A DNA stretch of 64,000 nucleotides from Gammaproteobacteria bacterium. Lineage in GTDB: Bacteria > Pseudomonadota > Gammaproteobacteria > Eutrophobiales > Eutrophobiaceae. A program made the translations under genes and the position numbers. A model generated the notes under the pieces. The model searched no databases. It saw only the letters and a list, made by a program, of their open reading frames with translations, and was not told where the DNA came from. This document shows positions 1 to 64,000 of this stretch, piece after piece (position 1 is the first letter of the stretch; every line of letters starts with the position of its first letter). Where the stretch lies: the NCBI GenBank assembly GCA_038922795.1, contig JBCKWI010000001.1, positions 24,033-88,032 of the forward strand, given 5' to 3'.

Positions 1-445
1 ATTTTCTGAGTAGCGCAATGATTGCGGAAGGATCAGTGGCCGATAATATTGCCCCGGTCAACAATGCGGCAATCCAGGGGAACCCTGAAGGATGATCAAT
101 TCCGTAATAGACGCCGATGGCAATGATACCGGCAGATACCAGTAATAACGGCAATGTGAGCATGAAAACCGGCAGGATATTTTCCCTGAGCGCCCGGACA
201 TCCGTCATGATCGCCGCCTGAAAAATCAATATGGGCAATATAAGGTGGATGATTAACGGCCTGAAATTCTCCCAGTTGATTCCAATATCAATACCAAAAC
301 CTCTGGTTGCGATTTCGGAACTGCCATATCCAAGTATTATCAGGAAAATACTGAACGGGATTTTCAGCTTTTCAATCAAGGGGGCGAGGAGCGCCGCCAC
401 CAGAAGCAGCAGCATGAAAAATACGAAAGCATTAACGCTCAGCAT
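1..445 (-). CDS. Cation:proton (Na+/H+) antiporter, CPA1/NhaP-like, N-terminal 148 codons; gene continues past the left edge
   Basis: Own translation of the minus strand from ATG at 445: MLSVNAFVFFMLLLLVAALLAPLIEKLKIPFSIFLIILGYGSSE...LLTGAILSATDPSAIIALLRK. It consists of hydrophobic helices and has the SATDP motif typical of CPA1 exchangers. It is absent from the ORF track because there is no stop in the window. Track ORF 231..455(+) is its antisense shadow. Confidence 0.6.
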   Translation of the reverse strand, partial: MLSVNAFVFFMLLLLVAALLAPLIEKLKIPFSIFLIILGYGSSEIATRGFGIDIGINWENFRPLIIHLILPILIFQAAIMTDVRALRENILPVFMLTLPLLLVSAGIIAIGVYYGIDHPSGFPWIAALLTGAILSATDPSAIIALLRK

Positions 446-506
446 TACAACATGACCACCAGGAAACGATACATCCCTGTAACTTCTCCACAAGTCTTAA
501 CACAAA

Positions 507-1124
507 TCATGTTTTACGGTAGTGACGCGCTATCCAGTAGTCGACACTGATATATTTTCCTCCGCCAAGGAAAAACAAGGCCAGCAGCATAATAAAATAT
601 GTGGCTGCCCATTCGATGCCGTTATTTGAGACCACAAAATTACCATGTTCAGTCAGCCAGCTGTAATTACCATGTTCTTTCAGGATATCCCTGGCTCGGC
701 CCAGACGTTCGATGGCTTCACCGGCATGGACCGACGCATGCGGACTCATCGGATCATGAATGGCCTGCCAGCCATTATCGATATGAACCGCCACAGCAGC
801 CACAACCATGGTGATCATCAACGGTATGCATATCCAGCGTGTGGCCAGTCCCAGTGCCAGCAGGATGGCGCCAAAATATTCCGCGGACCAGGCTATGTAG
901 GCATTCAGGACAGGGAAAGGCAGTTTCAGGCCATGCTCAAACCATTGAATGACGGAATCCAGCGAACTGTTGCTGTCAAACGGATTCCACTTGTTATTAC
1001 CCGCCACCCAGAAGATGGGCACCAGATAAACACGCAGCAGTAATGAGCCAATAAATGCGAAGTGCTCACGGATCTTGTCGAGGATACCCTGTGCGAGACC
1101 CAGTAATCGGATTAAAGCTGTCAT
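507..1124 (-). CDS. DoxX family membrane protein (HvfX-like accessory of the RiPP operon)
   Basis: Track ORF 507..1148. The internal ATG at 1124 is preferred because GGAGGAG lies just upstream. The protein is multi-TM and DoxX-like (LLLRVYLVPIFWVAGNNKW, AEYFGAILLALGLATRW). It is the last gene of the co-directional cluster 507..4790. Confidence 0.7.
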   Translation of the reverse strand: MTALIRLLGLAQGILDKIREHFAFIGSLLLRVYLVPIFWVAGNNKWNPFDSNSSLDSVIQWFEHGLKLPFPVLNAYIAWSAEYFGAILLALGLATRWICIPLMITMVVAAVAVHIDNGWQAIHDPMSPHASVHAGEAIERLGRARDILKEHGNYSWLTEHGNFVVSNNGIEWAATYFIMLLALFFLGGGKYISVDYWIARHYRKT

Positions 1125-1180
1125 CTCTCCTCCATTAGTTAATTGCATGTAGCTAATCTTTTGAGTCTTGAATCATTTTT

Positions 1181-2701
1181 TCAGGTAACTGATTTCACGG
1201 AATCGCGGCCCACATCGGGATGTAATCTGTACAGGGCCATAGACAGACCATTATCGGTCACTATCCGCGCATGATCACGCCGTAACTGCCGCGGACTTTC
1301 AACGCCGCAGGAATGCGCAAGAGTCCCGACCTCCTTGACCATATTTTTCTGATAGTGCATCACCCGCACCGCCTTTTCCTCCGGCACCAGTCCATGTTGC
1401 AGTTTCTTGTTATGGGTTGTAATGCCGGTCGGACAGGTATTTTTGTTACATTGCAACGCCTGTATACAACCCAGGGCAAACATAAAGCCACGGGCGGAAT
1501 TGATAAAATCAGCACCGATGCAAAGTGCCCAGGCCACATCGGCAGGCGTGACGAGTTTTCCGGAGGCAACGACCTTGACCCGGTCGCGTAGACCATGCTC
1601 ATTCAGTTTATCGACCAGCATGGGCAGGCTTTCGCGCAATGGCAGTCCCATATCATCCATTAATGGCATGGGCGCGGCACCCGAACCGCCTTCGGCGCTG
1701 TCAACCGTAATAAAATCGGGCGCGCTCTCAATACCACGTTTGTTTATTTCGGTGAACAGTTCATCGAGCCAGACAGAAGAACCTATCACCGCCTTGTAAC
1801 CGGTCGGCAAGCCGGTCACGTTACGGATATGATCGATCATGTCCAGCAGTTGCTGGTTGTCGGCAATCTCCGGAAAACGGTTCGGGCTGATGGAATCCTC
1901 GCCCGCCGGGATACCACGTATGCGTGCGATCTCTTCTGTGACCTTGCCGCCCGGCAATATCCCGCCCTTACCCGGTTTGGCGCCCTGACTTAATTTGATC
2001 TCGAACATTTTAATCTGCGGATGACTGGCCAGTTCCCGTAATTTGTCATCGCAGAGATTTCCATTCAGATCACGCACGCCATATTTTGCGGTTCCCATCT
2101 GGAACACAATATCGGCGCCACCTTCGAGATGATAGGGGGACAAACCACCCTCTCCTGTATTCATCCAGCAACCTGCCATGCGTGCCCCATTGGATAATGC
2201 GAGAACGGCAGGCATTGAGATGGCGCCATAGCTCATAGCGGATATATTGAAGAATGAGGATGTGGTATAGGGTTTTCTGCTATCGGGGCCGACGGTGACC
2301 TGCTCCGGTTCAACTGCATCTATACCCAGTGTGGGGAAAGGGCAATTGACGAACAGTACCGTCCCGGGCACCCTCAGATCGCGGGTAGAACCAAAGGCAA
2401 TGGTGTTATCGAGGTTCTTTGCGGCGCGGTAGACCCAGGAACGTTGCGCCCGGTTGAACGGCATCTCTTCCCGATCCATGGCGAAGAAATACTGGCGGAA
2501 AAATTCGCCCAGCTTTTCGAAGAAATAACGGAAATGACCAACAACGGGATAATTGCGTCTTATCGCATGTTTGGTCTGGCTGACGTCGAGTATATAGACA
2601 ATGATGACCGCAATAACCGCGACCCCGACCATAAATACAAACAACGCCACCAGGAACTCAAGGGTGACAAACAAAAAACTTTGGAATTGCTCCGATATCA
2701 T
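1181..2701 (-). CDS. FMN-binding glutamate synthase family protein (GltB domain-2-like), N-terminal membrane anchor
   Basis: 506 aa. An N-terminal TM helix is followed by RNYPVVGHFRYFFEKLGEFFRQYF, NTGEGG, KLSQGAKPGKGGILPG and DSAEGGSGAAP, motifs I recognise from stand-alone glutamate-synthase-like FMN enzymes. Confidence 0.8.
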   Translation of the reverse strand: MISEQFQSFLFVTLEFLVALFVFMVGVAVIAVIIVYILDVSQTKHAIRRNYPVVGHFRYFFEKLGEFFRQYFFAMDREEMPFNRAQRSWVYRAAKNLDNTIAFGSTRDLRVPGTVLFVNCPFPTLGIDAVEPEQVTVGPDSRKPYTTSSFFNISAMSYGAISMPAVLALSNGARMAGCWMNTGEGGLSPYHLEGGADIVFQMGTAKYGVRDLNGNLCDDKLRELASHPQIKMFEIKLSQGAKPGKGGILPGGKVTEEIARIRGIPAGEDSISPNRFPEIADNQQLLDMIDHIRNVTGLPTGYKAVIGSSVWLDELFTEINKRGIESAPDFITVDSAEGGSGAAPMPLMDDMGLPLRESLPMLVDKLNEHGLRDRVKVVASGKLVTPADVAWALCIGADFINSARGFMFALGCIQALQCNKNTCPTGITTHNKKLQHGLVPEEKAVRVMHYQKNMVKEVGTLAHSCGVESPRQLRRDHARIVTDNGLSMALYRLHPDVGRDSVKSVT

Positions 2702-2763
2702 GGACTGTACCCCGGCTGATGATCAGTATCAGATTATTATTGGAATCTTCCTGCCTGACTGGC

Positions 2764-3528
2764 TTATTTTACGCCCAGCAGGATATCTTTCTGTAAGAAA
2801 TTCTGCATAGTTTCAAGACCACCCCTGATCACGACTTCGAGGTTGGGGTGTTTGAGTTCTGCTGCAATGCTTTCAAGAAGTCCGCGGCCAGTCTGGCCGG
2901 TATCCATCTGGATCATCTCCAGCAGACGGGCGGAAACCGGGTTCAATTCGGTAAAACCTACCTTATGATGACGGTCGCGATAAACCACGATGTAAGTGGG
3001 TTGGCCAGGCGCCTCCTGTGGCTGTAACGCCGGGCTGATGGTATGGACAGGGAATTGATAGCTCAATGGCAAGGCCAGCGGGCTCATGACCGGTATGCCT
3101 TCCAGTAAATCACCGGCTGGATTGATGCCTGTCCAACTGATGTCCCGGGTATCCAGCGAGACCGCGAGTTCTATCCATTCGTAATGGGCCAGTTCCAGCA
3201 GGAAGGGTGGGTCATCTTCCGCATCGCGTTCCTGTTCCAGGTATTGCAGGAATTCCCGCGGCATCTTCGGGAATAACGGGGTGTGCGCCCGGTGGCGTTT
3301 GAAATAATCGCGGATCATCGCATGCCAGCGATCATCTGGGGTAATCTTGCGTAATACCGGAAAACTGTTGGCGATAAATCCTTCTACATTACGGTACAAC
3401 AGACCCCGGTAGATCTCCATGCGGCGGTCTTCAATATCCGGTGGGGCCGGTTGATTTTCCGGATCACGAATATGCCGGGTGAATCCGTACTGTATCTCCT
3501 GGAAACGGGGTTTAGGCGTGATGGGCAT
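2764..3528 (-). CDS. hvfC: DUF2063 domain protein, HvfC/BufC-type RiPP maturation partner
   Basis: Track ORF 2764..3582. The start is placed at ATG 3528 ([24 protein letters not shown]), which overlaps the upstream MNIO gene by 17 nt. Size and N-terminal pattern fit DUF2063, and it sits immediately after a DUF692 gene. Confidence 0.7.
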
Positions 3529-4378
3529 GTGTGTCTTTTGTTTCCTTTTGATACCTTCGCTGCATACTGGAGATCTGTTCAACTTCTTTCAGGAGTATTC
3601 CCAGCGGCGGGATATTGAAGTCACGTTCAAGCAGGGTCGGAAACACACCGAAATGTGCATAGGCCTTTGCCAGTAAATCCCATACCGGATCGATCACATC
3701 GGAACCGTGGGTATCGACCCGCAGATCCTCGGCCTCTACGTAATGGCCGGCTATATGGGCATAGGCGATGCGCTCACCGGGCAAGGACTGCAGAAAGGTT
3801 TCCGCATCATAACGATGGTTGATGCTGTTGACATAGATATTGTTGATATCGAGATGCAGATAACAATCCGCTGCTTCAAGAACAGCATTGATGAATTCGA
3901 TTTCCGGCATCTCCTGGCCGGGTGCTGCATAGTAGGAGACGTTCTCAATTGCCATGCGCCGCCCGATGATGTCCTGGGTACGCCGGATACGTTCTGCAAC
4001 ATAGTGCACGGCTTCTTCAGTAAACGGGATGGGCATGAGGTCATACAGATGACCGTCATCCGCGCAATAGCTCAGGTGTTCGCTGTAACAACGGATGCTA
4101 TGGGTATCCAGAAATTGACTGACCTTGTGCAGGAATGCCTCATCCAGCGGCGCGGGACCGCCCAGATTCAGTGAGAGACCATGACAGACAATAGGGATGC
4201 GTTCAGATATTGCCCGGAACAGATGACCGTAACGGCCGCCGACATCGATCCAGTTCTCCGGGGCAACCTCCATGAAATCAATTTGTGTAGGAAATTGATC
4301 TGCGAGCGGGCCGATGAAGGCCCGCCGCAGACCCAGACCTGCACCCCTTACAGGATACTTGCTGTTATCGGGGGGCAT
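3512..4378 (-). CDS. hvfB: DUF692 / multinuclear non-heme iron oxidase (MNIO), HvfB/BufB-type peptide maturase
   Basis: Track ORF 3512..4678 is over-extended into the precursor repeat. The true ATG is at 4378 ([21 protein letters not shown]...). DUF692 motifs present: [45 protein letters not shown]. Confidence 0.85.
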
Positions 4379-4403
4379 GGCGTTGTAACCAGACAAAGCC
4401 TGA

Positions 4404-4790
4404 TTATTTACCCCCGCCTTCAGCCTTGCCTTCGCCTTCAACCTTGCCTTCGCCGCACTTGCCTTCGCCTTCAGCCTTGCCTTCACCGCACTTGCCTTCG
4501 CCTTCAACCTTGCCTTCGCCTTCAGCCTTGCCTTCACCGCACTTGCCTTCGCCTTCAGCCTTGCCTTCACCGCACTTACCTTCGCCGCACTTGCCTTCGC
4601 CTTCAGCCTTGCCTTCAACCTTTTTCTCTTCACCGCACTTGCCTTCTTCGGCAACCATGTAACCGCTGGACAGGTCATTCAGTGCAAACGGATTTTCGGC
4701 AGCCTGAACGATGATCGGGCTGGCAGCCAGGGATACAACAAAGGTGGTGCCAAGGGCTGCTGCGATGGGTTTTAAAGTCTTCTTGCTCAT
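4404..4790 (-). CDS. hvfA: RiPP precursor, HvfA / EGKCG-repeat class (secreted Cys-containing metallophore precursor)
   Basis: 128 aa. The Sec-type leader is [30 protein letters not shown]|AE. The core is made of E/G/K/A/V residues with six Cys, each in G-K-C-G-E (residues 52, 68, 73, 84, 101, 112). A GAGGA RBS lies upstream. The MNIO gene starts 25 nt downstream. Confidence 0.85.
4407..4652. repeat. Periodic coding repeat (15/30-nt units) encoding the [11 protein letters not shown] core of the precursor
   Basis: Reiterated gccttcgccttcagccttgccttcaccgcacttgccttc units. They produce spurious long ORFs in other frames and on the other strand ([20 protein letters not shown]). Confidence 0.9.
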
Positions 4791-4814
4791 TGAGGATTCC
4801 TCTTGGGATTTTTG

Positions 4815-4836
4815 AAAAAAAGGCCATTTCTGGCCT
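4815..4836 (-). terminator. Intrinsic-terminator-like hairpin (AGGCCA-gaaa-TGGCCT followed by T7 on the minus strand)
   Basis: Minus strand reads AGGCCAGAAATGGCCTTTTTTT. It lies about 160 nt downstream of the lysS stop and only 24 nt upstream of the hvfA ATG. The stem is short (6 bp). Confidence 0.45.
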
Positions 4837-4995
4837 GGTTAAAACCATGGTAAGGGAACAATCAGTCCTTCCCTCTATGTGATTAATTAATTTAACGGAA
4901 ACCAGTGTTGTAACTGTTACATCAATATATTTAACACTTGCCTATAGACTCACATTAACTCCAAATGTTTCAATCAACAGGGAATATTCATGCCC

Positions 4996-6480
4996 TTATT
5001 TGGGGCGCATGTGTGGAAACAGGATGACATCCCGTATGGAGGGAGAATCAGTCAGCAACATAACCAGCCGATCTATGCCGATACCTTCGCCGGCCGCAGG
5101 TGGCATGCCATATTCCAGCGCTGTAATGTAATCGGCATCATAGTGCATTGCTTCATCATTACCGGAATCCCTATCCTCCACCTGTTTGCGGAAACGCTCT
5201 GCCTGGTCATCCGGATCGTTCAGTTCGGAGAAACCATTGGCTATCTCTCGGCCACCGATAAATAACTCAAACCGGTCAGTCACGTCAGGATCGGTATCCG
5301 AACGACGGGCCAGTGGTGAGACCTCGGTTGGATAGGCGGTAATGAAAGCAGGTTGTTTGAGGTTGGGTTCCACCGTCTTTTCAAAAATCTCGATCAGGAC
5401 CTTGCCGGGACCGTCATTATTTTCAACAGGGATATCGAGATTCCGGGCAACAGCGCACAATGATTCCAATGATTCAAGATCACCGGTATGGAGCCCCTGA
5501 TTAAATTTCAGGACAGCCTCTTTTACAGTCATGTTCTCGAATGGCTGGCCCAGGTCATAGGATTCACCCTGATAACGGATTTTTGTATCACCCAGGACTT
5601 CCTGCGCCAGGCCCTTTATCATAGCCTCCGTCAATATCATGAGGTCACGGTAACCGGCATAGGCCTGGTAAAATTCCAGCATCGTGAACTCAGGATTATG
5701 CCGCGGCGACAATCCTTCATTGCGAAAACTGCGGTTGATCTCGAACACCTTTTCTATCCCGCCCACGACCAGACGCTTCAGATAAAGCTCCGGCGCAACA
5801 CGTAAATACATTTGCATATCCAGTGTATTGTGATGAGTGATGAACGGGCGGGCGGTGGCGCCACCGGGAATCACCTGCAACATGGGAGTTTCTACCTCGA
5901 TAAATCCTGAGTCCCTGAGATAGCTGCGGATAAAATCAATCGTCTTTGACCGAATGGCAAAAGTACGGCGTGTTTCTTCGTTGGTGATTAAATCCAGATA
6001 ACGCTGCCGGTAACGGGTTTCATGATCGGTCAGGCCATGGAATTTTTCCGGCAATGGCCGCAGGGATTTTGCCAGCAGCTCGATGTGATTAACGTGTACG
6101 GAAAGTTCACCGGTTTTTGTTTTAAACAATGTCCCTTCAGCGCCAAGGATATCACCCAGGTCCCATTGCTTGAATTCGTCATATTGTCCTTCCGGCAGAT
6201 CATCACGTTTCACATAGATCTGTATACGGCCGGACATATCCTGCACATGGGCAAAAGCAGCCTTGCCCATAATACGGCGTGTCATCATGCGGCCTGCAAT
6301 CTTGACATTGACCGCCAGTTGCCCAAGCTCCGCCTGGTCCTTGCCTGTAAATTCAGCATGTAAATCCGCAGCCAATGCATTGCGCCGGAAATGATTAGGG
6401 TAGGCATTGCCTTTCTCACGCAACTGCTGCAACTGTGCACGTCGTTGAGCTATCAGATCGTTATCGTTGTTATCAGACAT
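4996..6480 (-). CDS. lysS: Lysine--tRNA ligase (class II)
   Basis: Track ORF 4996..6525. The start is placed at ATG 6480 ([29 protein letters not shown]), which excludes the upstream repeat element. Class II motifs are present ([35 protein letters not shown]). Confidence 0.95.
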
Positions 6481-6790
6481 ATATGGTATTTGGTATGTAG
6501 TAGATGGTATATGGGGACTAATCACTATTTACCGTCGTGTATAGTTTATTCAACATTTTAGCAACTGATTCAATTTCCAATAATTGTTGATTATCAATTT
6601 GTAAATAATCCAAATCTCCGCAGAGAATAAAATAATATCTCAGTTCCTCTGTATGCCGATATACGTTCAGGACTATATTATGTGCCAGCCTCCAGACTTC
6701 CAGTTGCTTAAAATTATTTATCGTCATCTGTGACTCCTCTCCTTATTAATCTCATATCCCAACTACCATATCCCAACTACCACCTACTAC
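6481..6790. repeat. Palindromic GGTAG/CTACC element, copy 1, carrying a four-helix-bundle gene remnant
   Basis: Left arm 6481..6516: atatggtatttggtatgtagtagatggtatatgggga. Right arm 6752..6790: tcatatcccaactaccatatcccaactaccacctactac. The arms are inverted relative to each other and bracket ORF 6518..6727. Confidence 0.7.
6518..6727 (-). pseudogene. Four-helix-bundle (23S rRNA intervening-sequence type) protein gene, internally deleted
   Basis: 69 aa. The N-terminus FKQLEVWRLAHNIVLNVY and the C-terminal EELRYYFILCGDLDYL...VAKMLNKL match the ends of the ~120-aa family. The central FP..E....Q.RRAA.SI..NIAEG segment is missing. Confidence 0.55.
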
Positions 6791-7885
6791 AGTCCGCTTT
6801 TAAGACTTGCCTCAATAAACCGGTCCAAATCACCATCCAGTACCGCCTGGGTATTCCCCGTTTCAACTCCGGTACGCAGGTCCTTAATGCGGGATTGATC
6901 CAGCACGTATGATCTAATCTGGCTGCCCCAGCCGATATCAGCCTTGGCATCTTCCTGCGCCTGTTTCGCTGCATTGCGTTTCTGCATTTCAAGCTCATAC
7001 AGCTTGGCACGCAACTGGCTCATGGCCTGGTCCTTGTTTTTGTGTTGCGAGCGCTGGTTCTGGCATTGTACAACGATACCAGACGGGTTATGAGTAATAC
7101 GCACTGCTGAATCGGTCTTGTTGACGTGCTGCCCGCCTGCCCCGCTGGATCGGTAGGTATCAATGCGCAGATCAGCCGGGTTAATCTCGATATCAATCGT
7201 CTCATCGACTTCCGGTGATACAAACACCGAGGCAAACGAAGTATGCCGGCGGTTGTTGGAATCAAAAGGGGATTTACGCACGAGTCGGTGCACGCCCGTT
7301 TCAGTGCGCAGCCAACCGTAGGCATAATCCCCTGCATATTTAATCGTCGCACTCTTGATCCCGGCAACTTCACCGGGGGATATTTCGATCAATTCCGTAT
7401 TGAAACCATGCTGTTCCCCCCAACGCAGATACATGCGCAATAACATCTCGGCCCAGTCCTGGGCTTCAGTCCCGCCGGAACCGGATTGAATATCGAGATA
7501 GGCATTATTGGCATCCATCTCACCGGAAAACATGCGGCGGAACTCCAGTTCCTCGACTTTCTTTTCATATTTGTCAACGTCCTTCGCTACCGCCTGAACT
7601 GTGTCAGCATCCTTTTCCTCGGCGGCAATGGACAATAATTCAGAGGCATCGCGTAATCCCTCTTCTATTTCACGGATATAATCAACGATGAGTTCCAGAG
7701 ACGCGCGTTCTTTGCCCAGTGACTGGGCACGCTCGGGATTGTCCCATATCTTTGGTACAGCCAGTTCGTGCTCGACTTCTACCAGCCGCTCAGCCTTGTT
7801 GTCATAGTCAAAGATACCCCCTAAGGGAAGTCACTCGTTCCCGCAGATCCTTGATCTGGGCTAAAACCGGGTTGATCTCAAGCAT
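6787..7885 (-). CDS. prfB: Peptide chain release factor 2, requires programmed +1 frameshift at 7810
   Basis: Frame 0 runs 7885..7811 ([25 protein letters not shown]) and ends at an in-frame TGA. The +1 frame runs 7809..6787 (341 codons including stop, continuous with track ORF 6787..7635). It contains the SPF and GGQ motifs (SGAGGQHVN). Confidence 0.95.
7807..7822 (-). promoter_or_regulatory. prfB +1 frameshift site: AGGGGG TAT CTT TGA C
   Basis: Minus strand reads CTT AGG GGG TAT CTT TGA CTA TGA C. This is the canonical internal SD-like AGGGGG, the slippery CUU and the UGA-C context. Confidence 0.9.
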
Positions 7886-7960
7886 GTCAGGTATTTTTCT
7901 CTAATGAATTAGTTCGGAGCGCACATTGTAATCGGAAGGAGAAAATCCGCTAAGCTTTTT

Positions 7961-8020
7961 GTAGGAGCGGGCCATGCCCGCGAAAGATGTTTTTTCATCG
8001 CACGCAAGGCGTGCTCCTAC
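7961..8020. repeat. REP-type hairpin, family GTAGGAGC...GCTCCTAC, copy 1
   Basis: gtaggagcgggccatgcccgcgaaa...cgcacgcaaggcgtgctcctac. The terminal arms are inverted. Confidence 0.8.
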
Positions 8021-8062
8021 CACAAATCGTTGATCCATATCTATTGGGGCAGGCCACAACCC

Positions 8063-8117
8063 GTAGGAGCGTGCCGTGCACGCGAAAATGCATATCGCAT
8101 GCAGGGCATGCTCCTAC
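8063..8117. repeat. REP-type hairpin, family GTAGGAGC...GCTCCTAC, copy 2 (overlaps recJ stop)
   Basis: gtaggagcgtgccgtgcacgcgaaaatgcatatcgcatgcagggcatgctcctac. Confidence 0.8.
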
Positions 8118-9841
8118 AAAGGCATTATATAGTTAATAAGCAGTTGTAGCTGCCGACGGCCAGCAAATTCATTGATGTCCAGTTTATAGACGGTCTGCAC
8201 TCGCCCGGTCGATTCAGGCCAGTCTTCATCAGTGATATTAAAGGCGATGGCGTCAATGGCCCTGTTATTACCCGGATGCCGTAACTGTAATTTGAGATGC
8301 CTTTCACCAACGACACGGGTATTGATGACTTCAAACTCACCGTCAAACACAGGCTCGGGGAAACCCTGCCCCCAGGGTCCTGACGATATAATTTTTTCCG
8401 CCAGTTCAAAGCTCAATTCATTAACGGATAATTCACCATCGGAGAACAGCACCCCGTCCAGTTCATCGCCGGATAAAAACCTGCCCGTCACCTGATCAAA
8501 CAAAGAACTGAATTGATCAAAATCAGCCTCCCGGATGGTCAGGCCAGCAGCCATCGCATGACCGCCAAATTTACTGATGATGCCGGGATGCTGGCTGGCA
8601 ATCGTATCCAGCACATCACGGATATGCACACTGCTGATGGAACGTGCCGATCCCTTGATATAACCTTCCTTGTCTTTTGCAAAGACAATGGCCGGCCGGT
8701 TTATCTGGTCCTTGATTCTCCCGGCCAGAATTCCGACGACTCCCTGATGCCAGTTCTCATTGAACAGGCAGAGACCGTTCGGTAATGACGCCTGGTCATT
8801 CAAATCCAGATCGGCAATATCGATCATGGCCTGCGCCTGCATCTCTGCCTGTATCTCGCGCCGTTCCTTGTTGAGTTGTTCAAGCTTGAGGGCCATGTCC
8901 TTTGCCAACTGTTGATCATCGGTCAACAAACATTCAATACCGAGCGACATGTCGGTCAGTCTGCCAGCGGCATTCAGACGTGGCGCCACAGCGAAAGATA
9001 AATCCTGTGCAGTTATATTTTTTAAAGAACGATTGGCCGCCTTCAGTAATTCCCTGATCCCCGCGCAACACTTGCCGGAACGGATACGCGCAAGACCCTG
9101 TGCAACCAGGATGCGGTTATTGTGATCGAGTGGCACTACATCCGCGACTGTCCCCAGTGCCACCAGGTCCAATAATTCGGCCAGATTGGGTTCAGGGATG
9201 TTATTCACGGCAAACCAGTTCTGTTCACGCAGATGACTGCGCAGGGCGATCAGGATATAAAACATCACACCCACCCCGGCCAGGTTCTTGCTGGGGAAAC
9301 TGTCACCGGGCTGATTGGGATTGACTATCGCGTTGGCATCCGGGAGAGTCGAACCGGGCAAATGATGATCGGTAATTAATACCTCAATGTTTCTGGAACG
9401 TGCCAGTGCCACACCTTCTATACTGGAAATTCCATTATCTACGGTAATGATGACATCAGGTTTCAAATCAGACGCAACTTCAACGATTTCGGGACTCAAA
9501 CCATAACCAAATTCAAACCGGTTCGGGACAACATACTGGACATCACTAAATCCCATTAACTTCAGGCCGCGCAGGGCGAGTGCACAACTCGTTGCGCCAT
9601 CAGCATCAAAATCCGCAACAATTAGTAATTTTTTATTTTCTTTGAACGCATTGGCAAGCAGTGTCACAGCCTGATCCATGCCAAGCAGTGCTGCAAATGG
9701 CAATAACCCCCGCAACGAATAATCCAGTTCCGCCGCCGATTGTATGTTGCGTGCGGCATAGATGCGCCGTAATACAGGATGGATATCCCCGGAAAAACTG
9801 ACATCATTACGGAAGGTGCGGCGGGTGATATTAATTGGCAT
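8114..9841 (-). CDS. recJ: Single-stranded-DNA-specific exonuclease RecJ
   Basis: 575 aa. DHH/DHHA1 motifs are present (ADFDADGATS, ITDHH, GGHAMAAG). Confidence 0.95.
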   Translation of the reverse strand: MPINITRRTFRNDVSFSGDIHPVLRRIYAARNIQSAAELDYSLRGLLPFAALLGMDQAVTLLANAFKENKKLLIVADFDADGATSCALALRGLKLMGFSDVQYVVPNRFEFGYGLSPEIVEVASDLKPDVIITVDNGISSIEGVALARSRNIEVLITDHHLPGSTLPDANAIVNPNQPGDSFPSKNLAGVGVMFYILIALRSHLREQNWFAVNNIPEPNLAELLDLVALGTVADVVPLDHNNRILVAQGLARIRSGKCCAGIRELLKAANRSLKNITAQDLSFAVAPRLNAAGRLTDMSLGIECLLTDDQQLAKDMALKLEQLNKERREIQAEMQAQAMIDIADLDLNDQASLPNGLCLFNENWHQGVVGILAGRIKDQINRPAIVFAKDKEGYIKGSARSISSVHIRDVLDTIASQHPGIISKFGGHAMAAGLTIREADFDQFSSLFDQVTGRFLSGDELDGVLFSDGELSVNELSFELAEKIISSGPWGQGFPEPVFDGEFEVINTRVVGERHLKLQLRHPGNNRAIDAIAFNITDEDWPESTGRVQTVYKLDINEFAGRRQLQLLINYIMPL

Positions 9842-9858
9842 CAGAATAAGTAGTTAGT

Positions 9859-9935
9859 GTCATTTCGACCAACGGGTAGATCCCTCACTGCGTTCGGGAC
9901 GCCTACGGCGGATTTCTCGCTATGCTCGAAATGAC
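9859..9935. repeat. REP-type hairpin, family GTCATTTCGA...TCGAAATGAC, copy 1
   Basis: gtcatttcgaccaacggg...ggatttctcgctatgctcgaaatgac. Confidence 0.8.
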
Positions 9936-9952
9936 ATAAGAGTTTGTATTTA

Positions 9953-10975
9953 TCAATTTGCATAAACAGCAATTGATTTGGGCCGTTTCCAGAATTGATA
10001 AAGAGAAGACTTGCGGATTGTAAACTGCTGGTATTCAGTTATCAGCGTCAATTCTTCGATCTCTTTGGATTTTATGCAATCAATAGCCTCTGAAAACCAG
10101 AATTCCTCCAGATAGGCAATAAAATCCTGCCAGCCTTTCAGATCATGATACTGGCTGTGACGCAAACCAAAGGACATGACGGCCAATACATCATCTTCAT
10201 CCTCTGCAAGTTCAAGTGCATCATCAATTGAGTCTGGTAACTCCGCGCAGGGAATATTGGCCAGGACAGAAAAACCTTTTGCAATCTCCTCATCGGTAAA
10301 TACCCTGGTCCAGGGACATTTTACAAGGATGGGCAGTTCACCACAGCCCCAGAACCAGAGGCTGTTGACAGCACGCTCACCCCGCCGCTCACGTTCTGTA
10401 TTCACCTGACTTCCATGCAAAGTCATTTGTATTTCATTCAATAACTGTGCCCACGCCTGCTGGTCTTTTCCTGCCGGCATATAATAATGTATGTCCCTGC
10501 CGGCAACTTCATGAACCGGTATTGTTTTAATGTCAGGCGCAACATCCATGGTGATATACCAGCGATTAGTGGTAGGCGCTTCCAGTATCATGCCCCGTTC
10601 TGCCAGGATGTCTTTTACATCTGCCGCCAGCACCAGGGCATCATGCTGATCCAGCGTAAAGGTTGATTCATCCATCAGAACCAATCCCTGCCGGCCGGCA
10701 ACCAGATGTACCGGATCAGCCCGCATCCAGGGCCCCGCCAGTGAATGATCATCATCCACCAGTTTTGTTATCGCAGCGATAGGGAAATCTTTCTCTGCAT
10801 GGCGTTCAAGTTTGAACAACATGCATAATGCATCACTGAATCCAAACGGGATGAGTTGTTCACGGCTGGCACAGGCCAGCAGTTTTTCCAGTGATGGAAC
10901 TGGCGGGATATCCTGTTCAGATAAATCCCCGGCGGGTGTGAGCAGACCGGGGATGAACAGGGTTAAACTATGCAT
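9953..10975 (-). CDS. Conserved hypothetical protein (tentatively RpfE-type / phosphoglycerate-mutase-like family)
   Basis: Track ORF 9953..11017. The start is moved to ATG 10975 (MHSLTLFIPGLL) because the longer N-terminus is encoded by repeat element copy 2. The family call rests only on remembered similarity and on its position next to recJ and prfB-lysS. Confidence 0.45.
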   Translation of the reverse strand: MHSLTLFIPGLLTPAGDLSEQDIPPVPSLEKLLACASREQLIPFGFSDALCMLFKLERHAEKDFPIAAITKLVDDDHSLAGPWMRADPVHLVAGRQGLVLMDESTFTLDQHDALVLAADVKDILAERGMILEAPTTNRWYITMDVAPDIKTIPVHEVAGRDIHYYMPAGKDQQAWAQLLNEIQMTLHGSQVNTERERRGERAVNSLWFWGCGELPILVKCPWTRVFTDEEIAKGFSVLANIPCAELPDSIDDALELAEDEDDVLAVMSFGLRHSQYHDLKGWQDFIAYLEEFWFSEAIDCIKSKEIEELTLITEYQQFTIRKSSLYQFWKRPKSIAVYAN

Positions 10976-11000
10976 CGGAAATACAGCATGTAAAAAATTG

Positions 11001-11081
11001 CATATGGCAGGTAGCATATGGGGATAGTCGAATTAAAATTATTAATATTCCCATATTCTACATTCCATCTACCAGATACTA
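11001..11081. repeat. Palindromic GGTAG/CTACC element, copy 2
   Basis: gcatatggcaggtagcatatgggga - 25 nt AT-rich spacer - cccatattctacattccatctaccagatacta. Confidence 0.7.
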
Positions 11082-12218
11082 TAGATTATCCAATATCGCC
11101 TTCTTTACCTGGTCCAGATTTGCCTCGATCTTGACTACCGGTGCGGTGCTTTGCGCAATCGCAGTGTCCGGGTCTTTCAGGCCATGTCCGGTCAGGGTAC
11201 AAACCACACAACTGTTCTCCGCTATCTTTCCGGATTTAATATCACGCATGGCGCCTGCCAGTGATGTAGCCGATGCCGGTTCACAGAATACACCTTCTTT
11301 TTCAGCAAGCAGTTTCTGCGCGGCAAGGATCTCGTCATCAGTACATTCATCAAACCAGCCGCCGGATTCCTTGTTGACTATCCAGGCCTGGTCCCAGGAC
11401 TGCGGATGACCGATACGGATCGCGGTTGCAACGGTCTCCGGATCATCCACCATTTTGCCACGGAGGAATGGTGCGGAACCACTGGCCTGATAACCGGCCA
11501 TCTTGGGCCGTTGACCGGCACTCGGGCCGCCGGCAAACCGGCAATGCCCTTTGCAGAAAGCACAGGCATCCGTAACGTGATCGCCATCCTTGCAGGCATA
11601 TTCACTGTAACCGATCCAGTGTGCCGTGATGTTGCCTGCATTACCTACAGGCAGGCAATGATAATCCGGTGCGCGCCCGAGCTCTTCAACGATCTCGAAC
11701 GCCGCAGTCTTCTGTCCCTGCAAACGATAAGGATTGATAGAGTTAACGATAGTGACGGGCGCAGTCTGTGCGACTTCTTTTACCAGCCGCATGCCATCAT
11801 CAAAATTGCCCTTGATCTGGATCACAACCGCACCTTCCATCATGGCCTGTGCGAGTTTGCCCTGGGCGATCTTCCCATCCGGTATCAACACAAACGCAGT
11901 GATTCCTGCACGCGCCGCATAAGCCGCGGCCGAGGCTGATGTATTACCAGTCGATGCGCAGATGATGGCCTTTGAACCTTCTTCCATGGCCTTGGTGACT
12001 GCCATGGTCATGCCACGATCTTTAAACGATCCGGTAGGATTCAGTCCTTCATATTTCACATAGATATCGACATCCTTACCGGTCAGTTCCGGAATATTAT
12101 GCAGCCGGATCAGTGGTGTATTCCCTTCACCCAGGCTGATGATGCGGGTGTCATCATGCACCGGCAGACGGTCACGGTAACGTTCGATGAGACCGGTATA
12201 TCTTTGTCTGAAGCTCAT
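11079..12218 (-). CDS. thrC: Threonine synthase
   Basis: Track ORF 11079..12341. The start is placed at ATG 12218 ([20 protein letters not shown]), which excludes element copy 3. The PLP motif [10 protein letters not shown] is present. Confidence 0.9.
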
Positions 12219-12260
12219 TCTGTTTCTATATTTTTCTGAAGTTACTTTACTTAACTGGAC

Positions 12261-12355
12261 AGTATTTAGTAGATGGTATATGGGGAACATCCTGCCCACC
12301 TGCCACATTCTACCTACCAAATTCCATCCACCATATTCCAACTACCACCTACCAG
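12261..12355. repeat. Palindromic GGTAG/CTACC element, copy 3
   Basis: agtatttagtagatggtatatgggga - acatcctg - cccacctgccacattctacctaccaaattccatccaccatattccaactaccacctaccag. Confidence 0.7.
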
Positions 12356-12358
12356 CGG

Positions 12359-13672
12359 TCACTCCAATGTTTCCAACCGTATCCGCATGACCTTGTCATA
12401 AATGCTATCGAGGGCTTCGATCTCTTTAATGGCCTTGTTCATGAATTTTTCCTGCACACGCTGTGTCAACATGATCACTGGCACATGGCTCGCGCCTTCG
12501 GCAGGTTCTTTCTGCAAGATGGCTTCAATGCTGATCCCGGCATCACCCAGTATCCGTGTCACATCAGCAAGCACACCCGGCCGATCGATCGCTTGCATGC
12601 GCAGATAATAGGCAGTCTCTACTTCATCCATGGGTAGTATCGACACGTCAGACAATTTATTTGGCTGGAAGGCCAGGTGCGGGACACGATTATTCGGATC
12701 AGTTGTCAGGACACGCGCAACATCCACTACATCTGCAATCACAGCGGAAGCCGTAGGTTCGGATCCGGCCCCGGCACCATAATAAAGAGTCGGGCCAACA
12801 GCATCACCTTGCACCACCACGGCATTCATTACACCGTTCACATTCGCAATCAGACGGCGCTCGGGTATGAGTGTGGGATGCACACGTAGTTCTATACCTT
12901 TATCTGTTTTGCGTGCGATACCAAGGTGTTTAATCCGGTAACCCAGTTCGTCTGCATAGACTACATCCTGCTGTTCGATCTTTGTGATCCCTTCTGTGTA
13001 GGTTTTATCAAACTGCAACGGGATACCAAATGCAATGGAACCGAGAATGGTCAATTTGTGGGCGGCATCAATGCCTTCCACATCGAACGTTGGATCGGCC
13101 TCGGCATAACCCAGCGCCTGGGCTTCTTTGAGCACATCATCAAACGTCCTGCCCTTTTCGCGCATCTCGGTCAGGATAAAATTTCCTGTGCCGTTGATGA
13201 TACCAGCCACCCACAGGATCTGATTGGCGGCAAGTCCTTCGCGGATTGCCTTGATGATCGGGATGCCACCGGCAACGGCTGCTTCAAATGCAACCATCAC
13301 ACCTTTTTTCTGGGCCGCGGCAAATATCTCGTTGCCGTGTTTTGCGATGAGCGCCTTGTTCGCGGTGACCACATGCTTGCCATTCTCGATGGCCTTGAGC
13401 ACCAGTTCCCGTGCCGGTGAATAGCCGCCTATCAATTCGATAACGATATCAACATCGGGATTATTCACGACTTCAAAGGCATCATCCGTAATCTTGTCAA
13501 TTTTATCCAGACCGTGAATCTTCTCAGCGTTATATTCCTTTGCCGCAGCGTGACAGATCCGGATCTCACGTCCGGCCCGGCGTGCGATTTCTTCAGCATT
13601 ACGGTGCAGCACATTGATCGTACCACTGCCTACCGTACCCATGCCTAACAGACCCACTTTGACTGGTTTCAT
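12359..13672 (-). CDS. hom: Homoserine dehydrogenase
   Basis: 437 aa. It has an N-terminal NAD fold (VGLLGMGTVGSG), a catalytic domain and a C-terminal ACT-like domain. Its start overlaps the upstream stop (TAATG). Confidence 0.95.
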   Translation of the reverse strand: MKPVKVGLLGMGTVGSGTINVLHRNAEEIARRAGREIRICHAAAKEYNAEKIHGLDKIDKITDDAFEVVNNPDVDIVIELIGGYSPARELVLKAIENGKHVVTANKALIAKHGNEIFAAAQKKGVMVAFEAAVAGGIPIIKAIREGLAANQILWVAGIINGTGNFILTEMREKGRTFDDVLKEAQALGYAEADPTFDVEGIDAAHKLTILGSIAFGIPLQFDKTYTEGITKIEQQDVVYADELGYRIKHLGIARKTDKGIELRVHPTLIPERRLIANVNGVMNAVVVQGDAVGPTLYYGAGAGSEPTASAVIADVVDVARVLTTDPNNRVPHLAFQPNKLSDVSILPMDEVETAYYLRMQAIDRPGVLADVTRILGDAGISIEAILQKEPAEGASHVPVIMLTQRVQEKFMNKAIKEIEALDSIYDKVMRIRLETLE

Positions 13673-14880
13673 TATGCTTCCTTCTTTACATCAAACGCCG
13701 GAGTTTCTTCACGAAACATTGAACGGATCCCACGAACCGCTTGCCGGGTACGATGTTCATTTTCAATGAGTGCAAAACGCACATGCTTGTCGCCATATTC
13801 ACCAAAACCGATCCCCGGTGATACGGCCACCTTGGCTTCACTTAATACCTTCTTGGAAAACTCGATCGAACCCATGGCCTGGAATTGTTCGGGGATGGGG
13901 GCCCAGACAAACATTGTGCCCTTGGGTTTTTCCACAACCCAACCGGCGGAGTTCAGTCCTTCACATAACACATCACGGCGGCGCCGGTACATATCACGGA
14001 TATCCGCCACACATTGTTGATCACCTTCCAGTGCGGTAATCGCCGCTACCTGCACCGGGGTAAACAACCCGTAATCCAGATAGGATTTTAATCGGGTCAG
14101 TGCTTTGACCAGTGTCTGGTTGCCAACCATGAAGCCCACACGCCAGCCGGGCATGTTGTAACTCTTGGACAGGGTAAAGAATTCAACCGCAACATCCTTG
14201 GCGCCCGGTACCTGCAAAATAGAAGGTGCGGTGTAACCATCAAATACGATATCGGCATAGGCAAGATCCTGAACCACCCAGATGTCATGTTCACGCGCAA
14301 TCTCGATGACCTTTTCGAAAAACGATAATTCAACACATTCCGTAGTCGGATTGCCGGGGAAATTCAACAATAGTAATTTTGGTTTGGGCCACGAATCGCG
14401 TATGGCCTTTTCCAGCTCCGCAAAAAAATCAAAGCCCGGCCCTATCGGTACATGCCGGACATCGGCCCCGGCGATTACAAATCCGAACGGATGAATGGGA
14501 TAGGATGGATTCGGCACCAGTACCGCATCACCACGATCGACTACGGCCATGGCGAGATGCGCCAGACCTTCCTTGGAACCGATAGTGACGATGGCCTCGG
14601 ATTCAGGATCGAGATCCACGTCATAGCGTTTTTTATACCAGTTGCAGATGGCCCGGCGCAGTCTCGGGATACCGCGTGACCAGGAATAACGATGCGTATC
14701 TTCGCGGCTGGCCGCCTCGATCATTTTGTCGACGATATGCTGTGGCGGCGGCTGGTCCGGATTCCCCATGCCGAAGTCGATGATATCCTCGCCACGATGG
14801 CGTGCCTCCATTTTCAGGTCATTGACGATGGCGAACACATACGGCGGCAGCCGGTTAATTCTTGGAAATTCGTTGTTCAA
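13672..14880 (-). CDS. Class I/II PLP-dependent aminotransferase (AlaC-like)
   Basis: Track ORF 13672..15048 is over-extended into element copy 4. A probable TTG start at 14880 gives (M)[15 protein letters not shown], the usual family N-terminus. The PLP-lysine motif [12 protein letters not shown] is present. Confidence 0.85.
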
Positions 14881-14940
14881 GTCAGTAAACCTGTAAATTA
14901 ATGTAAACCTCAAAAAGGCGAATGAGTATAAGGCATTTAA

Positions 14941-15145
14941 CTGGAAGGTGGAATTTGGTAGTTGGGAGCCGGAATTTGGTATGTAGTAGATGGCATATGG
15001 GGGACACAAACCTTTCGCCAACTCTGATTCCCATATTCTACCTACCATCTACCGTATTCCGTATTCCGTATTCCGTATTCCATATCCCACCTACCATCTA
15101 CCGTATTCCGTATCCTACCTACTACCTACCATATTCCAAATTCCT
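14941..15145. repeat. Palindromic GGTAG/CTACC element, copy 4 (largest; contains a (CCGTATT)4 tract at 15052..15079)
   Basis: Left arm: ctggaaggtggaatttggtagttgggagccggaatttggtatgtagtagatggcatatggggg. A 26-nt spacer follows. The right arm is cccatattctacctaccatctaccgtattccgtattccg...ctacctactacctaccatattcc. Confidence 0.75.
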
Positions 15146-15171
15146 AAAGCTTTTCCTTTATACTGTGCCCC

Positions 15172-15996
15172 ATGACTAGAATTGCTGCCATCCAGATGGT
15201 CTCAACCGATAATGTTGAGACCAACTTAAACTCTGCCGCTGATCTTATCCGGCAGGGCGTGGCTGATCACGCTGAATTTCTGGTTTTACCGGAAAATTTC
15301 CCGCTGATGGGACAGCACGAACAGGACAAGCTGGCCGTGAAGGAACCTTTTGGCCATGGTCCTATCCAGGATTTCCTGAGTAAACAGGCTCAGCAGCACC
15401 AGATTTGGCTGATAGGCGGTACCATCCCGATTCAGGCCAGTGTACCGGATAAAATCCGTGCTGCCTGCCTCCTCTATAATCCGCAGGGAGAGTGCATTGC
15501 TCGCTACGACAAGATCCACCTGTTTGATGTCAGTGTTAATGGTGGCAATGAAACCTATAACGAATCAAGTACCATAGAGGCCGGTAACGGGATTACTGTC
15601 GCAAAAACCCCGTTCGGTAATATCGGCATGTCGGTCTGTTATGACCTGCGCTTCCCGGAAATATACCGGAACATGCTTAACCAGGATGTTAATATCATTA
15701 CTGTCCCCTCCGCCTTTACCGCTACCACCGGCAAGGCGCACTGGGAGACATTGTTGCGTGCCCGGGCCGTGGAGAACTTAAGTTATGTCATCGCGCCTAA
15801 TCAGGGAGGCCGGCACATAAATAATAAAGAGACCTGGGGCCACAGCATGGTCATAAATCCCTGGGGCGATATCCTCGCTGTGGTTGAGCATGGAGAAGGC
15901 ATAGCCTGTGCGGATATCGATCTCGAACAACTGAAGACATTGCGGAATAATTTCCCGGCACTGAAACACCGGACATTGGACTATCACAAGACATGA
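15172..15996 (+). CDS. Carbon-nitrogen hydrolase family protein (Nit-like)
   Basis: 274 aa. The E-K-C triad contexts are VLPENF, HLFD and [10 protein letters not shown]. It overlaps the tldD start by 4 nt. Confidence 0.85.
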
Positions 15997-17435
15997 GTAA
16001 AACACTGGACATCGCCAAACATCAATTGCTGGACAGCGGCGGACTGCAGGTCAATGACATTCAGAAAACACTGGACCAATTGATGCAGCATGATATTGAT
16101 ACGGCTGATCTGTATTTTGAATCCTCACATGCGGAATCCTGGGTGCTGGAAGACGGGATCGTCAAGGAAGGATCGCACAGCATTGATCAGGGTGTCGGCG
16201 TACGCGCCATCAGTGGCGACAAAACCGGCTTCGCCTATTCCGATGAAATTGTCTTACCGGCATTGGCCAGTGCGGCAGAAGCAGCGCGTGCGATTGCCAG
16301 AAGTGGTGGAGCAGGCAAATTGCAGGCCTGGAAACAACAGAACACCCCCGCACTCTATACTGCTGCCGATCCGCTCGTCTCAATCGGTGCGGAGGAGAAA
16401 ATCAATCTATTGAAACGCATTGATGCAGAAGCCCGGAAAAAAGACCCGCGTGTCAAACAGGTGCTGGTCGGGATGAATGCCATGCATACAACCATTCTGG
16501 TGGCTGCCAATGACGGTACGTTTGCCGCGGACATACGTCCACTCGTGCGTTTGAATATTAATGTTATCGTGGAACAGAACGGCCGCATCGAAAAAGGCGG
16601 CGCCGGCGGCGGTGGCCGCTTAGGATATGAATATTTTCTGAATGACAATTTATTTACCACCTATATTGATGAAGCTGTTGCACAGGCACTGACAAATCTT
16701 GAAGCCGTCAATGCGCCGGCAGGTGCAATGACCGTGGTACTCGGTCCGGGCTGGCCCGGCATTTTATTACATGAAGCCATCGGCCATGGTCTTGAAGGTG
16801 ATTTTAACCGTAAGAAAACATCTGCATTCTCCGGCCGCATCGGCGAACGCGTCGCCACACCGGAAGTGACCGTTGTGGATGATGGCACCATAGTCAACCG
16901 GCGCGGCTCACTCAATATCGATGATGAAGGTACGCCGACGCAATGCACGACACTGATCGAACGCGGCATCCTGCGTGGTTACCTGCAAGACAAACACAAT
17001 GCAAAACTCATGGGCATGCAGCCGACCGGCAATGGCCGGCGCGAATCCTACGCTCACCTCACCATGCCGCGCATGACCAACACCTACATGCTCGGCGGAT
17101 CACACACACCGGAAGAGATCATCGCTTCGGTAAGCAAGGGCATCTATGCACAACAGTTTGGTGGCGGGCAAGTAGATATCACCAACGGCAAGTTCGTATT
17201 CAGTGCCAGCCAGGCGTATCTCATCGAAAATGGAAAGATCACCAGGCCCATCAAGGGCGCGACCATTATCGGCAACGGCCCCGATGTGTTGACACGGGTC
17301 TCCATGGTTGGCAATGACATGCAAATGGATTCCGGTATCGGTACCTGTGGCAAGGACGGCCAGTCCGTGCCAGTCGGTGTCGGCCAGCCAACCATCCGTA
17401 TCGATAATCTGACCGTGGGTGGAACAGCTGCCTGA
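15993..17435 (+). CDS. tldD: Metalloprotease TldD
   Basis: 480 aa. It has the [11 protein letters not shown] zinc motif and TldD/PmbA-family sequence throughout. Confidence 0.95.
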
Positions 17436-17518
17436 ACGTATCAATCTGATATAAACTGTTTATTCGGATCACATTACAGTATTAAAATTGTTTCGGGAAA
17501 AAAGAAAGGAGAAAAATT

Positions 17519-17893
17519 ATGAGTAATGCCTCTGCCAATTTGAATGATTACGATGCCATTGCCAAAACTGTTCAGCACTATATAGATGGCGCCATTTCTG
17601 GCCGGGGTGATGACATGAAACCTGCTTTCCACAAGGATGCCATGATTTTTGGTTACGTTGGTAATGATTTAATGGCCGGGCCCATCCAGCAACTATTTGA
17701 CTGGAATGATAAAAATGGCCCGGCAAAAGAATTACAGTCTCGTATTGCCAGCATTGATATTTACGGATCGATTGCCTCAGTGCGCCTGGAACTTGACAAC
17801 TGGACCGGACACCGGTTTACCGATCTGCATACATTGCTTAAAGTTGATGGGGAATGGAAGATTATGAACAAGGTTTTCCACCTGCACATCTAA
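17519..17893 (+). CDS. NTF2-like / SnoaL-type (putative lumazine-binding) small protein
   Basis: 124 aa with a good RBS (aggagaaaaattATG). The C-terminus DGEWKIMNKVFH and the overall pattern fit the NTF2-like fold. Confidence 0.6.
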   Translation: MSNASANLNDYDAIAKTVQHYIDGAISGRGDDMKPAFHKDAMIFGYVGNDLMAGPIQQLFDWNDKNGPAKELQSRIASIDIYGSIASVRLELDNWTGHRFTDLHTLLKVDGEWKIMNKVFHLHI

Positions 17894-18014
17894 GCGGACA
17901 GTGATTTAATGGCAACCTCACAACGCAAGTATTTGACGATGATAATGCAGCACAAACCAGTAAAGAATTGAAATCTCACTATTACACAGACTCTTGAGCC
18001 ATTCTGTTTTTTCC

Positions 18015-18227
18015 ATGCAAAACCGTATTTATTCCGGACTGAAGTATTCGCTCTTCAATATCCTGTTGCTATGTTCTTTGTCTGTTCATGCACGCCAGCT
18101 TGAAGTGCCGTTACAACTGGAACAGGGTTTCATGCAACGTCTGCTGGCGGAACAGGTTTATACCGAAACTAATGGCGAAGCGCAGGGAAGCCTTCTGTGG
18201 CGACTGGGCAAGGATGTGCCTGCCTGA
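18015..18227 (+). pseudogene. Truncated paralogous copy of the 5-prime end (signal peptide plus about 50 aa) of the lytic transglycosylase gene at 20328
   Basis: MQNRIYSGLKYSLFNILLLCSLSVHARQLEVPLQLEQGFMQRLLAEQVYTETNGEA aligns with MQACVYFRLKHFLFAVLLCSPLSGHARQIDVPLRLEQGFMQRLLAEQVYTENDGEA. The DNA at 18088..18185 is roughly 88 percent identical by eye to 20400..20497. It ends in a stop after 70 aa. Confidence 0.8.
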
Positions 18228-18396
18228 CATCCCTGTCATATCGTTCAGCGAGGCAACAATCGGAAACCCTTATATTGAAGACCACGAGAGCCGGTTAATT
18301 TACTATAATTATCCCCAAGGGAATGATCAGTTTAAGGAATAGATAGAAGCGACGTTGAAACGACAGTGTAGGCTATTATGAGCAGAAGGTAGATTT

Positions 18397-18750
18397 ATGA
18401 AGGCAAAGTTTGTTGGTTTTGGCGAGATCGAAATCGATGGTCAGCCCTACGACTTTGATGTCGTCATCGACAAGGGCAAGATCCACAAGCGGAAAAAGAA
18501 GCCCTCCAAGGCATATCGTGAACAATATGGCCACACACCGCTGTCGATTAATGAAGAAATCCCCTGGGGCGGGAAACACTTAATCATCGGTACTGGCGCC
18601 CACGGGCAATTGCCAATTATGCCGGAGTTCTTTGCTGAGGCCAGGCAACGCGGCATTAAGATCGTCGCAGTGCCAACTGATGAGGCCTGCAGGCTCATTT
18701 CGGAAAAAGAGGGCGAAAATGTCCAGGCGATCCTGCACGTGACTTGCTGA
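18397..18750 (+). CDS. Mth938-like (DUF498) domain protein
   Basis: 117 aa. It has GFGEIEIDGQPYDFDVVI and LIIGTGAHGQLPIMPEFFAEARQRGIKIVAVPTDEACRL, which I remember as typical of this family. Confidence 0.55.
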   Translation: MKAKFVGFGEIEIDGQPYDFDVVIDKGKIHKRKKKPSKAYREQYGHTPLSINEEIPWGGKHLIIGTGAHGQLPIMPEFFAEARQRGIKIVAVPTDEACRLISEKEGENVQAILHVTC

Positions 18751-18929
18751 CCTGTCGATTTCACAATAAAAATAATGAATGCGATGCTTAATAAAACCAT
18801 TAACTCAGACGCAAGAAAGTGCCGCTTCCTTATGCTGGTTATGGTTGGTGTTAGACATCATTAATTAAATATATGGAAAAAGTATCTGCGGATTAAACGT
18901 AGTAGAAACTACAAAAAGGAGAAAGATTA

Positions 18930-19292
18930 ATGGATATGTTAAGAAAGTTGATTGGTCCAAAATCGAAATACGATAAAAGCCTGCCATATACCTATGAAGC
19001 AAGAGTACAAATTATAGAAGGAGTAGATGAATACAACTTTTATTTATCAGACACAATATGTGGCTTAATCGAATACCTGGAAAAAAATGAAATTAAACCG
19101 AAAGAAGTTAAGATTTATGAGGTATATCAGAGCGAAGAGAAAGTGATTCAACAAGATCTCTATACAACAAAAGAAGGAGGGTGGCTACATAGACCAGAAA
19201 TATGTCAATGTTTTAGTGAACATTATAAAGGACATATTTATAAAGGCGGATGTTCCTTTATGGATAGGGAGCGTAATGGAATTGGACCATAA
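18930..19292 (+). CDS. Hypothetical protein (low-GC)
   Basis: 120 aa with a strong RBS (aaaggagaaagattaATG). I recognised no motif. It is AT-rich relative to its neighbours. Confidence 0.5.
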   Translation: MDMLRKLIGPKSKYDKSLPYTYEARVQIIEGVDEYNFYLSDTICGLIEYLEKNEIKPKEVKIYEVYQSEEKVIQQDLYTTKEGGWLHRPEICQCFSEHYKGHIYKGGCSFMDRERNGIGP

Positions 19293-19427
19293 GCCAAAAA
19301 TCAAAAAGAGAAAATGAAATATTAATGGCAATGTATTGTAACAAGGATGTCTAATGTTTATGAGGCCCCGTTAAGTCAGGGCAGACTCGATTGATGCAGC
19401 CCGTGAATGTCCGTCCCGACCTGATGG

Positions 19428-19784
19428 CTACAAAGACCGCAAAAATTCCAGTAACGCCTTGCGCATCTTCATGGGTAACGCATTATATAATTTCAGCAAT
19501 TCCTCCTGTTCGTCCGTCATCGCTGCCCGGTATGCAGGCACAGACCCCTCCTTAATCATGAAGGCCGTTTTTTCCTCTTTCGGCTTACGACCGGTAGCCA
19601 ACCATTCATAGCTCACACCTAACACACCGGCAAGCTGTTCCATGCGCTCCCGGCGCGGCGCCGTGCCCTGTGCCGATTCCCACTGGCTGCAAGCACTGCG
19701 GGTAACACCGAGCATTCCGGCAAGACTGGATTGGGAAATATCGGCGTCTTTCCTTGCCTGCCGGATTCGTGCGCTGATTGACAT
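19428..19784 (-). CDS. XRE/cI-type helix-turn-helix transcriptional repressor
   Basis: 118 aa. The HTH is IRQARKDADISQSSLAGMLGVTRSACSQWES. Confidence 0.8.
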   Translation of the reverse strand: MSISARIRQARKDADISQSSLAGMLGVTRSACSQWESAQGTAPRRERMEQLAGVLGVSYEWLATGRKPKEEKTAFMIKEGSVPAYRAAMTDEQEELLKLYNALPMKMRKALLEFLRSL

Positions 19785-19820
19785 GCAGGCAGTTTAAGAA
19801 ACTGATGTAGGGCGGAACAG

Positions 19821-19860
19821 GTTAGAATTACTTGACATATATGGTTAGTATTTCTAACCT
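19821..19860. promoter_or_regulatory. Operator/promoter region between divergent regulators: GGTTAG half-sites and TTGACA -35
   Basis: GGTTAGAAttacTTGACAtatatGGTTAGtatttCTAACCt. It contains the palindrome GGTTAG-N5-CTAACC plus an extra GGTTAG half-site. TTGACA, a 17-nt spacer and TAACCT face the + strand gene. Confidence 0.4.
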
Positions 19861-19899
19861 TGGTGGCGGAGAAAAAACTGTCCAGAGGATGGAAAGCCC

Positions 19900-20190
19900 A
19901 TGAATACCAAAACGACCTCATCCAACAAACTTGCAGTCAGAAAGTTCCTGCGCCAATACGGTCTGACACCGGAAGCGATCGGCCTGCGTGCAAAATGCAG
20001 CATGACGGAAGTGTATGGCGCGTTACATCCGGATCTCTTTGAAATGTGTCCATTGATACTGGTGGCAAAAGTGTGGGGCGCCGTTGAACAGGAATTATCC
20101 ATCCAGGGCTGGAAGGGCGAAAAAGAACGACTCTGGGGTGAGTTTAAGGCGAGACTCAAAAAACTCGCCGGTGCCCAGCAAAAAATATGA
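19900..20190 (+). CDS. Small DNA-binding protein, Ner/Cro-like (tentative)
   Basis: 96 aa, divergent from the XRE gene. The segment LAVRKFLRQYGLTPEAIGLRAKCSMTEVYGAL resembles the Ner/Nlp HTH arrangement. Confidence 0.45.
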   Translation: MNTKTTSSNKLAVRKFLRQYGLTPEAIGLRAKCSMTEVYGALHPDLFEMCPLILVAKVWGAVEQELSIQGWKGEKERLWGEFKARLKKLAGAQQKI

Positions 20191-20327
20191 GGAGGTTCCC
20201 GGCCCAACTTCACGGCAATTTCATGCCTATCCTGCTGATAAACAATCTTTCGGATTAACCGGGCTTTCATAACTGGTATAAAATCACCATCTCCTGTTTC
20301 AGACTTCTCCAGTAGAATAGCAAAGCT

Positions 20328-22244
20328 ATGCAAGCCTGTGTTTATTTCAGATTGAAGCATTTTCTCTTCGCCGTCTTGTTGTGCTCTCCTTTATCCGGTC
20401 ATGCACGCCAGATTGATGTGCCGTTAAGGCTGGAACAGGGTTTCATGCAACGCCTGCTGGCGGAACAGGTTTATACCGAAAATGATGGCGAGGCACGGGT
20501 GTGGAATGACGGCAAGGATTGCAACATACTGACGCTGTCCGCGCCGGAACTTGGTTTTGAGAATGGCCAGATACGCACAAAGACTGCAACGCAAGCACGT
20601 TTTGGTACTGCCATCGGCAGTATCTGCATACCGCTTTTAAACTGGAGCGGATATATTGAAGTTTTCCAGGAACCGTTGCTGGGTTCTTCTCCCGGTGTGG
20701 TGGAATTCAAGGTCGTGGATTCAAAGATCTATAAAGAAGACAGCGAATCCCAGGGGATATTCGGTACGCTGTGGGACTGGATAAAAAAATATGTACACCC
20801 GCGCTTCAACCGCCTGCAATTGAATCTGCAACCGGTACTCGATGAACTCAGGGGATTGCTGGGTCTGGTCTTCCCCCTTGATTCCAGCGGACCGCGCCAG
20901 ATCATGGATTCCGTATCCTTCGACAGTGTTGTTGTTGACGCTGATCATATCGAACTGGGTGTCCGTTTCGAGGTGCCGGAATATATAAGGAGTGCATTGC
21001 CTGTTGAATCGGAACCGGCTTTGACTCATGAAGAATTAATGCGCTGGGAAGAAGCCTGGCAACGCTGGGATGCATTTCTCACCTCCGTCATCAAGCATGC
21101 CGGCGCGGACACCGATCTCCATGAACTACGCTCTTCCCTGTTCGCCGTATTACTTGATGCGCGCCAGGATCTGCTGGAAGTACTGGTGCCCACTGTCTCG
21201 GATGCGCCTGATCCGGTACCGGAGTTGTTTGTCAAAACCTGGGAACAACTGGCGCCGGAATTACGCCGGGTCAGTGAAAAAATCCCGACCTCATCGATCA
21301 CCAGTTATCTGAGTTTTATCACCGCTGGCGATGCGCTCGCTGCCATACAAATGCTGGAAGAAGAAACCGGTTTTATATTGACAGCGGATGCCCTGCGCCG
21401 CATGGCCCGCATGATTGCGCCGGTAGAGACACGCGATCCATTGCACTACGATACTGAGGTCGATCCGGAATTGCGTGAAGTGTTTGGTTTTGGTCCGCCA
21501 CTCCCACCGCCCGAGGCCGATCCTGCACCCGCGGATACGGATCAATTCATAAATCAATCATTACCACCAGCAAGTCCGCTACAGGTCGTGGGTGGCATGC
21601 CGGCTGCGTTGATGTTGTCATTCATGCCGGCATTGATAGTCCATGAAAGTGCATACCACGTGCTGGTCAATCGCCTGAACGGCTGGGTGCCGACAATCAA
21701 TGTACTTAACGAATACCTGCCACAGATGCAGTTACTGCTGGATCTGGTCGCGCAATCAACCCTGCGGAAAAAAAAGCTGGACAGTCAATTCAAGGAACTT
21801 TACCGGACACTGGTACTGACTACCGCCTGGCAGGAAAGCTGCTGGCGGCAGTATGTCAGGACCAGAGGTGAGATTATTCCGATACGTTCCAATGCCGGGG
21901 CGGTCGGTATCATGCAGATCAACCAGCATGTCTGGCGTGGTTTTTATGAAATCGAAGGCTTACAGCATAATCTGGGCTATAACGCAGAGGCAGGCAGCGA
22001 AATCCTGCAACATTATCTGGTTGATTACGCCATCGCCAGAGGCGAACATAACCATGCAGGCGGACTGGATAACCTGATGCGTGCCACCTATGCCATGTAC
22101 AACGGTGGTCCGAAGCATATCAGCCGTTATCGTAATGAGAATACATCCGCCTCACTGCGTGCCATTGACAAAGGTTTCTGGGAAAAATTCCAGAAAGTGC
22201 GGTCCGGCAATACTATGGCGGTAGCCCAATGTTATACAGGTTAA
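20328..22244 (+). CDS. Lytic transglycosylase (SLT) domain-containing periplasmic protein
   Basis: 638 aa with a signal peptide. C-terminal SLT motifs are present: TTAWQESCW, AVGIMQIN and YAMYNGGP. Confidence 0.85.
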   Translation: MQACVYFRLKHFLFAVLLCSPLSGHARQIDVPLRLEQGFMQRLLAEQVYTENDGEARVWNDGKDCNILTLSAPELGFENGQIRTKTATQARFGTAIGSICIPLLNWSGYIEVFQEPLLGSSPGVVEFKVVDSKIYKEDSESQGIFGTLWDWIKKYVHPRFNRLQLNLQPVLDELRGLLGLVFPLDSSGPRQIMDSVSFDSVVVDADHIELGVRFEVPEYIRSALPVESEPALTHEELMRWEEAWQRWDAFLTSVIKHAGADTDLHELRSSLFAVLLDARQDLLEVLVPTVSDAPDPVPELFVKTWEQLAPELRRVSEKIPTSSITSYLSFITAGDALAAIQMLEEETGFILTADALRRMARMIAPVETRDPLHYDTEVDPELREVFGFGPPLPPPEADPAPADTDQFINQSLPPASPLQVVGGMPAALMLSFMPALIVHESAYHVLVNRLNGWVPTINVLNEYLPQMQLLLDLVAQSTLRKKKLDSQFKELYRTLVLTTAWQESCWRQYVRTRGEIIPIRSNAGAVGIMQINQHVWRGFYEIEGLQHNLGYNAEAGSEILQHYLVDYAIARGEHNHAGGLDNLMRATYAMYNGGPKHISRYRNENTSASLRAIDKGFWEKFQKVRSGNTMAVAQCYTG

Positions 22245-22308
22245 ACCAACATCAGACTGGGGATCATTTTTAGGGATGCTCTGAATAAGTCATAAATTGC
22301 TATCAGCC

Positions 22309-22484
22309 GTCATTCTGGTGAAAACGACCCACAGGATGTAGGAAATGCCGCAAGACGCCTATAGGGACATAGGCGGTAGGGCGACGCAGGATGCCAAAGC
22401 CGAGGACAGGGCCGCTCCTTCACTTCCATGTGATCGCGGCATTAGCACATCCATGTGCGTCAGTCCGTAGCGGCCAGCATCCAG
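22309..22484. repeat. REP-type element, family GTCATWCYGG...ATCCAG, expanded copy
   Basis: It starts gtcattctggtg and ends gccagcatccag, with about 150 nt of internal sequence. The internal gatgccaaagccgagg recurs at 27200. Confidence 0.5.
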
Positions 22485-22490
22485 TAAACA

Positions 22491-22527
22491 ACCCCCATCC
22501 TACCTTCCCCCTGAAAGGGGGAAGGGG
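22491..22527. repeat. Hairpin repeat ACCCCCATCCTACCTTCCCCCTGAAAGGGGGAAGG (second copy at 34851..34888)
   Basis: The stem is CCTTCCCCC/GGGGGAAGG. A near-identical 38-nt sequence lies at 34851..34888. Confidence 0.8.
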
Positions 22528-22718
22528 ATACTGGCAGGAGTTTATACCCGGAGGGTACCAGAATGACGATTCAAAGAATTTTTAGACTTAATCAGAGTTT
22601 CCTTAGCAATAAATCAGTTTTCTTTTTTCAGAATAATACGGTTATCTTCCCGATTGCAGGATGTATGAATTAATCAAAAACCTGTACACTGAAGGGCGAT
22701 AATACCCGGTCAATATAT

Positions 22719-23102
22719 ATGAAGAAAAATATACTGATAGCCCTGATTTCCATCATCATAATTGTGACACTGGTCTATTCTACAAAACAACATGAGCAGA
22801 GTTACATATCATTTGAATATAAATGTATAGCAACAAATGGATCAATAAATGATGTGGTCGACAAAACTGTAGCGGAATTTCCTGAGTGTACTATTATCTC
22901 CTCCGGCCAGTTTATGGAATCCGATTTCATATTTGTCAGATGTGGAACCGCAGCGCTGAATGCCAGTAACTTCGTAACATTCAAAAACAGGGATGCCTGT
23001 GATGCATTTTCCGGGTTGGATCTATTCCAGCAAAAAAATATTATTTCGAAACAGGCATTGCCGGGCAATCCGGCAAATCCAGCTATAAAGAATGATCAAT
23101 AA
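22719..23102 (+). CDS. Hypothetical protein with N-terminal TM/signal anchor (low-GC)
   Basis: 127 aa. It begins MKKNILIALISIIIIVTLVY. I recognised no motif. Confidence 0.45.
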   Translation: MKKNILIALISIIIIVTLVYSTKQHEQSYISFEYKCIATNGSINDVVDKTVAEFPECTIISSGQFMESDFIFVRCGTAALNASNFVTFKNRDACDAFSGLDLFQQKNIISKQALPGNPANPAIKNDQ

Positions 23103-23141
23103 AGCCGGGTATGGAATTACATTCTCTCTAAGGGACTGCTT

Positions 23142-23456
23142 ATGTCAGAATTCAAAAATATCAGTGTCGTCAAAAAAGCCAATGTTTATTTTGACGGGAA
23201 TGTGACCAGCCGTACTGTCCTGTTTGCGGATGGTGCAAAAAAGACGCTGGGAATCATGCTGCCGGGTGAGTATGAATTTAATACGGATGCAAAAGAAATC
23301 ATGGAAATTTTGTCAGGTGAGCTTGACGTGCTGCTGCCACAGAATGATGCATGGAAATCATTCAGGAGTGGAGATTCTTTCGAAGTGCCTGCCAATTCAA
23401 AATTCAAACTGAATGTTAAAACACTCACTGATTATTGCTGTTCATTTATTAAATAA
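23142..23456 (+). CDS. ppnP: Pyrimidine/purine nucleoside phosphorylase PpnP (DUF1255)
   Basis: 104 aa. It has [14 protein letters not shown] and [21 protein letters not shown], typical of YaiE/PpnP. Confidence 0.85.
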
Positions 23457-23642
23457 TTTCACGTTTACTTAATAAAGATCTTTCTTTGGTCTATGCTTTA
23501 ATCATCACAATAAAATCTGTCTCAAAATTAGCGGGCCCAGGCGGCATGGATTGTTCCATACAATCCATATGCATTTCCTCCATCCATGGAGGTCAAACAA
23601 GGCAAGTATAGAAATTTTTGAGTATCACTGAAGGAGGTTTAT

Positions 23643-24059
23643 ATGAGCTACACAACACACAAGGTAAATTATTGTTACATCACCGTTGGAAATCGCGCAG
23701 GCGCAGCAGTCAACATACTCGATCAACTCAAGGCAGCAAGTATCAATCTGCTGGCCTTTTCCGGATTTCCGGGCAAAGGCGGCAAGGCACAGGTTGATCT
23801 GGTAGCCGACAAATTGATCGGAATACAACGGCTGGCAAAGAAAAACGGCTGGAAACTGAGCAAGTCCAAAAAAGCATTCCTGATCCAGGGGAGTGATCAA
23901 GTGGGTGCCGTTGCAGGACCCATTGCCAGACTGGCAAAAGCAAAGATCAATATTACCGCTGCTGATGCCGTTGCTGCGGGCAAAGGCCGGTATGGCATGA
24001 TCCTCTGGGTGAAACCCAAGGTTTATAACCGCGCTGCCAAGGCACTCAAGGCACGCTAG
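23643..24059 (+). CDS. Hypothetical protein, tandem ACT-like fold (tentative)
   Basis: 138 aa with RBS gaaggaggtttatATG. It contains two repeats of a pattern like V.V.NRAGA...IL..L..A.INL. Confidence 0.4.
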   Translation: MSYTTHKVNYCYITVGNRAGAAVNILDQLKAASINLLAFSGFPGKGGKAQVDLVADKLIGIQRLAKKNGWKLSKSKKAFLIQGSDQVGAVAGPIARLAKAKINITAADAVAAGKGRYGMILWVKPKVYNRAAKALKAR

Positions 24060-24253
24060 AGCATTAGTTCAAGGAATAGTGGTTTCGCAGGAGATTATTA
24101 CTATCTCCTCAACGGTTATTATTAGCTCAAACAAAACTTAAGCATTACTTCACCTGCTCAAACACAGGATTTTTCCCGTCTTCCCAATCTGCCTGCAACA
24201 TGCTAATGTTGCGGTGCAATATCGCACGGTTCTCCTGAGGAGCGTTTCTATAC

Positions 24254-26884
24254 TTGAAGACCCACGTTAAATCCCTGATTGGTATATTGCTTGTGATTGC
24301 CGCCAACCTGTCAATCTGGGCATGGATCAATCGTCCGCATGAACCCGCCGCCGGATGGAGTGGCAAGATCACCGGATTTTCCTTCAGTCCCATGCGCCGG
24401 GATGACAATCCACTGCATGGTGAATTGCCGTCTCCTGCTGAAATTGAATCTGATCTCAAATTTCTTACCGGCAAGATCACTGCAGTTCGCATCTACGGCA
24501 TGAATGGCGGGCTGGAACTGGTGCCAGGTCTCGCTGCAAAACATGGATTGAATGTAACAGCAGGTGCCTGGATTTCACCTGACCCGGTAAATAACGAACG
24601 TGAACTACGTGCCTTGATAGAGGCCGGTAAAAATTACCGTAATGTCGTGCGTCTCATGGTAGGCAACGAAGTCCTGCTCCGTAATGACATCCCGGCGGAA
24701 CAATTAATCCGTTATATCCGCGAGGTGCAGAAACAGGTTGGTCATCGTGTCAGTACCGCTGAACCGTGGCAGGTCTGGTTGAAAAATCCGGAGCTAGTCG
24801 AAGCAGTAGATTTTATTGCCATTCATGCCCTGCCCTACTGGGAAGGTGTGCATATCGACAAGGCAGTCGATCATGTTTTCAATTCGTATGAACGACTCCG
24901 GGCCGCGTATCCAGACAAAACCATCATCTTTTCTGAAGTCGGCTGGCCAAGTGATGGTCCCACAATTGGTGATGCCATTCCCTCATTGGTCAATCAGGCC
25001 AAATTTCTGCGCACATTCCTCAACGAAGTCATATCACACGACATTGTTTATTACGTGGTCGAGGCTTTTGATCAACCCTGGAAGATCGAGATCGAAGGCC
25101 CGGCCGGTCCTTACTGGGGTGTGTACAATGTAGACCGTATACCAAAGTTCCCCATGACCGGTGCCATGATGGAACTACCAACATGGAAACATTGGGCCGG
25201 TGTCGCAGTGCTACTGGCATTGTTGCCCGCGTTGTATTTCATGATGAGGCGTAGCAATGTCAGCACCCGGGGCAAAGTGTTGTTTGCGATTATCACCAAT
25301 TTTGCTGCATCCGGGATTGCCTGGACTGCCTCCATTGGCGCCAGCCAGTATCAAACGCCACTCTCTGCAACACTATGGATCGTACTCGTCTTGCTCCAGG
25401 CCTTCGCCATGCTGGTGATGATGGTCGAGGCTGTCGAAGTTTCCGAAATACTCTGGCGCCGCAACTCCGCACGTGAGTTCCGGTCATTGCCGTACCGTGA
25501 AGGTTATTTTTATCCCAAAGTCTCGATACACGTGCCTATATATAATGAACCACCGGAAATGGTGCAGGAGACACTCGAGGCACTTGCGCGTCTTGATTAT
25601 GAGAATTACGAAGTGCTGGTCATTGATAACAACACCAAATATCCGGCCATGTGGCAACCGGTTGAAAAAATCTGCCGCGAACTCGGCGCACATTTCCGTT
25701 TCTTCCATCTTGAAAACTGGCCCGGATATAAAGCCGGGGCACTGAACTTCGGTCTCAGTGAGACCAGCGCAAATGCTGATGTTATTGCGGTAATCGATAG
25801 TGACTATGTCGTAACACCGCAATGGTTGAAAAGTCTTACGCCTTATTTCGAGGACCAGCGTGTCGGCTTTGTGCAGGCACCGCAGGATTATCGCGACGGG
25901 AACGAAAATCTCTTCAAGCGCATGTGTTACTGGGAATATACAGGCTTCTTTTACATCGGCATGGTCCAGCGCAACGACTTCAATGCAATTATTCAACACG
26001 GCACGATGACGTTAATCCGCAAATCAGCACTCATCGCTGCTGGACAATGGGCGGAGTGGTGCATCACCGAAGATGCGGAACTGGGACTGCGCTTGCTGCG
26101 TGCAAGGCATGATTCTGTTTATGTGAATGAGAGTTTCGGGCGCGGCCTGATGCCGGATACGTTGTCCGCTTACAAAACCCAACGTTTCCGCTGGGCCTAC
26201 GGTTCAGTGCAGATCATGAAACGCCATCTGCTGGCATTGCTGCCGTTTGTGAGTAAAGGCCTGAATCCTTCGCAGAAATATTATTTTGTTGCGGGCTGGC
26301 TGCCGTGGTTGTCTGATGGACTTGCATTGATCTTTGTCATCGCAAGTCTGGTACTGAGCGCGAGATTGATAACTACATATCCACCCACGGATCTGCCGAT
26401 AGAAGCATTCGTATTACCAACCATCGGTATTTTCTGTTTCAAGGTGATCCGATCGTTGTGGCTTTATTCTGCAAAGGTCAAATGTAACTTCAGGGATTCA
26501 ATTTATGCGCTCATCGCGGGACTTGCCTTGATGCACAGTGTCGGCAAAGCAGTACTTACCGGCATCATCACTTCAGGCCGTCCGTTCGTACGTACACCAA
26601 AACTCGAACGCGGCCGGCCATTGTTATCGGCCATAGCAATGATCTGGGAAGAACTGGTATTGCTCATCATGCTCTGGGGCGCAGCCTGGTGGATATATTC
26701 CATCGAATATTTTTACAACACCCAGGGCCGCTTGTGGATCAGTGTATTGCTCGTGCAATCCACGCCCTACCTTGCCGCTGTGTTGATGGCCGCGATCAAT
26801 GTCGCCTTCAGCATCGAACGCCTACCCGCACCACCACCACGATTACGACCAATGCAGATTGAATCATCCCAACAACTACAGTGA
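24254..26884 (+). CDS. Bifunctional GH17 glucanase/transglycosylase + GT2 glycosyltransferase, NdvB-like beta-1,3-glucan synthase
   Basis: 876 aa with a TTG start. The N-terminal TM is followed by a GH17-like domain (VGNEVLLR, FSEVGWPS). After that come several TM segments and a GT2 domain (VLVIDNN, IDSDY, TEDAELG, QRFRWAYG), then C-terminal TM helices. Confidence 0.75.
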   Translation: MKTHVKSLIGILLVIAANLSIWAWINRPHEPAAGWSGKITGFSFSPMRRDDNPLHGELPSPAEIESDLKFLTGKITAVRIYGMNGGLELVPGLAAKHGLNVTAGAWISPDPVNNERELRALIEAGKNYRNVVRLMVGNEVLLRNDIPAEQLIRYIREVQKQVGHRVSTAEPWQVWLKNPELVEAVDFIAIHALPYWEGVHIDKAVDHVFNSYERLRAAYPDKTIIFSEVGWPSDGPTIGDAIPSLVNQAKFLRTFLNEVISHDIVYYVVEAFDQPWKIEIEGPAGPYWGVYNVDRIPKFPMTGAMMELPTWKHWAGVAVLLALLPALYFMMRRSNVSTRGKVLFAIITNFAASGIAWTASIGASQYQTPLSATLWIVLVLLQAFAMLVMMVEAVEVSEILWRRNSAREFRSLPYREGYFYPKVSIHVPIYNEPPEMVQETLEALARLDYENYEVLVIDNNTKYPAMWQPVEKICRELGAHFRFFHLENWPGYKAGALNFGLSETSANADVIAVIDSDYVVTPQWLKSLTPYFEDQRVGFVQAPQDYRDGNENLFKRMCYWEYTGFFYIGMVQRNDFNAIIQHGTMTLIRKSALIAAGQWAEWCITEDAELGLRLLRARHDSVYVNESFGRGLMPDTLSAYKTQRFRWAYGSVQIMKRHLLALLPFVSKGLNPSQKYYFVAGWLPWLSDGLALIFVIASLVLSARLITTYPPTDLPIEAFVLPTIGIFCFKVIRSLWLYSAKVKCNFRDSIYALIAGLALMHSVGKAVLTGIITSGRPFVRTPKLERGRPLLSAIAMIWEELVLLIMLWGAAWWIYSIEYFYNTQGRLWISVLLVQSTPYLAAVLMAAINVAFSIERLPAPPPRLRPMQIESSQQLQ

Positions 26885-26927
26885 CACCGGCCAGTGGAAC
26901 AAATATAATCTTGAATCACAGTAAACC

Positions 26928-26954
26928 GTCATACTGGTGTATACCAGTATCCAG
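26928..26954. repeat. REP-type hairpin, family GTCATWCYGG...ATCCAG, short copy
   Basis: gtcatactggtgtataccagtatccag. Confidence 0.7.
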
Positions 26955-27263
26955 TCAATATAAAGTCCGCTTTCAGGCGGCACATTTATTTAACTGAATG
27001 ACGAATAAACTCTGAGTTTTTCTGTACTGTACTAAAGGAATAGTGATGAACACAAAGAATTTCACACACCTCGACTATAAGGATGTAGTCGGTACGATTA
27101 CAAGGAAGTAATCGGTAGAGTCGAGTCCGGAACGGAGACCGAGAGCGACGCACGACTCCAGGGATGGAGGAGGTAGAATCGCGTCGGGAACAGCGATCGA
27201 GGATGCCAAAGCCGAGGGTTCATAGAGCTTTTAGGGTGTCTACTTATAGTTAGGTTTCAATTA

Positions 27264-27764
27264 ATGATGATTTATCTTGTAGGAACTAATCATGAACTTC
27301 AGCATACAGCTAAGCCAAAGAGAGCTGAAATTGGAAGAGTAAAAGAAGCAAGAAGTAAATTTAAAGTATATCTCAAAGAACTAGCTCTAAAATTTAAAGC
27401 GACTCTTCTCGCAGAAGAATTTGCTGAAGAAGTTCTTGGGTACCTTGATGCTAGCTCAAATATAAAATCTATTGCTGACGAATTAGGAATAGAACATAGA
27501 TTTTGTGAGCCAGACAGCACAACCAGAACAAAACTTGGTGTTCCTGCTACTGGCACCGGAGATTTACCTGCTCATGAAAGACTTAGGTTGCATGCCATTC
27601 GAGAAAAATATTGGCTAGAAACCATTAAAGATAAGGCAAATGATATTATAATTTTTATTTGCGGTTCTAATCATGTGAAAAGTTTTGAAAGTCTTCTACA
27701 AAAAAATGGATTTAACGTAATCATATTAGAATCATATTGGGGTAATGAAATATATGAAACCTAA
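27264..27764 (+). CDS. Hypothetical cassette protein (weak TraB/GumN-like GTxH / GSNH pattern), low-GC
   Basis: 166 aa. It has YLVGTNHELQ and IFICGSNHV. Its stop TAA lies inside ACCTAAC. Confidence 0.5.
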   Translation: MMIYLVGTNHELQHTAKPKRAEIGRVKEARSKFKVYLKELALKFKATLLAEEFAEEVLGYLDASSNIKSIADELGIEHRFCEPDSTTRTKLGVPATGTGDLPAHERLRLHAIREKYWLETIKDKANDIIIFICGSNHVKSFESLLQKNGFNVIILESYWGNEIYET

Positions 27765-27821
27765 CCAACGGCTCAAGCACGACGCGCAAAAGGCGCGCGC
27801 GTCTTATCCGAGCCGTTATGT
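27759..27821 (+). other. attC-like recombination site 1
   Basis: ACCTAAC-CAACGGCTC...GACGCGC-aaaag-gcGCGCGTC...GAGCCGTTA-TGT. It is an imperfect 60-nt hairpin bounded by AAC and GTT triplets (R-prime GTTATGT). Confidence 0.45.
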
Positions 27822-27979
27822 GTCAAAAAGTCTGAGCCGCTGAAATGATCACCCTCAATGGCGGACGCGGTGAAATAGCGCGCCATTTCCTGTCGGGTGC
27901 GCGGAGTCGGGCCGCTCAAGCTTTTCGTTGGGCGACTTAGAGCTTGCCTTGGTCATACCTTTGGTGATACCTTGGAGCA

Positions 27980-28216
27980 ATGAAAGTCGCAATCTCCCTG
28001 CCCGATCCCGTTTTCAAGGCCGCTGAGGTTCTAGCTCACAAGCTCAAGAAGTCCCGCAGCCAGCTCTATGCGGAGGCCATCGCTGAGTACGTCGGCACGC
28101 GCGGCGCAAAGGCCCTCACGGCGAAGCTGAATTCCGTTTATGCCAATGAGTCCTCGGAAGTTGATCCAGCTTTGAAGTATGCCGAGCTTGAGTCGCTGAG
28201 CCGTGAAGCGTGGTGA
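27980..28216 (+). CDS. Ribbon-helix-helix (CopG/MazE-like) antitoxin
   Basis: 78 aa. MKVAISLPDPVFKAAEVLAHKLKKSRSQLYAEAIAEYV is a typical RHH. It overlaps the toxin gene by 14 nt. Confidence 0.75.
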   Translation: MKVAISLPDPVFKAAEVLAHKLKKSRSQLYAEAIAEYVGTRGAKALTAKLNSVYANESSEVDPALKYAELESLSREAW

Positions 28217-28541
28217 GGTCTGGTGGGCCTCACTTTCCGAGCCGGCCGGTTCGGGGCCTGGGTTCCGGCGCCCTGTCCTGCTGATTCAATCCAACCCGTT
28301 CAATGACAGCAGAATCTCAACCGTAGTCATTGCTGCCATCACGTCAAACTTGGCGCTGGCTGAGGCACCCGGCAATGTTCGCATCGGAAAGGCAGTGTCT
28401 GGCCTAGCGAAACCATCCGTCGTGAATGTGTCTCAGATACTCACTATAGATCGTTCGTATCTTACGCAGCGCGTTCGTGCAGTCCCGGCAGAGACAATGC
28501 GGCGAGTGGACAGCGGACTGCGTTTGGTTCTTGGGCTGTGA
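28203..28541 (+). CDS. PemK/MazF family type II toxin (mRNA interferase)
   Basis: 112 aa with a GTG start. It has KRGEVWWASL....G.....RPVLLIQSN and VVIAAITSN. Confidence 0.8.
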   Translation: MKRGEVWWASLSEPAGSGPGFRRPVLLIQSNPFNDSRISTVVIAAITSNLALAEAPGNVRIGKAVSGLAKPSVVNVSQILTIDRSYLTQRVRAVPAETMRRVDSGLRLVLGL

Positions 28542-28545
28542 AGTC

Positions 28546-28717
28546 GCCCAACAACAGGTTCCAGCCGACGTCCCTGCCTGGAATTAAAGGGCCGGCGTGA
28601 TTTAAAATCAACCGGTCAAAATGAAGTACATGGATGTTCAAATGTCGCGGGCGCAGGAAGCGCATGAGCGGCTAAATCACTCCGGCCCTTTCGTGTTTCT
28701 TGAATGCCCTGTTAATA
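28546..28717 (+). other. Long attC-like imperfect hairpin (GCCCAAC ... GTTAATA) with a 19-bp internal inverted repeat
   Basis: AAAGGGCCGGCGTGATTTA (28586..28604) versus TAAATCACTCCGGCCCTTT (28673..28691) matches 18/19. The outer CAACAGG pairs with CCTGTTA. At 172 nt it is longer than classical attC. Confidence 0.35.
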
Positions 28718-28764
28718 GGTGCTATATATAGGTCTATTAATTGCAGCATATAGAGGCCAATCAC

Positions 28765-29034
28765 ATGCAAACGAAGTTCTCCGAAGATGTAATTCCACTT
28801 TCAGATCTCAAAGTTAATCCTGGAAAAATAGTTAACCGTGCAAAAGATTCCCACCGTCCTATTTTGCTTACTAGCCGAGGTAGGGGCGTCGCTGTCATGC
28901 AGGGATTAGATGAATATGAAAAAAATGAAGAAGAGAGAAAGTTCATAAAGGCAATCGCCCAAGGTCTTATGGAAATTAAAGAAGGGAAAGAAATGGAACT
29001 GAAAGAGGTGAAAAAGAAACTGGGTATCATCTAA
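28765..29034 (+). CDS. Phd/YefM family antitoxin
   Basis: The start is placed at ATG 28765. MQTKFSEDVIPLSDLKVNPGKIVNRAKDSHRPILLTSRGRGVAVMQGLDEYE is a typical Phd/YefM N-domain. Confidence 0.8.
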   Translation: MQTKFSEDVIPLSDLKVNPGKIVNRAKDSHRPILLTSRGRGVAVMQGLDEYEKNEEERKFIKAIAQGLMEIKEGKEMELKEVKKKLGII

Positions 29035-29334
29035 GTGAAAATATCCATTTCCAACTCGGCTCTGAATGATCTTGAGAGTATTCAGGAATATTATAAGGAC
29101 GAGGGCGTCCCCCACGCAGGTAAGCAGTTCTTAGTGTCAATTATTGATCACATTGAGACATTGCGTAATAACCCTGATATCGGAAGAATCGTTCCTGAAT
29201 TTAGTGAGGTCAAAATCCGTGAGCTTATACATTCGCCATTCCGCGTTGTTTACTTGAGGGAACAAAGATCAATTCATGTTGTTAGAGTGTGGCGAAGTGA
29301 AAGGTTACTAGTATTACCTGAGAATGAAACATAA
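29035..29334 (+). CDS. RelE/ParE family toxin
   Basis: 99 aa. The GTG start directly abuts the antitoxin stop. It has IQEYYKDEGVPHAGKQFLVSIIDHIETLRNNPDIGR and FRVVYLREQRSIHVVRVWRSER. Its stop TAA lies inside ACATAAC. Confidence 0.8.
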   Translation: MKISISNSALNDLESIQEYYKDEGVPHAGKQFLVSIIDHIETLRNNPDIGRIVPEFSEVKIRELIHSPFRVVYLREQRSIHVVRVWRSERLLVLPENET

Positions 29335-29403
29335 CAAGGCAAATCAACTCGGACAAATTTTCCGCTGGTGCTCAAAATCCGCCAGTTATTTGCGACGTTA
29401 GGC
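29329..29403 (+). other. attC-like recombination site (ACATAAC ... GTTAGGC), 75 nt
   Basis: ATAAC-aag-GCAAAT-c-AACT ... AGTT-ATTTGC-gac-GTTAG. The arms pair with one unpaired base, and the inner CTGG pairs with CCAG. The canonical GTTAGGC core is at the 3-prime end. Confidence 0.5.
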
Positions 29404-29607
29404 CTAAGCATATAACTGACTCTGCAATTCTCCGAATCGTTTGTACCACGTAAAAATCGGGGTCAGGTCTTGAAATTTGAATATGAGATGCACGAAAAAG
29501 TAACGGTAGAAGAAAATGCATTGACCATGCATATTTAAGATTCAACACTGGCCCTTTACATTCGAAATATCAACATCTGCATTGAAAACAACAGATTCAA
29601 TATATTA

Positions 29608-30312
29608 ATGAGACTTAACAAATTCATTTCTGAAACCGGGATCTGTTCGCGCCGCGAGGCCGATGCCTGGGTTGAACAAGGCCGGGTAAAAATCAATGGC
29701 AAAATTGCTGAACTGGGTACTCAGGTCAGCGAAGAGGATGAGGTGCGAGTTAACGGCCGGATTATTGGCAGCCGCAAAAAGAAACACGTTTATATTGCGC
29801 TGAACAAACCGGCGGGCATCACCTGTACCACCGAGCGGCATATCCCCGGCAATATCATTGATTTCATCAAACATCCCGAACGCATCTTCCCGGTCGGGCG
29901 GCTGGACAAGGAATCCGAAGGCCTGATCCTGCTGACCAGCAACGGGGATATCGTCAACGAGATCCTGCGATCCGAAAACAATCACGAGAAAGAATATATC
30001 GTCACGGTGGACCGGCCGATAACAGACGAATTTCTCACCGGCATGGGCCGTAGTGTGCGGCTACCTGAATTAGATGTCACCACCAAACGCTGCAAGGTCA
30101 GCCGTATAAATCCAAAGACCTTCCAGATTATCCTGACCCAGGGGTTGAACCGGCAGATCCGCCGCATGTGTGCAGTTTTTGGCTACAAGGTGATTCGCCT
30201 GCAACGTATACGCATTATTAATGTCAAACTGGATAGATTAAAATCCGGGTGTTGGCGTGACCTGAAACCTGATGAATTGAAAGGCTTGCTGCCACAGCGT
30301 ATGAAGTGGTAA
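29608..30312 (+). CDS. rluF: 23S rRNA pseudouridine synthase RluF
   Basis: 234 aa. It has an S4 domain ([31 protein letters not shown]) and the RsuA/RluF catalytic motif [14 protein letters not shown]. Confidence 0.85.
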
Positions 30313-30342
30313 TAATCTTGAGACTAAACGAAAATAATACTG

Positions 30343-30840
30343 GTGATTCAAATGCATAAAATATTAACCCGGCTTATAACACTGACCATAATGTTATTTA
30401 CGGGACAACTACTTGCGGATAATACCGGGTGGGACGTGGCAAAAGAGAGTTACGCCGGCGCAATGGAGATCACGGTTTATAGTGATCCGGATTGCGGGTG
30501 TTGCAGTAAATGGATCGCACATCTGGAACAACATGAATTCAACGTGACTGATATTAAAACCAGTGATCTTGACAGGATAAAAAACAAATACAACGTACCG
30601 CATGGACTGGCATCCTGTCATACCGCGATTATTGATGGCTATGTGATTGAAGGCCATGTACCTGCGGATGATATCAAACGGCTCCTGAACACACGGCCTG
30701 ATATCAGGGGTTTATCCGTGCCGCAGATGCCGGTGGGCACGCCCGGCATGGAAATGGGTGACAGAAAAGACCCGTTCAGAGTCATCAGTTTTAAGGATGA
30801 TGGGGAATTTGGTATTTTTCAGGAATACACAGACTACTGA
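30343..30840 (+). CDS. DUF411 (CopG-like) periplasmic metal-binding protein
   Basis: 165 aa with a signal peptide. It has the CGCC motif (DPDCGCCSKW), SCHTAIIDGYVIEGHVP and PVGTPGMEMG. The start could instead be ATG 30352. Confidence 0.75.
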   Translation: MIQMHKILTRLITLTIMLFTGQLLADNTGWDVAKESYAGAMEITVYSDPDCGCCSKWIAHLEQHEFNVTDIKTSDLDRIKNKYNVPHGLASCHTAIIDGYVIEGHVPADDIKRLLNTRPDIRGLSVPQMPVGTPGMEMGDRKDPFRVISFKDDGEFGIFQEYTDY

Positions 30841-30897
30841 ATCCTGCTGCACGTATACATACTCCTGCGTTCATGCAGCCGTCCGTGGTTTCAATAA

Positions 30898-31491
30898 TCA
30901 GGCAATCAGTTTTTCAAATTCCGCGAAACTCTGTACATGCCCATCCACTGGAATATCCATACCAAGCTGCCGTCCGATCTGGGTAATTGAAAAGATACCC
31001 CTGACGAAATAACCCTCCCCTTTTTCCTGAGCCTCGAGCACGATGGCATGCTGACAGCCTGCATTTCGCAGTTGCACGATCACATCGCGCACGCTGGCAT
31101 GTTCGATATTACTGAAATTGAAGGGATTCAACTGCTCGCGCGGGGTCATGATCTGGCGGACCAGAATTTCCCCCCGTTTTACCCGGTCCTGTGTCATGAT
31201 CCTGAGCGGTTTCTCACCCGTGATATCGCGTGCAGTGATCAATCCTGCCAGCATTCCGGATTGATCTATCACTACCAGCATCCTGATGCCGGCATGCTTC
31301 ATGATCTCCATGGCAAATTCGATGGAACTGTCCGGGTTGACAGTGATTGCCTTCACCTGTTGAAGATCGGTCATTGCCCTGATGGCCGGATCATCCAGTT
31401 TAAGCAGCAGCGGTTTGCCCGATGACAGAAGATAAACCGGCGTATTCGCATCCAGGTTGAATGCTTCAAGCTTGTGGGCGTAGGTGGTCAT
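30898..31491 (-). CDS. CBS domain pair protein
   Basis: 197 aa with two CBS-like repeats (AMEIMKHAGIRMLVVIDQSGMLAGLITARDI and VIVQLRNAGCQHAIVLE...GIFSITQI). Confidence 0.75.
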   Translation of the reverse strand: MTTYAHKLEAFNLDANTPVYLLSSGKPLLLKLDDPAIRAMTDLQQVKAITVNPDSSIEFAMEIMKHAGIRMLVVIDQSGMLAGLITARDITGEKPLRIMTQDRVKRGEILVRQIMTPREQLNPFNFSNIEHASVRDVIVQLRNAGCQHAIVLEAQEKGEGYFVRGIFSITQIGRQLGMDIPVDGHVQSFAEFEKLIA

Positions 31492-31587
31492 GACCTGCCT
31501 CCTTCATTGACGGGTTCGCCGGTAAAATCTGTTCTTATTCAAATTATAGCATCTGGTTTTAACCCTGATGTGAAACAGGCCAGCGAT

Positions 31588-32742
31588 TTATTCCCGGAGC
31601 CAGATCCACGCAATGAGCCATGCCGCACCTGCGGTAACTGCCGCGCCGATAAAACATAGTAAGGCGCCGGTCCCATTCCAGATATAACCACTGACCAGAC
31701 TGCCAACCGCCATACCGGCGCCAAAACTGACACTGCTGTAAAGTGCCTGACCCCGGCCCTGTAAACGGCCACGGAAAAATTTATGGATATATAAAATAGC
31801 TACGGTGTGATAAACACCAAATGTCGCCGCATGTAACAACTGCGCGAAAATCAGGATCACTACGCTTTCTACAAAATACCCGATCAGCAACCAGCGCATC
31901 ATTGCAATGAACAGGCTTGCAAGCAACAATAACCGCAAACTGCTGGCGCGGATCAATCGCTGCATGAACATGAACACTATTACTTCCGCAATAACACCCA
32001 GCGCCCACATCTGCCCGATAAAACTGCTGGAATAGCCGTTATCTTCGAGATAGATGGAATAAAACGTGTAATACGTACCGTGACTGGCCAGCATGAGAAA
32101 ACATACCGCGAACAATGCAATGACGTGTGGCCTGAATAATATGGATTTCAAACTTTCATGGGCAGACTCATGCTGTTGGACTTTCTGTTCCGGTATGCCA
32201 AGACTCATTAACCAGACAACGATCATCGAGACCAAAACAAAGACCGGGACATTTTTGATATCGATAGTTTCAAAGACGATACCCAGCAGCCACACCGTGA
32301 CAATAAAACCGACCGAACCCCAGACCCGGATATTGGTGTAATCATGGGTTGACTCACCGAGATGGGCCAGCGTTGCCGCCTCGATCTGCGGCAGTGATGC
32401 ACTCCAGAACAATGAAAACAGGAACAGTATGATCGCGAGAGCCCAGAAATCCTGTACGAACAATGCAGCACTGAAAGTTATAGCGGAGAATAACGAGGCG
32501 ATCTGAATGACCCGCATGCGCCGGCCGGTGTGATCCACCGCCCATCCCCAGAAATAAGTAATAAATACTTTGGTAAAGACAACAATGGCAGACAGAATCC
32601 CGATCTGTTCGGCATTCATGCCGATGGCTTTCAGATACAACGACCAGTACGGCAAAAAGATGCCGACGGTAACAAAGAACAGAAAATAAAATCCGGACAG
32701 GCGCCAGTAAGGAACGGTATTAACGTGGGTATGGAAAGTCAT
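31588..32742 (-). CDS. MFS transporter (HcaT/PPP-like, MFS_1_like)
   Basis: 384 aa with about 12 TM helices. The N-terminus is YWRLSGFYFLFFVTVGIFLPYWSLYLKAIGM. Confidence 0.8.
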   Translation of the reverse strand: MTFHTHVNTVPYWRLSGFYFLFFVTVGIFLPYWSLYLKAIGMNAEQIGILSAIVVFTKVFITYFWGWAVDHTGRRMRVIQIASLFSAITFSAALFVQDFWALAIILFLFSLFWSASLPQIEAATLAHLGESTHDYTNIRVWGSVGFIVTVWLLGIVFETIDIKNVPVFVLVSMIVVWLMSLGIPEQKVQQHESAHESLKSILFRPHVIALFAVCFLMLASHGTYYTFYSIYLEDNGYSSSFIGQMWALGVIAEVIVFMFMQRLIRASSLRLLLLASLFIAMMRWLLIGYFVESVVILIFAQLLHAATFGVYHTVAILYIHKFFRGRLQGRGQALYSSVSFGAGMAVGSLVSGYIWNGTGALLCFIGAAVTAGAAWLIAWIWLRE

Positions 32743-32786
32743 TCGTGATTATTGAACAATATCATCAGTCTTGAGGGAAATACTTA

Positions 32787-32915
32787 CGGGTATATGGGAT
32801 ATGGTAGTTTGTATATGGGGCATCCAACCCATATGCTACCTACCACCTACCACCTACCATCTACCATCTACCATCTACCACCTACCACCTACCAAATACT
32901 AATAGTTACCTACTC
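32787..32915. repeat. Palindromic GGTAG/CTACC element, copy 5 (right arm is a (TACCAYC)8 heptamer array at 32841..32896)
   Basis: gggtatatgggatatggtagtttgtatatgggg - catccaa - cccatatgctacctaccacctaccacctaccatctaccatctaccatctaccacctaccacctaccaaatac. Confidence 0.8.
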
Positions 32916-34013
32916 TATTTTCTTACCAGGAACCACTGGTGTCTCTGATTGTACATCTCCACATTGCGCCCGGTGCCGCAACGCATGATCCACCAATACC
33001 AGCGCCAGCATGGCCTCGGCGATCGGAGTGGCGCGGATACCGACGCAAGGATCATGGCGGCCGGTAGTGATCACTTCATCTTCTTCACCCTTGATGTTTA
33101 TCGTCTTGCCGGGCAGGCGGATACTGGAGGTTGGCTTCAGTGCCATGCTGACCAGAATGTCCTGACCGGAGGAAATGCCACCGAGTATTCCACCAGCGTT
33201 GTTGCTCAGAAATCCCTGTGCGGTCATTTCATCCCTGTGCACTGTTCCTTTCTGAATGATCGACTCGAAGCCGGCGCCGATCTCGACACCCTTCACTGCA
33301 TTGATACTCATCATGGCCTTGGCGATGTCCGCATCCAGCCGATCGAATACCGGCTCACCCAGACCGGGCGGAACATTTTCAGCAACGACATTAATGCGCG
33401 CACCGATGGAGTCGCCTTCCTTGCGCAAGGCATCCATGTAATCTTCGAGTTCCTGTACGCGTGTGGCGTCCGGACAGAAGAACGGATTGTTGTCCACTTC
33501 ATTCCAGTCTTTCAACTCAATATTAATGGACCCGAGTTGTGCCAGATAGCCGCGGATGACGATGCCGTATTTTTCATGCAGGTATTTTTTGGCAATTCCG
33601 CCTGCGGCAACACGCATGCAGGTCTCGCGCGCAGAGGCACGGCCACCGCCACGATAATCGCGCAAACCATATTTCTGCTGATAGGTATAATCCGCATGCC
33701 CGGGACGGAACAGATCCTTGATCTTGAAATAATCCTTGGACTTCTGGTCTTCATTTTCGATCAAGAGCCCGATCGGCGTGCCGGTAGTGACACCTTCGAA
33801 CACGCCGGAAAGTATTTTCACCGTGTCCGATTCCTTGCGCTGCGTGACATGCCGTGATTTGCCCGGCCGCCGGCGATCCAGGTCCTTCTGCAAATCAGCT
33901 TCACTCAAGGCCAGACCCGGAGGACATCCGTCTATAATACAGGCATAGGCCGGCCCGTGGCTCTCGCCACAGGTGGTTACCGTGAATAATTTTCCGAAGG
34001 TATTACCAGACAT
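32910..34013 (-). CDS. aroC: Chorismate synthase
   Basis: 367 aa. It begins [22 protein letters not shown] and also has GRHDPCVG; the sequence is family-like throughout. Confidence 0.95.
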
Positions 34014-34122
34014 GGGCGGCTATTGTAGCGGGTAATACGGCGAACGTCCCCTATGAGATATGCACTATTACGTTCCGGTTTAGTCTAAAATTTAATATCA
34101 ACAATCCGGTTAAAATGACAGC

Positions 34123-34668
34123 ATGCCCCTGCAAATACAAAAAGCCCCGTTGCACCACATCCTGATCACCCTGTTATTGTGTGTTTCATTCCCGGTTCAT
34201 GCCAACGCACCTGTCACGGAACTGGTACGCATTGATGGCGTTACCCAACCGATGTCGGATTATATCGGCAAGGGCAAATGGGTTTTAATTAATGTATGGG
34301 GCCCGACCTGTTCGGCCTGCGTCAAGGAGCTGCCCAAGATCGAGGCCTTCCATAAAAAACATGCGGACGATGTGCAGTTGCTGGGACTGACCATCGACTT
34401 TCCGGGTTTCGGCTACGGCAAAATAGACATCATCAATGAGTTCTTGCAAAAGACGCCGATCCAATATCCCCTGTTTCTGGCTGACATCGAACTTGCCTCC
34501 GAGGTCATCGGTAACTGGCTGGTCGCCATCCCGCTCATGGCCATTTACCATCCGGACGGACGGGTGCTGGCTCGCTGGCCGGGTTATGTGGATATCGATG
34601 AGATCGAGGAGTTTATGCAGAACTATGAAGACTATGTACCGGATGATGAATTGACTAAAGGCTTTTAA
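34123..34668 (+). CDS. TlpA/ResA-like periplasmic thioredoxin-fold protein
   Basis: 181 aa with a signal peptide. The active site is WGPTCSAC (CxxC). Confidence 0.8.
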   Translation: MPLQIQKAPLHHILITLLLCVSFPVHANAPVTELVRIDGVTQPMSDYIGKGKWVLINVWGPTCSACVKELPKIEAFHKKHADDVQLLGLTIDFPGFGYGKIDIINEFLQKTPIQYPLFLADIELASEVIGNWLVAIPLMAIYHPDGRVLARWPGYVDIDEIEEFMQNYEDYVPDDELTKGF

Positions 34669-34896
34669 TAATACCTCCTCCCCCTGCCATGGGGGGGACT
34701 ACATGGAAACGTGCATGGAAGCACTAATACTGCGAGTGCAGGACGCACAGGAGCAGTGCGCAGGTGGTAGAGACAACGCCGGGAACGAGTTGTCGAGCAG
34801 TTGCCGAGGATTAAGGAGGGGGTTGAATTTCAATTCTTTCCAGACTTCATACCCCCATCCTTACCTTCCCCCTGAGAGGGGGAAGGTATGAATAAT

Positions 34897-34970
34897 TTAG
34901 ATTTCTCCAGTTCATACACATTAATAAAACCATCGTGGTTCGGCATCTGCACTTTCCGGTAGGGCCTCGT
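34897..34970 (-). pseudogene. Fragment A: about 70-nt copy of the 3-prime end of the cytochrome c gene at 46639
   Basis: ttagatttctccagttcatacacattaataaaaccatcgtggttcggcatctgcactttccggtagggcc aligns with 46639..46715 and with copies at 41657 and 43053. Confidence 0.7.
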
Positions 34971-35007
34971 ATAAATCTCGTGGTTGACGAATTTTCAAAA
35001 TGCACTC

Positions 35008-35048
35008 ATAGTTGCATCTAGTAATACTATATGCAACTATAGTTGCAT
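35008..35048 (+). promoter_or_regulatory. Palindromic leader of the AAA ATPase gene
   Basis: ATAGTTGCAT - 13 nt - ATGCAACTAT is an exact 10-bp inverted repeat. A third AGTTGCAT follows immediately and overlaps the ATG at 35047. Confidence 0.4.
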
Positions 35049-36243
35049 GAAGAATAGGCAATTCTGGCAGGAAAGAATTGAAACCGCCTGGAAACGGCGC
35101 TCCATTGTCTGGCTTTCAGGTGTACGCCGCGTGGGCAAGACCACACTCTGCCAATCCCTGCCCAACATTGAATACTTTGACTGCGAATTGCCGCGCACGC
35201 GCCGGTTAATGGATGACCCGGAGGGTTTCCTGGCTGGTTTGCGGCACAAGCGGGTGGTACTCGATGAGATCCACCGGCTGGGGCATCCTTCTGAACTGCT
35301 GAAGATCGCCGCCGATCATTTTCCCGATATAAATGTAATCGCTACCGGTTCTTCTACCTTGAGCGCATCAGCGAAATTCCGGGACACACTGGCTGGCCGT
35401 AAGCTGGATTTATGGCTGACACCCATGGCATCGCCTGACTTCAAAGCATTTGCCAGTACCAGTCTCGAACACCGGTTCCTGCATGGCGGTTTACCCCCAT
35501 TCTTCCTCGCAGACCCGCTGCCGGAACGCGAATTTCAGGAATGGATGGACGCCTACTGGGCCAAAGATATCCAGGAGATGTTCCGGCTGGAGCGCCGGCA
35601 TTCGTTTCAAAGGTTCACGGAATTGCTATTAAGCCACAGCAGTGGCATGTTCGAGGCGACACGCTACGCCCGCCCCTGCGAGGTAAGCCGTACTACCATC
35701 GCCAATTATCTGGCTGTGCTTGAAGCGACTTTTGTTGCGCATATCGTGCGGCCCTACAGCAACCGCCGGTCTTCGGAGATCGTTTCAGCACCGAAGATAT
35801 ACGGTTTTGATACCGGGTTTGTCTGCTATTACCGCGGTTGGCACAGTCTGCGTCGCGATGATATGGGACCGTTGTGGGAGCACTATGTCCTGAATGAACT
35901 GAATGCCCAACTGCAAACCCGGGATATCCGTTACTGGCGCGATAAACAAGGCCATGAAATCGATTTCATTCTGGCGCAGAGGGGCCATGCTCCGCTTGCC
36001 ATCGAATGCAAATGGTCAGCGGATGAATTTGACGCCTCCGAGCTCAAGATCTTCCGCAACCGTTACCCCAAGGGGGATAATTATGTCGTGGCGGAAGATG
36101 TGGCCCGTTCGTATGAGCGCGATTATCACGGCATCAAGGTGAAATTCGTCAATCTGAATAATCTGGTCAAGGCCCTGTCCGGGCAGGGCGATATGAAAGA
36201 TCGCCAGCCGGCGGCGAAGAAAAAAAAGCAAAGAAGAAAATAA
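35047..36243 (+). CDS. AAA+ ATPase with C-terminal DUF4143 / PD-(D/E)xK-like domain (COG1373-type)
   Basis: The start is placed at ATG 35047. Walker A is GVRRVGKTT and Walker B is VVLDEIH. The C-terminal GHEIDFILAQRGHAPLAIECKWS looks like a restriction-endonuclease-fold motif. Confidence 0.75.
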   Translation: MKNRQFWQERIETAWKRRSIVWLSGVRRVGKTTLCQSLPNIEYFDCELPRTRRLMDDPEGFLAGLRHKRVVLDEIHRLGHPSELLKIAADHFPDINVIATGSSTLSASAKFRDTLAGRKLDLWLTPMASPDFKAFASTSLEHRFLHGGLPPFFLADPLPEREFQEWMDAYWAKDIQEMFRLERRHSFQRFTELLLSHSSGMFEATRYARPCEVSRTTIANYLAVLEATFVAHIVRPYSNRRSSEIVSAPKIYGFDTGFVCYYRGWHSLRRDDMGPLWEHYVLNELNAQLQTRDIRYWRDKQGHEIDFILAQRGHAPLAIECKWSADEFDASELKIFRNRYPKGDNYVVAEDVARSYERDYHGIKVKFVNLNNLVKALSGQGDMKDRQPAAKKKKQRRK

Positions 36244-36413
36244 TGAAACTCACCGATAACGAAAAGCGGGACATTATCAAGTGTCTGGAAACGGACACTG
36301 ACCGGGCACAAATTTTTACAGAGATTGGGTCAGGCAGCAGGAAACCGGTATCGACTGGTTTTTTAGGCTATTCCAGAATCAGTTATTATTTCGACCGTGA
36401 GGGAGAAATCTGA
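36243..36413 (+). pseudogene. 56-codon ORF, possible displaced N-terminal remnant of the mod gene (tentative)
   Basis: It begins at a TAATG overlap with the ATPase stop. MKLTDNEKRDIIKCLE resembles the N-terminus of many Mod-type methyltransferases that precedes the ..L.W.GK motif with which the current mod ORF begins. Its 3-prime end is a half copy of the GTCATTTCGA REP family (36388..36411). Confidence 0.3.
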
Positions 36414-36456
36414 CATTTAATATGAAAACAGTATTAACGGATAAAGGAAAACATAA

Positions 36457-38064
36457 ATGCCAACGCTGAACTGGATCGGAAAAGAGGCGGTGGTGAATCA
36501 TCACCTGCAAGTCCCGTTTCATCTCCTTAAAGACGTTCTTGATCTTTCCTGTGGCGATCCGGGCAGCGGCAATCTCATCGTACAAGGTGATAATCTCGTC
36601 GCGCTCAAGGCACTGCTTCCGTATTACGCCGGACAGGTGAAGTGCATCTATATCGATCCACCCTACAATACCGGCAATGAAAACTGGGTCTATAACGATA
36701 ATGTGAACAGCCCCGTGATCCGTGAATGGCTGGGCAAAGTCGTGGGGAAAGAAGGAGAAACACTGGATCGGCACGACCGCTGGTTATGCATGATGTATCC
36801 ACGCCTTGCATTGCTGCGGCAGTTTCTGCGGGAAGACGGAGCGATTTTCATCAGTCTGGATGACAATGAAATTCAATCAATCAGAAATTTAATGGATGAG
36901 ATATTCGGTAGAGAGAATTTCCTGGCAACAATCATATGGCAAAAGAGGACTTCTCCAGATGCTCGGTTAAATTTAGGGCCTGCGCATGATTACATAGTTG
37001 TATATTCAAAAAATCTGAATCTGTTAAAACCTACTCTCAATAAAATCCCTCCAGGTGGAGAACGCGTAAAGGCATATAAAAACCCTGATAATGATCCTCG
37101 TGGAGTTTGGGCCTCTGTCGACATTACAGGACAAACTGGACACGCAACACCAGAACAATTTTACGAAATTGTTACCCCATCAGGATTGCGATTGAAACCA
37201 CCGAAGGGAAGATGTTGGGCAATGGCACAAAAAACAGTTATCGAACTTATCAAAGATAATCGCATTTGGTTTGGAAAGGATGGTAAATCACGTCCAAGAT
37301 TGAAAAAATTCCTCTCTGAAACTGAAGGTGTAACTGCTTGGACTTGGTGGCCAAACTCAGAAGTTGGTCACAATCAAGAAGCTACAAAAGAATTAAATGA
37401 AATAATGCAGAGTGCTGATGTTTTCGATAATCCTAAACCTAGTCGATTGATTCAGCGTATTTGTGGACTTGCCACAGATAAAGAATCAATAGTTCTGGAT
37501 TCATTTACTGGCTCTGGGACAACAGGCCATGCAGTTTTGAATTTAAACAAAGAGGATGGCGGCAACCGTAAATTTATTCTTGTGGAAATGGAGCCTTACA
37601 TTGCCCGTGAAGTGACTTCCGAACGCATACGCCGTGTAGCTGAAGGTTATATGAATACAAAAGGTGAGAAAGTGGAAGGACTCGGCGGTGGTTTCCGTTA
37701 TTGTGAACTCGGAGAACCTTTATTTGATGAAAACGGCAAGATCCGATCATCCGTAACCTTCGGTGAACTGGCCCGGCATGTGTATTTCACCGAGACCGGA
37801 GAACCCTTGCCGCGTGAGCGTGTACCGAATACGCCGTTTCTGGGTGAATGCCGGGGTGTAGGCATTTATCTTTTATATAACGGCATACTCAAGGATAAAA
37901 GCGCGAATGGCGGCAATATGTTGACACGCAATATGCTCGCGCAACTTCCACCCTTTGACGGGCAGAAGGTAATTTACTGTGCCGGTTGTCTGCTGGGCCG
38001 GGATCGTTTGCAGGCAGAACGCATCATCGTGCGACAGACACCATATGAGATTAAGGTGAGTTGA
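36457..38064 (+). CDS. mod: Type III restriction-modification system methyltransferase (Mod), beta-class N6A/N4C MTase
   Basis: 535 aa. Motif IV DPPYNTG precedes motif I DSFTGSGTTGHA. It is followed, after two small genes, by a Res-type helicase-nuclease. Confidence 0.85.
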   Translation: MPTLNWIGKEAVVNHHLQVPFHLLKDVLDLSCGDPGSGNLIVQGDNLVALKALLPYYAGQVKCIYIDPPYNTGNENWVYNDNVNSPVIREWLGKVVGKEGETLDRHDRWLCMMYPRLALLRQFLREDGAIFISLDDNEIQSIRNLMDEIFGRENFLATIIWQKRTSPDARLNLGPAHDYIVVYSKNLNLLKPTLNKIPPGGERVKAYKNPDNDPRGVWASVDITGQTGHATPEQFYEIVTPSGLRLKPPKGRCWAMAQKTVIELIKDNRIWFGKDGKSRPRLKKFLSETEGVTAWTWWPNSEVGHNQEATKELNEIMQSADVFDNPKPSRLIQRICGLATDKESIVLDSFTGSGTTGHAVLNLNKEDGGNRKFILVEMEPYIAREVTSERIRRVAEGYMNTKGEKVEGLGGGFRYCELGEPLFDENGKIRSSVTFGELARHVYFTETGEPLPRERVPNTPFLGECRGVGIYLLYNGILKDKSANGGNMLTRNMLAQLPPFDGQKVIYCAGCLLGRDRLQAERIIVRQTPYEIKVS

Positions 38065-38082
38065 GAAGTGACTAACTTAACT

Positions 38083-38156
38083 GTCATTTCGAGCGTAGCG
38101 AGAAATCTGTATTTCAAATTTATAACCACAAGATTTCTCCCTTCGGTCGAAATGAC
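38083..38156. repeat. REP-type hairpin, family GTCATTTCGA...TCGAAATGAC, copy 2
   Basis: gtcatttcgagcgtagcgagaaatct...agatttctcccttcggtcgaaatgac. Confidence 0.8.
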
Positions 38157-38188
38157 ACGAACTAATTTCCAGAGATTACTTTAATACC

Positions 38189-38386
38189 ATGGTAAATATC
38201 AGAGAAATAGTAGAGCAGTTCAACGAGGATGAAGCGGTGTGGCGTTGTTATGAAGCCATACGCAAACTACGCCGGAAACCGGGCACGACTTTATCGTTGC
38301 CGGAAGAGGTGCTTGATCATCTCGATTGGCTGGAAGCGGAGCGGGAATGCCGCGAACAACATTACAACAACAGGAGGGACCCATGA
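38189..38386 (+). CDS. Small hypothetical protein, translationally coupled to the ORF6N gene
   Basis: 65 aa. Its stop overlaps the next start (ATGA at 38383..38386). I recognised no motif. Confidence 0.45.
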   Translation: MVNIREIVEQFNEDEAVWRCYEAIRKLRRKPGTTLSLPEEVLDHLDWLEAERECREQHYNNRRDP

Positions 38387-38964
38387 AGCAATCGCAATTG
38401 ATTGAATTTCTAATCTTCACCATACACGGCCATAAGGTTTTGCTGGATGCTGATCTGGCACGGTTATATGGCGTAGCAACTAAACGGTTTAACGAGGCAT
38501 TCAAACGTAACCGGCAACGATTTCCAGATGATTTCGCCTTTCAACTTACTGCTGCAGATCTCGCAAACTTGAGGTCACAATTTGCGGCCTCAAGATTGCA
38601 AGCCGCTGAAAATCCTGAAGATATGGCGAACTGGTCGCAATTTGCGACCAGTTCGAGCCGTCATCGAGGTGCAACATATCGCCCATGGGCCTTTACCGAG
38701 CATGGAGCACTGATGGCCGCCAATATCCTGCGCAGCAAGCAGGCCGTTCATATGAGCATTTACGTGGTTCGCGCATTTGTGAAACAGCGTGAGCAAATTA
38801 CAGCGAATGCCGCCATATTCAAACGCCTCGCTGAAATTGACAAAACCTTGTTGCAACATGATTCCACCCTGCGCGATATTTACCGTAAACTCATGCCGCT
38901 GCTGCAACCGCCACCTGAACCTCCTAAACGGCGCATCGGATTCATTACGGATGACGATAAATGA
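38383..38964 (+). CDS. ORF6N domain-containing protein (KilA-N-related DNA-binding)
   Basis: The start is placed at ATG 38383 after AGGAGGG. HGHKVLLDADLARLYGVATKRFNEAFKRNRQRFPDDFAFQLT and YRPWAFTEHGALMAANILRSKQAV are classic ORF6N. Its stop overlaps the res start (ATGA). Confidence 0.8.
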   Translation: MKQSQLIEFLIFTIHGHKVLLDADLARLYGVATKRFNEAFKRNRQRFPDDFAFQLTAADLANLRSQFAASRLQAAENPEDMANWSQFATSSSRHRGATYRPWAFTEHGALMAANILRSKQAVHMSIYVVRAFVKQREQITANAAIFKRLAEIDKTLLQHDSTLRDIYRKLMPLLQPPPEPPKRRIGFITDDDK

Positions 38965-41633
38965 TTACGCTTAAGGATTATCAGATACGTGTGCTGGAAT
39001 CGCTAGGCGAGTTCTTCCGGCTGACGGTTAAAAAGCGTGATCCGCATATTGCCTTTGAGGACGTGACCCGGCGCACTTTTCAGGAACCTGCCCCCTATCT
39101 TCCAAATCCTGCTGGCCTGAATTCAGAAATGCCCTATGTCTGTCTTAGGGTTCCCACGGGTGGAGGCAAGACACTGTTGGCGTGTTATGCAGCGGGATTG
39201 GCGAAGAATGAATTGTTGCATGGAGAACATGCGGTGGTGTTGTGGTTGGTGCCGAGCAATACGATTCTGGATCAGACCGCGGATGCCTTGCGTGATCCCC
39301 GGCATCCATACCGGCGGGCGCTGGCACTGGCCTGTGGCGCCGTTGAAGTCATGACGATAGAAGAAGCATTGCGGGTGTCGCGTGCCACAGTGGATGGACA
39401 GACCGTCGTTATCGTCTTGACCATACAATCATTTCGTGTTGAGGATACTACTGGCCGCAGGGTATATGGACAGAACGGCGCTTTTGCCGAACACTTGCTG
39501 AATGTGCCTGCTGATCGTATTGCTGATCTGTTACCGGGTGCAGATGGCAAACCCTTACCCTCATTAGTCAATATGCTGCGGCTGCGCCGTCCGATTGTCA
39601 TTGTGGATGAGGCACATAATGCACGCACTGATCTCTCATTCAACACACTGAGCGGTGTATTGCCCTCCTGCATCATAGAATTCACTGCAACTCCAGCCCG
39701 TGAAGGTAATCCTTCGAATGTTTTGCATCATGTGTCAGCAGCAGAATTGAAAGCCGCAGATATGATCAAACTTCCCTTGCGTGTTGTGACCCGGCATCCG
39801 AGCCAGCGCGATCAATTGCTTGCTGAAGCCATTACGCTGCGCAGCGACCTTGAAAAACTGGCTATATCCGAAGCACAACAGACCGGTGAATACCTGCGGC
39901 CAATCATGTTGATTCAGGCGGAGCGGGTGGATGGATGCGAACCCTTGCGTGAACGTATGGTAAACGAATTTGGCCAAGTGAAGGATGAAATAAAGATATC
40001 GGTGGGTTCTCTGGATGAACTGAAGGATTTAAAAGATATCGATTCTCCAAAATGCCCGGTGCGATTCATTATCACGGTGCAGAAACTACGAGAGGGTTGG
40101 GATTGTCCGTTTGCGTATGTCTTGTGCAGCCTCAAAGAATCGCGTTCTGCTACTGCGATTGAACAGATTGTCGGGCGTATTCTGCGATTGCCCTCTGCGC
40201 GTTTGAAACGACATCCCGATCTTAACTGTGCATATGCACTTTCAGTTTCTGATTCGCTGCCTGAGGTTTTAAATGAACTGAAAGAAGCGCTGGAAAGCAA
40301 TGGATTTACACCGGCAGAGGCTGATCGAATCATCATTCCTGTCCCACAGGGTGTTTTACCGCTTGGGTTGCAACCACAGACACTAAAAGTGGGGCTGGAA
40401 GAAATTGATACTGTAGTAGCTCAGTCACAAGAGACAGCATTCGCGGGAAAGGTGCGAATAGATACTGCTAAAGGTGAGATCACAGTGATTGTCCCGCTGG
40501 ATGATAGCGAGACAGAAAAGCTTACGAATTGTGTCAAGACACCTGAGGCAAAGGCAAAAGTGCGTGAAATAGCTGAGCTTGTACGGGAAGCGGAAAAGGC
40601 CTTTGGTGGTAGCGGCAAAACACGCATGCCTACACCTTATGAGAGGCGTTTGGATTTTGCCGTGCCGTTGTTATGTGTATATGAAAACGGAAAATTATTC
40701 GATTTTGAAAGTACTTTTCTGATGGAACACGCATGGAAACTCAGTGAAAAAGACGCTTCACTTTCTCAAGGATATAACCCAATGAAACGACCTGTGGGAG
40801 AAGCTGGGTATCTGGATGTGGGTGCAAAAGGCGAAGTGCAGAGTAATGTGATTCAGGCACCTGAAGGTGATTTTGTGACTACACTGCATCAACATGTGCT
40901 GGCCTTTGGAGAGTCCAATGATTGGACACTGGAAATGCTGGTTGCATGGCTGGATAGTCATATTGATCACACAGATATTCCGGCAGGTGAATCGGCGGAA
41001 TTCATGCGTAAAGCGATCCGCGGGTTAATGGCGAAATATGGCATCACGGATATGGGTATACTGGCACTGGATCGCTTTCGTCTGCGCGATAAGATAACGG
41101 CACGCATTCAGGAACATAGAGACAGTGAACGCAAGGCGGCGTTCCGGCAATTCCTGTTACCTGGCTCGTCGCTGACCGTCAGTGATGAGCGAGTCCTTAG
41201 TTTCAAGTCCATGACTTATGAACCAAGCCGGCTCTATGAGGGCGGTTTCCAGTTCAAGAAACATTACTTCGGTCCGAAACCCGGTGAATTGCAGGAAAAA
41301 ACCCGAGGCGGAGAACTGACTGAAGAATTTAAATGTGCACAATTTATTGATGGAAAGGCAGAAGTAGAATTCTGGGTACGCAACCTTGCACGAAAAAATA
41401 CTTCTTTCCGCCTGCAAACATCAACCGACTGGTTTTATCCGGATTTTGTCTGCCAGCTCACGGACGGTCGCGTTCTCGTGGTGGAATATAAAGGCAAGGA
41501 CCGTTATACGGGGGAAGATGCGGAAGAAAAACGTGCGGTTGGTGCTGTGTGGGCAGCACGCAGTAAAGGACGCTGTTTGTACGTCATGCCGACTGAAGGT
41601 AACTATTCAACAATCACTACAGCAATTAAGTAA
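38961..41633 (+). CDS. res: Type III restriction enzyme Res subunit (SF2 helicase + C-terminal PD-(D/E)xK nuclease)
   Basis: 890 aa. Motif I is VPTGGGKT and motif II is VDEAHN. The C-terminal nuclease-like segment is YPDFVCQLTDGRVLVVEYKG. Confidence 0.85.
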   Translation: MITLKDYQIRVLESLGEFFRLTVKKRDPHIAFEDVTRRTFQEPAPYLPNPAGLNSEMPYVCLRVPTGGGKTLLACYAAGLAKNELLHGEHAVVLWLVPSNTILDQTADALRDPRHPYRRALALACGAVEVMTIEEALRVSRATVDGQTVVIVLTIQSFRVEDTTGRRVYGQNGAFAEHLLNVPADRIADLLPGADGKPLPSLVNMLRLRRPIVIVDEAHNARTDLSFNTLSGVLPSCIIEFTATPAREGNPSNVLHHVSAAELKAADMIKLPLRVVTRHPSQRDQLLAEAITLRSDLEKLAISEAQQTGEYLRPIMLIQAERVDGCEPLRERMVNEFGQVKDEIKISVGSLDELKDLKDIDSPKCPVRFIITVQKLREGWDCPFAYVLCSLKESRSATAIEQIVGRILRLPSARLKRHPDLNCAYALSVSDSLPEVLNELKEALESNGFTPAEADRIIIPVPQGVLPLGLQPQTLKVGLEEIDTVVAQSQETAFAGKVRIDTAKGEITVIVPLDDSETEKLTNCVKTPEAKAKVREIAELVREAEKAFGGSGKTRMPTPYERRLDFAVPLLCVYENGKLFDFESTFLMEHAWKLSEKDASLSQGYNPMKRPVGEAGYLDVGAKGEVQSNVIQAPEGDFVTTLHQHVLAFGESNDWTLEMLVAWLDSHIDHTDIPAGESAEFMRKAIRGLMAKYGITDMGILALDRFRLRDKITARIQEHRDSERKAAFRQFLLPGSSLTVSDERVLSFKSMTYEPSRLYEGGFQFKKHYFGPKPGELQEKTRGGELTEEFKCAQFIDGKAEVEFWVRNLARKNTSFRLQTSTDWFYPDFVCQLTDGRVLVVEYKGKDRYTGEDAEEKRAVGAVWAARSKGRCLYVMPTEGNYSTITTAIK

Positions 41634-41656
41634 AACCTCCCGATTCAGGCCGCGGA

Positions 41657-41788
41657 TTATTTTTTCTTTTCTTCCAGTTCATACACATTAATAAAACCAT
41701 CGCGGTTTGGCATCTACACTTTCGGCAGGGCCCCGACATTCATCTCGTCATTCTCTCCGATGTTATTGTCCAGATATACCCTAATCAG
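41657..41788 (-). pseudogene. Fragment B: about 130-nt copy of the 3-prime end of the cytochrome c gene
   Basis: ttattttttcttttcttccagttcatacacattaataaaaccatcgcggtttggcatctacactttcggcagggccccgacattcatctcgtc... aligns with 46639..46770. Confidence 0.75.
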
Positions 41789-41992
41789 GGCATGTTCAGA
41801 AATCTTAAAAGCGTGTAGGCTGTATTCCTATCTACCTGAACCGTAAGCGGAAATCAGGTTCTTCGGTGCCAAACTTGAATCAAAAGAACCAGTTACAATT
41901 CTGCCAGTCTATTAATTCTATGAATGCAATTTGGGTTGAATTTCATTTAACCTACTACTATTTATTAATCTGTAAATGAATTTGTATTATCT

Positions 41993-42646
41993 ATGTTAAT
42001 CACTCACGAACGAGAGAAACTTATTAATGCCATCAAGTATTTCGTAAAAAATACGAAATATTGTGGTCTTACAAAGCTGTTTAAACTTCTTTATTTTCTT
42101 GATTTTATCCACTTCCGGGAGACCGGAAAACCTGTAACGGGTCTTACTTATTACACATGGAAAATGGGCCCGGTTCCACGTGATCTATACAATGAGATTA
42201 AAGATCAAAAAGGTAATATTCATACCTTTTTCTTGATCCAGAACCCGGAAGATCTGGAGGCTGAAGAACATGAATCATTGGATTACAAAATACCTAATGA
42301 CCTGAGGGAAGCAGGATATTCATCTGATCCTCGTTGGGGTAAAAACAAGAAAAAAACAACTGTTTTTAAAGCCTATAACAAATATCACGATAAATATTTT
42401 AGTAAAAGAGAGAAAAGAATCCTTGAAGAAGTAGCTTTCATGTTCAAAGAATTATGGGCAGATCAAATTGTTGAGGTTACTCATCTTAAAGGGGCCCCAT
42501 GGGATAAAACGAAAAAACAAAATGGTATGGACCAGCCCATTGATTACATGTTGGCTTTGGATGGTTCCAGTGATAAAGAACTCAATATTGAAGAATTAAA
42601 AACAAGAATTGTTGAAATGGAAATAGCACGGACTGCTCTTGAATGA
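41993..42646 (+). CDS. Panacea (DUF4065, SocA-like) domain antitoxin
   Basis: 217 aa. LTKLFKLLYFLDFIHFRETGKPVTGLTYYTWKMGPVP is the hallmark N-terminal Panacea motif. Confidence 0.75.
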   Translation: MLITHEREKLINAIKYFVKNTKYCGLTKLFKLLYFLDFIHFRETGKPVTGLTYYTWKMGPVPRDLYNEIKDQKGNIHTFFLIQNPEDLEAEEHESLDYKIPNDLREAGYSSDPRWGKNKKKTTVFKAYNKYHDKYFSKREKRILEEVAFMFKELWADQIVEVTHLKGAPWDKTKKQNGMDQPIDYMLALDGSSDKELNIEELKTRIVEMEIARTALE

Positions 42647-42984
42647 AACCTGGCACAGTAATCCATCATAAATAATTTCAAATCTCCGACGGCAATATAG
42701 ATGATAAGTTGCTGGTAATGCTTAATTATCAACGGGGCGGTGAATTTCTAGCTTTACTAACCACATCACAACAATGTAATAGAAAAAAACTTGAAGGTTG
42801 TCAAAGTGAGTTGGGGTATTATTTTTGCCCTGCAAATAAAAACTGGTTTGAAAAAGATACATGGATTCTTCTGTATGAACCCTATTCTTTGAGTAGAACT
42901 GAACTGGAAAATGCCGAGCAAGCGGGAATTGTGAAAATTATGCAGGATTTAGACGATCAATTAACCCGGGCAATCATAAATTGA
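42643..42984 (+). pseudogene. Putative cognate toxin gene interrupted by an in-frame TAA at codon 11
   Basis: ATG at 42643 overlaps the antitoxin stop (ATGA). The reading is MKPGTVIHHK-TAA-FQISDGNIDDKLLVMLNYQRGGEF..., in the same frame as track ORF 42709..42984. Confidence 0.5.
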
Positions 42985-43055
42985 TTCAAGAAATCTGATG
43001 ATTGTTCTGATCATCACTTATGGTTACTTGCTTAGTATCACAAAACGAAATAGAT

Positions 43056-43530
43056 TTATTTTTTCTTTTCTTCCAGTTTATACACATTTATAAACCCGGC
43101 CCGGTTCGGCATCTGCACCTTGGGCAGGGCGTCGGCATTCATCTCGTCTTTCTCGCTGATAATATTATTCAGATATAAAAGATAGGCCGTGACCGCATAC
43201 ACCTCATCGTTGGTCAATGTCCCCGGTGCGTTCATGGGCATGGAGCGGCGGGTCATATCAAAGATCGTCGTTGCATACGGCCAGTAACTGCCAATGGTCT
43301 GTTCCGGATATTCACTGGTGAGAGACATTTTTGCACCGGCAAGTTGATCTGCCGTACCACCCACGCCTTCCAGACCATGACACGCCACACAATGTTTTTC
43401 ATAAATGGGCTTGCCTGCCTGGGCCGTGCCTTTTCCTTCCGGTAGACCTTCACCATCGGGCATGATGCCGATGTTCCCAGTGGGCGATTTCTTCCGGAGT
43501 TGCAGGTTGCCCGAGTCCTGGGCCTTCTAA
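43056..43530 (-). pseudogene. Fragment C: about 470-nt copy of the 3-prime two-thirds of the cytochrome c gene (heme site retained, N-terminus and signal lost)
   Basis: The 135-aa ORF aligns along its whole length with the C-terminus of ORF 46639..47469 (CVACHG, YWPYATTIFDMTRRSMPM). Homology continues to about 43530 but with a 1-nt indel (gttccc versus gtccc). Confidence 0.85.
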
Positions 43531-43540
43531 AAGATGTGTT

Positions 43541-43732
43541 TATAATTACAAATTATCAGGAAGAGTTGAATATGATGAATTTTACTCTGATAAATCCAAA
43601 CTCATTATTGACCAGATTGACGAAGTTTTAGCACAACACTATGGCTTCTCCGAGGAAGAACTGGATTTCATTATTAATTATGACATCAAGTACCACATGG
43701 GACTCAGCGGGGATGAAAGCGAAAACGAATGA
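43541..43732 (+). pseudogene. 3-prime remnant of a restriction/modification-type gene (tentative)
   Basis: It encodes ...KSKLIIDQIDEVLAQHYGFSEEELDFIINYDIKYHMG...*, which I recognise as a C-terminal tail seen in DNA methyltransferase / type IIG enzymes. There is no start or upstream body. Confidence 0.35.
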
Positions 43733-43771
43733 ACCGCACGGATGTTATGTAACTACATTAGCTTGTTAAAT

Positions 43772-44815
43772 TTACTCTTTGTCAGTTTTGCCTGCTTTAG
43801 CCCTCTCGATCATCCTTTTTACCGCGGAATTTGCTTTATAGGGATATAATTCTATTTCCGGATGCCTTTGGGCAAACACCCTGAAAATTTCGTCTGCAAA
43901 GGCTTGTCCAATCGACTCAACACCATTGAAGTCAAATATGACAACCTTAAACAATTCAACTCTTGCGAGAAGCCTTTTCGCCTGGGAGCGGGATATTAAT
44001 TTGTCATTTCCATATTGGGCCAATTTCACAGGTACGACCGTTTTGTTGAAGCCGTAGTCATCACCGGAAGAATGTTGATCGAATATCTTTTTGGTTGCTC
44101 GCGCAGTATGGTTGTTTAGTTTCATCCATACTGCTGTGCCCGTTTCAAACCGTTCTCTTTCAATAATCCAGTCTTCAGCATCTCCAAATTTATGAGAAAA
44201 ATACACACCGCCAGATACAATATCGAAAGCATCAAACATTCTTGAGGAGAAAAAGATGCCTTCACCGGTATGATTCCTGGGATCTGTAGTTAACTTTCCC
44301 TTGGAGAGCTCAAGGATGGCATGGCGCTCATCCAGCAGGCCCAATTCCGCCTGGATTTTCTTGAAAATACCCACGCCATTGTCGAGCAGCGCCATCTCAG
44401 TATTTGCAGCGGTTTTTCTTATTCGAACGTATATTTCAGAGCCGCCTGAATGATCAATTGCATTATTAAACATTTCAGTGAAACCGTAATGCCATATATC
44501 CATGACATTGTCAGGCATTTGTCCGATCACTGGTGTTATTTCATTTCTCCATACCAGATCTTCGGCCAGTTTTGTGGTGATCTCAAACTGCTGATCCCAT
44601 TCCAATAAAGGACATAGCTTATATGACCGGTTTCTCGTTTTCCCGGTCTCTGAGAGCGCGTGTTCTGAAGCTAGTCTTAGCAGATGTTTATTGACCGCTT
44701 GCCGGGTGATGCCAAAATGTCCGGAGGTCAGCTTGCTTATGTTAGCTGGATGTTTTTCGACGTTTTCCAGTATAAAACGCCGGATGTCTTCACCCCTTGT
44801 TCGCGCCCTGGTCAT
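43772..44815 (-). CDS. wHTH + GHKL (HATPase_c) ATPase + STAS-like DUF4325 protein
   Basis: 347 aa. The N-terminal wHTH is ISKLTSGHFGITRQAVNKHLLRL. GHKL N-box is NNAIDHSGG and G1 is LLDNGVGIF. The C-terminal DUF4325-like segment is LISRSQAKRLLARVELFKVVIFDFNGVESIGQAFADEIFRVF. Confidence 0.7.
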   Translation of the reverse strand: MTRARTRGEDIRRFILENVEKHPANISKLTSGHFGITRQAVNKHLLRLASEHALSETGKTRNRSYKLCPLLEWDQQFEITTKLAEDLVWRNEITPVIGQMPDNVMDIWHYGFTEMFNNAIDHSGGSEIYVRIRKTAANTEMALLDNGVGIFKKIQAELGLLDERHAILELSKGKLTTDPRNHTGEGIFFSSRMFDAFDIVSGGVYFSHKFGDAEDWIIERERFETGTAVWMKLNNHTARATKKIFDQHSSGDDYGFNKTVVPVKLAQYGNDKLISRSQAKRLLARVELFKVVIFDFNGVESIGQAFADEIFRVFAQRHPEIELYPYKANSAVKRMIERAKAGKTDKE

Positions 44816-44835
44816 TTGAAACCTTGCCCCTTATA

Positions 44836-44887
44836 TTGTCAACCTTAATCGCAATTATTGTCAACCATAATGAATAATTTGTCAACC
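44836..44887. promoter_or_regulatory. Three direct TTGTCAACC repeats (iteron-like) upstream of the wHTH-GHKL-STAS gene
   Basis: TTGTCAACC occurs at 44836, 44858 and 44879 (spacing 22 and 21 nt). On the gene strand each reads GGTTGACAA and contains a TTGACA hexamer. The last copy lies 21 nt from the ATG. Confidence 0.55.
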
Positions 44888-44916
44888 ATATAGACGACCG
44901 CCCGGAACCCCGTCAG

Positions 44917-45126
44917 TTATTTTATTCGTGGCTCGAATTGTATGCCATTATCGCCTGGGTGAGAGGTGGTGTGATTGTTGCGCCCATCCCATATTGGATC
45001 TGGGATGCGGTCTGGGAAGGCCGCACACCGGTGTAGCATCAGCGATCTTATATGGCGGCAGTTGTTACAGACCGGACTCCATGCCGAGTCCGGCCTTGTG
45101 TCAAATCGTAGATTTTTATCAGACAT
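44917..45126 (-). CDS. Small Cys-containing hypothetical protein
   Basis: 69 aa. It has CNNC...C and AFPDRIPDPIWDGRNNHTTSHPGDNGIQFEP. It starts 2 nt after the upstream ORF ends. Confidence 0.45.
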   Translation of the reverse strand: MSDKNLRFDTRPDSAWSPVCNNCRHIRSLMLHRCAAFPDRIPDPIWDGRNNHTTSHPGDNGIQFEPRIK

Positions 45127-45128
45127 TG

Positions 45129-45557
45129 TTACTTTCTCCGTCTTCGAGAATATTTAAGTCCGGTCCGGCGCGCAACTCGCATCCATAATAAATGCTGATA
45201 GTGTATATCGAACTGATCTTCCGTGATTTTCTCTGACTGTAGGGCATCATACATTTGCCCGATCAGTTTAGCCTCCACATCTTCTACCGCAGGCATAATA
45301 ACCTCGTCAAACAAGCGCTTGTCCCAGCCGCCTTCAGGCGGTTTCATGATGTACACAAAAGCTGGGTCAATAACGCGCATCTCTGCAACCCCGAGCTCGG
45401 ACGAAGTTTTCACATCCTTGACTGAAAACGAGGTAATTACAGGGTGATTATGCAGCGTGATCGCCCCCTTCATTAACCGCTGCTCTTCTTCTGTAAAAGG
45501 CACGTTGTGTTCGGTGCCAGTTTTTGTGAATAGCAACTCTCCATTTTTAGACAACAC
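45129..45557 (-). CDS. Hypothetical protein, possibly 5-prime truncated (contains an LHNHP...S..D segment)
   Basis: 142 aa from GTG 45557. The reading frame stays open a further 46 codons upstream without any ATG/GTG/TTG, which suggests loss of the original N-terminus. Confidence 0.4.
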   Translation of the reverse strand: MLSKNGELLFTKTGTEHNVPFTEEEQRLMKGAITLHNHPVITSFSVKDVKTSSELGVAEMRVIDPAFVYIMKPPEGGWDKRLFDEVIMPAVEDVEAKLIGQMYDALQSEKITEDQFDIHYQHLLWMRVARRTGLKYSRRRRK

Positions 45558-45890
45558 AACCGCTTCTTCTAATTTACTGCCGGCAATTGACTGCTGATAA
45601 TCTGAAATGACTTTCCCGATTTTCGGCGCTGCATAAGCAACCTGTTTTCGAGGTTGCCCAAGTAGTGGGGGTGTTATGTTCTTCCTTTAAGGCGTAAATA
45701 TGAAGATTGAGGAATATCATTTCCGGAATAAACCTGCATAGCTAAAGGACTAATCCATCAATTATGATTACAAGGACGAATATTGGCCCTGTTATCCTCA
45801 ACCGGATGAAATCTCATTACCCGGCGGTACTGGAACGGCGCCTTGGGAGAGCTGCAGCGGACAGAATCAGCACACTTGGCAGTCTTCGGA

Positions 45891-45919
45891 TTGCAGAAAT
45901 TCTGCTTTTCTGCCATACT
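45891..45919 (+). promoter_or_regulatory. Putative vapBC promoter with palindromic operator
   Basis: TTGCAG - 17 nt - CATACT. The palindrome GCAGAAATTCTGC (45893..45905) overlaps the -35. The ATG lies 8 nt after the -10. Confidence 0.4.
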
Positions 45920-45926
45920 GTCATGC

Positions 45927-46169
45927 ATGAAAACCACTCTCACGGTCACGAGCCGGGGCGTTGTGACCTTGCCCGCCAAGCTCCGTCAGGAACTCGGTAT
46001 TAAAGCTGATGATCAGTTGATCGCCGAGACCACCCCGGAAGGATTACTGCTGCGCCCTGCCGTTACTCTCCCGGTAGAGCTGTACAGCGAGAAACGGATC
46101 CGGGAGTTCGACAAAGCTGAATCCGATTTGAACAAAGTCCTGCGCCGTAGCAAGAAATCCACCCGCTGA
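45927..46169 (+). CDS. vapB: AbrB/MazE/SpoVT-type antitoxin (VapB-like)
   Basis: The start is placed at ATG 45927. MKTTLTVTSRGVVTLPAKLRQELGIKADDQLIAETTPEGLLLRP is a SpoVT/AbrB swapped-hairpin motif. Confidence 0.8.
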   Translation: MKTTLTVTSRGVVTLPAKLRQELGIKADDQLIAETTPEGLLLRPAVTLPVELYSEKRIREFDKAESDLNKVLRRSKKSTR

Positions 46170-46178
46170 TCGCAGTGG

Positions 46179-46592
46179 ATGCGGATCTTCCTTGACGCCA
46201 ACATTCTTTTTTCCGCCGCCAAGTCAGATGGCGCCGTAAGGCGATTGCTGACATTACTCATCGACGCCGGTCATGAGTGCTGGGTGAATAGTTATGTGCT
46301 GGAAGAAGCGCGGCGAAACCTGGTTATCAAAATACCTGAAAATCTTTCTGCTCTGGATGCCCTGCTGTCACAACTGCATCTGGCTGATATTTACTCACCC
46401 CTCACAGTCCCCAAAGCAGCGCTCAAACTGCCGGAAAAGGATCGGCCGGTACTCGCGGCGGCTATTCACCTCTACTGTGATGTATTGGTTACCGGGGACC
46501 GGACTCATTTCGGTTATTTGTATGGCAAGACAATTGATGGTGTAAAGATTTGCTCGCCACGATTACTTGCAGAGACACTGTTCCCTGTCTGA
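46179..46592 (+). CDS. vapC: PIN domain toxin (VapC-like)
   Basis: 137 aa. It has MRIFLDANILF, EEARRNL and VLVTGDRTHF, which give the acidic PIN residues. Confidence 0.8.
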   Translation: MRIFLDANILFSAAKSDGAVRRLLTLLIDAGHECWVNSYVLEEARRNLVIKIPENLSALDALLSQLHLADIYSPLTVPKAALKLPEKDRPVLAAAIHLYCDVLVTGDRTHFGYLYGKTIDGVKICSPRLLAETLFPV

Positions 46593-46638
46593 GTACTAAA
46601 TCACTTAATAAACACGTTTCATTCTGACTTAATAGATT

Positions 46639-47307
46639 TTATTTTTTCTTCTCTTCCAATTCGTACACATTAATAAAACCATCACGGTTCGGCATCTGCA
46701 CTTGGGGCAGGGTCCCGGCATTCATCTCGTCTTTCTCGCCGATGATATTGTTCAGGTATAAGAGATAGGCCGTGACGGCATAGACTTCATTATTGCTCAG
46801 TGCGCCCGGTGCGGTCATGGGCATGGAGCGGCGGGTCATATCAAAGATGGTCGTGGCATAGGGCCAGTAACTGCCGATGGTTTGTTCCGGATAGTCACTG
46901 GTCAATGCCATCTTTGCACCGGCGAGTGGGTCGGCCGTACCGCCCGCACCCTCAGGCCCATGACAGGCGACACAATGTTTTTCATATATCGCCTTGCCTG
47001 CCTGTGCCGTGCCTTTTCCTTCCGGTAGACCTTCACCATCCGGCATGATGCCGATGTCCCAGTGGGCGATTTCTTCAGGTGATGCGGGTTGGCCGAGGTT
47101 GGGGCTTTGGGGCGGGTTGGCATGGACGGGATTGAGGAAACTGAAAATTAATAGAACCGCCAACAGATTTTTTCCCTCACCCCTACCCTCTCCCGGAGGG
47201 AGAGGGAGACTGAAAGCTGAAAAATTATTTTGCTTAACCCCGCCCCGCCCCTCTTCCGGAGGGAGAGGGAGAATACTTGAATGACGAATTGAAGAAAGTG
47301 AGGACAT
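46639..47307 (-). CDS. Monoheme c-type cytochrome, partner subunit of the upstream molybdoenzyme (SorB/SoxD-like); start uncertain
   Basis: CVACHG heme site. Track ORF 46639..47469 overlaps the upstream gene. ATG 47307 follows the sorA-like stop (47321). The N-terminal 45 codons are encoded by two REP hairpins, then comes a signal-like LLAVLLIFSFLNPVHA. Confidence 0.7.
   Translation of the reverse strand: MSSLSSIRHSSILPLPPEEGRGGVKQNNFSAFSLPLPPGEGRGEGKNLLAVLLIFSFLNPVHANPPQSPNLGQPASPEEIAHWDIGIMPDGEGLPEGKGTAQAGKAIYEKHCVACHGPEGAGGTADPLAGAKMALTSDYPEQTIGSYWPYATTIFDMTRRSMPMTAPGALSNNEVYAVTAYLLYLNNIIGEKDEMNAGTLPQVQMPNRDGFINVYELEEKKK
47174..47271. repeat. Two REP-type hairpins, family CTCCCGGAGGGAGAGGG, inside the 5-prime part of the cytochrome ORF
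   Basis: ccctcacccctaccctctcccggagggagagggag and aaccccgccccgcccctcttccggagggagagggag. They translate as PLPPGEGRGEG / LPLPPEEGRGG. Confidence 0.8.
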
Positions 47308-47320
47308 GCTCAAAGCTTTC

Positions 47321-48685
47321 TTAATCCCAGCCGCTATCAATACTGATATCGTCAGTAGTCTTTGTAATGTCTTTTTCATCATAGATATGATTGACCACAC
47401 CCTCTTCATCGATTTTCCAGGTGACAATGGCGTTGTAATGGAAGAACCCGTGCCGGCCGCGCTCCGCAATCAATTTATCGCGTTCCGGTTGCACATAGCC
47501 GGTCTCATCCGTGGCACGGCTTTTCAGAATGGCCGGTTTGCCATTCCATTGCCAGGGAACACGGAAGCGGGTAAGTGACTGTGATAATACTGGTTCCTGC
47601 AATTCCGCCTCGGCCCAGCTCTTGCCGCCGTCAGCCGAGACCTCGACCTCTTTGATCTTGCCACGGCCGGACCAGGCCAACCCGGTGATCTGATACAGGC
47701 CGGGTTGTTTCAGGATCATATTCGCTGAAGGTGAAGTAATGAGCGACTTGGCTTCCATGACAAAAGTAAACATCCGTGCCTTGCCGTCCGGTTGCAATTC
47801 CGTATAGCGTGAGGTCTCATTGCGCGCCATGATCGGTTTGTCCGTGGCCTTCAACCTTCGCAACCATTTTACATTCAGTACCCCTTCCCAGCCGGGCAAG
47901 ATTAACCGTAAGGGATAACCATTTTCCGGGCGTATGCGCTCGCCATTCTGGTACAAGGCAAGCATGCCGTCCTGCATCGCCTTTTCGATCGGGATGCTGA
48001 TGTTCATGGCAAAGGCATCCGCGCCTTCCGTGATCAACCATTTAGCTTTTTCGGTGACACCCACTTCATTCAATATTGTTGCGAGCGGCACGCCAGTCCA
48101 TTCACTGCAGGAGACCAGCCCGTGAAAATAACCGGCCTCCGCTTTTGCTGGTGATTTATTCCAGCCCGCGTTACTGTTGCCGCCGCATTCCACAAAACAG
48201 ATGCGTGACTGCATCGGATAACGCAACAGATCTTCGATGTTGAAAAATGAAGGGTTCCTGACCAGACCATGGATCAGCAATTTGTGTTGTGCCGGATCGA
48301 CCTGCGGTACACCGTTATGATGGCGCTCAAAATGCAAACCGCTCGGGGTAATAGTCCCCTCCAGTTTATGCAGTGGTGTCCATGACACACCGTTGCCACT
48401 GACGTCGCGGTTGGCCGTCGGGAATCTCACCACCTCATCTTCATATTTCGACGGTGTGCCATAAATCGAAAACGGCGCGCCGGGTTCATGCAGCCACGGT
48501 GGATTGGCAGGATCAATTGGTGAATCAATATCTTTGGCGGAAATTACTTTGGGAACTGCTGATGCGGCAAGAGTCGCAACACTGAAGGTCAGGCCGGTTT
48601 TCAGAAACAGGCGCCGGTCCAAAAGACCGTTGCCGGCGATTGATTGTAAATCATCAACATCAGGCATATGTGGATTTTTTTTCAT
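47321..48685 (-). CDS. Molybdopterin-dependent sulfite dehydrogenase/oxidase family catalytic subunit (SorA/SoxC-like), Tat-exported
   Basis: 454 aa with a twin-arginine leader (LLDRRLFLKTGLTFSVATLAA). Sulfite-oxidase-family segments are present (ECGGNS, YPLRLILPGWEGVLNVKWLRRL). Confidence 0.75.
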   Translation of the reverse strand: MKKNPHMPDVDDLQSIAGNGLLDRRLFLKTGLTFSVATLAASAVPKVISAKDIDSPIDPANPPWLHEPGAPFSIYGTPSKYEDEVVRFPTANRDVSGNGVSWTPLHKLEGTITPSGLHFERHHNGVPQVDPAQHKLLIHGLVRNPSFFNIEDLLRYPMQSRICFVECGGNSNAGWNKSPAKAEAGYFHGLVSCSEWTGVPLATILNEVGVTEKAKWLITEGADAFAMNISIPIEKAMQDGMLALYQNGERIRPENGYPLRLILPGWEGVLNVKWLRRLKATDKPIMARNETSRYTELQPDGKARMFTFVMEAKSLITSPSANMILKQPGLYQITGLAWSGRGKIKEVEVSADGGKSWAEAELQEPVLSQSLTRFRVPWQWNGKPAILKSRATDETGYVQPERDKLIAERGRHGFFHYNAIVTWKIDEEGVVNHIYDEKDITKTTDDISIDSGWD

Positions 48686-48773
48686 TTAATGACAAAGTGC
48701 ACGACTATTTATAAATACCTTTGATTAATCCTGTCCCATAATTATTTATGTCAGGCCACCATGATAATAAACC

Positions 48774-48805
48774 GTCATACCGGCCATGGACTGGCCGGTA
48801 TCCAG
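48774..48805. repeat. REP-type hairpin, family GTCATWCYGG...ATCCAG
   Basis: gtcataccggccatggactggccggtatccag. Confidence 0.75.
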
Positions 48806-48912
48806 AAGCTGGAGCCTGTACCATACTTGATTACAGGAGATACCTTCCCTGGTGGCTGGATTGCGTACATTCCTGTACGCAACGACGATGATGGTATTTT
48901 GAGACAGGTTGC

Positions 48913-49821
48913 TTAACCAAACCAGCGTTGTATTTCATCGCAAGTCAATAAAAAAACACCTTCGCCGCCGCGCTCAAATTCCAGCCATAAAAATGGCACA
49001 TCCGGATACTGCTCGCTTAATGCATGCTGGCTGTTGCCGACCTCTACTACTATTACACCGTTTTCCGTCAGATGCTGACTGGCTGTATTTAATATGCGGC
49101 GTACAATATCCGACCCATCGGGTCCGGCATGTAGTCCCAACGCCGGTTCATGCTGATACTCCGCGGGCAAAGCCGCCATGTCTTCATCATCTACATAAGG
49201 CGGATTGGCAATAATCAGATCATATTGTTTGTCCTTGGTTTCATCGAACAGATCAGATTCGATCAGCGTTAAACGATTCTGCAATCCATGACGTTCAACA
49301 TTTCTTTTGGCCACGGCCAGGGCTTCTGCACTGATGTCGACGGCATCGACTTTTGCATCAGGAAATGCCAGTGCACTGGCAATGGCAATACATCCGCTGC
49401 CGGTGCCGATATCGAGAATGGATTTCACATTAACGGCATCGCACCAGGGTGAAAATTGTTCTGCAATCAATTCGGCGAATGGCGAACGTGGCACCAGCAC
49501 GTGTTCATTGACATAAAACGGCAGCCCCGCAAACCAGGCTTCATTGAGCAGATAGGCCGCGGGTTTCCGGGTGCTGATGCGTTCATTGATGAGCGAAACT
49601 ACCTTGTCTATTGCTAATGCATCCAGAGGTTGATCCAGTATTTTGTCAGATACATCAAATGGCAGACCCAGCGATCGCAAGACCATGAATACTGCTTCAT
49701 CGTACGCATTGTCCGTCCCGTGACCGTAATACAGTTCACTGGATTCAAATTGTTCTGATGCCCAGTCGATCAACTGGTGTGGTGTTGCTGTTGATATTTC
49801 AGTATTGTGTGAGAAGCGCAT
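48913..49821 (-). CDS. prmB: Ribosomal protein L3 N5-glutamine methyltransferase PrmB
   Basis: 302 aa. The SAM motif is ILDIGTGSGCIA and the NPPY motif is IIANPPYVD. The N-terminal domain is typical of PrmB. Confidence 0.85.
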   Translation of the reverse strand: MRFSHNTEISTATPHQLIDWASEQFESSELYYGHGTDNAYDEAVFMVLRSLGLPFDVSDKILDQPLDALAIDKVVSLINERISTRKPAAYLLNEAWFAGLPFYVNEHVLVPRSPFAELIAEQFSPWCDAVNVKSILDIGTGSGCIAIASALAFPDAKVDAVDISAEALAVAKRNVERHGLQNRLTLIESDLFDETKDKQYDLIIANPPYVDDEDMAALPAEYQHEPALGLHAGPDGSDIVRRILNTASQHLTENGVIVVEVGNSQHALSEQYPDVPFLWLEFERGGEGVFLLTCDEIQRWFG

Positions 49822-49838
49822 AACCAGTTAATGTCCTG

Positions 49839-49929
49839 CTCCCTCGCCCCAACCCCTCTCCCGGAGGGAGAGGGATATTATATGGGCCCTCGCCCACTGG
49901 GAGAGGGCGGCGTAAGCGGGTGAGGGAGG
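49839..49929. repeat. Two REP-type hairpins, family CTCCCGGAGGGAGAGGG / related
   Basis: ctccctcgccccaacccctctcccggagggagaggga and gggccctcgcccactgggagagggcggcgtaagcgggtgagggagg. Confidence 0.75.
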
Positions 49930-49958
49930 TATGTAATACCCGATGAAATTGAATATCC

Positions 49959-51584
49959 TTAATTAAACGGTGGTGGAACATAACCGGGGATACTGTTCAC
50001 ATCAAACTCATCGATCTGTTCCGGATCAAGATGTTCTTTCGCGTATTTGAGATAGATCTGGTCCCACATGAAGATATCAAATAAATCCGGATCAACATGC
50101 TGATCCTGCTTCATGCGACCCAAGATGGTCAATGATTTTGACAGGGACATGGCCTTTTTATAAGGCCGGTCTTTTGCCGTCAGTGCCTCAAACACATCGG
50201 CAATTGCCACCATGCGCGCGGGTACAGACATCTCTTCTTTTTTCAGTTTATTCGGATAGCCGGTGCCGTCCATTTTTTCGTGATGCCCGCCGGCAAATTC
50301 CGGTACACGTTTTAAATGTTTGGGATATGGCAAGGATTCGAGCATCTTGATCGTCACGGCGACATGGTTGTTGATGATCTCACGTTCCCGGTAACTCAAA
50401 GTTCCCCGGCCAATCTTCAGGTTCTGGCTTTCCTCTTCGTTCAGTATATATTCCGGCTGGCCGGCAACCGTCCGCCATTGATAACCTGCAATCCGGTCAA
50501 TTTTCTTTATTGCCTCATCCGAGATCACCTCACCACCAACATTGCAGGTCCGGATAAACTGCCGGTCCGCATCAAGCCGGTCAAGTTCGTCATTGAGTTC
50601 CTTGTCTTTAAACTCTGTAACTCCCATTGCAGTTAGCCTGCGTTTCAGTGCAGCGATCTCGGCATCACGTTTCAGCACTTCAAATCGTGCATCCACCAGC
50701 TGGATACGATCAAAAATAGTCTCCAGCTTGGTGGACTTGTCCACCACGTATTCCGGCGTGGTGATCTTGCCGCAATCATGCAACCAGGCCGCGACATCCA
50801 GTTCGTATTTCTCCTCTTCCGTCATGCTGAAATCCTTAAGCGGACCATATGAAATCCTGCAGGCTGCATCGGCAATCAGATTGGTCAGTACCGGCACACG
50901 CCGGCAATGACCGGCGGTATAAGGTGATTTTTCGTCGATGGCATTGGCGATCAACTGGATCAGGGCATCGAATAATTGTTTCTGTGCATCAATCAGTGAT
51001 TTGTTGGTGATCGTCACCGCCGCCTGCGAGGCGAGCGATTCAACCAGTTGCTGATCGAGCTCGGAAAATGGTTTAACTTTACCTGTAGGCGGATCCTTCG
51101 CATTAATCAACTGCAGAACGCCGATAATTTTGTTTTCATGATTGGTCATCGGCACGGTCAGGAATGATTGAGACCGGTAGCTGGTTTTCTGATCAAATTT
51201 GCGCGTGCCGGAAAAATCAAATTCCTCACTTGAATAGGCATCGGGAATATTAATTGTCTTGTTTCCCAGTACCGCACAGGCCGCAACATTATGTTTGTTA
51301 GGGGTGCCATCTTCCTTGAATAAACGGACCGGAGAGAAGGGTATTTCTTCTCCACCGGCACCGCCCATGTGGATAAAGAGAGAATCAGTATGCATGATCT
51401 CGAACTTGAGCTGGTCATCCTCGGTGCGGCTGTAGAGCGTACCGCCGTCGGCGTTGGTGATCTCCTTGGCCCGCATCAGGATCATTTCCAGCAGGCGCCC
51501 GTGGTCCTTTTCCGCGGACAGGGCGATGCCGATGGCATTCAGCTCACCGAGCAGCTTGGGCAAGTCTGTTTTTGAAATATCCAT
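49959..51584 (-). CDS. GAF domain + HD-GYP domain protein (c-di-GMP phosphodiesterase family)
   Basis: 541 aa with an N-terminal GAF-like region. HD is LHDCGK and GYP is HHEKMDGTGYP. Confidence 0.85.
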   Translation of the reverse strand: MDISKTDLPKLLGELNAIGIALSAEKDHGRLLEMILMRAKEITNADGGTLYSRTEDDQLKFEIMHTDSLFIHMGGAGGEEIPFSPVRLFKEDGTPNKHNVAACAVLGNKTINIPDAYSSEEFDFSGTRKFDQKTSYRSQSFLTVPMTNHENKIIGVLQLINAKDPPTGKVKPFSELDQQLVESLASQAAVTITNKSLIDAQKQLFDALIQLIANAIDEKSPYTAGHCRRVPVLTNLIADAACRISYGPLKDFSMTEEEKYELDVAAWLHDCGKITTPEYVVDKSTKLETIFDRIQLVDARFEVLKRDAEIAALKRRLTAMGVTEFKDKELNDELDRLDADRQFIRTCNVGGEVISDEAIKKIDRIAGYQWRTVAGQPEYILNEEESQNLKIGRGTLSYREREIINNHVAVTIKMLESLPYPKHLKRVPEFAGGHHEKMDGTGYPNKLKKEEMSVPARMVAIADVFEALTAKDRPYKKAMSLSKSLTILGRMKQDQHVDPDLFDIFMWDQIYLKYAKEHLDPEQIDEFDVNSIPGYVPPPFN

Positions 51585-51655
51585 CCTGCTCCGCTTATCG
51601 TTATTATATAAATGACACTATACTATAAATACCAATTATAACGGGCCACCAGACA

Positions 51656-52450
51656 ATGTATAAATCTCTCACTATCCTGATACTCTTCATGCTGCCCTGT
51701 ACCCTTGTGGCTGAAGAGGGGGAAAAACCCGAATTTACCGAAGATCAGTTAAACCGGCTCAAGGCGGCGGAAGATAAATACAAGGACAACCCCGAGGTGA
51801 TGAACCTGATCCAGAAGATTAAGGAACAATCAGGACTGACTGAAGAAACAACGGAAGCCCCGGCGGCGCCTCCACCCACTCAAGAACCAGCCCTGCAAGG
51901 GGACCGCGGTATTGCGGAAGCCGCTTACAAAAACAGGGATTACGCTACGGCCATTGAACATTACAAGGCCCTGGCTACCGAAGGTGATGCGGAGGCCAGC
52001 CTGAAACTTGGCACAATGTATGAGACGGGCAAAGGCACGGACAAAGATTCTGCGGCTGCCCATGCGTGGTATAAAAAGGCCGCTGATGAGGGTGATGACC
52101 GCGCCAAAATGTTTCTCAAATCAATTGAAAAAACCTCAATGTCTGAAGAGGATCTGGCCAGAGCAGAAGAAAACTACGAGCAAATCAGCAAGGAGCCCGG
52201 TGGTGAGTCCATTGCTGGCGATAAAGGCCAGACTGATGCCGGTATTGATTCTGCGATAAGATTTTCCCTGATTCCGGGGGCAACCCCTGGTCAGTGGAAA
52301 AGCACCGGTTACACTGACACCAGAGAAGTTAAAATTTCACCAGAAAAATTTAACCCGATGCAGCACCCCAAACCCGCTCTGAACGACAAACATCTTCAAC
52401 CACGCAAGTTCAACCGTCTGTCTCCGTCTGAAACCACAACGGATAGTTGA
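51656..52450 (+). CDS. Sel1-repeat (TPR-like) secreted protein
   Basis: 264 aa with a signal peptide. Sel1 units include AEASLKLGTMYETGKGTDKDSAAAHAWYKKAADEGDDRA. Confidence 0.75.
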   Translation: MYKSLTILILFMLPCTLVAEEGEKPEFTEDQLNRLKAAEDKYKDNPEVMNLIQKIKEQSGLTEETTEAPAAPPPTQEPALQGDRGIAEAAYKNRDYATAIEHYKALATEGDAEASLKLGTMYETGKGTDKDSAAAHAWYKKAADEGDDRAKMFLKSIEKTSMSEEDLARAEENYEQISKEPGGESIAGDKGQTDAGIDSAIRFSLIPGATPGQWKSTGYTDTREVKISPEKFNPMQHPKPALNDKHLQPRKFNRLSPSETTTDS

Positions 52451-52462
52451 AATATCGGACAT

Positions 52463-54361
52463 TTATTTCCCCGGGGTTTTTTCACCCAACCGCAGAAACA
52501 TATTATTGAGACGCCGCACAAAACCGGCCGGATCCTCGAGCTGGCCACCCTCACTCAGCAGCGCCTGTTCGAATAATATATTTGACCAGTCGGAAAAAAC
52601 GTCTTGATCGGCTTCCTGTTCTAACCTTGCTATGACCGGGTGTTCAGGATTGATTTCAAGTACGGGTTTGCTGGCCGGGATCTTTTGTCCTGAGGCCTTG
52701 AGTATGCGCTCCAGGGTGCGGCCCATGTCGTGTTCATCCGCCACCAGACAGGCTGGTGATGACGTCAGTCTTTGGGTGGTACGTACATCCTTGACCCGCG
52801 ACTCCAGAACCTTTTTGATCCGGTCAGTGAGTTCATTCAATTCCTTGTTAACTGCAGCGGATTTATCATTGTCTTTTTTCTCTTTCTCATCACCCAGGGC
52901 CAGTTCGCCTTTCATGACGGATTGCAAGGGCTTGCCGGCAAATTCATTGAGGTGCGTAGTCACCCATTCATCAATCGGATCCGACATCAGCAGGACTTCA
53001 ATACCCTTCTTGCGGAAGATTTCAAGATGAGGACTGTTTTTAGCCGTGACAAAACTGTCAGCAGTAATATAGTAGATGGCCTTCTGATCCTGTTGCACCC
53101 GGCCCACGTAGTCTTCCAGCGAGACCGTCTGCTCTTCGCGGTCTGCATGCGTGGAGGAAAACCGGAACAATTTTGCCAGGTCTTCACGCTTGTCCGTTTC
53201 TTCGATCACCCCTTCCTTCAGTACACGCCCGAATTCGTTCCAGAATTCACTGTATTTATCCGGCTCTTTCCTGGCCATGTCTTTAAGCAGCCCGAGGATC
53301 TTTTTCGTACAACCGGAGCGGATGGCGCCGATAGTTTTATTGTGCTGCAATATTTCCCGCGAGACATTCAGTGGCAGGTCATCGGAATCCACTACCCCCC
53401 TGATAAAGCGCAGATAAGACGGGACCAATTGTTCCGCATCATCCATGATGAACACACGCTTGACATAGAGTTTTACCCCTTGCCGTTGCTGCCGGTCCCA
53501 GAGATCAAATGGCGCATGCGCCGGAATAAACAGCAGGCTGGTATATTCAAGCTTGCCTTCAACCTTGTGGTGCAGCCGGGTCAGTGGTGGCTGGAAATCA
53601 TGGGAGACATGTTTGTAAAATTCCTGATATTCCTCATCACTGATGTCCTTTTTATTGCGCGTCCACAAGGCGGTTGCACTGTTAACCGTTTCCTCGCCTT
53701 TTTCATCCTGGCCTTCGACCGGCATCACGATGGGCAGGGAAATGTGATCCGAATAACGCTTGATAATACCGCGCAGACGATGCCCATCCAGGAATTCCTT
53801 TGCCTCATTGCGCAGATACAAAACGACTTTGGTGCCACGTTTGGGCCGGTCAAGCGTTTCTACCGTGTATTCACCTTCTCCACTGGACGTCCAGCGGACA
53901 CCTTCCGTCCTTGGCAGCCCGGCACGCCGTGATGACACCTCCACTTTTTCCGCCACAATGAAAGTTGAATAAAAACCGACGCCGAACTGGCCGATCAACT
54001 GGGCATCCTTGCTCTGATCACCGGTCAGGGATTCAAAAAACTGGCGGGTACCGGATTTGGCGATGGTACCGAGGTGTTCGATGATTTCATCACGCGACAT
54101 CCCGATACCATTGTCGGTGACACTGATGGTTTTCTGCTTCTTGTCATATTCAACCCGTATCCTCAGTTCAGCATCATCCTCATGGAGGCCATCATTTTGC
54201 AGTGCCTCAAAACGCAATTTGTCCGCTGCATCAGATGCATTCGAAATCAACTCGCGGAGAAATATCTCCCTGTTGCTGTAAAGTGAGTGGATCATCAGAT
54301 CCAGCAACTGCCGGACCTCGGCCTGAAACCCGCGGGTTTCCTGTCTGGCTTCAACGCCCAT
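52463..54361 (-). CDS. htpG: Molecular chaperone HtpG (Hsp90)
   Basis: 632 aa. It has [38 protein letters not shown] and GQFGVGFYS. Confidence 0.97.
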
Positions 54362-54409
54362 TGTTAACTAACCCCCTGTTCGATAATTCAAAAAATTCTG
54401 GTGAACTTA

Positions 54410-54437
54410 ATATGGTGACAAGGGCCCATAATTCAAG
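54410..54437 (-). promoter_or_regulatory. Sigma-32 (heat shock) type promoter of htpG
   Basis: Minus strand reads CTTGAAT - tatgggcccttgt - CACCATAT, compared with consensus CTTGAAA-N13/14-CCCCATNT. It lies about 48 nt upstream of the ATG. Confidence 0.6.
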
Positions 54438-54538
54438 CCTCAAATATATGGCAGGATTTTTCCATCCAAGATTGCCTTACACCATGTTAAAGTCCATAAT
54501 TGGATGAGAAGTTTACAATATCCTAGCGAGGATCAACC

Positions 54539-54793
54539 ATGAAGAAATACCTGAAACAACTTGGCCAGGGCATGACGGAATACATTATTATCGTGGCACT
54601 TATTGCCATTGCGGCTATTGCAGTATATTCCATTTTTGGCGACGTCGTTCGCAGCCAGGTCGGCGGCATGGCTGAAGAACTGGCGGGCAAGGATGGGGCC
54701 ACAACCGCAGCCAAATCCGATGCAGCGGCAGGCAAAGCCGCCACGGCTGGTGATGCCAAAACGCTGGATAACTTTGCTGAAGGTCAACCATAA
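54539..54793 (+). CDS. flp: Flp/Fap family type IVb pilin (long variant)
   Basis: 84 aa. MKKYLKQLGQG|MTEYIIIVALIAIAAIAVY is a Flp-type prepilin leader and hydrophobic stem. RBS is gcgaggatcaaccATG. Confidence 0.75.
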   Translation: MKKYLKQLGQGMTEYIIIVALIAIAAIAVYSIFGDVVRSQVGGMAEELAGKDGATTAAKSDAAAGKAATAGDAKTLDNFAEGQP

Positions 54794-54872
54794 CGTTAGC
54801 ATTTGATTCATCTGCTATTCAGTCAGGGATACTTAATAACAAAAACATTTTAACTAAGGTCCTGGCTGGCCG

Positions 54873-56711
54873 GTGATGCTCAGCTATTTCGCATATGCAG
54901 GGGGTCGGCAACGGGGCCAGGCCATGGTCTTCGTGGTGCTGTTTCTGGGGGTAGTGAGCCTCTCACTGGTATTCCTCTACAAGGCGGGGAAGATAACCAG
55001 TGAGAAAATGCAGGTACAAAATGCGGCAGATGCCGCAGCCTACAGCGTCTCCGTGACCGAGGCCCGGGATCTCAACTTCATGTCCTACACCAACCGCTCC
55101 ATGGTGGCCAATGAAGTGGCCATCGGCCAGCTGGTGGGTATGGCCTCCTGGGCCACGCACTGGGAATCCTTCGGCTATTATCTGATGGCCTATCACCGGC
55201 TGTTTATCCAGCCGCTGGTTTCCGCCGCCTCTCTGGGTACCGCTACCGCGCCGGTTGAAACCATATTTACAACCGCGTCGAATCTTGTCTTCATCACCCC
55301 GGGGAAACTGTTTTTTAATATCTTCAAGGTGGTGGCCAACATCGGCGCCACTGTCCTGCATAATATCAACAAGGCCTACAGTTTCGCCCAGACCGGTTAT
55401 CACTTTGCCAGCATACTCTACGGGGTCAGCGCCTATGTGGACCTGGTGGAACATAATGCACCGGGCGCCAAGATCTCGGATTTCGGGATCTTGTCACTGA
55501 TCGGCCATGCCATGACCTATGGCCAGATTCCAGGTATTCCCGGCAATTTCACCACGACTTACCGGCCCACCAAAGAGGAGCATGCAGAGGGCTACCAGCG
55601 TTTCGCCGCGACAGTGAATGGCTCCAAGGATGAGTTTACCCGCAAACGTGGCTGGACCTTGCCACTGGCCATTCCACCACTACCTATCAATATTGATGAA
55701 CGCTATTCAATCGACCTGGGGATTGCCGAGTTATATGTTGAAATCCAATTCAGGTTTGCCCTGGACCTGGAAAAGGAGGGGGCCAGTGAACTCAGGTTCA
55801 AAGGCGATACAGCCACAGGGAATAAATTCAGCTGGTCCGCCGCCGATACGACCGAACTCGCACTGACATTCTTTTTTCATGTCAAGGCCGGCGCTGATAT
55901 ACCCGTTATTGGGGATATTTCAGCATCGGTGACGGTCGGCTTGGCGGATGGTGAAGCCAACGCCGCCCTGTCGTTACCGGTCATTGGCGAGTTATTCAAT
56001 ATTACGCTACCGTTCCCGACGGGCGCCCCCTTCAGTTCGGGTGCGGCACAGGCGGGGAAAGCCGCTAACGCGCTGAACCAGGCTGATCTGATTGATGTCT
56101 CGACCGATAGTTATGGCAATGCCCCGACCAATCGGGCCTCATGGGTTATCGGCGCGCCATTCATTCCCGGCCCTGGTCCGGTTTTTGTGGCGCCCAATGT
56201 CCCTGTCGTCAGCCTGACCATGCCGACCCCGCAACGCAAGGTTAATACCAGTTATGGGGGATTACCGATGTACTCAGACACCATCCCGCAGAGTGATCCC
56301 TGGGGTTTCGAGGCGCCCTACTTCCTCGCTGGTGTGGTCAAGGACAGCGACCGGATCTACAGCGATAATGCGCCCCTGAAAACTACGGGCACAGGCAAGA
56401 TTAACTCCGATAATTTTTTTTATCTGGATGACGATTCGATTGCCGACAGTGAAGTAGCCGCCATTGCCAAATCCGAAGTTTACTACAGCCGGCCACAGGA
56501 CCTGACCTATTTCCGGCGCGCGGATGGCAACGTTGAATATGGCAGCGCATTTAATCCATACTGGCAGGCCCGGCTGGTGGAGACGACCTATGCCGATCGG
56601 ACGGTTTCAATATTGATCCAGCAGAAACAGACCTTTGGATTTTTGGCTTTACTCTCAAATCTGCTGCAGGTCCCGCTGGATCCCACCAGCTGGTTGCCGG
56701 GATATCCATGA
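54873..56711 (+). CDS. TadG-like pilus-associated protein (Tad N-terminal domain)
   Basis: 612 aa. RQRGQAMVFVVLFLGVVSLSLVFLYKAG...VQNAADAAAYS is typical of TadG/TadE-like N-terminal regions. Confidence 0.6.
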   Translation: MMLSYFAYAGGRQRGQAMVFVVLFLGVVSLSLVFLYKAGKITSEKMQVQNAADAAAYSVSVTEARDLNFMSYTNRSMVANEVAIGQLVGMASWATHWESFGYYLMAYHRLFIQPLVSAASLGTATAPVETIFTTASNLVFITPGKLFFNIFKVVANIGATVLHNINKAYSFAQTGYHFASILYGVSAYVDLVEHNAPGAKISDFGILSLIGHAMTYGQIPGIPGNFTTTYRPTKEEHAEGYQRFAATVNGSKDEFTRKRGWTLPLAIPPLPINIDERYSIDLGIAELYVEIQFRFALDLEKEGASELRFKGDTATGNKFSWSAADTTELALTFFFHVKAGADIPVIGDISASVTVGLADGEANAALSLPVIGELFNITLPFPTGAPFSSGAAQAGKAANALNQADLIDVSTDSYGNAPTNRASWVIGAPFIPGPGPVFVAPNVPVVSLTMPTPQRKVNTSYGGLPMYSDTIPQSDPWGFEAPYFLAGVVKDSDRIYSDNAPLKTTGTGKINSDNFFYLDDDSIADSEVAAIAKSEVYYSRPQDLTYFRRADGNVEYGSAFNPYWQARLVETTYADRTVSILIQQKQTFGFLALLSNLLQVPLDPTSWLPGYP

Positions 56712-57787
56712 CATTCGTGAAACGACAATTCAGGAAAATACAGCAAGGTCAGGCCATGACCGAGACATTGATCACGGCCTCGACCATATTGGTGCCGTTG
56801 CTGCTCCTGATACCCCTGTTAGGCAAATATATCGACATCAAACACAGTGCAATCCAGGCGGCCCGCTATGAGGCCTGGGAATACACGGTATGGTATGGCA
56901 ACAATACTGTGCGCACTGGCCCATGGTCCAGCGGCGAGCGTTCTTCCGGGTTCCAGGATCTCAATGGCAATAACCTGCCACAACCGGTCAAAAGCGTGAG
57001 CCGGTTACAAACGGAGTCCCGGCAAAGATTTTTCTCGGCGACTGACAGCCCTATCACCAGCAGTGATGCACTGACCGGCTGGGATGACACGAATGCCAAC
57101 GAACTCTGGAAAGACCATCGTGATAACCGGCTCTGGGCGGGCGATATTCCTACCGGCTATCTCCCGAAAAGTTCTGAAAACACACCGGATTACAGTGGCG
57201 GGGTGCTCAATACCCTGCTGGACATCCTGGATGCGGTATTCAGCGCCATCGCCTTCGCCATGAAACTGGTTGGCAGCAGCGTCGGATTTACCGCCATCAA
57301 TACTCACGGACTGTCAAAATCGAACGTGATGATACCCGTCACGGCGCCGGCGGGCCTGATCGATTTTGCCACGATCACCGATGCCCCGGGGGTGGATGAT
57401 TCCACGGCGGCCTATGACCTGCAGTTTGAAGCGGGCGCCGCCGTCCTGACCGATGGCTGGAATTCCGGCGGTCTGGGGCATACGGTCAACCAGGTCGGTG
57501 GTATTACACCGACCAAGATTCTGGGCTCACTGGTGGATACCTTACTTGATTCAGTACCAGGGCTGGGCGTCGCCTGGGACATCGTCACCATCTTGATCCC
57601 CGAATGGCGCCGTTGCAATCCCGCCATTCCGCATTTCCTCGATCCTGAAGGTGATGGCAGCCTGTGGCTGGGTTATATTAACGTCGACGCTGTACATCCC
57701 GACCGGCTGGATATTGGCGGTTCTCATGATTGCCCTGACGGGATTTGCAATTTCAGCTATCAGGACTATGCACCTTGTGATTTATAG
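56708..57787 (+). CDS. TadE/TadF-like pseudopilin-related protein
   Basis: 359 aa. IQQGQAMTETLITASTILVPLLLLIPLLGKYIDIKHSAIQAARYEAWE is present. It overlaps the upstream gene by 4 nt. Confidence 0.5.
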   Translation: MTFVKRQFRKIQQGQAMTETLITASTILVPLLLLIPLLGKYIDIKHSAIQAARYEAWEYTVWYGNNTVRTGPWSSGERSSGFQDLNGNNLPQPVKSVSRLQTESRQRFFSATDSPITSSDALTGWDDTNANELWKDHRDNRLWAGDIPTGYLPKSSENTPDYSGGVLNTLLDILDAVFSAIAFAMKLVGSSVGFTAINTHGLSKSNVMIPVTAPAGLIDFATITDAPGVDDSTAAYDLQFEAGAAVLTDGWNSGGLGHTVNQVGGITPTKILGSLVDTLLDSVPGLGVAWDIVTILIPEWRRCNPAIPHFLDPEGDGSLWLGYINVDAVHPDRLDIGGSHDCPDGICNFSYQDYAPCDL

Positions 57788-57796
57788 AGACCGAAA

Positions 57797-58507
57797 ATGA
57801 AAACAGGCATTGCTTCGCGATTCTTTTTCAGGCTACTGCTTTGTGCCGGACTGTGCACCATGTTGCCCGGCGTCTGGGCGGCGCCGAAGTTTCCCGCTCC
57901 TCCTGATGCAACTGCCGGTATGCTGGGCGAGGCAATGGTGGTCAATGGCATTCCCATGCATATCCGTCAGTTTGTCAGTAATAAATCAGTCCACGAGGTG
58001 CTGGAATATTACCGCCAGTTCTGGCCCAAAGGCACAGAGGAAAAACCCGGTTATACCGAGACCGATATATTGACGCCGTGGAAGATCATCACCCGTGTCG
58101 AGGATGGTTATCTGATGACGGTACAGGTAACGGAACAGGGCGAGAAGGGATCACATGGATTGCTGGGCATGAGCAAACTGCCCAATCCGGACAGGGATCT
58201 GCCGGAGCTGGGTAAAGACTTTCCCAGGATGCGTGGCAGTACGGTATTCAATGATATCCAGAGTAAGGATATCGGCAAACAGGGCCGCACCCTGCAACTC
58301 TCCAACCCGTTTTCCGTGGAGTCCAATGCCAATTTCTACCGGGATCACTTTACCAATCAGGGCTGGGCGGTTGATATGGACAAGGACTTTTCCAGTAACG
58401 GCCATGCGCAGCGATTCAGCAATGGCAATCAAAATGTTATCATCACCATAAACAAGGGCAAAAACGGTTCAGTCATCGTTGCACAGACTGAGAAGACAGG
58501 ATGGTAA
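57797..58507 (+). CDS. Hypothetical secreted protein of the tad locus
   Basis: 236 aa with a signal peptide (RFFFRLLLCAGLCTMLPGVWA). I recognised no motif. Confidence 0.5.
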   Translation: MKTGIASRFFFRLLLCAGLCTMLPGVWAAPKFPAPPDATAGMLGEAMVVNGIPMHIRQFVSNKSVHEVLEYYRQFWPKGTEEKPGYTETDILTPWKIITRVEDGYLMTVQVTEQGEKGSHGLLGMSKLPNPDRDLPELGKDFPRMRGSTVFNDIQSKDIGKQGRTLQLSNPFSVESNANFYRDHFTNQGWAVDMDKDFSSNGHAQRFSNGNQNVIITINKGKNGSVIVAQTEKTGW

Positions 58508-58518
58508 AGGTTTCCGGC

Positions 58519-58962
58519 ATGAAAAATATTACACCAGCCACACCCAAAGACAGCTTCCGGCAAAAGGCCCGGTTTCGTCAACTGGGACAATCCATGGTGG
58601 AATATACCGTGGTCTCGGTATTCGGAATACTGGTGCTCACCACAGGACCTGGAGGGGATGTGATTGTCGACCTGACCAATGCCATCCGCAATAACTACAA
58701 TGGTTACACCTACGCCGTATCGCTCTCTGACTACCCGGACAAGGAAGACCCGGCGGAAGTTGTCAGTCTTTATAACAGTCAGGGTATGCCCGCGGAACAG
58801 GTCGCCTATCTGGTTGATGTCCCTGCGGATTTAATCCACGATATACTGAATTTCAATATCAGTAGTTTCCCGAGCGTACAGGAAGGACTGGATTTCCTGG
58901 ACGATGTGGGGTTGGGTGTGAGTGATTTTTGCGGTGAAGGCTGCCCATTGTCACTTTTTTGA
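58519..58962 (+). CDS. Pilin-like protein with Flp/TadE-type leader
   Basis: Track ORF 58501..58962. ATG 58519 gives MKNITPATPKDSFRQKARFRQLGQS|MVEYTVVSVFGILVL. Confidence 0.5.
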   Translation: MKNITPATPKDSFRQKARFRQLGQSMVEYTVVSVFGILVLTTGPGGDVIVDLTNAIRNNYNGYTYAVSLSDYPDKEDPAEVVSLYNSQGMPAEQVAYLVDVPADLIHDILNFNISSFPSVQEGLDFLDDVGLGVSDFCGEGCPLSLF

Positions 58963-59149
58963 TTGAAGAAATCCTGATTCCTGGCCGGACTCGCTTAAAT
59001 CCGGGAACAGAATCACAAAAAAAACGAATTGATGTTTATTAATCGCTAGACTTGTTATAAGCGGGTTGTAACTGGCAGCGCCATAATAAACAATAGCATT
59101 ATTAATCAGATTACGGGGATTACCCGTAATATTATCGAGAGGGGAAGAT

Positions 59150-60964
59150 ATGGCTTCAGCGAGTGGCAGTAAGACCTTGATGTTACTGGTGGGTGCTATC
59201 GGCTTCGGCATAGCAGCTGCAATCCTCTCAACGGTTTACCTGAAAAGCCGTGAGGCTGCCATCATCAAAAGCCTGAAAGGAGACGAACAGGAGATGGTCG
59301 CTGTAGTAGTCGCCAATCAGGATTTACCGAAAGGCCAGGAAGTCGGGCCCGGTTATTTCGCGGTCCGGAATATTCCCGGTACCTATGTCCATCCTAACGC
59401 AGTATCACCTGACAAAATTGAAAGTTATTACGGCCGGTTCCTGGTTGAGAACCTCGGCCGCGGCAAACCACTCCTGACCAATTTCATGAATGAGACCTTC
59501 CCGGTGGATTTCTCGGATCTCATCAGTCAGGGGCGGCGAGCCATCACCATCCAGGTGGACGAGGTGCAATCGATCGCAGGCATGGCACGGCCGGGGAACA
59601 AGATAGATATCTACGTCAATATCGCCACCAAGATTGCCGGATACAAGGAAGAGGGCAAGCCAGGCGAATTGCCTGCCGGAATGCAACAGGCCGCCTTGCA
59701 GGCCGCTGCCAATTCCGGGGTAGACATTCCGCCAGAGGCGCTGGATGCCGTGGCTGCCAATATTGCGGATAAACCCGCCGATGTCATTCTGCCGGTATTA
59801 CAGGATGTGCGGTTACTGGCAACCGGCCGCGAAGCCTATGATGAGCACCTGGATGCTATCGGCTATCCGCAGCGCCGCTCTGAATTGAATTATACTTCGA
59901 TGACGGTCGATGTCACGCCGGAACAGGCAGCATTACTGGCCATCGCCGAGGATAAAGGTGATCTGATCGCCGTATTGCGTAACCGCAATGACAAGCAAAG
60001 CGCGCAATTCACCGGTATCACGCCTTTCGATCTGTTCACCAACGCCAGTGAAATGAAAAAACAGGCGGCTATCCGCAAGGCGGCCGAGGCCGCAGGCGCC
60101 ACCATTGATGAAAATGGCAACTGGGTGGCCAGTGACGGCACCGTTATCAAGAAAGAGAATCTGGTTATTTCGGAGAGCGGCGCAGTGACAACGAAGAATG
60201 GGCAATTGCTGGCTTCCAACGGGATTTCCGTCAACAACAGTGGCCAGTATGTCGATGCCCAAGGGAATGTCATTCCGCCTGATCAGATTATTGTCAATGC
60301 GGACGGCACGATCACCAGTAAAGACGAGATCATGAAGGCCGCGGGTTATACCAAAAATGCAGATGGCGACTATGTCGATGCCCAGGGCAACGTGGTCAGG
60401 AAAGAAGATGTCATGGTTGCCGCGGACGGTACCGTGATGAACCGGGACCAGATCATGAAGGCCGCGGGTTATACCAAAAATGCAGATGGCGACTATGTGG
60501 ACGCCGACGGCAATGTTGTAAAGGCCGAAGACGTCAAGGTACTTGCCAGCGGTTCGATAGTCGCCGGGGGAAAGGCTATCGGTGGCCCGAAGGTAACCGT
60601 CAACGAGCAGGGTTTCATCATCGCTGAAGACGGCACCGTGATGACCGCTGACGGGAAGGTATTGACCGGCGTAGCGGTAAACGAAAAAGGCCAGGTAGTC
60701 GGGCCCGATGGCAAGGTGCTGACAGATGCCAATCTCGCCGTTGCGGCTGATGGGACGGTACGGGACAGCAGTGGAAATCTTGTAGCCGGAATTTCCGGCT
60801 CGGACTTGCCTCCTGAAATTGCTGTCACGGATGTATCACCATTCCTGGCCAGATTATCCAATTTTGTCAGCTTGATTGTAGGTGGCGCCAGCAAGGATGG
60901 TGTTGCCAAAACCAGCATCTTGCCGGTACAACCATTGGCTGGTGAACTACAGGCAACCGAATAA
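59150..60964 (+). CDS. cpaB: CpaB/RcpC pilus assembly protein with about 300-aa repeat-rich C-terminal extension
   Basis: The N-terminal TM is followed by a SAF/RcpC-like region (VVVANQDLPKGQEV, RRAITIQVDEVQSIAGMARPGNKIDIY). Residues from about 300 to 604 consist of DG(T/N)V-type repeats. Confidence 0.75.
   Translation: MASASGSKTLMLLVGAIGFGIAAAILSTVYLKSREAAIIKSLKGDEQEMVAVVVANQDLPKGQEVGPGYFAVRNIPGTYVHPNAVSPDKIESYYGRFLVENLGRGKPLLTNFMNETFPVDFSDLISQGRRAITIQVDEVQSIAGMARPGNKIDIYVNIATKIAGYKEEGKPGELPAGMQQAALQAAANSGVDIPPEALDAVAANIADKPADVILPVLQDVRLLATGREAYDEHLDAIGYPQRRSELNYTSMTVDVTPEQAALLAIAEDKGDLIAVLRNRNDKQSAQFTGITPFDLFTNASEMKKQAAIRKAAEAAGATIDENGNWVASDGTVIKKENLVISESGAVTTKNGQLLASNGISVNNSGQYVDAQGNVIPPDQIIVNADGTITSKDEIMKAAGYTKNADGDYVDAQGNVVRKEDVMVAADGTVMNRDQIMKAAGYTKNADGDYVDADGNVVKAEDVKVLASGSIVAGGKAIGGPKVTVNEQGFIIAEDGTVMTADGKVLTGVAVNEKGQVVGPDGKVLTDANLAVAADGTVRDSSGNLVAGISGSDLPPEIAVTDVSPFLARLSNFVSLIVGGASKDGVAKTSILPVQPLAGELQATE
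60298..60543 (+). repeat. Tandem 123-nt (41-aa) duplication inside cpaB
   Basis: A 48-nt perfect repeat, gatcatgaaggccgcgggttataccaaaaatgcagatggcgactatgt, occurs at 60328 and 60451. The flanking sequence is similar. Confidence 0.9.
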
Positions 60965-61028
60965 TAAATCCAGTACAACTTAAATAACTAAATGACCCAC
61001 TGCTAATCACTGATAACAGGCTACTAAA

Positions 61029-62363
61029 GTGAAAAAAATTCTGATTATTTTCTTCCTTGCCATCACCACGCTGGCAGCCCATGCCGTCGATAGTGTTTCG
61101 ATGTTCGCCGGCGAAATTAAAATTCTGGAAGTTGGCTCAATTGACAGGGTAGCGGTCGGTAACGCAGGGCTGCTGAGTACATCAATGCTGGATAACGGCC
61201 AGTTATTATTACTTGCCGAGAAAGAAGGTGAAACAACCGTACACATCTGGTACAGCGATGGCGCCGAAAGTGATCTCAAGGTACAGATACTCGCCAGCGA
61301 CAATACCCGCGTGGTCCATGAACTTCGCACCCTGTTGAGTGGCCTGGGCGATGTTGAGGTTAAACAGGTAGGTGGGCGCATTTTTATCACGGGCTCATTA
61401 CTGACGACTGATGGGGAATTGCTTGGCACCATCAAGACTGCCTATCCACAGTTGATCGACCTGACCCGCAAGTTTGATCCGCCGGCCTCGGCGCTGGTGC
61501 TGCCTTCACAAAAGATGATCTACATGAACGTGAAGATCACCGAATTCAATACCAGCAAACTTACGGAATTGGGTATCGATTGGTCTGATGCTGTTGCCGG
61601 CCCCGGTGCAGGTCTAGTACATTCCTTTGTGACCAACCAAGCTTTCACCCATAATACTGAGGCAGGTGCAACCTCATTTTGGCCTATAACAACTATTGAA
61701 GATGATTTAGGAAATACATCAAATGTATTAGGTTTCCCCAGCCCTATTGGGGCTTTTGGTATAGCCACTGAAATTTTTTCACGAATTAACCTATTAGTGC
61801 AGACCGGTGATGCCGTAATCCTGGCGGAACCCAGACTCAGTACCCGCAGCGGTGGCAAGGCTGAATTCCTCGCCGGTGGAGAGATCCCCGTTGTTTCCGC
61901 TGCCGGTCTGGGATCCACCACTGTCGAGTACAAGGAATTCGGTATCAAGCTGGCTATCGAACCGGTAGTCGACAGCCTCAATAATATTATGGCCAAGGTA
62001 GCAACCGAGGTCAGTGCAGTAGATCGGTCAAATGCGGTCGGAGGGATACCTGCATTTATAACACGCAAGACCACTACCGATATCAGCATGAAAGACGGTG
62101 AGACACTGGTATTGTCCGGCCTTGTAGACCGAAGTATCGGTAAGTCTATTGATAAATTTCCAATACTCGGTGATATCCCGATCCTCGGCGCCCTGTTCCG
62201 TTCCACACTCTGGAACAACGACCTGACCGAGCTGGTCATCTTTGTCACCCCGACCGTCTTTGATGCCAAATCGGAATTTAATCAGGAACGCGTGCAGCGC
62301 CGGGAAAAATTGATCGAACAATTCAAGACCAACGCTAAAAAAGATGATCTCATTATTGACTGA
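61029..62363 (+). CDS. cpaC: CpaC/RcpA secretin (type II/III secretion system secretin family)
   Basis: 444 aa with a GTG start and signal peptide. It has an N-terminal pilus BON-like domain. The secretin C-domain has GETLVLSGLV, FPILGDIPILGALFRS and ELVIFVTPTV. Confidence 0.9.
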   Translation: MKKILIIFFLAITTLAAHAVDSVSMFAGEIKILEVGSIDRVAVGNAGLLSTSMLDNGQLLLLAEKEGETTVHIWYSDGAESDLKVQILASDNTRVVHELRTLLSGLGDVEVKQVGGRIFITGSLLTTDGELLGTIKTAYPQLIDLTRKFDPPASALVLPSQKMIYMNVKITEFNTSKLTELGIDWSDAVAGPGAGLVHSFVTNQAFTHNTEAGATSFWPITTIEDDLGNTSNVLGFPSPIGAFGIATEIFSRINLLVQTGDAVILAEPRLSTRSGGKAEFLAGGEIPVVSAAGLGSTTVEYKEFGIKLAIEPVVDSLNNIMAKVATEVSAVDRSNAVGGIPAFITRKTTTDISMKDGETLVLSGLVDRSIGKSIDKFPILGDIPILGALFRSTLWNNDLTELVIFVTPTVFDAKSEFNQERVQRREKLIEQFKTNAKKDDLIID

Positions 62364-62491
62364 CAAAACCGGAACTACGAAAAGCACTAAGGGGGAAAAT
62401 TAATATATTGTTTGTTCGTGATTTGGCTTTTACATTGTGTTCATTGGTTAAATTAACTTTCTAATTATCCTGAAAATCTATTGAGGTTGCC

Positions 62492-64000
62492 ATGTTTGAC
62501 GTAGTCGTAAAAACCAAAGACGGAAAAAAAATAAAAGGGCTGCGTGTCCCGATTAATGTCTGCGGAATAGGCAAGGCCCGCGATAACCTCGTCCAGGTAA
62601 GGGGCTGGCGGGTCTCACCCTATCACGCCGAGATCCAGCGCAATGCCGATGGCCTGTTCGTCGAAGACAAGAGCGGCGGCAATACACTCGTAAATGGCAA
62701 TGAAATCCAGCGGTATGGGCCATTACGCTCATCAGATGTGATTGTTGTCGGTGGCTTTTACATTACCGCTGGCATTGATGAAAAGACCGAGGGTGCTTAT
62801 GTCGATGATGTCACCGATATCCGCACCATGATCGGCGTGCATCCCCATGCCGAGATAAAGGAAGACGAATCCATCTTCGAGAATGAACGCTTCATGTGGC
62901 GCAACCGTGTGCATGAGGAACTGCTGCATATGATGGATCTGCGCCGTCTCGACATCGGCAACATGTCTGAAGACGAGTTGCGCCACCATGTGGACAAGTT
63001 GATCAAGGAGATCATCAAACAGATGGAGGGCAAGATCCCCGCCGATGTTGACAAGGTAAAACTGGCAACAGATGTTCTGAATGAAGCCGTGGGCCTGGGG
63101 CCGCTGGAAGAATTGCTGGCCCAGGATGATATTACCGAGATCATGGTCAACAAGTTTGATGAGATCTATATTGAAAAAGGCGGCAAATTAATAAAATCCA
63201 ATGTCGTCTTCAGCAGTGATGATGCCGTCATGTCGGCGATTGAACGTATCGTTTCACCCTTGGGCCGGCGTATTGATGAAAGTTCGCCTCTGGTCGATGC
63301 ACGGTTAAAAGATGGTTCCCGCGTGAACGCTATCATCCCGCCGCTGGCCCTGCGCGGTCCATGTCTGACCATCCGCAAATTTTCCAAGAAAAAACTGACC
63401 GATGAAGATATGATTAAATTCGGCGCCGTCAACGAAAACATGATGAAATTTCTGAAGATGGCTGTGGTACACAGGAAAAATATCGTCATTTCCGGCGGCA
63501 CCGGCAGCGGCAAGACCACTCTGCTCAATGTGCTCTCCAACTATATACCCGAAACCGAACGCATCATTACCGTAGAAGACGCCGCGGAAATGAAACTGTC
63601 GCAACCGCATATAGTGAGTCTGGAGGCACGGCCGCCCAATATGGAAGGCAAAGGCGCCATTCCGATCCGGGAATTGGTCAAAAACTGCCTGCGTATGCGG
63701 CCCGATCGGATTGTGGTCGGTGAGTGCCGTGGCGGCGAGGCGCTGGACATGCTGCAGGCCATGAATACCGGCCATGACGGATCGATGACTACCGCGCACG
63801 CCAATACGCCGCGCGACTTGATCGCACGCCTTGAGGTCATGGTCATGATGTCGGGTATGGATTTGCCCAGCAAAGCAATCCGCGAGCAGGTCGCCTCTGC
63901 CGTGGATGTCGTTGTGCAACAGACCCGCTTCAGTGACGGCAGCAGAAAGGTTGTCAACATTACCGAGATCACCGGCATGGAGAGCGACATGGTACAGATG
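62492..64000 (+). CDS. cpaF: FHA domain + CpaF/TadA secretion ATPase, C-terminus beyond right edge
   Basis: Own translation from ATG 62492 gives 503 codons to the window end with no stop. The N-terminal FHA-like segment is GKARDNLVQVRGWRVSPYHAEIQRNADGLFVEDKSGGNTLVNG. Walker A is GGTGSGKTT. Also present are VGECRGGEALDMLQAMNTGHDGSMTTAHAN. It is absent from the ORF track. Confidence 0.9.
   Translation, partial: MFDVVVKTKDGKKIKGLRVPINVCGIGKARDNLVQVRGWRVSPYHAEIQRNADGLFVEDKSGGNTLVNGNEIQRYGPLRSSDVIVVGGFYITAGIDEKTEGAYVDDVTDIRTMIGVHPHAEIKEDESIFENERFMWRNRVHEELLHMMDLRRLDIGNMSEDELRHHVDKLIKEIIKQMEGKIPADVDKVKLATDVLNEAVGLGPLEELLAQDDITEIMVNKFDEIYIEKGGKLIKSNVVFSSDDAVMSAIERIVSPLGRRIDESSPLVDARLKDGSRVNAIIPPLALRGPCLTIRKFSKKKLTDEDMIKFGAVNENMMKFLKMAVVHRKNIVISGGTGSGKTTLLNVLSNYIPETERIITVEDAAEMKLSQPHIVSLEARPPNMEGKGAIPIRELVKNCLRMRPDRIVVGECRGGEALDMLQAMNTGHDGSMTTAHANTPRDLIARLEVMVMMSGMDLPSKAIREQVASAVDVVVQQTRFSDGSRKVVNITEITGMESDMVQM

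Follow-up and report, generated by a model that had tools for sequence, protein, structure and literature searches.

Within a window of 64,000 nt, the whole stretch of DNA analysed here, we found a locus that we take, with a probability of about 85%, to be a chromosomal RiPP operon of captophorin type, of the same kind as the oxazolin and fontiphorin systems (HvfA-B-C ... HvfX), from an uncultured gammaproteobacterium. Its five genes, all on the minus strand, encode in order an EGKCG precursor, the MNIO HvfB, HvfC, an FMN/[3Fe-4S] protein and the DoxX protein HvfX (Table 1). Each is intact and under purifying selection, with dN/dS of 0.10-0.18 relative to the nearest relative across all five. 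The genes are tightly spaced, and a terminator scan of the four intergenic gaps of the set returned no terminator-like site. Together with NCBIfam scores above curated cut-offs, these features argue that the operon is not a chance arrangement. The same precursor architecture occurs immediately 5' of hvfB-hvfC in 86 related loci. A preliminary description had proposed five co-directional genes of this kind, and all are present with the features it listed. The Pfam families DUF692, DUF2063, DoxX and Glu_synthase were all matched, including the two (DUF692 and DUF2063) on which that description had staked its reading, and NCBIfam Hvf models were exceeded. The central reading, an Hvf/EGKCG-class MNIO operon whose Sec-exported peptide would carry up to six copper-binding heterocycles, is thus supported.

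Table 1. Features of the hvf locus, listed in the direction of transcription (window coordinates)
Feature	Coordinates	Strand	Evidence
Conserved upstream block, candidate promoter/operator	4910..4955	-	Near-identical in L001
G+C-rich hairpin AGGCCAGAAATGGCCT followed by U-run	4811..4836	-	Terminator-like hit, MFE fold
Precursor peptide gene, HvfA-family, 128 aa	4404..4790	-	ORF; NF050137 37.1 (cut-off 19.5)
Precursor signal peptide, residues 1-30	4701-4790	-	Hydropathy, -3/-1 rule
Conserved N-region of precursor (16 residues)	4653-4700	-	Common to FonA and 86 relative loci
Repeat core of precursor with six Cys	4407-4652	-	Sequence composition
HvfB-family multinuclear non-haem iron oxidase (MNIO), 288 aa	3512..4378	-	PF05114 E 5e-103; NF003818
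HvfC-family partner (PME1: DUF2063 N-domain + NGO1945_C), 254 aa	2764..3528	-	PF09836 E 8e-24; PF22106 E 5e-30
Membrane-anchored glutamate-synthase-FMN-domain protein, 506 aa	1181..2701	-	PF01645 E 7e-84; between hvfC and hvfX
FMN protein hydrophobic N-terminus, residues 5-44	2570-2689	-	Hydropathy
FMN protein [3Fe-4S] Cys triad C412/C418/C423	1433-1468	-	Alignment to 1EA0
HvfX-family DoxX membrane protein	507..1124	-	PF07681 E 5e-19; NF050144 209.8 (cut-off 80)
Na+/H+ (CPA1-type) exchanger gene, N-terminal 148 codons	1..445	-	PF00999 E 8.5e-15; cut by window edge

The precursor has the Sec-type leader and six G-K-C-G-E cysteines that had been described for it. An n-region of MSKKTLK is followed by a hydrophobic stretch (residues 9-31), and cleavage at V28-Q29-A30|A31-E32 agrees with the -3/-1 rule; the junction A-x-A|(A/E/D)(E/D)NPF recurs across the 86 homologous loci. 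Residues 47-128 consist only of A, E, G, K, C and V, with cysteines at 52, 68, 73, 84, 101 and 112; two of these form a doublet, the other four lie in single EGKCG units, and Cys-less units of 12 residues stand in between. At the DNA level the core shows tandem repeats with periods of 33, 51 and 84 nt. The repeat also generates open frames that we rejected as artefacts, namely a 388-aa ORF at 3512-4678 and two plus-strand ORFs at 4181-4714 and 4426-4662. No Pfam family matched the precursor. It passes the HvfA-family domain model, and its score of 23.5 on the HvfA equivalog model (NF050188) is below the cut-off of 95. Six sites and long E/G/K spacers had been taken as signs of a probably uncharacterised variant. 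Both are normal in the family: HvfA has six modified cysteines (PMC11252979), FonA has seven sites, and the 86 relatives carry 2-16 cysteines with many spacer types.

The MNIO gene starts at ATG 4378, 25 nt after the precursor gene, as previously proposed, and its homologues align from residue 1. HvfB (dN/dS = 0.16) scores 440.8 on NF003818 (cut-off 360), and its closest characterised enzyme is FonB, with 65% identity over 271 residues. The nearest solved structure is 3BWW, a DUF692 protein of H. somni (E 2e-75), with which it shares the His/Asp/Glu-containing motifs HGLS, EHLS, IEN, HLDxNN, HIAGH, DTHG and LLERD; as in other MNIOs, these would carry the metal ligands. The DUF2063-like gene, correctly described as overlapping the MNIO gene by 17 nt, encodes an HvfC-family protein (NF050145, 308.6 with cut-off 142; dN/dS 0.15).

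We infer all chemical and physiological steps for this locus from homology to characterised systems, whose chemistry and copper binding are described in PMC11252979, PMC13097082 and bioRxiv 10.64898/2026.06.05.730506 and 10.64898/2026.07.17.739211. The 128-aa precursor would be made first and, in the cytoplasm, would meet the O2-dependent iron enzyme HvfB acting in complex with HvfC, which probably docks on the conserved N-region. HvfB would then oxidise cysteines of the EGKCG units to 5-thiooxazoles, with a change of -4 Da each at up to six positions. Fewer than six sites may be converted, since four of the six cysteines lie in single units and, in vitro, FonBC acted on a peptide with two repeats and spared one with a single repeat (PMC13097082). 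Sec would export the peptide and signal peptidase I would cut after VQA30, leaving a Glu/Gly/Lys-rich mature peptide of 98 residues predicted to bind Cu(I) in the periplasm through thiooxazole N/S and so buffer copper.

The characterised systems bear on both the chemistry and the ligand. FonABC of Fontimonas thermophila (PMC13097082) resembles the window locus in the Sec signal peptide, ...DLxxGYMVA N-region and EGKCG repeats of FonA and in its PME1 (DUF2063) partner, and FonB was shown experimentally to install 5-thiooxazoles on EGKCG repeats, giving a product that binds copper. However, the fon cluster is listed as A, B and C only, without a DoxX or FMN gene, and the seven FonA sites form GKCGEGKCG doublets plus a triplet. 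The oxazolin system HvfXABC of nontypeable Haemophilus influenzae (PMC11252979; revised in bioRxiv 10.64898/2026.06.05.730506) has the same four core families, with the three enzyme/membrane models above their equivalog cut-offs for the window proteins, and likewise six candidate cysteines in (E)GKCG units behind a Sec signal peptide. It differs in gene order (X-A-B-C versus A-B-C-FMN-X-(Na+/H+ exchanger) here), in its host, a pathogen rather than an environmental gammaproteobacterium, and in its precursor, as the window peptide is far from the HvfA equivalog and is without the layout of an 11-residue unit repeated three times. The window peptide also has no equivalent of the N-terminal C38/C43 disulfide pair, which helps recognition of NTHi HvfA (PMC11252979). 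Bufferins (BufABC; PMC11626156, PMC12452194) share MNIO, DUF2063 and DoxX proteins, Sec-exported precursors, Cys-derived 5-thiooxazoles and copper buffering, yet their precursors are DUF2282 or Buf_6/12Cys proteins whereas the window precursor is not DUF2282, and the window MNIO scores 260 on the BufB model (cut-off 310). No sigma/anti-sigma (NrsF) genes were found near the locus.

The preliminary description had offered both thiooxazole and oxazolone/thioamide products; the former stands, and the latter, as applied to HvfA, does not. Methanobactin-like conversion of cysteines into oxazolone/thioamide pairs was the original assignment for HvfA (PMC11252979), and NCBIfam model names still use the term. 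In 2026 the heterocycle was reassigned to 5-thiooxazole, for 'captophorins', by the original authors and an independent group (bioRxiv 10.64898/2026.06.05.730506, 10.64898/2026.07.17.739211; PMC13097082), on evidence from iodoacetamide (IAA) alkylation, no +18/-44 Da degradation products and an intact Cys C1-Gly N bond by HNCO NMR. MbnABC does resemble the window locus in having an MNIO that turns Cys of a ribosomal peptide into a copper ligand, and its chemistry is truly oxazolone/thioamide; but its precursor has a leader peptide and no Sec signal, its partner is MbnC rather than DUF2063, and the window HvfB scores 38.4 on the MbnB model (cut-off 325) against its close identity to FonB. We therefore regard this product as very improbable here. 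There is also a small chance that the peptide is modified but serves another thiophilic metal, calcium, redox or signalling rather than copper buffering. EF-hand Ca2+ domains are fused to some family members (PMC12452194), among them our relatives L017, L018, L029, L032 and L117; 5-thiooxazole peptides are described as not yet fully assessed for metal specificity (PMC13097082); and among the annotated window genes we found neither a copper regulator nor a copper-resistance gene. Against this, oxazolin, fontiphorin and the examined bufferins all bind Cu(I) or protect against copper stress. Bulbicupramide is reportedly grouped with them.

Upstream of the precursor, a block almost identical in L001 (86% identity overall across 189 alignable upstream columns) is a weak lead as a candidate promoter/operator. 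Its features are a possible extended -10 TGTTAAATA and a 13-nt palindrome TGTAACAGTTACA at 4909-4921; the palindrome occurs once in the window, yet a match also turned up in 10 of 100 shuffles, and the 166 loci contain no exact copy. A sigma-70 scan called no promoter at this block or for the operon. The hairpin AGGCCAGAAATGGCCT ends about 20 nt before the Shine-Dalgarno sequence of the precursor; the MFE fold contains it (z = -2.0), L001 conserves it and no Rfam family matches it, and in L089 analogous hairpin and T-run elements lie 5' of each precursor gene. Transcription of hvf must start 5' of this hairpin, which could be either an attenuator or a 5'-stabilising structure. A terminator-like hairpin just 5' of the precursor and the undetected sigma-70 promoter both count against the operon reading.

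At the other end, the previously described DoxX gene was recovered as HvfX, a conserved membrane component with hydrophobic segments at residues 30-50, 92-125 and 177-202 in a hydropathy scan. The claim that gaps are 62 nt or less holds (25, 62 and 32 nt, plus the 17-nt overlap), although the DoxX start needed amendment. The ORF opens at 1148, giving the 32-nt gap to the FMN gene, but ATG 1124 is the more likely start because GGAGGAGAG lies just before it and the L001 homologue starts MTALIRLL; the gap is then 56 nt. The operon had been described as having five genes, and these stand, but a co-directional Na+/H+ exchanger gene that lies 61 nt after hvfX and is cut by the window start is probably a sixth. 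This gene (TIGR00831 partial match) is 90.5% identical to its L001 homologue in frame translation, and 19 related loci likewise have it after hvfX or the FMN gene. Both it and the FMN gene are probably co-transcribed with hvf.

The FMN protein (dN/dS = 0.10), encoded 62 nt after hvfC, belongs to the glutamate-synthase family, as proposed. About 300 residues align to the FMN-binding (synthase) domain of the glutamate synthase alpha subunit (PDB 1EA0, 7MFM; E 6e-30 to 2e-27), with a shared QGAKPGxGGxLPGxKV loop; on 1EA0 residues 855-1149, the QGAKPGxGG part is kept and its three [3Fe-4S] cysteines fall on C1102/C1108/C1113. In contrast to glutamate synthase, it is stand-alone, has an N-terminal membrane anchor and is without the amidotransferase, central and C-terminal beta-helix domains. 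Its score on the GltB equivalog model (116.8, cut-off 1047) rules it out as a glutamate synthase. No NCBIfam model describes it specifically.

We give somewhat better than even odds to the FMN/[3Fe-4S] protein being a glutamate/2-oxoacid enzyme whose gene only sits in the hvf operon and shares its transcript, with no part in maturation, possibly with an ALS-like TPP enzyme and ALDH (e.g. Glu to 2-oxoglutarate to succinic semialdehyde to succinate). It retains the GltS active-site loop and [3Fe-4S] Cys triad and is more conserved than LysS (dN 0.148 versus 0.221, relative to L007). By tblastn, 47 of 86 homologue loci have no hvf gene, as do 31 of the 54 with enough flanking DNA, and the protein tree intermixes linked with unlinked copies, with no fewer than 10 changes of state. 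The majority of copies are found away from hvf; at about 20 loci the gene adjoins an acetolactate-synthase-like gene (NF006187, 721 bits versus 509) and/or an aldehyde dehydrogenase gene, in several orders and often without any hvf or DoxX gene. The FMN and hvf genes also occur apart, with lysS-FMN-argG lacking hvf in L014 and L024 and lysS-A-B-C-X lacking the FMN gene in L088, L092, L096, L097 and L109, and precursors do not differ consistently between clusters with and without the FMN gene. On the other hand, four or more gene orders share the hvf association, which also spans different flanking contexts, the linked gene is almost always directly beside hvfX, and in L010, L090 and L094 the whole ALS-ALDH-FMN trio lies inside the operon, separating hvfC from hvfX at spacings of 30-70 nt, an odd placement for an unrelated pathway.

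These same associations would fit a working accessory of the RiPP system, which we consider possible but rather unlikely. The protein might be a membrane-anchored, cytoplasm-facing electron input that with HvfX keeps periplasmic thiooxazole thiols or copper reduced, or might supply reductant for the active mixed-valent Fe(II)/Fe(III) state of HvfB; HvfBC depends in vitro on a reductant being supplied, and membrane redox genes of the ferric-reductase and Oxidored_molyb families are found in other EGKCG clusters. K/R residues after the hydrophobic anchor would place the cofactor domain in the cytoplasm. The gene is co-directional with short gaps, is hvf-linked in 23 of the 54 informative loci, a linkage gained or lost independently at least 10 times, and neighbours hvfX in A-B-C-FMN-X, A-B-C-X-FMN, FMN-X-B-C and A-B-FMN-X-C. 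However, the majority of loci with an FMN homologue lack the partner, as do about 80% of related hvf clusters (the FMN gene is in about 6 of 33), and DoxX tracks hvf rather than FMN, as FMN loci with ALS/ALDH but without hvf have no DoxX and L008 has the FMN gene in the cluster without hvfX. Neither published co-occurrence survey of MNIO-PME1 clusters lists PF01645, which therefore occurs in less than 8.4% of these clusters overall, and both HvfBC (PMC11252979) and FonBC (PMC13097082) work in E. coli without an FMN protein. A metabolic passenger is thus somewhat more likely than a maturation factor, and we lean against a tailoring role for the FMN protein on the peptide; as a recurrent yet facultative neighbour it is a putative pathway member. 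This glutamate-synthase-like flavoenzyme gene is the single unusual feature of an otherwise ordinary member of a recently described and already catalogued family of operons for secreted copper-binding peptides.

Near the start of the window, six co-directional minus-strand genes lie within positions 1–4955, separated in gene order by 25, −17, 62, 32 (or 56) and 61 nt, and none of these gaps gave a terminator-like hit in a terminator scan. The preliminary description had recognized the first five, with gaps of 62 nt or less, as one operon; this row is confirmed, and the start codon proposed there for the gene of the MNIO enzyme (HvfB) has been adopted. Its limit at the DoxX gene (hvfX) probably needs extending, as the sixth gene, for a Na+/H+ exchanger, continues in the same direction. 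An exchanger gene also follows hvfX or the glutamate-synthase-domain (FMN) gene in 19 related loci from other genomes and metagenomes, so that the transcription unit probably runs past the interval first described and into this gene. For hvfX, ATG 1124 is judged the more likely of the two candidate starts because it is preceded by a GGAGGAGAG Shine-Dalgarno sequence and because the homologue in the closest relative contig (L001), 84% identical, begins MTALIRLL.

Features of the hvf locus and its surroundings (positions in the window)
Feature	Position	Strand	Remark
Precursor (hvfA) gene	4790–4404	−	128 aa
MNIO (hvfB) gene	4378–3512	−	288 aa from ATG 4378
DUF2063/NGO1945_C (hvfC) gene	3528–2764	−	17-nt overlap with MNIO gene
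Glu_synthase-domain (FMN) gene	2701–1181	−	506 aa
DoxX (hvfX) gene	1148 or 1124 to 507	−	two candidate starts
Na+/H+ exchanger gene (PF00999)	445–1	−	first 148 codons; window edge cuts the rest
Hairpin with U-run	4811–4836	−	G+C-rich
Conserved upstream block	4909–4955	−	~45 nt
Insert between prfB and lysS	6526–6786	−	~260 nt, low GC (0.42); ORF 6518–6727
prfB frameshift site	7807–7813	−	CTT TGA C
REP-like repeats between recJ and prfB	7997–8016 and 8094–8113	−	two, ~55 nt, imperfectly palindromic
Type III restriction-modification pair	36457–41633	+	N6_N4 DNA methylase and ResIII helicase-nuclease
Sulfite-oxidase-type molybdoenzyme gene	47321–48685	−	Oxidored_molyb and Mo-co_dimer

The original assignment to the Hvf/EGKCG class is borne out by the family models, with scores of 440.8 for HvfB (NF003818, cut-off 360), 308.6 for its DUF2063 partner HvfC (NF050145, cut-off 142), 209.8 for HvfX (NF050144, cut-off 80) and 37.1 for the precursor (NF050137, the HvfA-family domain, cut-off 19.5). 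In Pfam, the MNIO matches PF05114 (E 5e-103) and its partner PF09836 and PF22106, both as the first reading of the sequence had anticipated, and DoxX matches PF07681. Among solved structures, 3BWW, a DUF692 protein from H. somni, comes nearest to the MNIO (E 2e-75), and their alignment keeps the His/Asp/Glu-containing motifs HGLS, EHLS, IEN, HLDxNN, HIAGH, DTHG and LLERD, which presumably carry the metal ligands. Over 271 residues the enzyme is 65% identical to FonB from the fontiphorin system of Fontimonas thermophila, the activity of which has been reconstituted experimentally (PMC13097082). Comparison with the closest contig gives dN/dS values of 0.10–0.18 for the first five genes, so all of them are evolving under purifying selection. 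Taken together, the model scores, the identity to FonB and the purifying selection lead us to place the locus, with its genes intact, in the oxazolin/fontiphorin branch of MNIO-PME1 RiPPs, PME1 being the DUF2063 partner. Assignment to bufferin (BufB/BufA) was rejected, as NF050167 gives 260 vs 310 and the precursor has no Pfam DUF2282 match, and so was methanobactin (MbnB/MbnA), given a TIGR04159 score of 38.4 vs 325, the DUF2063 partner and the Sec-signal precursor.

Residues 1–30 of the precursor form a predicted Sec-type signal with an n-region MSKKTLK, a hydrophobic stretch at 9–31 and V-Q-A at −3 to −1; the signal peptide and the cleavage site between VQA and AE were assigned from sequence rules and from their conservation in 86 loci. 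The conserved N-region that follows (residues 31–46) is found in essentially all relatives (86 loci) and in the characterized FonA. Residues 47–128 consist only of A, E, G, K, C and V, and each of the six cysteines (52, 68, 73, 84, 101 and 112) lies within GKCGE. The precursor DNA is tandemly repeated at periods of 33, 51 and 84 nt (84–91% match), which indicates that the core arose through recent duplication. A 388-aa ORF (3512–4678) and two plus-strand ORFs across the precursor were rejected as genes, being alternative-frame readings of this repeat. Whereas GKCGEGKCG doublets are typical of HvfA and FonA, the precursor has just one, formed by C68 and C73, with the four other cysteines in single EGKCG units between Cys-less units. 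The strict HvfA model (NF050188), which describes the oxazolin precursor of nontypeable H. influenzae, was rejected at 23.5 vs 95 bits; this failure, the Cys-free N-region and the single doublet mark the precursor as a member of the HvfA family and not an HvfA orthologue.

In the closest relatives the precursor gene is present as two tandem paralogues with differing cores (L001:4504–4794 and 4961–5287; L087:6146–6965; L089:313–1028). The single precursor of the window resembles their paralogue 1 at its 5′ end and leader, and has a different core of its own, an array that arose by recent duplication. Internal EF-hand-like DxDGDG motifs are found in EGKCG precursors of other related loci (L017:4911–5462, L018:4973–5635, L029:3982–4500, L032:4147–4581 and L117:5413–5904); these represent the known Buf_EGKCG/EF-hand fusion type, here with EGKCG units on either side.

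In nontypeable H. influenzae, HvfA carries three Cys motifs behind a signal peptide of 24 residues, all six motif cysteines are modified by HvfB with HvfC, and the product, initially read as oxazolone/thioamide, binds Cu(I) (PMC11252979). The preliminary description quoted that chemistry, which was superseded in 2026 when the modification was reinterpreted as 5-thiooxazole by the original authors as well as by an independent group; the resulting captophorin class comprises bufferin, bulbicupramide, fontiphorin, gonophorin and oxazolin (PMC13097082; bioRxiv 10.64898/2026.06.05.730506, 10.64898/2026.07.17.739211). The 5-thiooxazole is recognized by a change of −4 Da, a lambda max of 302–305 nm and an alkylatable thiol. 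By analogy with these systems, HvfC would probably dock on the conserved N-region of the precursor, and HvfB, as an O2-dependent iron enzyme active in the mixed-valent diiron state, would convert EGKCG cysteines to 5-thiooxazoles in the cytoplasm. The peptide would be exported by Sec and cleaved by signal peptidase I after A30, and the 98-residue product, acidic and flexible, may bind periplasmic Cu(I). Since in vitro FonBC acted on a peptide with two repeats and left a one-repeat peptide unmodified (PMC13097082), the four single EGKCG units are best regarded as predicted sites, and ‘up to six’ conversions is the right wording. The six sites and E/G/K spacers that had been put forward as marks of a variant are indeed present, yet they are ordinary for the EGKCG family: one collection holds about 2,000 Buf_EGKCG/oxazolin precursors of 31–506 residues (PMC12452194), and among 21,424 charted captophorin precursors no repeat is commoner than EGKCG (PMC13097082). 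The RiPP system is thus a new, uncharacterized member of a well-catalogued family with dedicated NCBIfam models, and the core system alone changes little, adding one more to >21,000 captophorin precursors.

Regarding regulation, a sigma-70 scan called no promoter between lysS and the precursor, and Rfam gave no match on the leader or the whole window at permissive or gathering thresholds. The hairpin listed in the table ends ~20 nt before the Shine-Dalgarno sequence of the precursor and is kept in L001, and analogous hairpins precede both precursor genes in L089. Because a promoter would be unable to fit between this hairpin and the start codon, we infer that hvf transcription must start upstream and pass through it, originating either as read-through from lysS or at a promoter in the conserved block (4910–4955). 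This block is nearly identical in L001, in comparison with only 86% identity for the upstream region overall. The 13-nt palindrome TGTAACAGTTACA within it was rejected as an operator, as 10 out of 100 shuffles match and it is conserved no further than the closest relative. Of the 20 window proteins scanned, none was recognized as a copper regulator or copper-resistance protein.

Upstream of the precursor, lysS, prfB and recJ lie on the same strand. In L001 prfB and lysS have 3 nt between them; the insert that separates the two genes in the window contains a 69-aa remnant similar to the 23S-rRNA-intervening-sequence/four-helix-bundle protein (PF05635, 21.6 bits, below the cut-off) and is bordered by repeated GGTAGTTGGGATATG-like motifs. 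In prfB, the programmed +1 frameshift site follows an AGGGGG Shine-Dalgarno-like element, and therefore the ORF list holds only a 282-aa fragment. The REP-like repeats have no further copies in the window. The remainder is ordinary chromosome, including thrC, hom, an aminotransferase gene, aroC, htpG and Tad pilus genes, with no tRNAs anywhere in the window; the type III restriction-modification pair follows an AAA_14/DUF4143 ATPase gene. EGKCG clusters reportedly include Oxidored_molyb genes as rare accessories (PMC12452194), but the molybdoenzyme gene of the window was not linked to the cluster, as it lies 42 kb away and is of the sulfite-oxidase type, and it is probably unrelated.

The gene between hvfC and hvfX encodes a protein that has a hydrophobic N-terminal stretch of 40 residues; the K/R residues after it predict a cytoplasmic location for the catalytic domain. 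PF01645 matches it with 282.6 bits (cut-off 20.4), and within the glutamate synthase alpha subunit it aligns with the FMN-binding synthase domain (7MFM, 1EA0; E 6e-30 to 2e-27). This alignment keeps the QGAKPGxGGxLPGxKV loop and places C412/C418/C423 exactly on C1102/C1108/C1113 of 1EA0, which we take to be [3Fe-4S] ligands. With its GAKPG loop and CX5CX4CP motif the protein falls within the Glu_synthase FMN-domain superfamily, and both cofactors are predicted. Identity as glutamate synthase itself (GltB) was rejected because NF008730 scores 116.8 vs 1047, matching only model positions 861–1163, and because the other domains are absent: the GltB alpha subunit has amidotransferase, central, FMN and beta-helix domains, whereas the 506 residues here hold the FMN domain and a membrane anchor. 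An identity look-up of this protein's exact sequence gave no record; by this protein, the nearest contigs belong to uncultured Gammaproteobacteria.

We collected 86 homologue loci of the FMN gene, the best 80 genome loci sharing 65–83% identity. It adjoins hvfB/hvfC in 26 of the 86, and tblastn found no hvf gene in 47. Counting only loci that have sufficient flanking sequence and whose full-length copy is in the tree, 23 of 54 are hvf-linked; Fitch parsimony on the neighbour-joining tree of FMN proteins, in which linked and unlinked copies intermingle, requires at least 10 changes of linkage state. In nearly all hvf-linked loci the FMN gene directly adjoins hvfX. Viewed from the other side, 9 of 80 metagenome loci with a close HvfB relative (65–88% identity) hold an FMN gene; if the count is confined to those in which the downstream DNA reaches 4.5 kb or more, it becomes ~6 of ~33. 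PF01645 is missing from both published co-occurrence surveys, one of which reaches down to 8.4% (PMC12452194 and PMC13097082 supplements), a search of the MNIO literature returned no mention of glutamate synthase, and one pairing DoxX with glutamate synthase gave no relevant hit. With its embedded FMN/[3Fe-4S] gene the locus is thus a recurrent architectural variant that is not described in the searchable literature.

Arrangement of hvf genes (A, B, C, X), FMN gene and Na+/H+ exchanger gene (NaH) in the window and in related loci (L numbers)
Gene order	Loci
A-B-C-FMN-X	window, L001, L003, L007, L028, L032, L050, L062, L078
A-B-C-X-FMN	L016–L018, L020, L053
FMN-X-B-C	L029, L030, L058, L086, L150
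A-B-FMN-X-C	L075 (gamma proteobacterium HTCC5015)
lysS-FMN-argG (interval content)	L014, L024
lysS-A-B-C-X-argG (interval content)	L088
lysS-A-B-C-X-NaH-argG (interval content)	L097
lysS-A-B-C-FMN-NaH-argG (interval content)	L008

Between lysS and argG these gammaproteobacteria have a variable slot, in which hvf, the FMN gene and the Na+/H+ exchanger come and go independently. In ~20 loci the FMN gene is adjoined by genes for an acetolactate-synthase-like TPP enzyme (ALS; NF006187, 721 vs 509) and an aldehyde dehydrogenase (ALDH) of the succinate-semialdehyde/lactaldehyde-DH type, neither of which was found in the window. The full trio stands between hvfC and hvfX with gaps of 30–70 nt in L010:4849–9476, L090:2147–6803 and L094:3360–8016, and the association is also seen in L013, L029, L030, L035, L041, L042, L054, L072 and L081. 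An ALS-like 2-oxoglutarate decarboxylase and succinic semialdehyde dehydrogenase form the cyanobacterial TCA bypass. Given this resemblance, the trio could run Glu to 2-oxoglutarate to succinic semialdehyde to succinate, which is a lead and not a result. In one hvf-unlinked locus (L005:10473–13158), a multicopper oxidase and an outer-membrane efflux protein are encoded ~2 kb downstream of the FMN gene on the opposite strand, possibly by coincidence.

What the FMN protein does in the operon can be read in several ways. We favour, with a probability of about 0.55, a metabolic passenger, for most homologue copies lie away from hvf, linked and unlinked copies are mixed in the tree, the protein evolves more slowly than LysS, and the gene travels with ALS and ALDH in several orders, often without hvf or DoxX. 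The same scatter of copies away from hvf, together with precursors that are alike with and without the FMN gene, makes a peptide-tailoring enzyme very improbable. Functional involvement, as electron input for HvfB or by acting with HvfX, stays a tentative proposal, distinctly less probable than the passenger; in its favour, HvfBC requires added reductant in vitro, the physiological donor is not known, and membrane redox genes are known from other EGKCG clusters. Framed more specifically, the FMN protein may possibly serve as an accessory in a lineage-restricted subset of captophorin operons, accompanied by ALS and ALDH in some relatives, for which two roles are conceivable: electron donor to the MNIO or HvfX, or part of a copper-stress-linked glutamate/2-oxoglutarate bypass co-expressed with the peptide.

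The point of interest is therefore the architecture, A-B-C-[FMN]-X in the window and A-B-C-ALS-ALDH-FMN-X in relatives. HvfX/DoxX is present in 67.8% of clusters with its function stated as unknown (PMC13097082 Table S1), and both its role and the physiological reductant of the MNIO are acknowledged open questions for which the FMN protein beside hvfX is a cheap-to-test candidate. If the FMN gene is a mere passenger, the locus still shows a variable lysS-argG slot; interest would rise if the flavoprotein proved to be the redox partner that is so far missing for HvfB or HvfX.

Follow-up and report, generated by a model that had tools for sequence, protein, structure and literature searches.

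Why does a gene related to glutamate synthase lie within an operon for a ribosomally made peptide, between the gene for a partner protein and that for a DoxX-family membrane protein, and what might its product do there? In the window, by which we mean the whole 64,000-nucleotide stretch of gammaproteobacterial DNA that was analysed, the predicted operon runs hvfA-hvfB-hvfC-GltSL-hvfX-Na+/H+ antiporter, entirely on the minus strand, to which all feature coordinates given here belong; GltSL is a label coined here. The hvfA precursor (4404-4790; 128 aa) carries a Sec-type signal peptide and six cysteines in (E)GKCG repeats, and scores 37 bits against a cut-off of 19.5 with NF050137 (KCGExKCG_twice). 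The MNIO-type maturase gene hvfB (3512-4378; 288 aa from the ATG at 4378; PF05114, E 1e-102; NF003818, 439.5 bits against 360) is listed as an ORF of 388 aa, the upstream extension of which arises only from the EGKCG repeat being open in another frame; the NF003818 match starts at residue 112 of this longer frame. The gene for the DUF2063/NGO1945-type partner protein, hvfC (2764-3528; 254 aa; PF09836 and PF22106; NF050145, 308.3 bits against 142), overlaps the 3' end of hvfB by 17 nt and, with its stop at 2764, is separated from GltSL by 62 nt (2702-2763). After GltSL and a gap of 56 nt comes hvfX (507-1124; 205 aa; PF07681, E 5e-19; NF050144, 209.8 bits against 80), for which the best start is the ATG at 1124 behind GGAGGAG. 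The last co-directional gene encodes a CPA1-type Na+/H+ antiporter (PF00999; full protein about 410-427 aa), the 5' part of which occupies positions 1-445; the full gene is found at locus L165 (13243-14526), followed by a convergent argG outside the window. Consensus scans revealed no promoter-like or terminator-like match in the hvfC-GltSL or the GltSL-hvfX gap, and no Rfam family matched positions 400-5100 of the window at E <= 1. With precursor, HvfB, HvfC and HvfX all passing their NCBIfam cut-offs, the locus classifies by sequence as a probable hvf/captophorin (oxazolin-type) cluster, and a GltSL relative of 93% identity sits in the same operon arrangement.

GltSL itself (1181-2701) encodes 506 aa from an ATG start, and PF01645, Glu_synthase, is the sole Pfam domain above threshold (E 6.9e-84, residues 141-467). 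The protein contains the motif KLSQGAKPGKGGILPG at residues 236-251 (1949-1996) and SAEGGSGAAP at residues 335-344. An N-terminal transmembrane helix is predicted at residues 4-40 (2582-2692): the best 19-mer hydropathy is 3.3, no segment past residue 60 exceeds 1.4, and a helix spans the same residues in the AlphaFold2 model (pLDDT 80). These ORF, Pfam, hydropathy and AlphaFold2 analyses bear out the preliminary description, which had reported a 506-aa frame with one transmembrane helix, both motifs, and the two intergenic gaps to neighbours on the same strand. Full-length homologues number in the hundreds at 76-93% identity; measuring 494-528 aa, with a single PF01645 domain and one N-terminal transmembrane helix, they form a stand-alone membrane-anchored class, which NCBI names 'FMN-binding glutamate synthase family protein'; a more distant subfamily shares about 40% identity. 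Among 400 genomes sampled from the class, orthologues turned up in 211, and 109 positions are at least 98% conserved across 155 orthologues. No fusion of GltSL to DoxX, HvfC or other domains was found, long open frames being GC-rich read-through, and our literature search found no published reaction for the family.

We predict a cytoplasmic location for the catalytic domain, since acidic residues precede the helix and basic residues follow it; the mean count of lysine and arginine is 0.2 before the helix versus 2.9 after it in 101 orthologues, in whose N-termini no twin-arginine motif was found. We rejected a periplasmic GltSL in view of the absence of a Tat or Sec signal and of the opposite positive-inside pattern. 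Beyond the helix lies a juxtamembrane segment (residues 45-80; 2462-2569) with block conservation of 0.79-0.88 and with N50, P52, R58, Y59, G65, F67, F68, R69, Y71-F73 and D76-E79 invariant. Despite this very high conservation the segment has pLDDT <50 in the AlphaFold2 model, and we regard it as a candidate docking or quinone site.

The FMN domain of the GltS alpha subunit, for which the reference structures are those of A. brasilense (1EA0/6S6S), Synechocystis Fd-GltS (1LLW/1OFD) and B. subtilis (7MFM), has a TIM-barrel fold in common with GltSL and about 25-33% identity to it over roughly 300 residues; the best Foldseek matches to the AlphaFold2 model are 1ea0, 6s6s and 1ofd. In the alignment to 1LLW, residues E184, Q239, K242 and R262 of GltSL correspond to the catalytic or substrate residues E903, Q969, K972 and R992 of Synechocystis Fd-GltS and are invariant in all 155 orthologues. 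GltSL differs from Fd-GltS at two active-site positions, where E975 is replaced by K245 and Q978 by I248, residues that are specific to the family and present in 144 and 137 of the 155 orthologues, respectively. The Fd-GltS residues E903, Q969, K972, E975, Q978 and R992 are those that we take to form the 2-oxoglutarate/2-iminoglutarate site, and the GltS FMN site reduces an imine. The stretch C412-x5-C418-x4-C423-P424 (1430-1468), whose four named residues are invariant in 155 of 155 orthologues, is aligned to the [3Fe-4S] ligands of GltS: C412, C418 and C423 fall on C1102, C1108 and C1113 of the A. brasilense alpha subunit (1EA0). We assign GltSL to the glutamate-synthase FMN-domain family as a predicted inner-membrane-tethered flavoprotein, with the fold and the conserved residues pointing to FMN and a [3Fe-4S] cluster as its cofactors.

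In contrast to GltS, GltSL lacks the glutaminase (Ntn glutamine amidotransferase), central and GXGXG beta-helix domains, and carries an N-terminal membrane helix and the conserved juxtamembrane segment. Because it has no glutaminase domain, GltSL is not a glutamate synthase, an identity ruled out both by the missing domains and by the true gltB of the same genome, which lies on another contig; the NCBIfam GltB model NF008730 scores GltSL at 116.8 bits against a cut-off of 1047. We also ruled out subunit B of an N-methylglutamate synthase, as the neighbours are hvfC and hvfX, with no MgsA-like (GATase_2-like) or MgsC-like (GXGXG) genes; both of these families are absent among the conserved neighbours of GltSL at 153 loci.

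How often GltSL accompanies hvf clusters was determined in a linkage survey of the 400 sampled genomes of the class, in which GltSL counts are lower bounds, taken among the matches listed. GltSL lies within 6 kb of at least 30 of 137 hvfC genes, and in at least 29 of the 66 genomes with both genes the two lie no more than 5 kb apart, against a chance expectation of <1%. Among the matches listed, 30 of 31 hvfC-GltSL pairs are co-directional, and the linked genomes belong to at least 21 GTDB families. A metagenome replicate showed GltSL at 6 of 25 informative hvfC loci, and hvfB or hvfC is present at 24 of the best 80 named-genome GltSL loci. This enrichment of Glu_synthase genes at hvf loci supports the pathway association entertained in the preliminary description, as does the favoured position beside the DoxX gene that it suspected: GltSL and hvfX are directly adjacent in 25 of 32 same-contig pairs within 20 kb, and five hvfX genes paired with GltSL have no hvfC within 6 kb (both counts among the matches listed). 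With G standing for GltSL, the linkage is kept in at least eight gene orders, namely A-B-C-G-X, A-B-G-X-C, A-B-C-X-G, A-G-X-B-C, G-X-B-C, G-B-C, B-G-G-X-NaH-C and a divergent C-B / G-X. One linked cluster belongs to a culturable organism, gamma proteobacterium HTCC5015 (L152).

GltSL recurs in hvf (oxazolin/captophorin-type) clusters as an accessory gene that is facultative and most often lies directly beside hvfX. Among the matches listed, 115 of 150 copies lack an hvf neighbour of any kind, and 73 of 119 copies unlinked to hvfC come from genomes without any hvfC. On the protein tree, linked copies are scattered among unlinked ones; the tree requires 25 state changes, and well-supported branches force at least 10 switches of linkage state. 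Three genomes (G392, G244 and G160; 96-98% complete) carry hvfABC and GltSL with no HvfX match anywhere in the genome, so HvfX is not an obligatory partner of GltSL; among the matches listed, 115 of the 150 orthologues have no HvfX nearby. Roughly three in four hvf clusters function without GltSL, including the characterised H. influenzae operon (PMC11252979). BufB-type MNIO clusters were seen near GltSL at four loci (L030, L055, L120 and L141), as chance sightings.

GltSL is also found with enzymes of small-molecule metabolism. At 34 of 153 loci it is flanked by a ThDP enzyme and an aldehyde dehydrogenase (ALDH), which come in three orders and are seen within as well as outside hvf clusters; at 17 of those 34 loci the ThDP-ALDH-GltSL triad occurs without hvf genes. 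The ThDP enzyme, which may or may not be a 2-oxoglutarate decarboxylase, scores 773 bits with NF006187 (cut-off 509), and its nearest solved structures are catabolic acetolactate synthases. In the window's genome, which is 72.6% complete, no PRK08322-type ThDP enzyme was found above cut-off, the only match being IlvB-like and below it. Pseudomonas AruI/KauB offers a precedent for a layout leading from an amino acid through a 2-oxo acid and an aldehyde to an acid; another is the cyanobacterial bypass made up of 2-oxoglutarate decarboxylase and succinic-semialdehyde dehydrogenase (PMC10418658).

The window locus has the same four components as the oxazolin operon of nontypeable H. influenzae, hvfX-hvfA-hvfB-hvfC (PMC11252979), to which the fon and ngo clusters (captophorins) are related (bioRxiv 10.1101/2025.11.18.689057). 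Compared with described hvf operons, GltSL between hvfC and hvfX and the antiporter after hvfX are extra. The GltSL-hvf association appears to be new: as the preliminary description had supposed for hvf/buf operons, the searchable MNIO, bufferin and oxazolin papers and their supplements contain no report of a glutamate-synthase-domain gene with MNIO, DUF2063 or DoxX clusters. One published survey counted unrelated genes only within 10 bp of a BGC gene (PMC12452194), a criterion that would exclude GltSL because its gaps in the window are 62 and 56 nt. Other redox genes have been described in such settings; some EGKCG clusters have oxidored_molybd (PF00174) and ferric-reductase-like genes, an MsrP/MsrQ-type pair (PMC12452194), and DUF692 shows cofitness with yedYZ during chlorite stress (bioRxiv 10.1101/072470). 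GltSL and the MsrP/MsrQ-type accessories are both extra electron-transfer proteins on some EGKCG clusters, although the protein families differ, and these accessories suggest that the system needs reducing power at or across the membrane. Acidianus DoxDA is a thiosulfate:quinone oxidoreductase. Both DoxDA and the M. tuberculosis DoxX-SseA-SodA complex, which enters here through its citation in PMC11252979, resemble the window locus in that a DoxX-family membrane protein is encoded beside a soluble or tethered redox enzyme; GltSL, however, is unrelated in sequence to SseA, SodA and DoxA, and gene adjacency is the ground on which an HvfX-GltSL interaction is proposed. In vitro, HvfBC needs a reductant, which forms the mixed-valent cofactor and keeps the HvfA thiols reduced, and the study names no physiological electron donor for it (bioRxiv 10.64898/2026.07.17.739211).

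The reading that we tentatively favour is that GltSL serves as a facultative accessory redox enzyme, which probably has a small amino or oxo acid as its substrate and exchanges single electrons with HvfX/quinone or with the MNIO, and not as a peptide-tailoring enzyme. Its cytoplasm-facing domain would use FMN to oxidise or reduce a small amino, imino or 2-oxo acid with a carboxylate group, a chemistry that we model on the GltS synthase site with 2-iminoglutarate and L-glutamate. Electrons would pass singly via the [3Fe-4S] cluster to or from a membrane partner, which in hvf clusters would most likely be HvfX together with the quinone pool. The hvf operon would thereby carry its own redox module beside the peptide-making hvfA, hvfB and hvfC, and the HvfA peptide itself would not be modified by GltSL. 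Against this reading weigh the orthologues without HvfX nearby (115 of 150 among the matches listed), the three genomes that have hvfABC and GltSL but no HvfX, the hvf clusters that do without GltSL, the two replaced GltS active-site positions, and the share of the linkage that is inherited synteny.

Two other readings also place GltSL in electron transfer or small-molecule oxidation. GltSL might be a dedicated reductase of maturation, which would take its electrons from a substrate in the cytoplasm and deliver them singly via the [3Fe-4S] cluster, either to bring the HvfBC diiron centre into its active mixed-valent Fe(II)/Fe(III) form, the one with the EPR signal at g = 1.96/1.85/1.79, or to hold the cysteines of HvfA in reduced form ahead of modification and Sec export. 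This would supply the reductant that HvfBC requires in vitro, where no donor is named (bioRxiv 10.64898/2026.07.17.739211), from a one-electron carrier in a protein whose catalytic domain is predicted to lie on the same side of the membrane as HvfBC, and it would suit both the genomes with hvfABC and GltSL but no HvfX (G392, G244, G160) and the BufB-type MNIO clusters near GltSL at L030, L055, L120 and L141. We nevertheless judge it unlikely, as most hvf clusters lack GltSL, including those functional in E. coli, as the most constant neighbour of GltSL is hvfX and not hvfB or hvfC, and as so many of the hvfC-unlinked copies among the matches listed (73 of 119) come from genomes without hvfC. 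GltSL might also be a co-regulated amino-acid/2-oxo-acid oxidoreductase of stress metabolism, for example in the glutamate/2-oxoglutarate branch, working with the decarboxylase-like ThDP enzyme and ALDH where present and having no direct biochemical link to the peptide; it would then sit in the hvf operon only because copper or oxidative stress demands both. The triad at 34 of 153 loci (17 without hvf), the conservation of four GltS residues taken to bind and reduce 2-iminoglutarate, the precedents for a layout from amino acid via 2-oxo acid and aldehyde to acid, and two loci (L091 and L101) where GltSL directly follows lysS and hvfABC and hvfX are absent all agree with such a role. Its weight is reduced by the window's genome, in which, at 72.6% completeness, no PRK08322-type ThDP enzyme appears above cut-off, and by the direct adjacency to hvfX in many gene orders, which suggests more than common regulation; we accordingly hold this reading to be doubtful.

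The preliminary description had proposed either an additional tailoring oxidoreductase or an unrelated gene trapped in the operon, and neither proposal fared well. A tailoring enzyme would add a redox change to HvfA, such as reduction of a C=N bond, and so yield a chemically different product, an idea that draws on the location of GltSL in a RiPP operon, with the partner-protein gene on one side and hvfX on the other, on the imine reduction at the GltS FMN site and on the glutamate-rich HvfA. It fits poorly with an orthologous group that is mostly without any hvf gene (115 of 150 among the matches listed), whose linked copies are intermixed on the tree and form no clade and whose neighbours include small-molecule enzymes; Pfam finds no RRE or peptide-binding domain in GltSL, and the buried GltS-type active site retains residues for a small dicarboxylate. 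We consider peptide tailoring most improbable. As a neutral passenger, GltSL would be a housekeeping gene that became wedged beside hvf in an ancestor and was kept by descent. Part of the linkage is indeed inherited synteny, the block recJ-prfB-lysS-hvfABC-G-hvfX-antiporter (G, GltSL) being common to several related families, and GltSL is dispensable for hvf function in the relatives G008, G009 and G012. A trapped gene is very unlikely all the same, because at least eight different gene orders, including loci away from lysS, retain the linkage; in addition, the association spans at least 21 families, the tree demands 10 or more switches of linkage state on well-supported branches, and the metagenome sample shows the same enrichment.

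Our findings suggest a first functional context for the widespread GltSL family, in copper-peptide clusters and beside the ThDP-enzyme/aldehyde-dehydrogenase pair, and show that evolution has repeatedly placed a flavin/iron-sulfur enzyme beside hvfX in about one fifth of hvf clusters. The hvf, bufferin and captophorin systems are widespread defences against copper and oxidant stress, among them a virulence factor of H. influenzae, and GltSL now provides a concrete candidate both for the role of HvfX and for the source of the reducing power for HvfBC and the HvfA cysteines. GltSL, alone or with HvfX, could even be the physiological electron-transfer partner that is still missing from MNIO metallophore systems, a membrane-tethered donor of single electrons that is driven by its substrate. 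It would either poise the HvfBC diiron centre in the active mixed-valent state or pass electrons via HvfX and quinone so that thiooxazole thiolates stay reduced after export to the periplasm, an outcome that we think improbable at present. If GltSL and HvfX do form such an electron-transfer partnership, HvfX would gain its first defined function.

At the start of the window, lysS (4996-6525) is followed on the minus strand by six co-directional genes: hvfA (4404-4790), encoding a 128-aa precursor with a signal peptide and six cysteines in EGKCG repeats (NF050137); the MNIO gene hvfB (3512-4378; NF003818, 439.5 bits versus the cut-off of 360); its DUF2063 partner hvfC (2764-3528; NF050145, 308 bits against 142); the gene for the 506-aa FMN enzyme, here called G (1181-2701); the DoxX gene hvfX (507-1124; NF050144, 210 bits against 80); and a CPA1 Na+/H+ antiporter gene, which begins near 445 and continues past the window edge. 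On the whole contig (L165 in our locus maps) the antiporter gene is complete (13243-14526, at most 427 aa) and convergent argG comes next, so the run ends there. The gaps of 62 and 56 nt reported around G in the preliminary description both match, and a consensus scan of the two gaps found no promoter-like or terminator-like site, which weakly suggests a single transcript across G. A terminator-like hairpin and T-run (AGGCCAGAAATGGCCT TTTTTTT; 4811-4836, minus strand), which has no Rfam match, precedes the hvfA ribosome-binding site by only about 20 nt; therefore, either the hvf promoter is upstream of the hairpin or transcription reads through it. The hvfB frame stays open for about 100 further codons through the hvfA repeat region (4379-4678, minus strand), reading as 11-letter peptide repeats, so mechanical ORF calling yields a false 388-aa MNIO overlapping the precursor. 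Close relatives carry two tandem precursor genes of 96 and 108 aa (L166 5504-6287 and L168 6332-7000), versus the single gene here. The antiporter gene follows hvfX co-directionally in the window and at 26 loci, including hvf clusters without G (L014, L016), and could be another component of hvf clusters that has gone unreported.

A neighbourhood survey, as proposed in the preliminary description, revealed that G is enriched near hvf genes. The sample comprised 400 genomes spread evenly over the class, no family contributing more than three; G orthologues (E <= 1e-60) occur in 211 of them, hvfC in 131 and hvfX in 110. Linkage counts, which are floors based on the 150 best-scoring of the orthologues matched and in which related genomes are not independent samples, place a G orthologue within 6 kb of at least 30 of 137 hvfC genes, with at least 21 GTDB families represented among the linked genomes. 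Among the matches listed, G and hvfC lie at most 5 kb apart in 29 of the 66 genomes holding both, with the two genes co-directional in 30 of 31 pairs; the chance expectation of such closeness, in genomes of about 2.7 Mb, is well below 1%. Replicate samples gave the same picture: hvfB or hvfC was found at 24 of the 80 best G loci in named genomes, G at 6 of 25 metagenomic hvfC loci with enough flank, and an identical operon in a 93%-identical metagenome relative. Locus maps (hvfA, B, C and X abbreviated by their last letters) retain G with hvf genes as A-B-C-G-X in the window and elsewhere as A-B-C-G-antiporter, A-B-G-X-C, A-B-C-X-G, A-G-X-B-C, G-X-B-C, G-B-C, B-G-G-X-antiporter-C, divergent C-B / G-X, and A-B-C-[insert]-G-X, although these tblastn-based maps may miss a short or divergent hvfX, such as that of G249, detected by HMM search only. 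Within the window's own family, three genomes (G008, G009, G012) lack G and have A-B-C-X-antiporter at this lysS-linked position. G is an optional gene of hvf clusters, but its linkage to them, and above all to hvfX, is strongly non-random. At one locus (L035 1090-4269), two tandem G copies, about 69% and 65% identical to that of the window, lie between hvfB and hvfX.

At least 26 of 116 hvfX genes lie within 1 kb of G, 21 of them with hvfC within 6 kb and 5 without; the other hvfX genes, as judged among the G matches listed, are near hvfC only (56) or alone (34). Directly adjacent genes make up 25 of the 32 same-contig G-hvfX pairs within 20 kb among these matches. HvfX is the commonest neighbour of G, yet not an obligatory one, because nine of the listed G-hvfC pairs have no adjacent hvfX and three genomes (G392, G244, G160) have no hvfX match anywhere.

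PF01645 is the sole Pfam domain of the G protein (E 6.9e-84), the protein reaches 117 bits with the NCBIfam GltB model, whose cut-off is 1047, and a genuine gltB of 1520 aa lies on a different contig of the same genome; we therefore reject the assignment of G as a glutamate synthase. Aligned to solved GltS alpha subunits over residues 151-458, G places E184, Q239, K242 and R262 at Synechocystis Fd-GltS E903, Q969, K972 and R992, and C412, C418 and C423 at the A. brasilense [3Fe-4S] ligands C1102, C1108 and C1113. All of these residues, with P424, are invariant across 155 orthologues, and in the same set Lys and Ile stand family-wide in place of Fd-GltS E975 and Q978. These aligned ligands predict that G binds FMN and a [3Fe-4S] cluster. 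An AlphaFold2 model (51-sequence alignment, pLDDT 80) has a helix spanning residues 4-40 and, after it, a TIM barrel; in a Foldseek search GltS alpha subunits rank first, ahead of glycolate oxidase and flavocytochrome b2. The helix flanks fit the positive-inside rule (K+R 0.2 before and 2.9 after, 101 orthologues) and the N-terminus has no Tat motif, so the cofactor domain is probably cytoplasmic. The segment at residues 45-80 ranks with the best-conserved parts of the protein, yet is modelled at pLDDT <50, as would fit a surface that becomes ordered only on contact with a partner or the membrane. The copy in an Amphritea MAG (L159 8001-9446) has two in-frame stops near its C-terminus (match codons 470 and 479), reflecting either a decaying gene or an assembly error.

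G is thus a membrane-anchored protein of established family and fold, with conserved residues at GltS cofactor-ligand positions. In the likeliest mechanism, its cytoplasmic FMN site would oxidise or reduce a small substrate, and its [3Fe-4S] cluster would exchange electrons singly with a partner in the membrane, for which HvfX and the quinone pool are the best candidates. The preliminary description suggested a tailoring oxidoreductase as one option, and G could still be a peptide-tailoring enzyme, but the distribution of the family speaks against this: no hvf gene lies near 115 of the 150 orthologues listed, and of the 119 listed copies unlinked to hvfC, 73 come from genomes that lack hvfC. 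On the tree of 155 orthologues, copies with and without the linkage are also interspersed (25 changes of linkage state needed, at least 10 forced by well-supported branches, versus 37 in shuffles); the rows were partly picked for being linked, so that interspersion alone is meaningful. Moreover, two loci (L091 and L101, around 6370-9500) keep G directly after lysS at the otherwise conserved site but lack hvfABC, hvfX and the antiporter.

Alternatively, G could serve HvfBC or HvfA as a dedicated reductase, which is attractive because HvfBC in vitro requires reductant for its mixed-valent diiron state and for substrate thiols, the physiological donor not being named (bioRxiv 10.64898/2026.07.17.739211). 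Another possibility is a co-regulated stress-metabolism enzyme without a direct tie to the peptide; published fitness data, in which DUF692 and DUF2063 are important in chlorite stress and cofit with yedYZ (bioRxiv 10.1101/072470), support a stress context, and MsrPQ-type genes are on record for a few EGKCG clusters (PMC12452194). G could also be a neutral passenger; gene orders have been rearranged while linkage was retained, which argues for selection on the linkage rather than mere descent.

The small-substrate redox reading can be set beside the genes that accompany G. Inserts between hvfC and G in several clusters encode a 544-aa ThDP enzyme, AlsS-like by NF006187/PRK08322 (773 bits; the cut-off is 509) and nearest to catabolic acetolactate synthases among solved structures, and an aldehyde dehydrogenase (ALDH) of about 480 aa. 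One or both flank G in 34 of 153 loci, in the orders ThDP-ALDH-G, G-ThDP-ALDH and ThDP-G-ALDH, inside hvf clusters (L039-L042, L087, L030, L106, L107, L112) and, in about half of the 34, outside them (L045, L050, L055, L066, L067, L090, L100, L118, L119, L121, L123, L128, L129, L131, L149, L153, L158). Across the 153 loci they are the only conserved functional neighbours of G besides the hvf genes and antiporter, the remaining neighbours (rnf, nth, lysS, argG) being synteny. Their recurrence beside G in three orders suggests that the three enzymes form a small-molecule pathway. The window's own genome (72.6% complete) has no ThDP enzyme of the PRK08322 type above the cut-off. A ThDP decarboxylase-like enzyme with an ALDH resembles the layout of routes from amino acid to 2-oxo acid to aldehyde to acid, as in Pseudomonas AruI/KauB. 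The cyanobacterial 2-oxoglutarate decarboxylase/succinic-semialdehyde dehydrogenase bypass is laid out similarly (PMC10418658). This analogy and the conserved GltS substrate residues make a small amino, imino or oxo acid with a carboxylate group the candidate substrate of G. Bufferin-type MNIO genes lie a few kb or less from G and its ThDP/ALDH partners at four loci (L030 966-2542, L055 4495-5280, L120 3556-5562, L141 3467-5508 and 10447-11253); those of L030, L055 and L120, the three tested, pass the NF050167 cut-off. The link of G may therefore extend beyond Hvf-type clusters. At L043 (2518-5721), the insert between hvfC and an ALDH-G pair encodes an RloA-like retropepsin, an RloB-like inactive-transglutaminase/7TM protein and an alpha-L-glutamate-ligase-like ATP-grasp protein.

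A literature search found no paper joining 'MNIO' and 'glutamate synthase', and the G family, which appears there only as an annotation label, is unmentioned in the text or supplements of the MNIO landscape paper (PMC12452194), the oxazolin paper (PMC11252979) and the fontiphorin preprint. The landscape survey required unrelated genes to lie at most 10 bp from a BGC gene (PMC12452194), a rule by which G would be left out. As the papers searched do not report this link, we class the locus as an ordinary hvf/captophorin operon joined by an unreported, recurrent accessory flavoenzyme.

Follow-up and report, generated by a model that had tools for sequence, protein, structure and literature searches.

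The STRR of cyanobacteria are a published kind of heptamer repeat, and are said to have been presented by Mazel in 1990 as short tandemly repeated repetitive heptanucleotides. From the STRR (1990) through LSSR surveys (2007) to work in Xanthomonas (2015), bacterial heptanucleotide repeats have formed an over-represented and unexplained class of SSR. Each Xanthomonas genome holds 70-75 pairs of GGGAATC arrays in convergent (inverted) orientation (Rehm et al. 2015, PMC4692102); the arrays are 89-93% intergenic and lie near the upstream ORF, in most cases with co-directional genes on either side (PMC4692102). Palindromic MTYCTGA sites with about five units per arm have been described in Geobacter (PMC2700814). 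In Coxiella burnetii, the 23S rRNA intervening sequence (IVS) combines an S23p ORF with tandem GACAGAT heptamers and a terminal stem, and is cleaved by RNase III (PMC4990558).

Here we describe a family of hairpin elements in a gammaproteobacterial MAG (1.92 Mb, 72.6% complete), five copies of which lie in the window, the 64-kb stretch of DNA that was analysed. We favour the view that these GGTAG elements belong to the known class of heptamer inverted repeats, as members that lack an ORF and are specific to this lineage, and that they probably derive from IVS-type cassettes.

Architecture of the GGTAG elements

The five copies reported in an initial annotation of the window are all present, and their parts are as follows.

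6481..6515: copy 1 left arm, G-rich heptamers ending in GGTATATGGGG; adjoins the lysS start codon
6518..6727 (-): copy 1 cargo, the 69-aa ORF P0001, a putative internally deleted 23S-rRNA-IVS / four-helix-bundle remnant (PF05635, TIGR02436, PRK12275, hhalign)
6751..6790: copy 1 right arm, C-rich, CATATCCCAACTACCATATCCCAACTACCACCTAC; reaches into the prfB stop codon
11001..11075: copy 2, from the thrC stop to the next gene; left arm 11001-11023, 26-nt loop 11024-11049, right arm 11050-11075
12261..12355: copy 3, from the hom stop to the thrC start; left arm 12261-12285, 9-nt loop, right arm 12295-12355
14943..15144: copy 4, between genes for alanine transaminase and a nit-type amidase; left arm 14943-15003, 26-nt loop 15004-15029, right arm 15030-15144
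32788..32915: copy 5, from the aroC stop to the MFS transporter start; left arm 32788-32820 (4 units), 7-nt loop 32821-32827, right arm 32828-32893

The building block is not a free 5-base word, GGTAG or CTACC, as had been proposed, but an in-register 7-nt unit whose consensus over 152 counted units is GGWAKDT, or GG[T/A/C]A[G/T][A/G/T]T. The commonest units are GGTAGAT, GGTAGGT, GGTAGTT, GGTATAT and GGAATAT, and variants within the family include GGAATAT, GGAATAC and GGGAATC. In-phase arrays of these heptamers make up the two arms, one G-rich and the other its C-rich complement, which meet at the junction ATATGGGG-loop-CCCCATAT; in every case the G-rich arm is the left one and the C-rich arm the right one. 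A right arm beginning with CCCATAT, which had been ascribed to every copy, is found in copies 2, 4 and 5, but copy 3 starts with CCCACCTGCC, and copy 1 reads CATATCCCAACTACC.

Loops of 7, 9, 26, 26 and ~240 nt were measured in the window, close to the spacers of 7, 8, 25, 26 and 235 nt given originally, and the ~19 copies other than copy 1 have loops of 2-32 nt and carry no ORF. Each locus has its own unit order, arm length and loop. The copies have a unit 'grammar' in common without colinear sequence or fixed ends. The arms are also lopsided. Copy 5 has 4 units on the left and 9 on the right (~9 tandem CTACCAC/CTACCAT units, followed by a degenerate tail to 32915), copy 3 has a long degenerate right arm, and the right arm of copy 4 contains a CGTATTC x4 sub-array. 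The elements are imperfect palindromes, in which mirrored 7-nt runs are closed by ATATGGGG/CCCCATAT around unrelated loop sequence.

Copy number in the genome

A family of five proved too small an estimate, since ~19-20 loci are present in the 1.92 Mb assembly and 0-1 are expected. The contig to which the window belongs carries eight of them, including three just upstream of the window, and a contig that represents 5% of the assembly thus holds 8 of 19 loci (P ~2e-6). Further loci are found on contigs C2, C15, C16, C17, C34, C36, C38, C40, C57, C72 and C81. An in-phase scan recovered 28 arms of at least 3 units, compared with 0, 1 and 0 in three control genomes from a second-order Markov model. 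TRF reports period 7 more often than any other period in the genome, and period-7 arrays are called at the copies (at copy 5, 8.1 copies with a 96% match).

The short conserved core that was thought to define the family does not recur beyond chance: ATATGGGG alone has 53 matches genome-wide against ~58 expected, and TATATGGGG as a bare motif is likewise at chance frequency. The non-random signal resides in the in-phase arrays, and it is array context alone, not the core motif, that is significant. A test for arrays with an inverted partner (27 of 81, against 12) was given no weight because its reversed-array control is poor, the reversed unit resembling a rotation of the unit.

Genomic position

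As the initial annotation observed, the copies are intergenic and lie beside housekeeping genes. The genes that flank the copies in the window are lysS, prfB, thrC, hom, aroC and those for alanine transaminase, the nit-type amidase and the MFS transporter. The flanking genes are co-directional at 12 loci, convergent at 4 and divergent at 1, which is copy 4. By reading of the sequences, 17 of 18 loci have a stop codon within 0-17 nt of the outer end of an arm, and most copies are located inside operons. The arrays do create false ORF extensions, as had been noted, and for annotation it matters that they can supply or displace stop or start codons of housekeeping genes, prfB, lysS, lpd and tadA among them.

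Several right arms abut start codons that lack a visible Shine-Dalgarno sequence. This is the case for tadA in each of the three congeners, for lysS and for the gene that follows lpd, and it agrees with MacGregor's observation (PMC4679880). Such positions could indicate that a post-transcriptional regulator binds the arrays in a sequence-specific manner, a role suggested for the TAACTGA repeats of Beggiatoaceae, and hence that the arrays define a regulon and are not selfish DNA. However, the flanking genes have no common function, and sister species have different units at the same junction, a change that the site of a conserved regulator should not allow. We regard regulation of this kind as very improbable.

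Turnover between congeners

The genus offers a compact natural experiment in which three genomes with ~75-90% nucleotide identity carry, at the same operon junctions, hairpins built from different units or none. This makes the arrival, replacement and unit-wise growth of the elements datable and comparable. Orthologous junctions in the two congeners (G001 and G002) hold hairpins of GGTATCT, TCGTAAT, GTGATTG, TCAGAAT, ACAAGTT or CGTGAAG units, or nothing; the copy 3 site in G001, for example, is occupied by a GTGATTG-unit palindrome. Sites turn over rapidly between these sister species: copies are gained and lost, with empty sites in G001 or G002. Among these is prfB|lysS, where the junction measures 3 nt in G001 versus ~305 nt here. 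Arms vary by the gain or loss of whole units, and the ortholog of the C36 locus in G001 is 93% identical with one 7-nt unit fewer.

The GGTAG dialect has 17 exact matches in this genome, and only 5 of 400 other Gammaproteobacteria have any match (one 0.4 Mb genome has 10, the other four have 1-2 each). This 0.4 Mb, 25%-GC genome is the only one of the 400 class members with comparable arrays, which are long direct tracts of mosaic make-up that lack the ATATGGGG centre. The GGTAG hairpins are one lineage-specific 'dialect' among several within the genus. A cyanobacterial origin of the DNA, suggested by the resemblance to STRR, was rejected, as the closest relatives of the hom gene are found in gammaproteobacterial sulfur-oxidiser MAGs.

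Presence or absence among relatives, together with inverted-repeat ends, small size and intergenic dispersal, would also be expected of a classical MITE, an IS deletion derivative with terminal inverted repeats and target-site duplications that is moved by a transposase elsewhere, and other true MITEs do occur in this genome. We find this origin scarcely credible for the GGTAG elements. They lack fixed termini, given that arm length, unit order and loops all vary, and the sole ORF inside any copy is not a transposase. No clear target-site duplication was seen by eye at the filled and empty junctions prfB|lysS, C40, C81 and C16, where flank divergence limits precision.

A REP/REPIN family moved in trans by a RAYT (TnpA-REP) that recognises GTAG within the GGTAG units is, in our assessment, very improbable. 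GTAG is the tag of one REP superfamily (PMC3733652), and the genome encodes four RAYT-like Y1 transposases (PF01797), the kind of enzyme for which the initial annotation recommended a search. Yet each RAYT gene is accompanied by its own different REPs (of GGGGCCAGG or GTAGGAGCGTGCC type) and none of the four, in this 72.6%-complete assembly, is flanked by GGTAG arms. The family is distinct from the REP families of the genome, as the initial annotation had held for those in the window. Moreover, there is no colinear 20-40-bp REP but variable arrays with unrelated loops, and sister genomes display the same architecture built from units without GTAG. Of the original description as a MITE- or REP-like mobile hairpin family, what stands is a dispersed, intergenic hairpin family; the likeness to REP/RAYT systems and to classical MITEs does not.

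Folding and RNA-level evidence

Most loci are predicted to fold more stably than dinucleotide shuffles (z from -0.6 to -10.8, median ~-3; -3.3 for copy 2, -2.9 for copy 4 and -2.4 for copy 5), but the expected hairpin stability is weak at copy 3 (-1.3) and at the C34 locus (-0.6). Folding energies that allow for G-U pairs show no consistent difference between sense and antisense strands, the sense strand being more stable in 7 of 13 cases, and selection at the RNA level is therefore not supported. An Rfam covariance-model scan of the whole 64-kb window gave 0 matches at the gathering score.

One alternative holds that the arrays grew in place by polymerase slippage and that the hairpin pairs were selected as 3'-end mRNA stabilisers or attenuators, with no mobile element, no four-helix-bundle link, and an ORF that was inserted into a loop by coincidence. 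Whole-unit changes and lopsided lengths of the arms, loops that are unrelated among copies, and a location directly after stop codons would all fit, and heptamers are the bacterial SSR class most prone to expansion according to Mrazek (2007), as related in PMC4679880 and PMC4692102. Nevertheless, independent slippage would not yield ~20 loci with a common unit set and ATATGGGG/CCCCATAT centre, and a small set of dialects reappears in different genomes, where PF05635 genes are framed by them well above chance. Sites are empty in a sister species at ~90% nucleotide identity, so arrival was abrupt. The 3'-end role is further disfavoured because no copy in window positions 6000-16000 was called as a Rho-independent terminator, the right arms being followed by A/C-rich sequence with no T-run. 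On balance, we judge an origin by slippage unlikely.

Association with PF05635 genes

P0001 matches PF05635 in two stretches with an E value of 2.6e-4 and 21.6 bits, below the gathering cut-off of 33.8, and also matches the TIGR02436 and PRK12275 subfamilies. When P0001 was aligned by hhalign with 14 relatives, its residues 1-29 corresponded to profile positions 1-29 (probability 89%, E 2e-6). The protein keeps helix 1 and the C-terminal helix, and ~40 residues are missing. P0001 is probably a decayed four-helix-bundle gene of IVS type, a family assignment made on weak, sub-cut-off scores. Identification as a transposase or another known mobility enzyme was rejected, the profile matches being of PF05635 type instead. 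An attempt to place P0001 within a PF05635 clade, in search of intact relatives with GGTAG arms, was defeated by its decay (best sampled relative E 6e-6).

The other two PF05635 genes of this genome are framed by inverted arrays of TCAGAAT type and AAGTNAA type, dialects that also have ORF-less copies in the genome. In a sample of 53 PF05635 genes from across Gammaproteobacteria, most are framed by inverted heptamer arrays of other units (at least 23 of the 26 that come from the same family, and ~20 of the 27 drawn from across the class), and three of the framed genes sit inside helix 45 of 23S rRNA. A terminal inverted stem containing tandem heptamers is present at copy 1, at the other two PF05635 genes and at most of the 53 relatives. 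The decayed gene in copy 1 and the framing of most sampled PF05635 genes point to a candidate protein partner for the repeats, and the link connects heptamer repeats with the intervening sequences of 23S rRNA, which are just as unexplained. No intact PF05635 gene that might be an active partner was found; all three in the assembled 72% of the genome are defective.

Counting against an IVS-cassette origin is the fact that, of ~20 GGTAG copies, only copy 1 has an IVS-type PF05635/TIGR02436 gene inside its loop, and there as a remnant. The initial annotation took the ORF-carrying copy as the parent of the others. Derivation of the short copies from copy 1 is plausible only, because a comparison of their loops with the interior of copy 1 gave no convincing match (p <= 0.035 for 3 of 14), and on the same grounds the loops were rejected as remnants of the copy 1 ORF.

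In the interpretation that we prefer and consider fairly likely, the ORF-less hairpins would be non-autonomous or decayed relatives of IVS-type cassettes whose arms change in length by replication slippage. Copies that are transcribed might fold as RNA stems that bring upstream stop and downstream start codons together, and by analogy with IVS stems these could well be substrates of RNase III. The elements would be retained chiefly because they are tolerated, as selfish or structural DNA, and not for a regulatory role.

A broader and more tentative possibility is that heptamer-array hairpins and four-helix-bundle IVS-type genes constitute a single class of elements, some of them autonomous and others not. 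Each dialect would have a gene-bearing master whose pentameric protein recognises its own arrays, the ORF-less hairpins (19 of 20 GGTAG copies) would be its dependants, and the classical 23S rRNA IVS would be just one insertion site. Each of the three dialects here (GGTAG, TCAGAAT and AAGTNAA) has one defective gene-bearing copy and several empty copies, and dialects swap at identical junctions between sister species.

Comparison with known systems

The family was originally not recognised as a named element, but its kind has been published in Xanthomonas (PMC4692102) and Geobacter (PMC2700814). The GGTAG hairpins belong to the known intergenic heptanucleotide inverted-repeat class represented by Xanthomonas, Geobacter and the STRR, a membership of architecture alone, without sequence homology to STRR, TAACTGA or Geobacter sites.

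Like the Xanthomonas GGGAATC pairs, they have a 7-nt period with a G-rich unit, convergent opposite-strand arrays able to form stem-loops, and an intergenic position near the stop codon of the upstream ORF, mostly in co-directional and rarely in divergent settings; in both, length and sequence vary among close relatives. In contrast to Xanthomonas, the GGTAG elements feature the conserved ATATGGGG/CCCCATAT centre, their units are not G4-forming, and the unit itself, not just its copy number, changes between sister species at the same junction. One copy here also contains a four-helix-bundle remnant, a link not drawn in PMC4692102.

The Geobacter sites are likewise palindromic, and their unit ATTCTGA is another dialect of this genome. 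STRR, the TAACTGA repeats of Beggiatoaceae (PMC4679880) and the Geobacter sites resemble the GGTAG elements as dispersed intergenic heptamer arrays, with several unit families per genome and a patchy phylogeny, although STRR and TAACTGA have been described mainly as direct arrays. REP/REPIN-RAYT systems (PMC3116915, PMC3733652) also comprise short intergenic palindromes in dozens of copies, with a possible autonomous/non-autonomous pairing of gene-bearing and ORF-less copies. They differ in that the elements here show neither RAYT association nor colinearity, their arms are tandem arrays, and the associated gene encodes a four-helix-bundle protein without known catalytic activity.

GGTAG copies sit between protein-coding genes and not in rRNA, unlike 23S IVS, and ~19 of 20 have no ORF. 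The Coxiella stem is cut by RNase III (PMC4990558). Relatives of this genome carry such cassettes in 23S helix 45, and the layout of copy 1 equals that of the Coxiella IVS, in which a long terminal stem surrounds a decaying S23p/four-helix-bundle ORF and tandem GACAGAT heptamers form part of the stem beside it.

Architecture and recurrence of the GGTAG hairpins

All five elements listed in the initial annotation are present in the window:

6481..6790, copy 1, with an open reading frame (ORF)
11001..11081, copy 2
12261..12355, copy 3
14941..15145, copy 4
32787..32915, copy 5

These elements had been described as palindromes of GGTAG and CTACC words. The hairpin arms are confirmed, but they are composed of in-register tandem 7-nt units rather than loose words. 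Left arms use the units GGTAGAT, GGTAGGT, GGTAGTT, GGTATAT, GGAATAT, GGCATAT and GGAATAC, right arms use their complements, and the loop is closed by the innermost units ...ATATGGGG (left) and CCCCATAT... (right). Tandem Repeats Finder reports period-7 arrays at the copies (copy 5 has 8.1 repeat copies with a 96% match), and across the source genome assembly, G000, more arrays have this period than any other (n = 99). The consensus of 152 in-phase units is G (87%), G (98%), T/A/C, A (96%), G/T, A/G/T, T (88%).

The G000 assembly (1.92 Mb, 127 contigs, 72.6% completeness, 48% GC) carries 28 arms with at least three in-phase units, compared with 0, 1 and 0 in three second-order Markov genomes, although the short core ATATGGGG by itself is not enriched genome-wide (53 occurrences versus ~58 expected). 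The 28 arms group into ~19-20 loci, at which orientation is constant, with a G-rich left arm and a C-rich right arm. Contig C1, which contains the window (C1:24033-88032) and makes up 5% of the assembly, holds 8 of 19 loci (P ~2e-6), three of them just upstream of the window. Further loci reside on C2, C15, C16, C17, C34, C36, C38, C40, C57, C72 and C81, and another on C61 is truncated by the contig end.

When the RNAs of 18 loci were folded, z-scores relative to dinucleotide shuffles ranged from -0.6 to -10.8 with a median near -3, folding being weak for copy 3 and the C34 locus. Both the recurrence and the hairpin stability proposed for the family therefore withstand comparison with random controls. 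The sense strand folds more stably in only 7 of 13 loci, and so selection at the RNA level could not be shown. None of the hairpins is followed by the T-run of an intrinsic terminator, and no terminator was called for the copies in window 6000-16000. An Rfam scan of the window yielded zero matches at gathering score.

Genomic setting

The window copies are flanked by lysS, prfB, thrC, hom, aroC and genes for an alanine transaminase, a nit-type amidase and an MFS transporter; occupied junctions outside the window include aceE|aceF|lpd and guaA|tadA. Neighbouring genes are co-directional at 12 loci, convergent at four and divergent at one (copy 4). At 17 of 18 loci read by eye, only 0-17 nt separate an outer arm end from a stop codon. 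The right arm abuts the next start codon, without a visible Shine-Dalgarno sequence, at lysS, tadA and the gene after lpd. At guaA|tadA (G000:C15:16698-16815; orthologous stretches L114 and L131), the tadA start abuts a C/A-rich arm in all three congeners, again with no Shine-Dalgarno sequence visible, and the palindrome unit differs among them (GGTAGAT, GGTATCT and GTGATTG).

The prfB ORF (window 6787-7635) spans only profile positions 75-353, which is ordinary and expected for the programmed +1 frameshift of release factor 2. Although the repeats resemble those of cyanobacteria (STRR), the source organism is not a cyanobacterium: the nearest relatives of its homoserine dehydrogenase are from gammaproteobacterial MAGs (83%), and the protein is 78-81% identical to those of Thiohalobacter, Sedimenticola and Thiodiazotropha.

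Turnover among related genomes

Two same-genus genomes, G001 and G002, are syntenic with G000 and share ~90% and ~75-80% nucleotide identity, respectively, in the flanking genes. The prfB|lysS spacer is 3 nt in G001 versus ~305 nt in G000. The corresponding gap in G002 (contig C19; extracted stretch L098, 3078-4160) holds an ECF sigma/anti-sigma pair on the opposite strand and a GTGATTG-unit palindrome adjoining the prfB stop codon. Essentially empty junctions were found at aceF|lpd and the C40 and C81 loci in G001, and at the C16 locus in G002. Most other junctions carry a heptamer palindrome of a non-GGTAG unit, namely GGTATCT, TCGTAAT, GTGATTG, TCAGAAT or ACAAGTT in G001 and GTGATTG or CGTGAAG in G002. 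The sole orthologous GGTAG copy in G001 is that of the C36 locus, which is 93% identical and shorter by one 7-nt unit, so that whole units have been inserted or deleted. G001 has one additional, minimal copy, AGCAGGTGGAATATGGG-tca-CCCCATATACCATCTCCTGC.

An exact two-unit GGTAG pattern has 17 matches in G000. Among 400 other Gammaproteobacteria, five genomes have any match: four with 1-2 each and one, G425 (0.4 Mb, 25% GC), with 10. The G425 units occur in mosaic direct tracts that are without the ATATGGGG centre. Together, the congener junctions and the pattern search indicate that the GGTAG family predates the G000/G001 split, expanded in the G000 lineage and turns over rapidly at its sites.

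Other repeats were encountered in these comparisons. Stretches L192 and L199 of G425 are long mosaics of CTACCAA, TGATGTT, TAGCTGT, GGTAGGT and GGTTAGA. CGTGAAG, the dominant unit at the sampled G002 junctions, occurs at G000:C81:5100-5125 within a gene 3' end upstream of the GGTAG hairpin (gcgtgaagcgtgaagagtga, terminating in the stop codon). A ~60-nt intergenic repeat of a different, more widely shared family lies at window 9878-9939 and recurs at 13 other places in G001 and six in G002.

REP and MITE identities

The initial reading of a MITE- or REP-like family stands only in part, as neither the REP nor the MITE component is supported. A REP family would be expected to accompany a RAYT gene, and four RAYT-like Y1 transposase genes do exist in G000:

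C13:38189-38521
C21:12819-13148
C98:3310-3636, surrounded by GTAGGAGCGTGCCTTGCATGCGAC arrays
C7:46213-46437

Each is flanked by its own, different type of REP and none by GGTAG arms, which argues against this identity as far as the 72.6%-complete assembly reaches. A MITE family would share constant termini and colinear copies. The GGTAG termini vary, the copies are not colinear, and the loops resemble neither one another nor the interior of copy 1; nor was a clear target-site duplication evident at the filled and empty junctions that were read.

A probable four-helix-bundle gene remnant in copy 1

The 69-aa product of copy 1 matches the 23S rRNA intervening-sequence (IVS) protein family, PF05635, only at both ends (E 2.6e-4 in two stretches, the best aligning residues 27-61 with profile positions 70-106). 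Hits to PRK12275 subfamilies cover the N-terminus, and a hit to TIGR02436 ('four helix bundle protein') covers the C-terminus; hhalign places residues 1-29 on positions 1-29 of a 14-relative profile (probability 89%, E 2e-6). Because the match is confined to the two ends, we infer with good support that this ORF is an internally deleted four-helix-bundle gene, and not a transposase. The scores fall under curated cut-offs, and hence this is not a formal family call.

G000 has two other PF05635 genes, both framed by heptamer arrays.

Heptamer arrays framing the other PF05635 genes of G000
C10, 5' array: AGAATAC AGAATTC AGGAGTC AGAAGAC
C10, 3' mirror array: ATTCTGA ATTCTGA CTCCTGA
C37, arrays: AAGTCCA AAGTGGA AAGTTAA AAGTAAA and CTTTAAT CTTTTCA CTTTTCA CTTTACA

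The TCAGAAT-framed C10 gene is interrupted at G000:C10:15440-15610 by a MITE of ~170 nt, whose terminal inverted repeats are ctagaacctatctcaaaatta, and the C37 gene contains an in-frame stop. Units of both types also form ORF-less palindromes elsewhere in G000. Thus, there are three 'dialects', or sets of units that build one hairpin group, each with one defective gene-bearing copy and several empty ones.

This association extends well beyond G000. Of 26 PF05635 genes inspected in 40 same-family genomes, at least 23 sit between inverted heptamer arrays, built from many different units. Two of the framed genes reside inside 23S rRNA helix 45, and ~10 occupy a conserved locus (…KRPQYSKR gene | PF05635 | tRNA). 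At this locus the two arms remain complementary to each other although the unit changes from genus to genus, with AAAGTGA-type and ACAAGCT-type arms alternating. G002 carries intact PF05635 genes, one framed by CGTGAAG and one by GATGAGT arrays. Class-wide (150 genomes), ~20 of 27 PF05635 genes are so framed, one of them inside 23S rRNA.

Possible origin and function

The best explanation for these observations as a whole, and one that we consider moderately probable, is that the GGTAG hairpins are related to IVS-type cassettes. ORF-less hairpins would be decayed or non-autonomous relatives of such cassettes, and copy 1 may represent an intermediate, resembling the decaying Coxiella S23p ORF (PMC4990558). 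Arm length could be altered by slippage, the process put forward for heptamer SSRs in general (PMC4692102, PMC4679880). An idea that we rank below the other alternatives is that copying might extend the two 3' ends of a break with G-rich units, which would account for a G-rich 5' arm whichever strand is read, as holds for nearly all dialects.

The stem might juxtapose the upstream stop codon and the downstream start codon in the transcript, which would make the elements tolerable where genes are tightly coupled, as at prfB|lysS. By analogy with IVS stems (PMC4990558), it is also a plausible RNase III substrate.

Comparison with known heptamer repeats

The elements had not been recognized as named. 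The GGTAG family is indeed newly described and lineage-specific, but this kind of repeat has already been published from Xanthomonas and Geobacter. Among top-ranked full-text matches (protein name optional; few subscription journals), no paper contained a name of the PF05635 protein family, and detailed literature on heptameric repeats was described as lacking when the Xanthomonas study was written (PMC4692102). The replacement of units between sister species, together with a decayed IVS-type gene, offers a useful case for establishing what heptamer repeats are.

Several known systems share features with this family. Palindromic sites of Geobacter metallireducens contain five MTYCTGA heptamers (PMC2700814), TAACTGA arrays occur in marine Beggiatoaceae and cyanobacteria (PMC4679880), and in the Coxiella IVS a stem and GACAGAT heptamers accompany the S23p ORF (PMC4990558). 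The closest published description is that of the Xanthomonas GGGAATC repeats, with 70-75 convergent pairs in each genome. Of these repeats 89-93% are intergenic; they are located close to the upstream ORF, and the genes on either side are mostly co-directional (PMC4692102).
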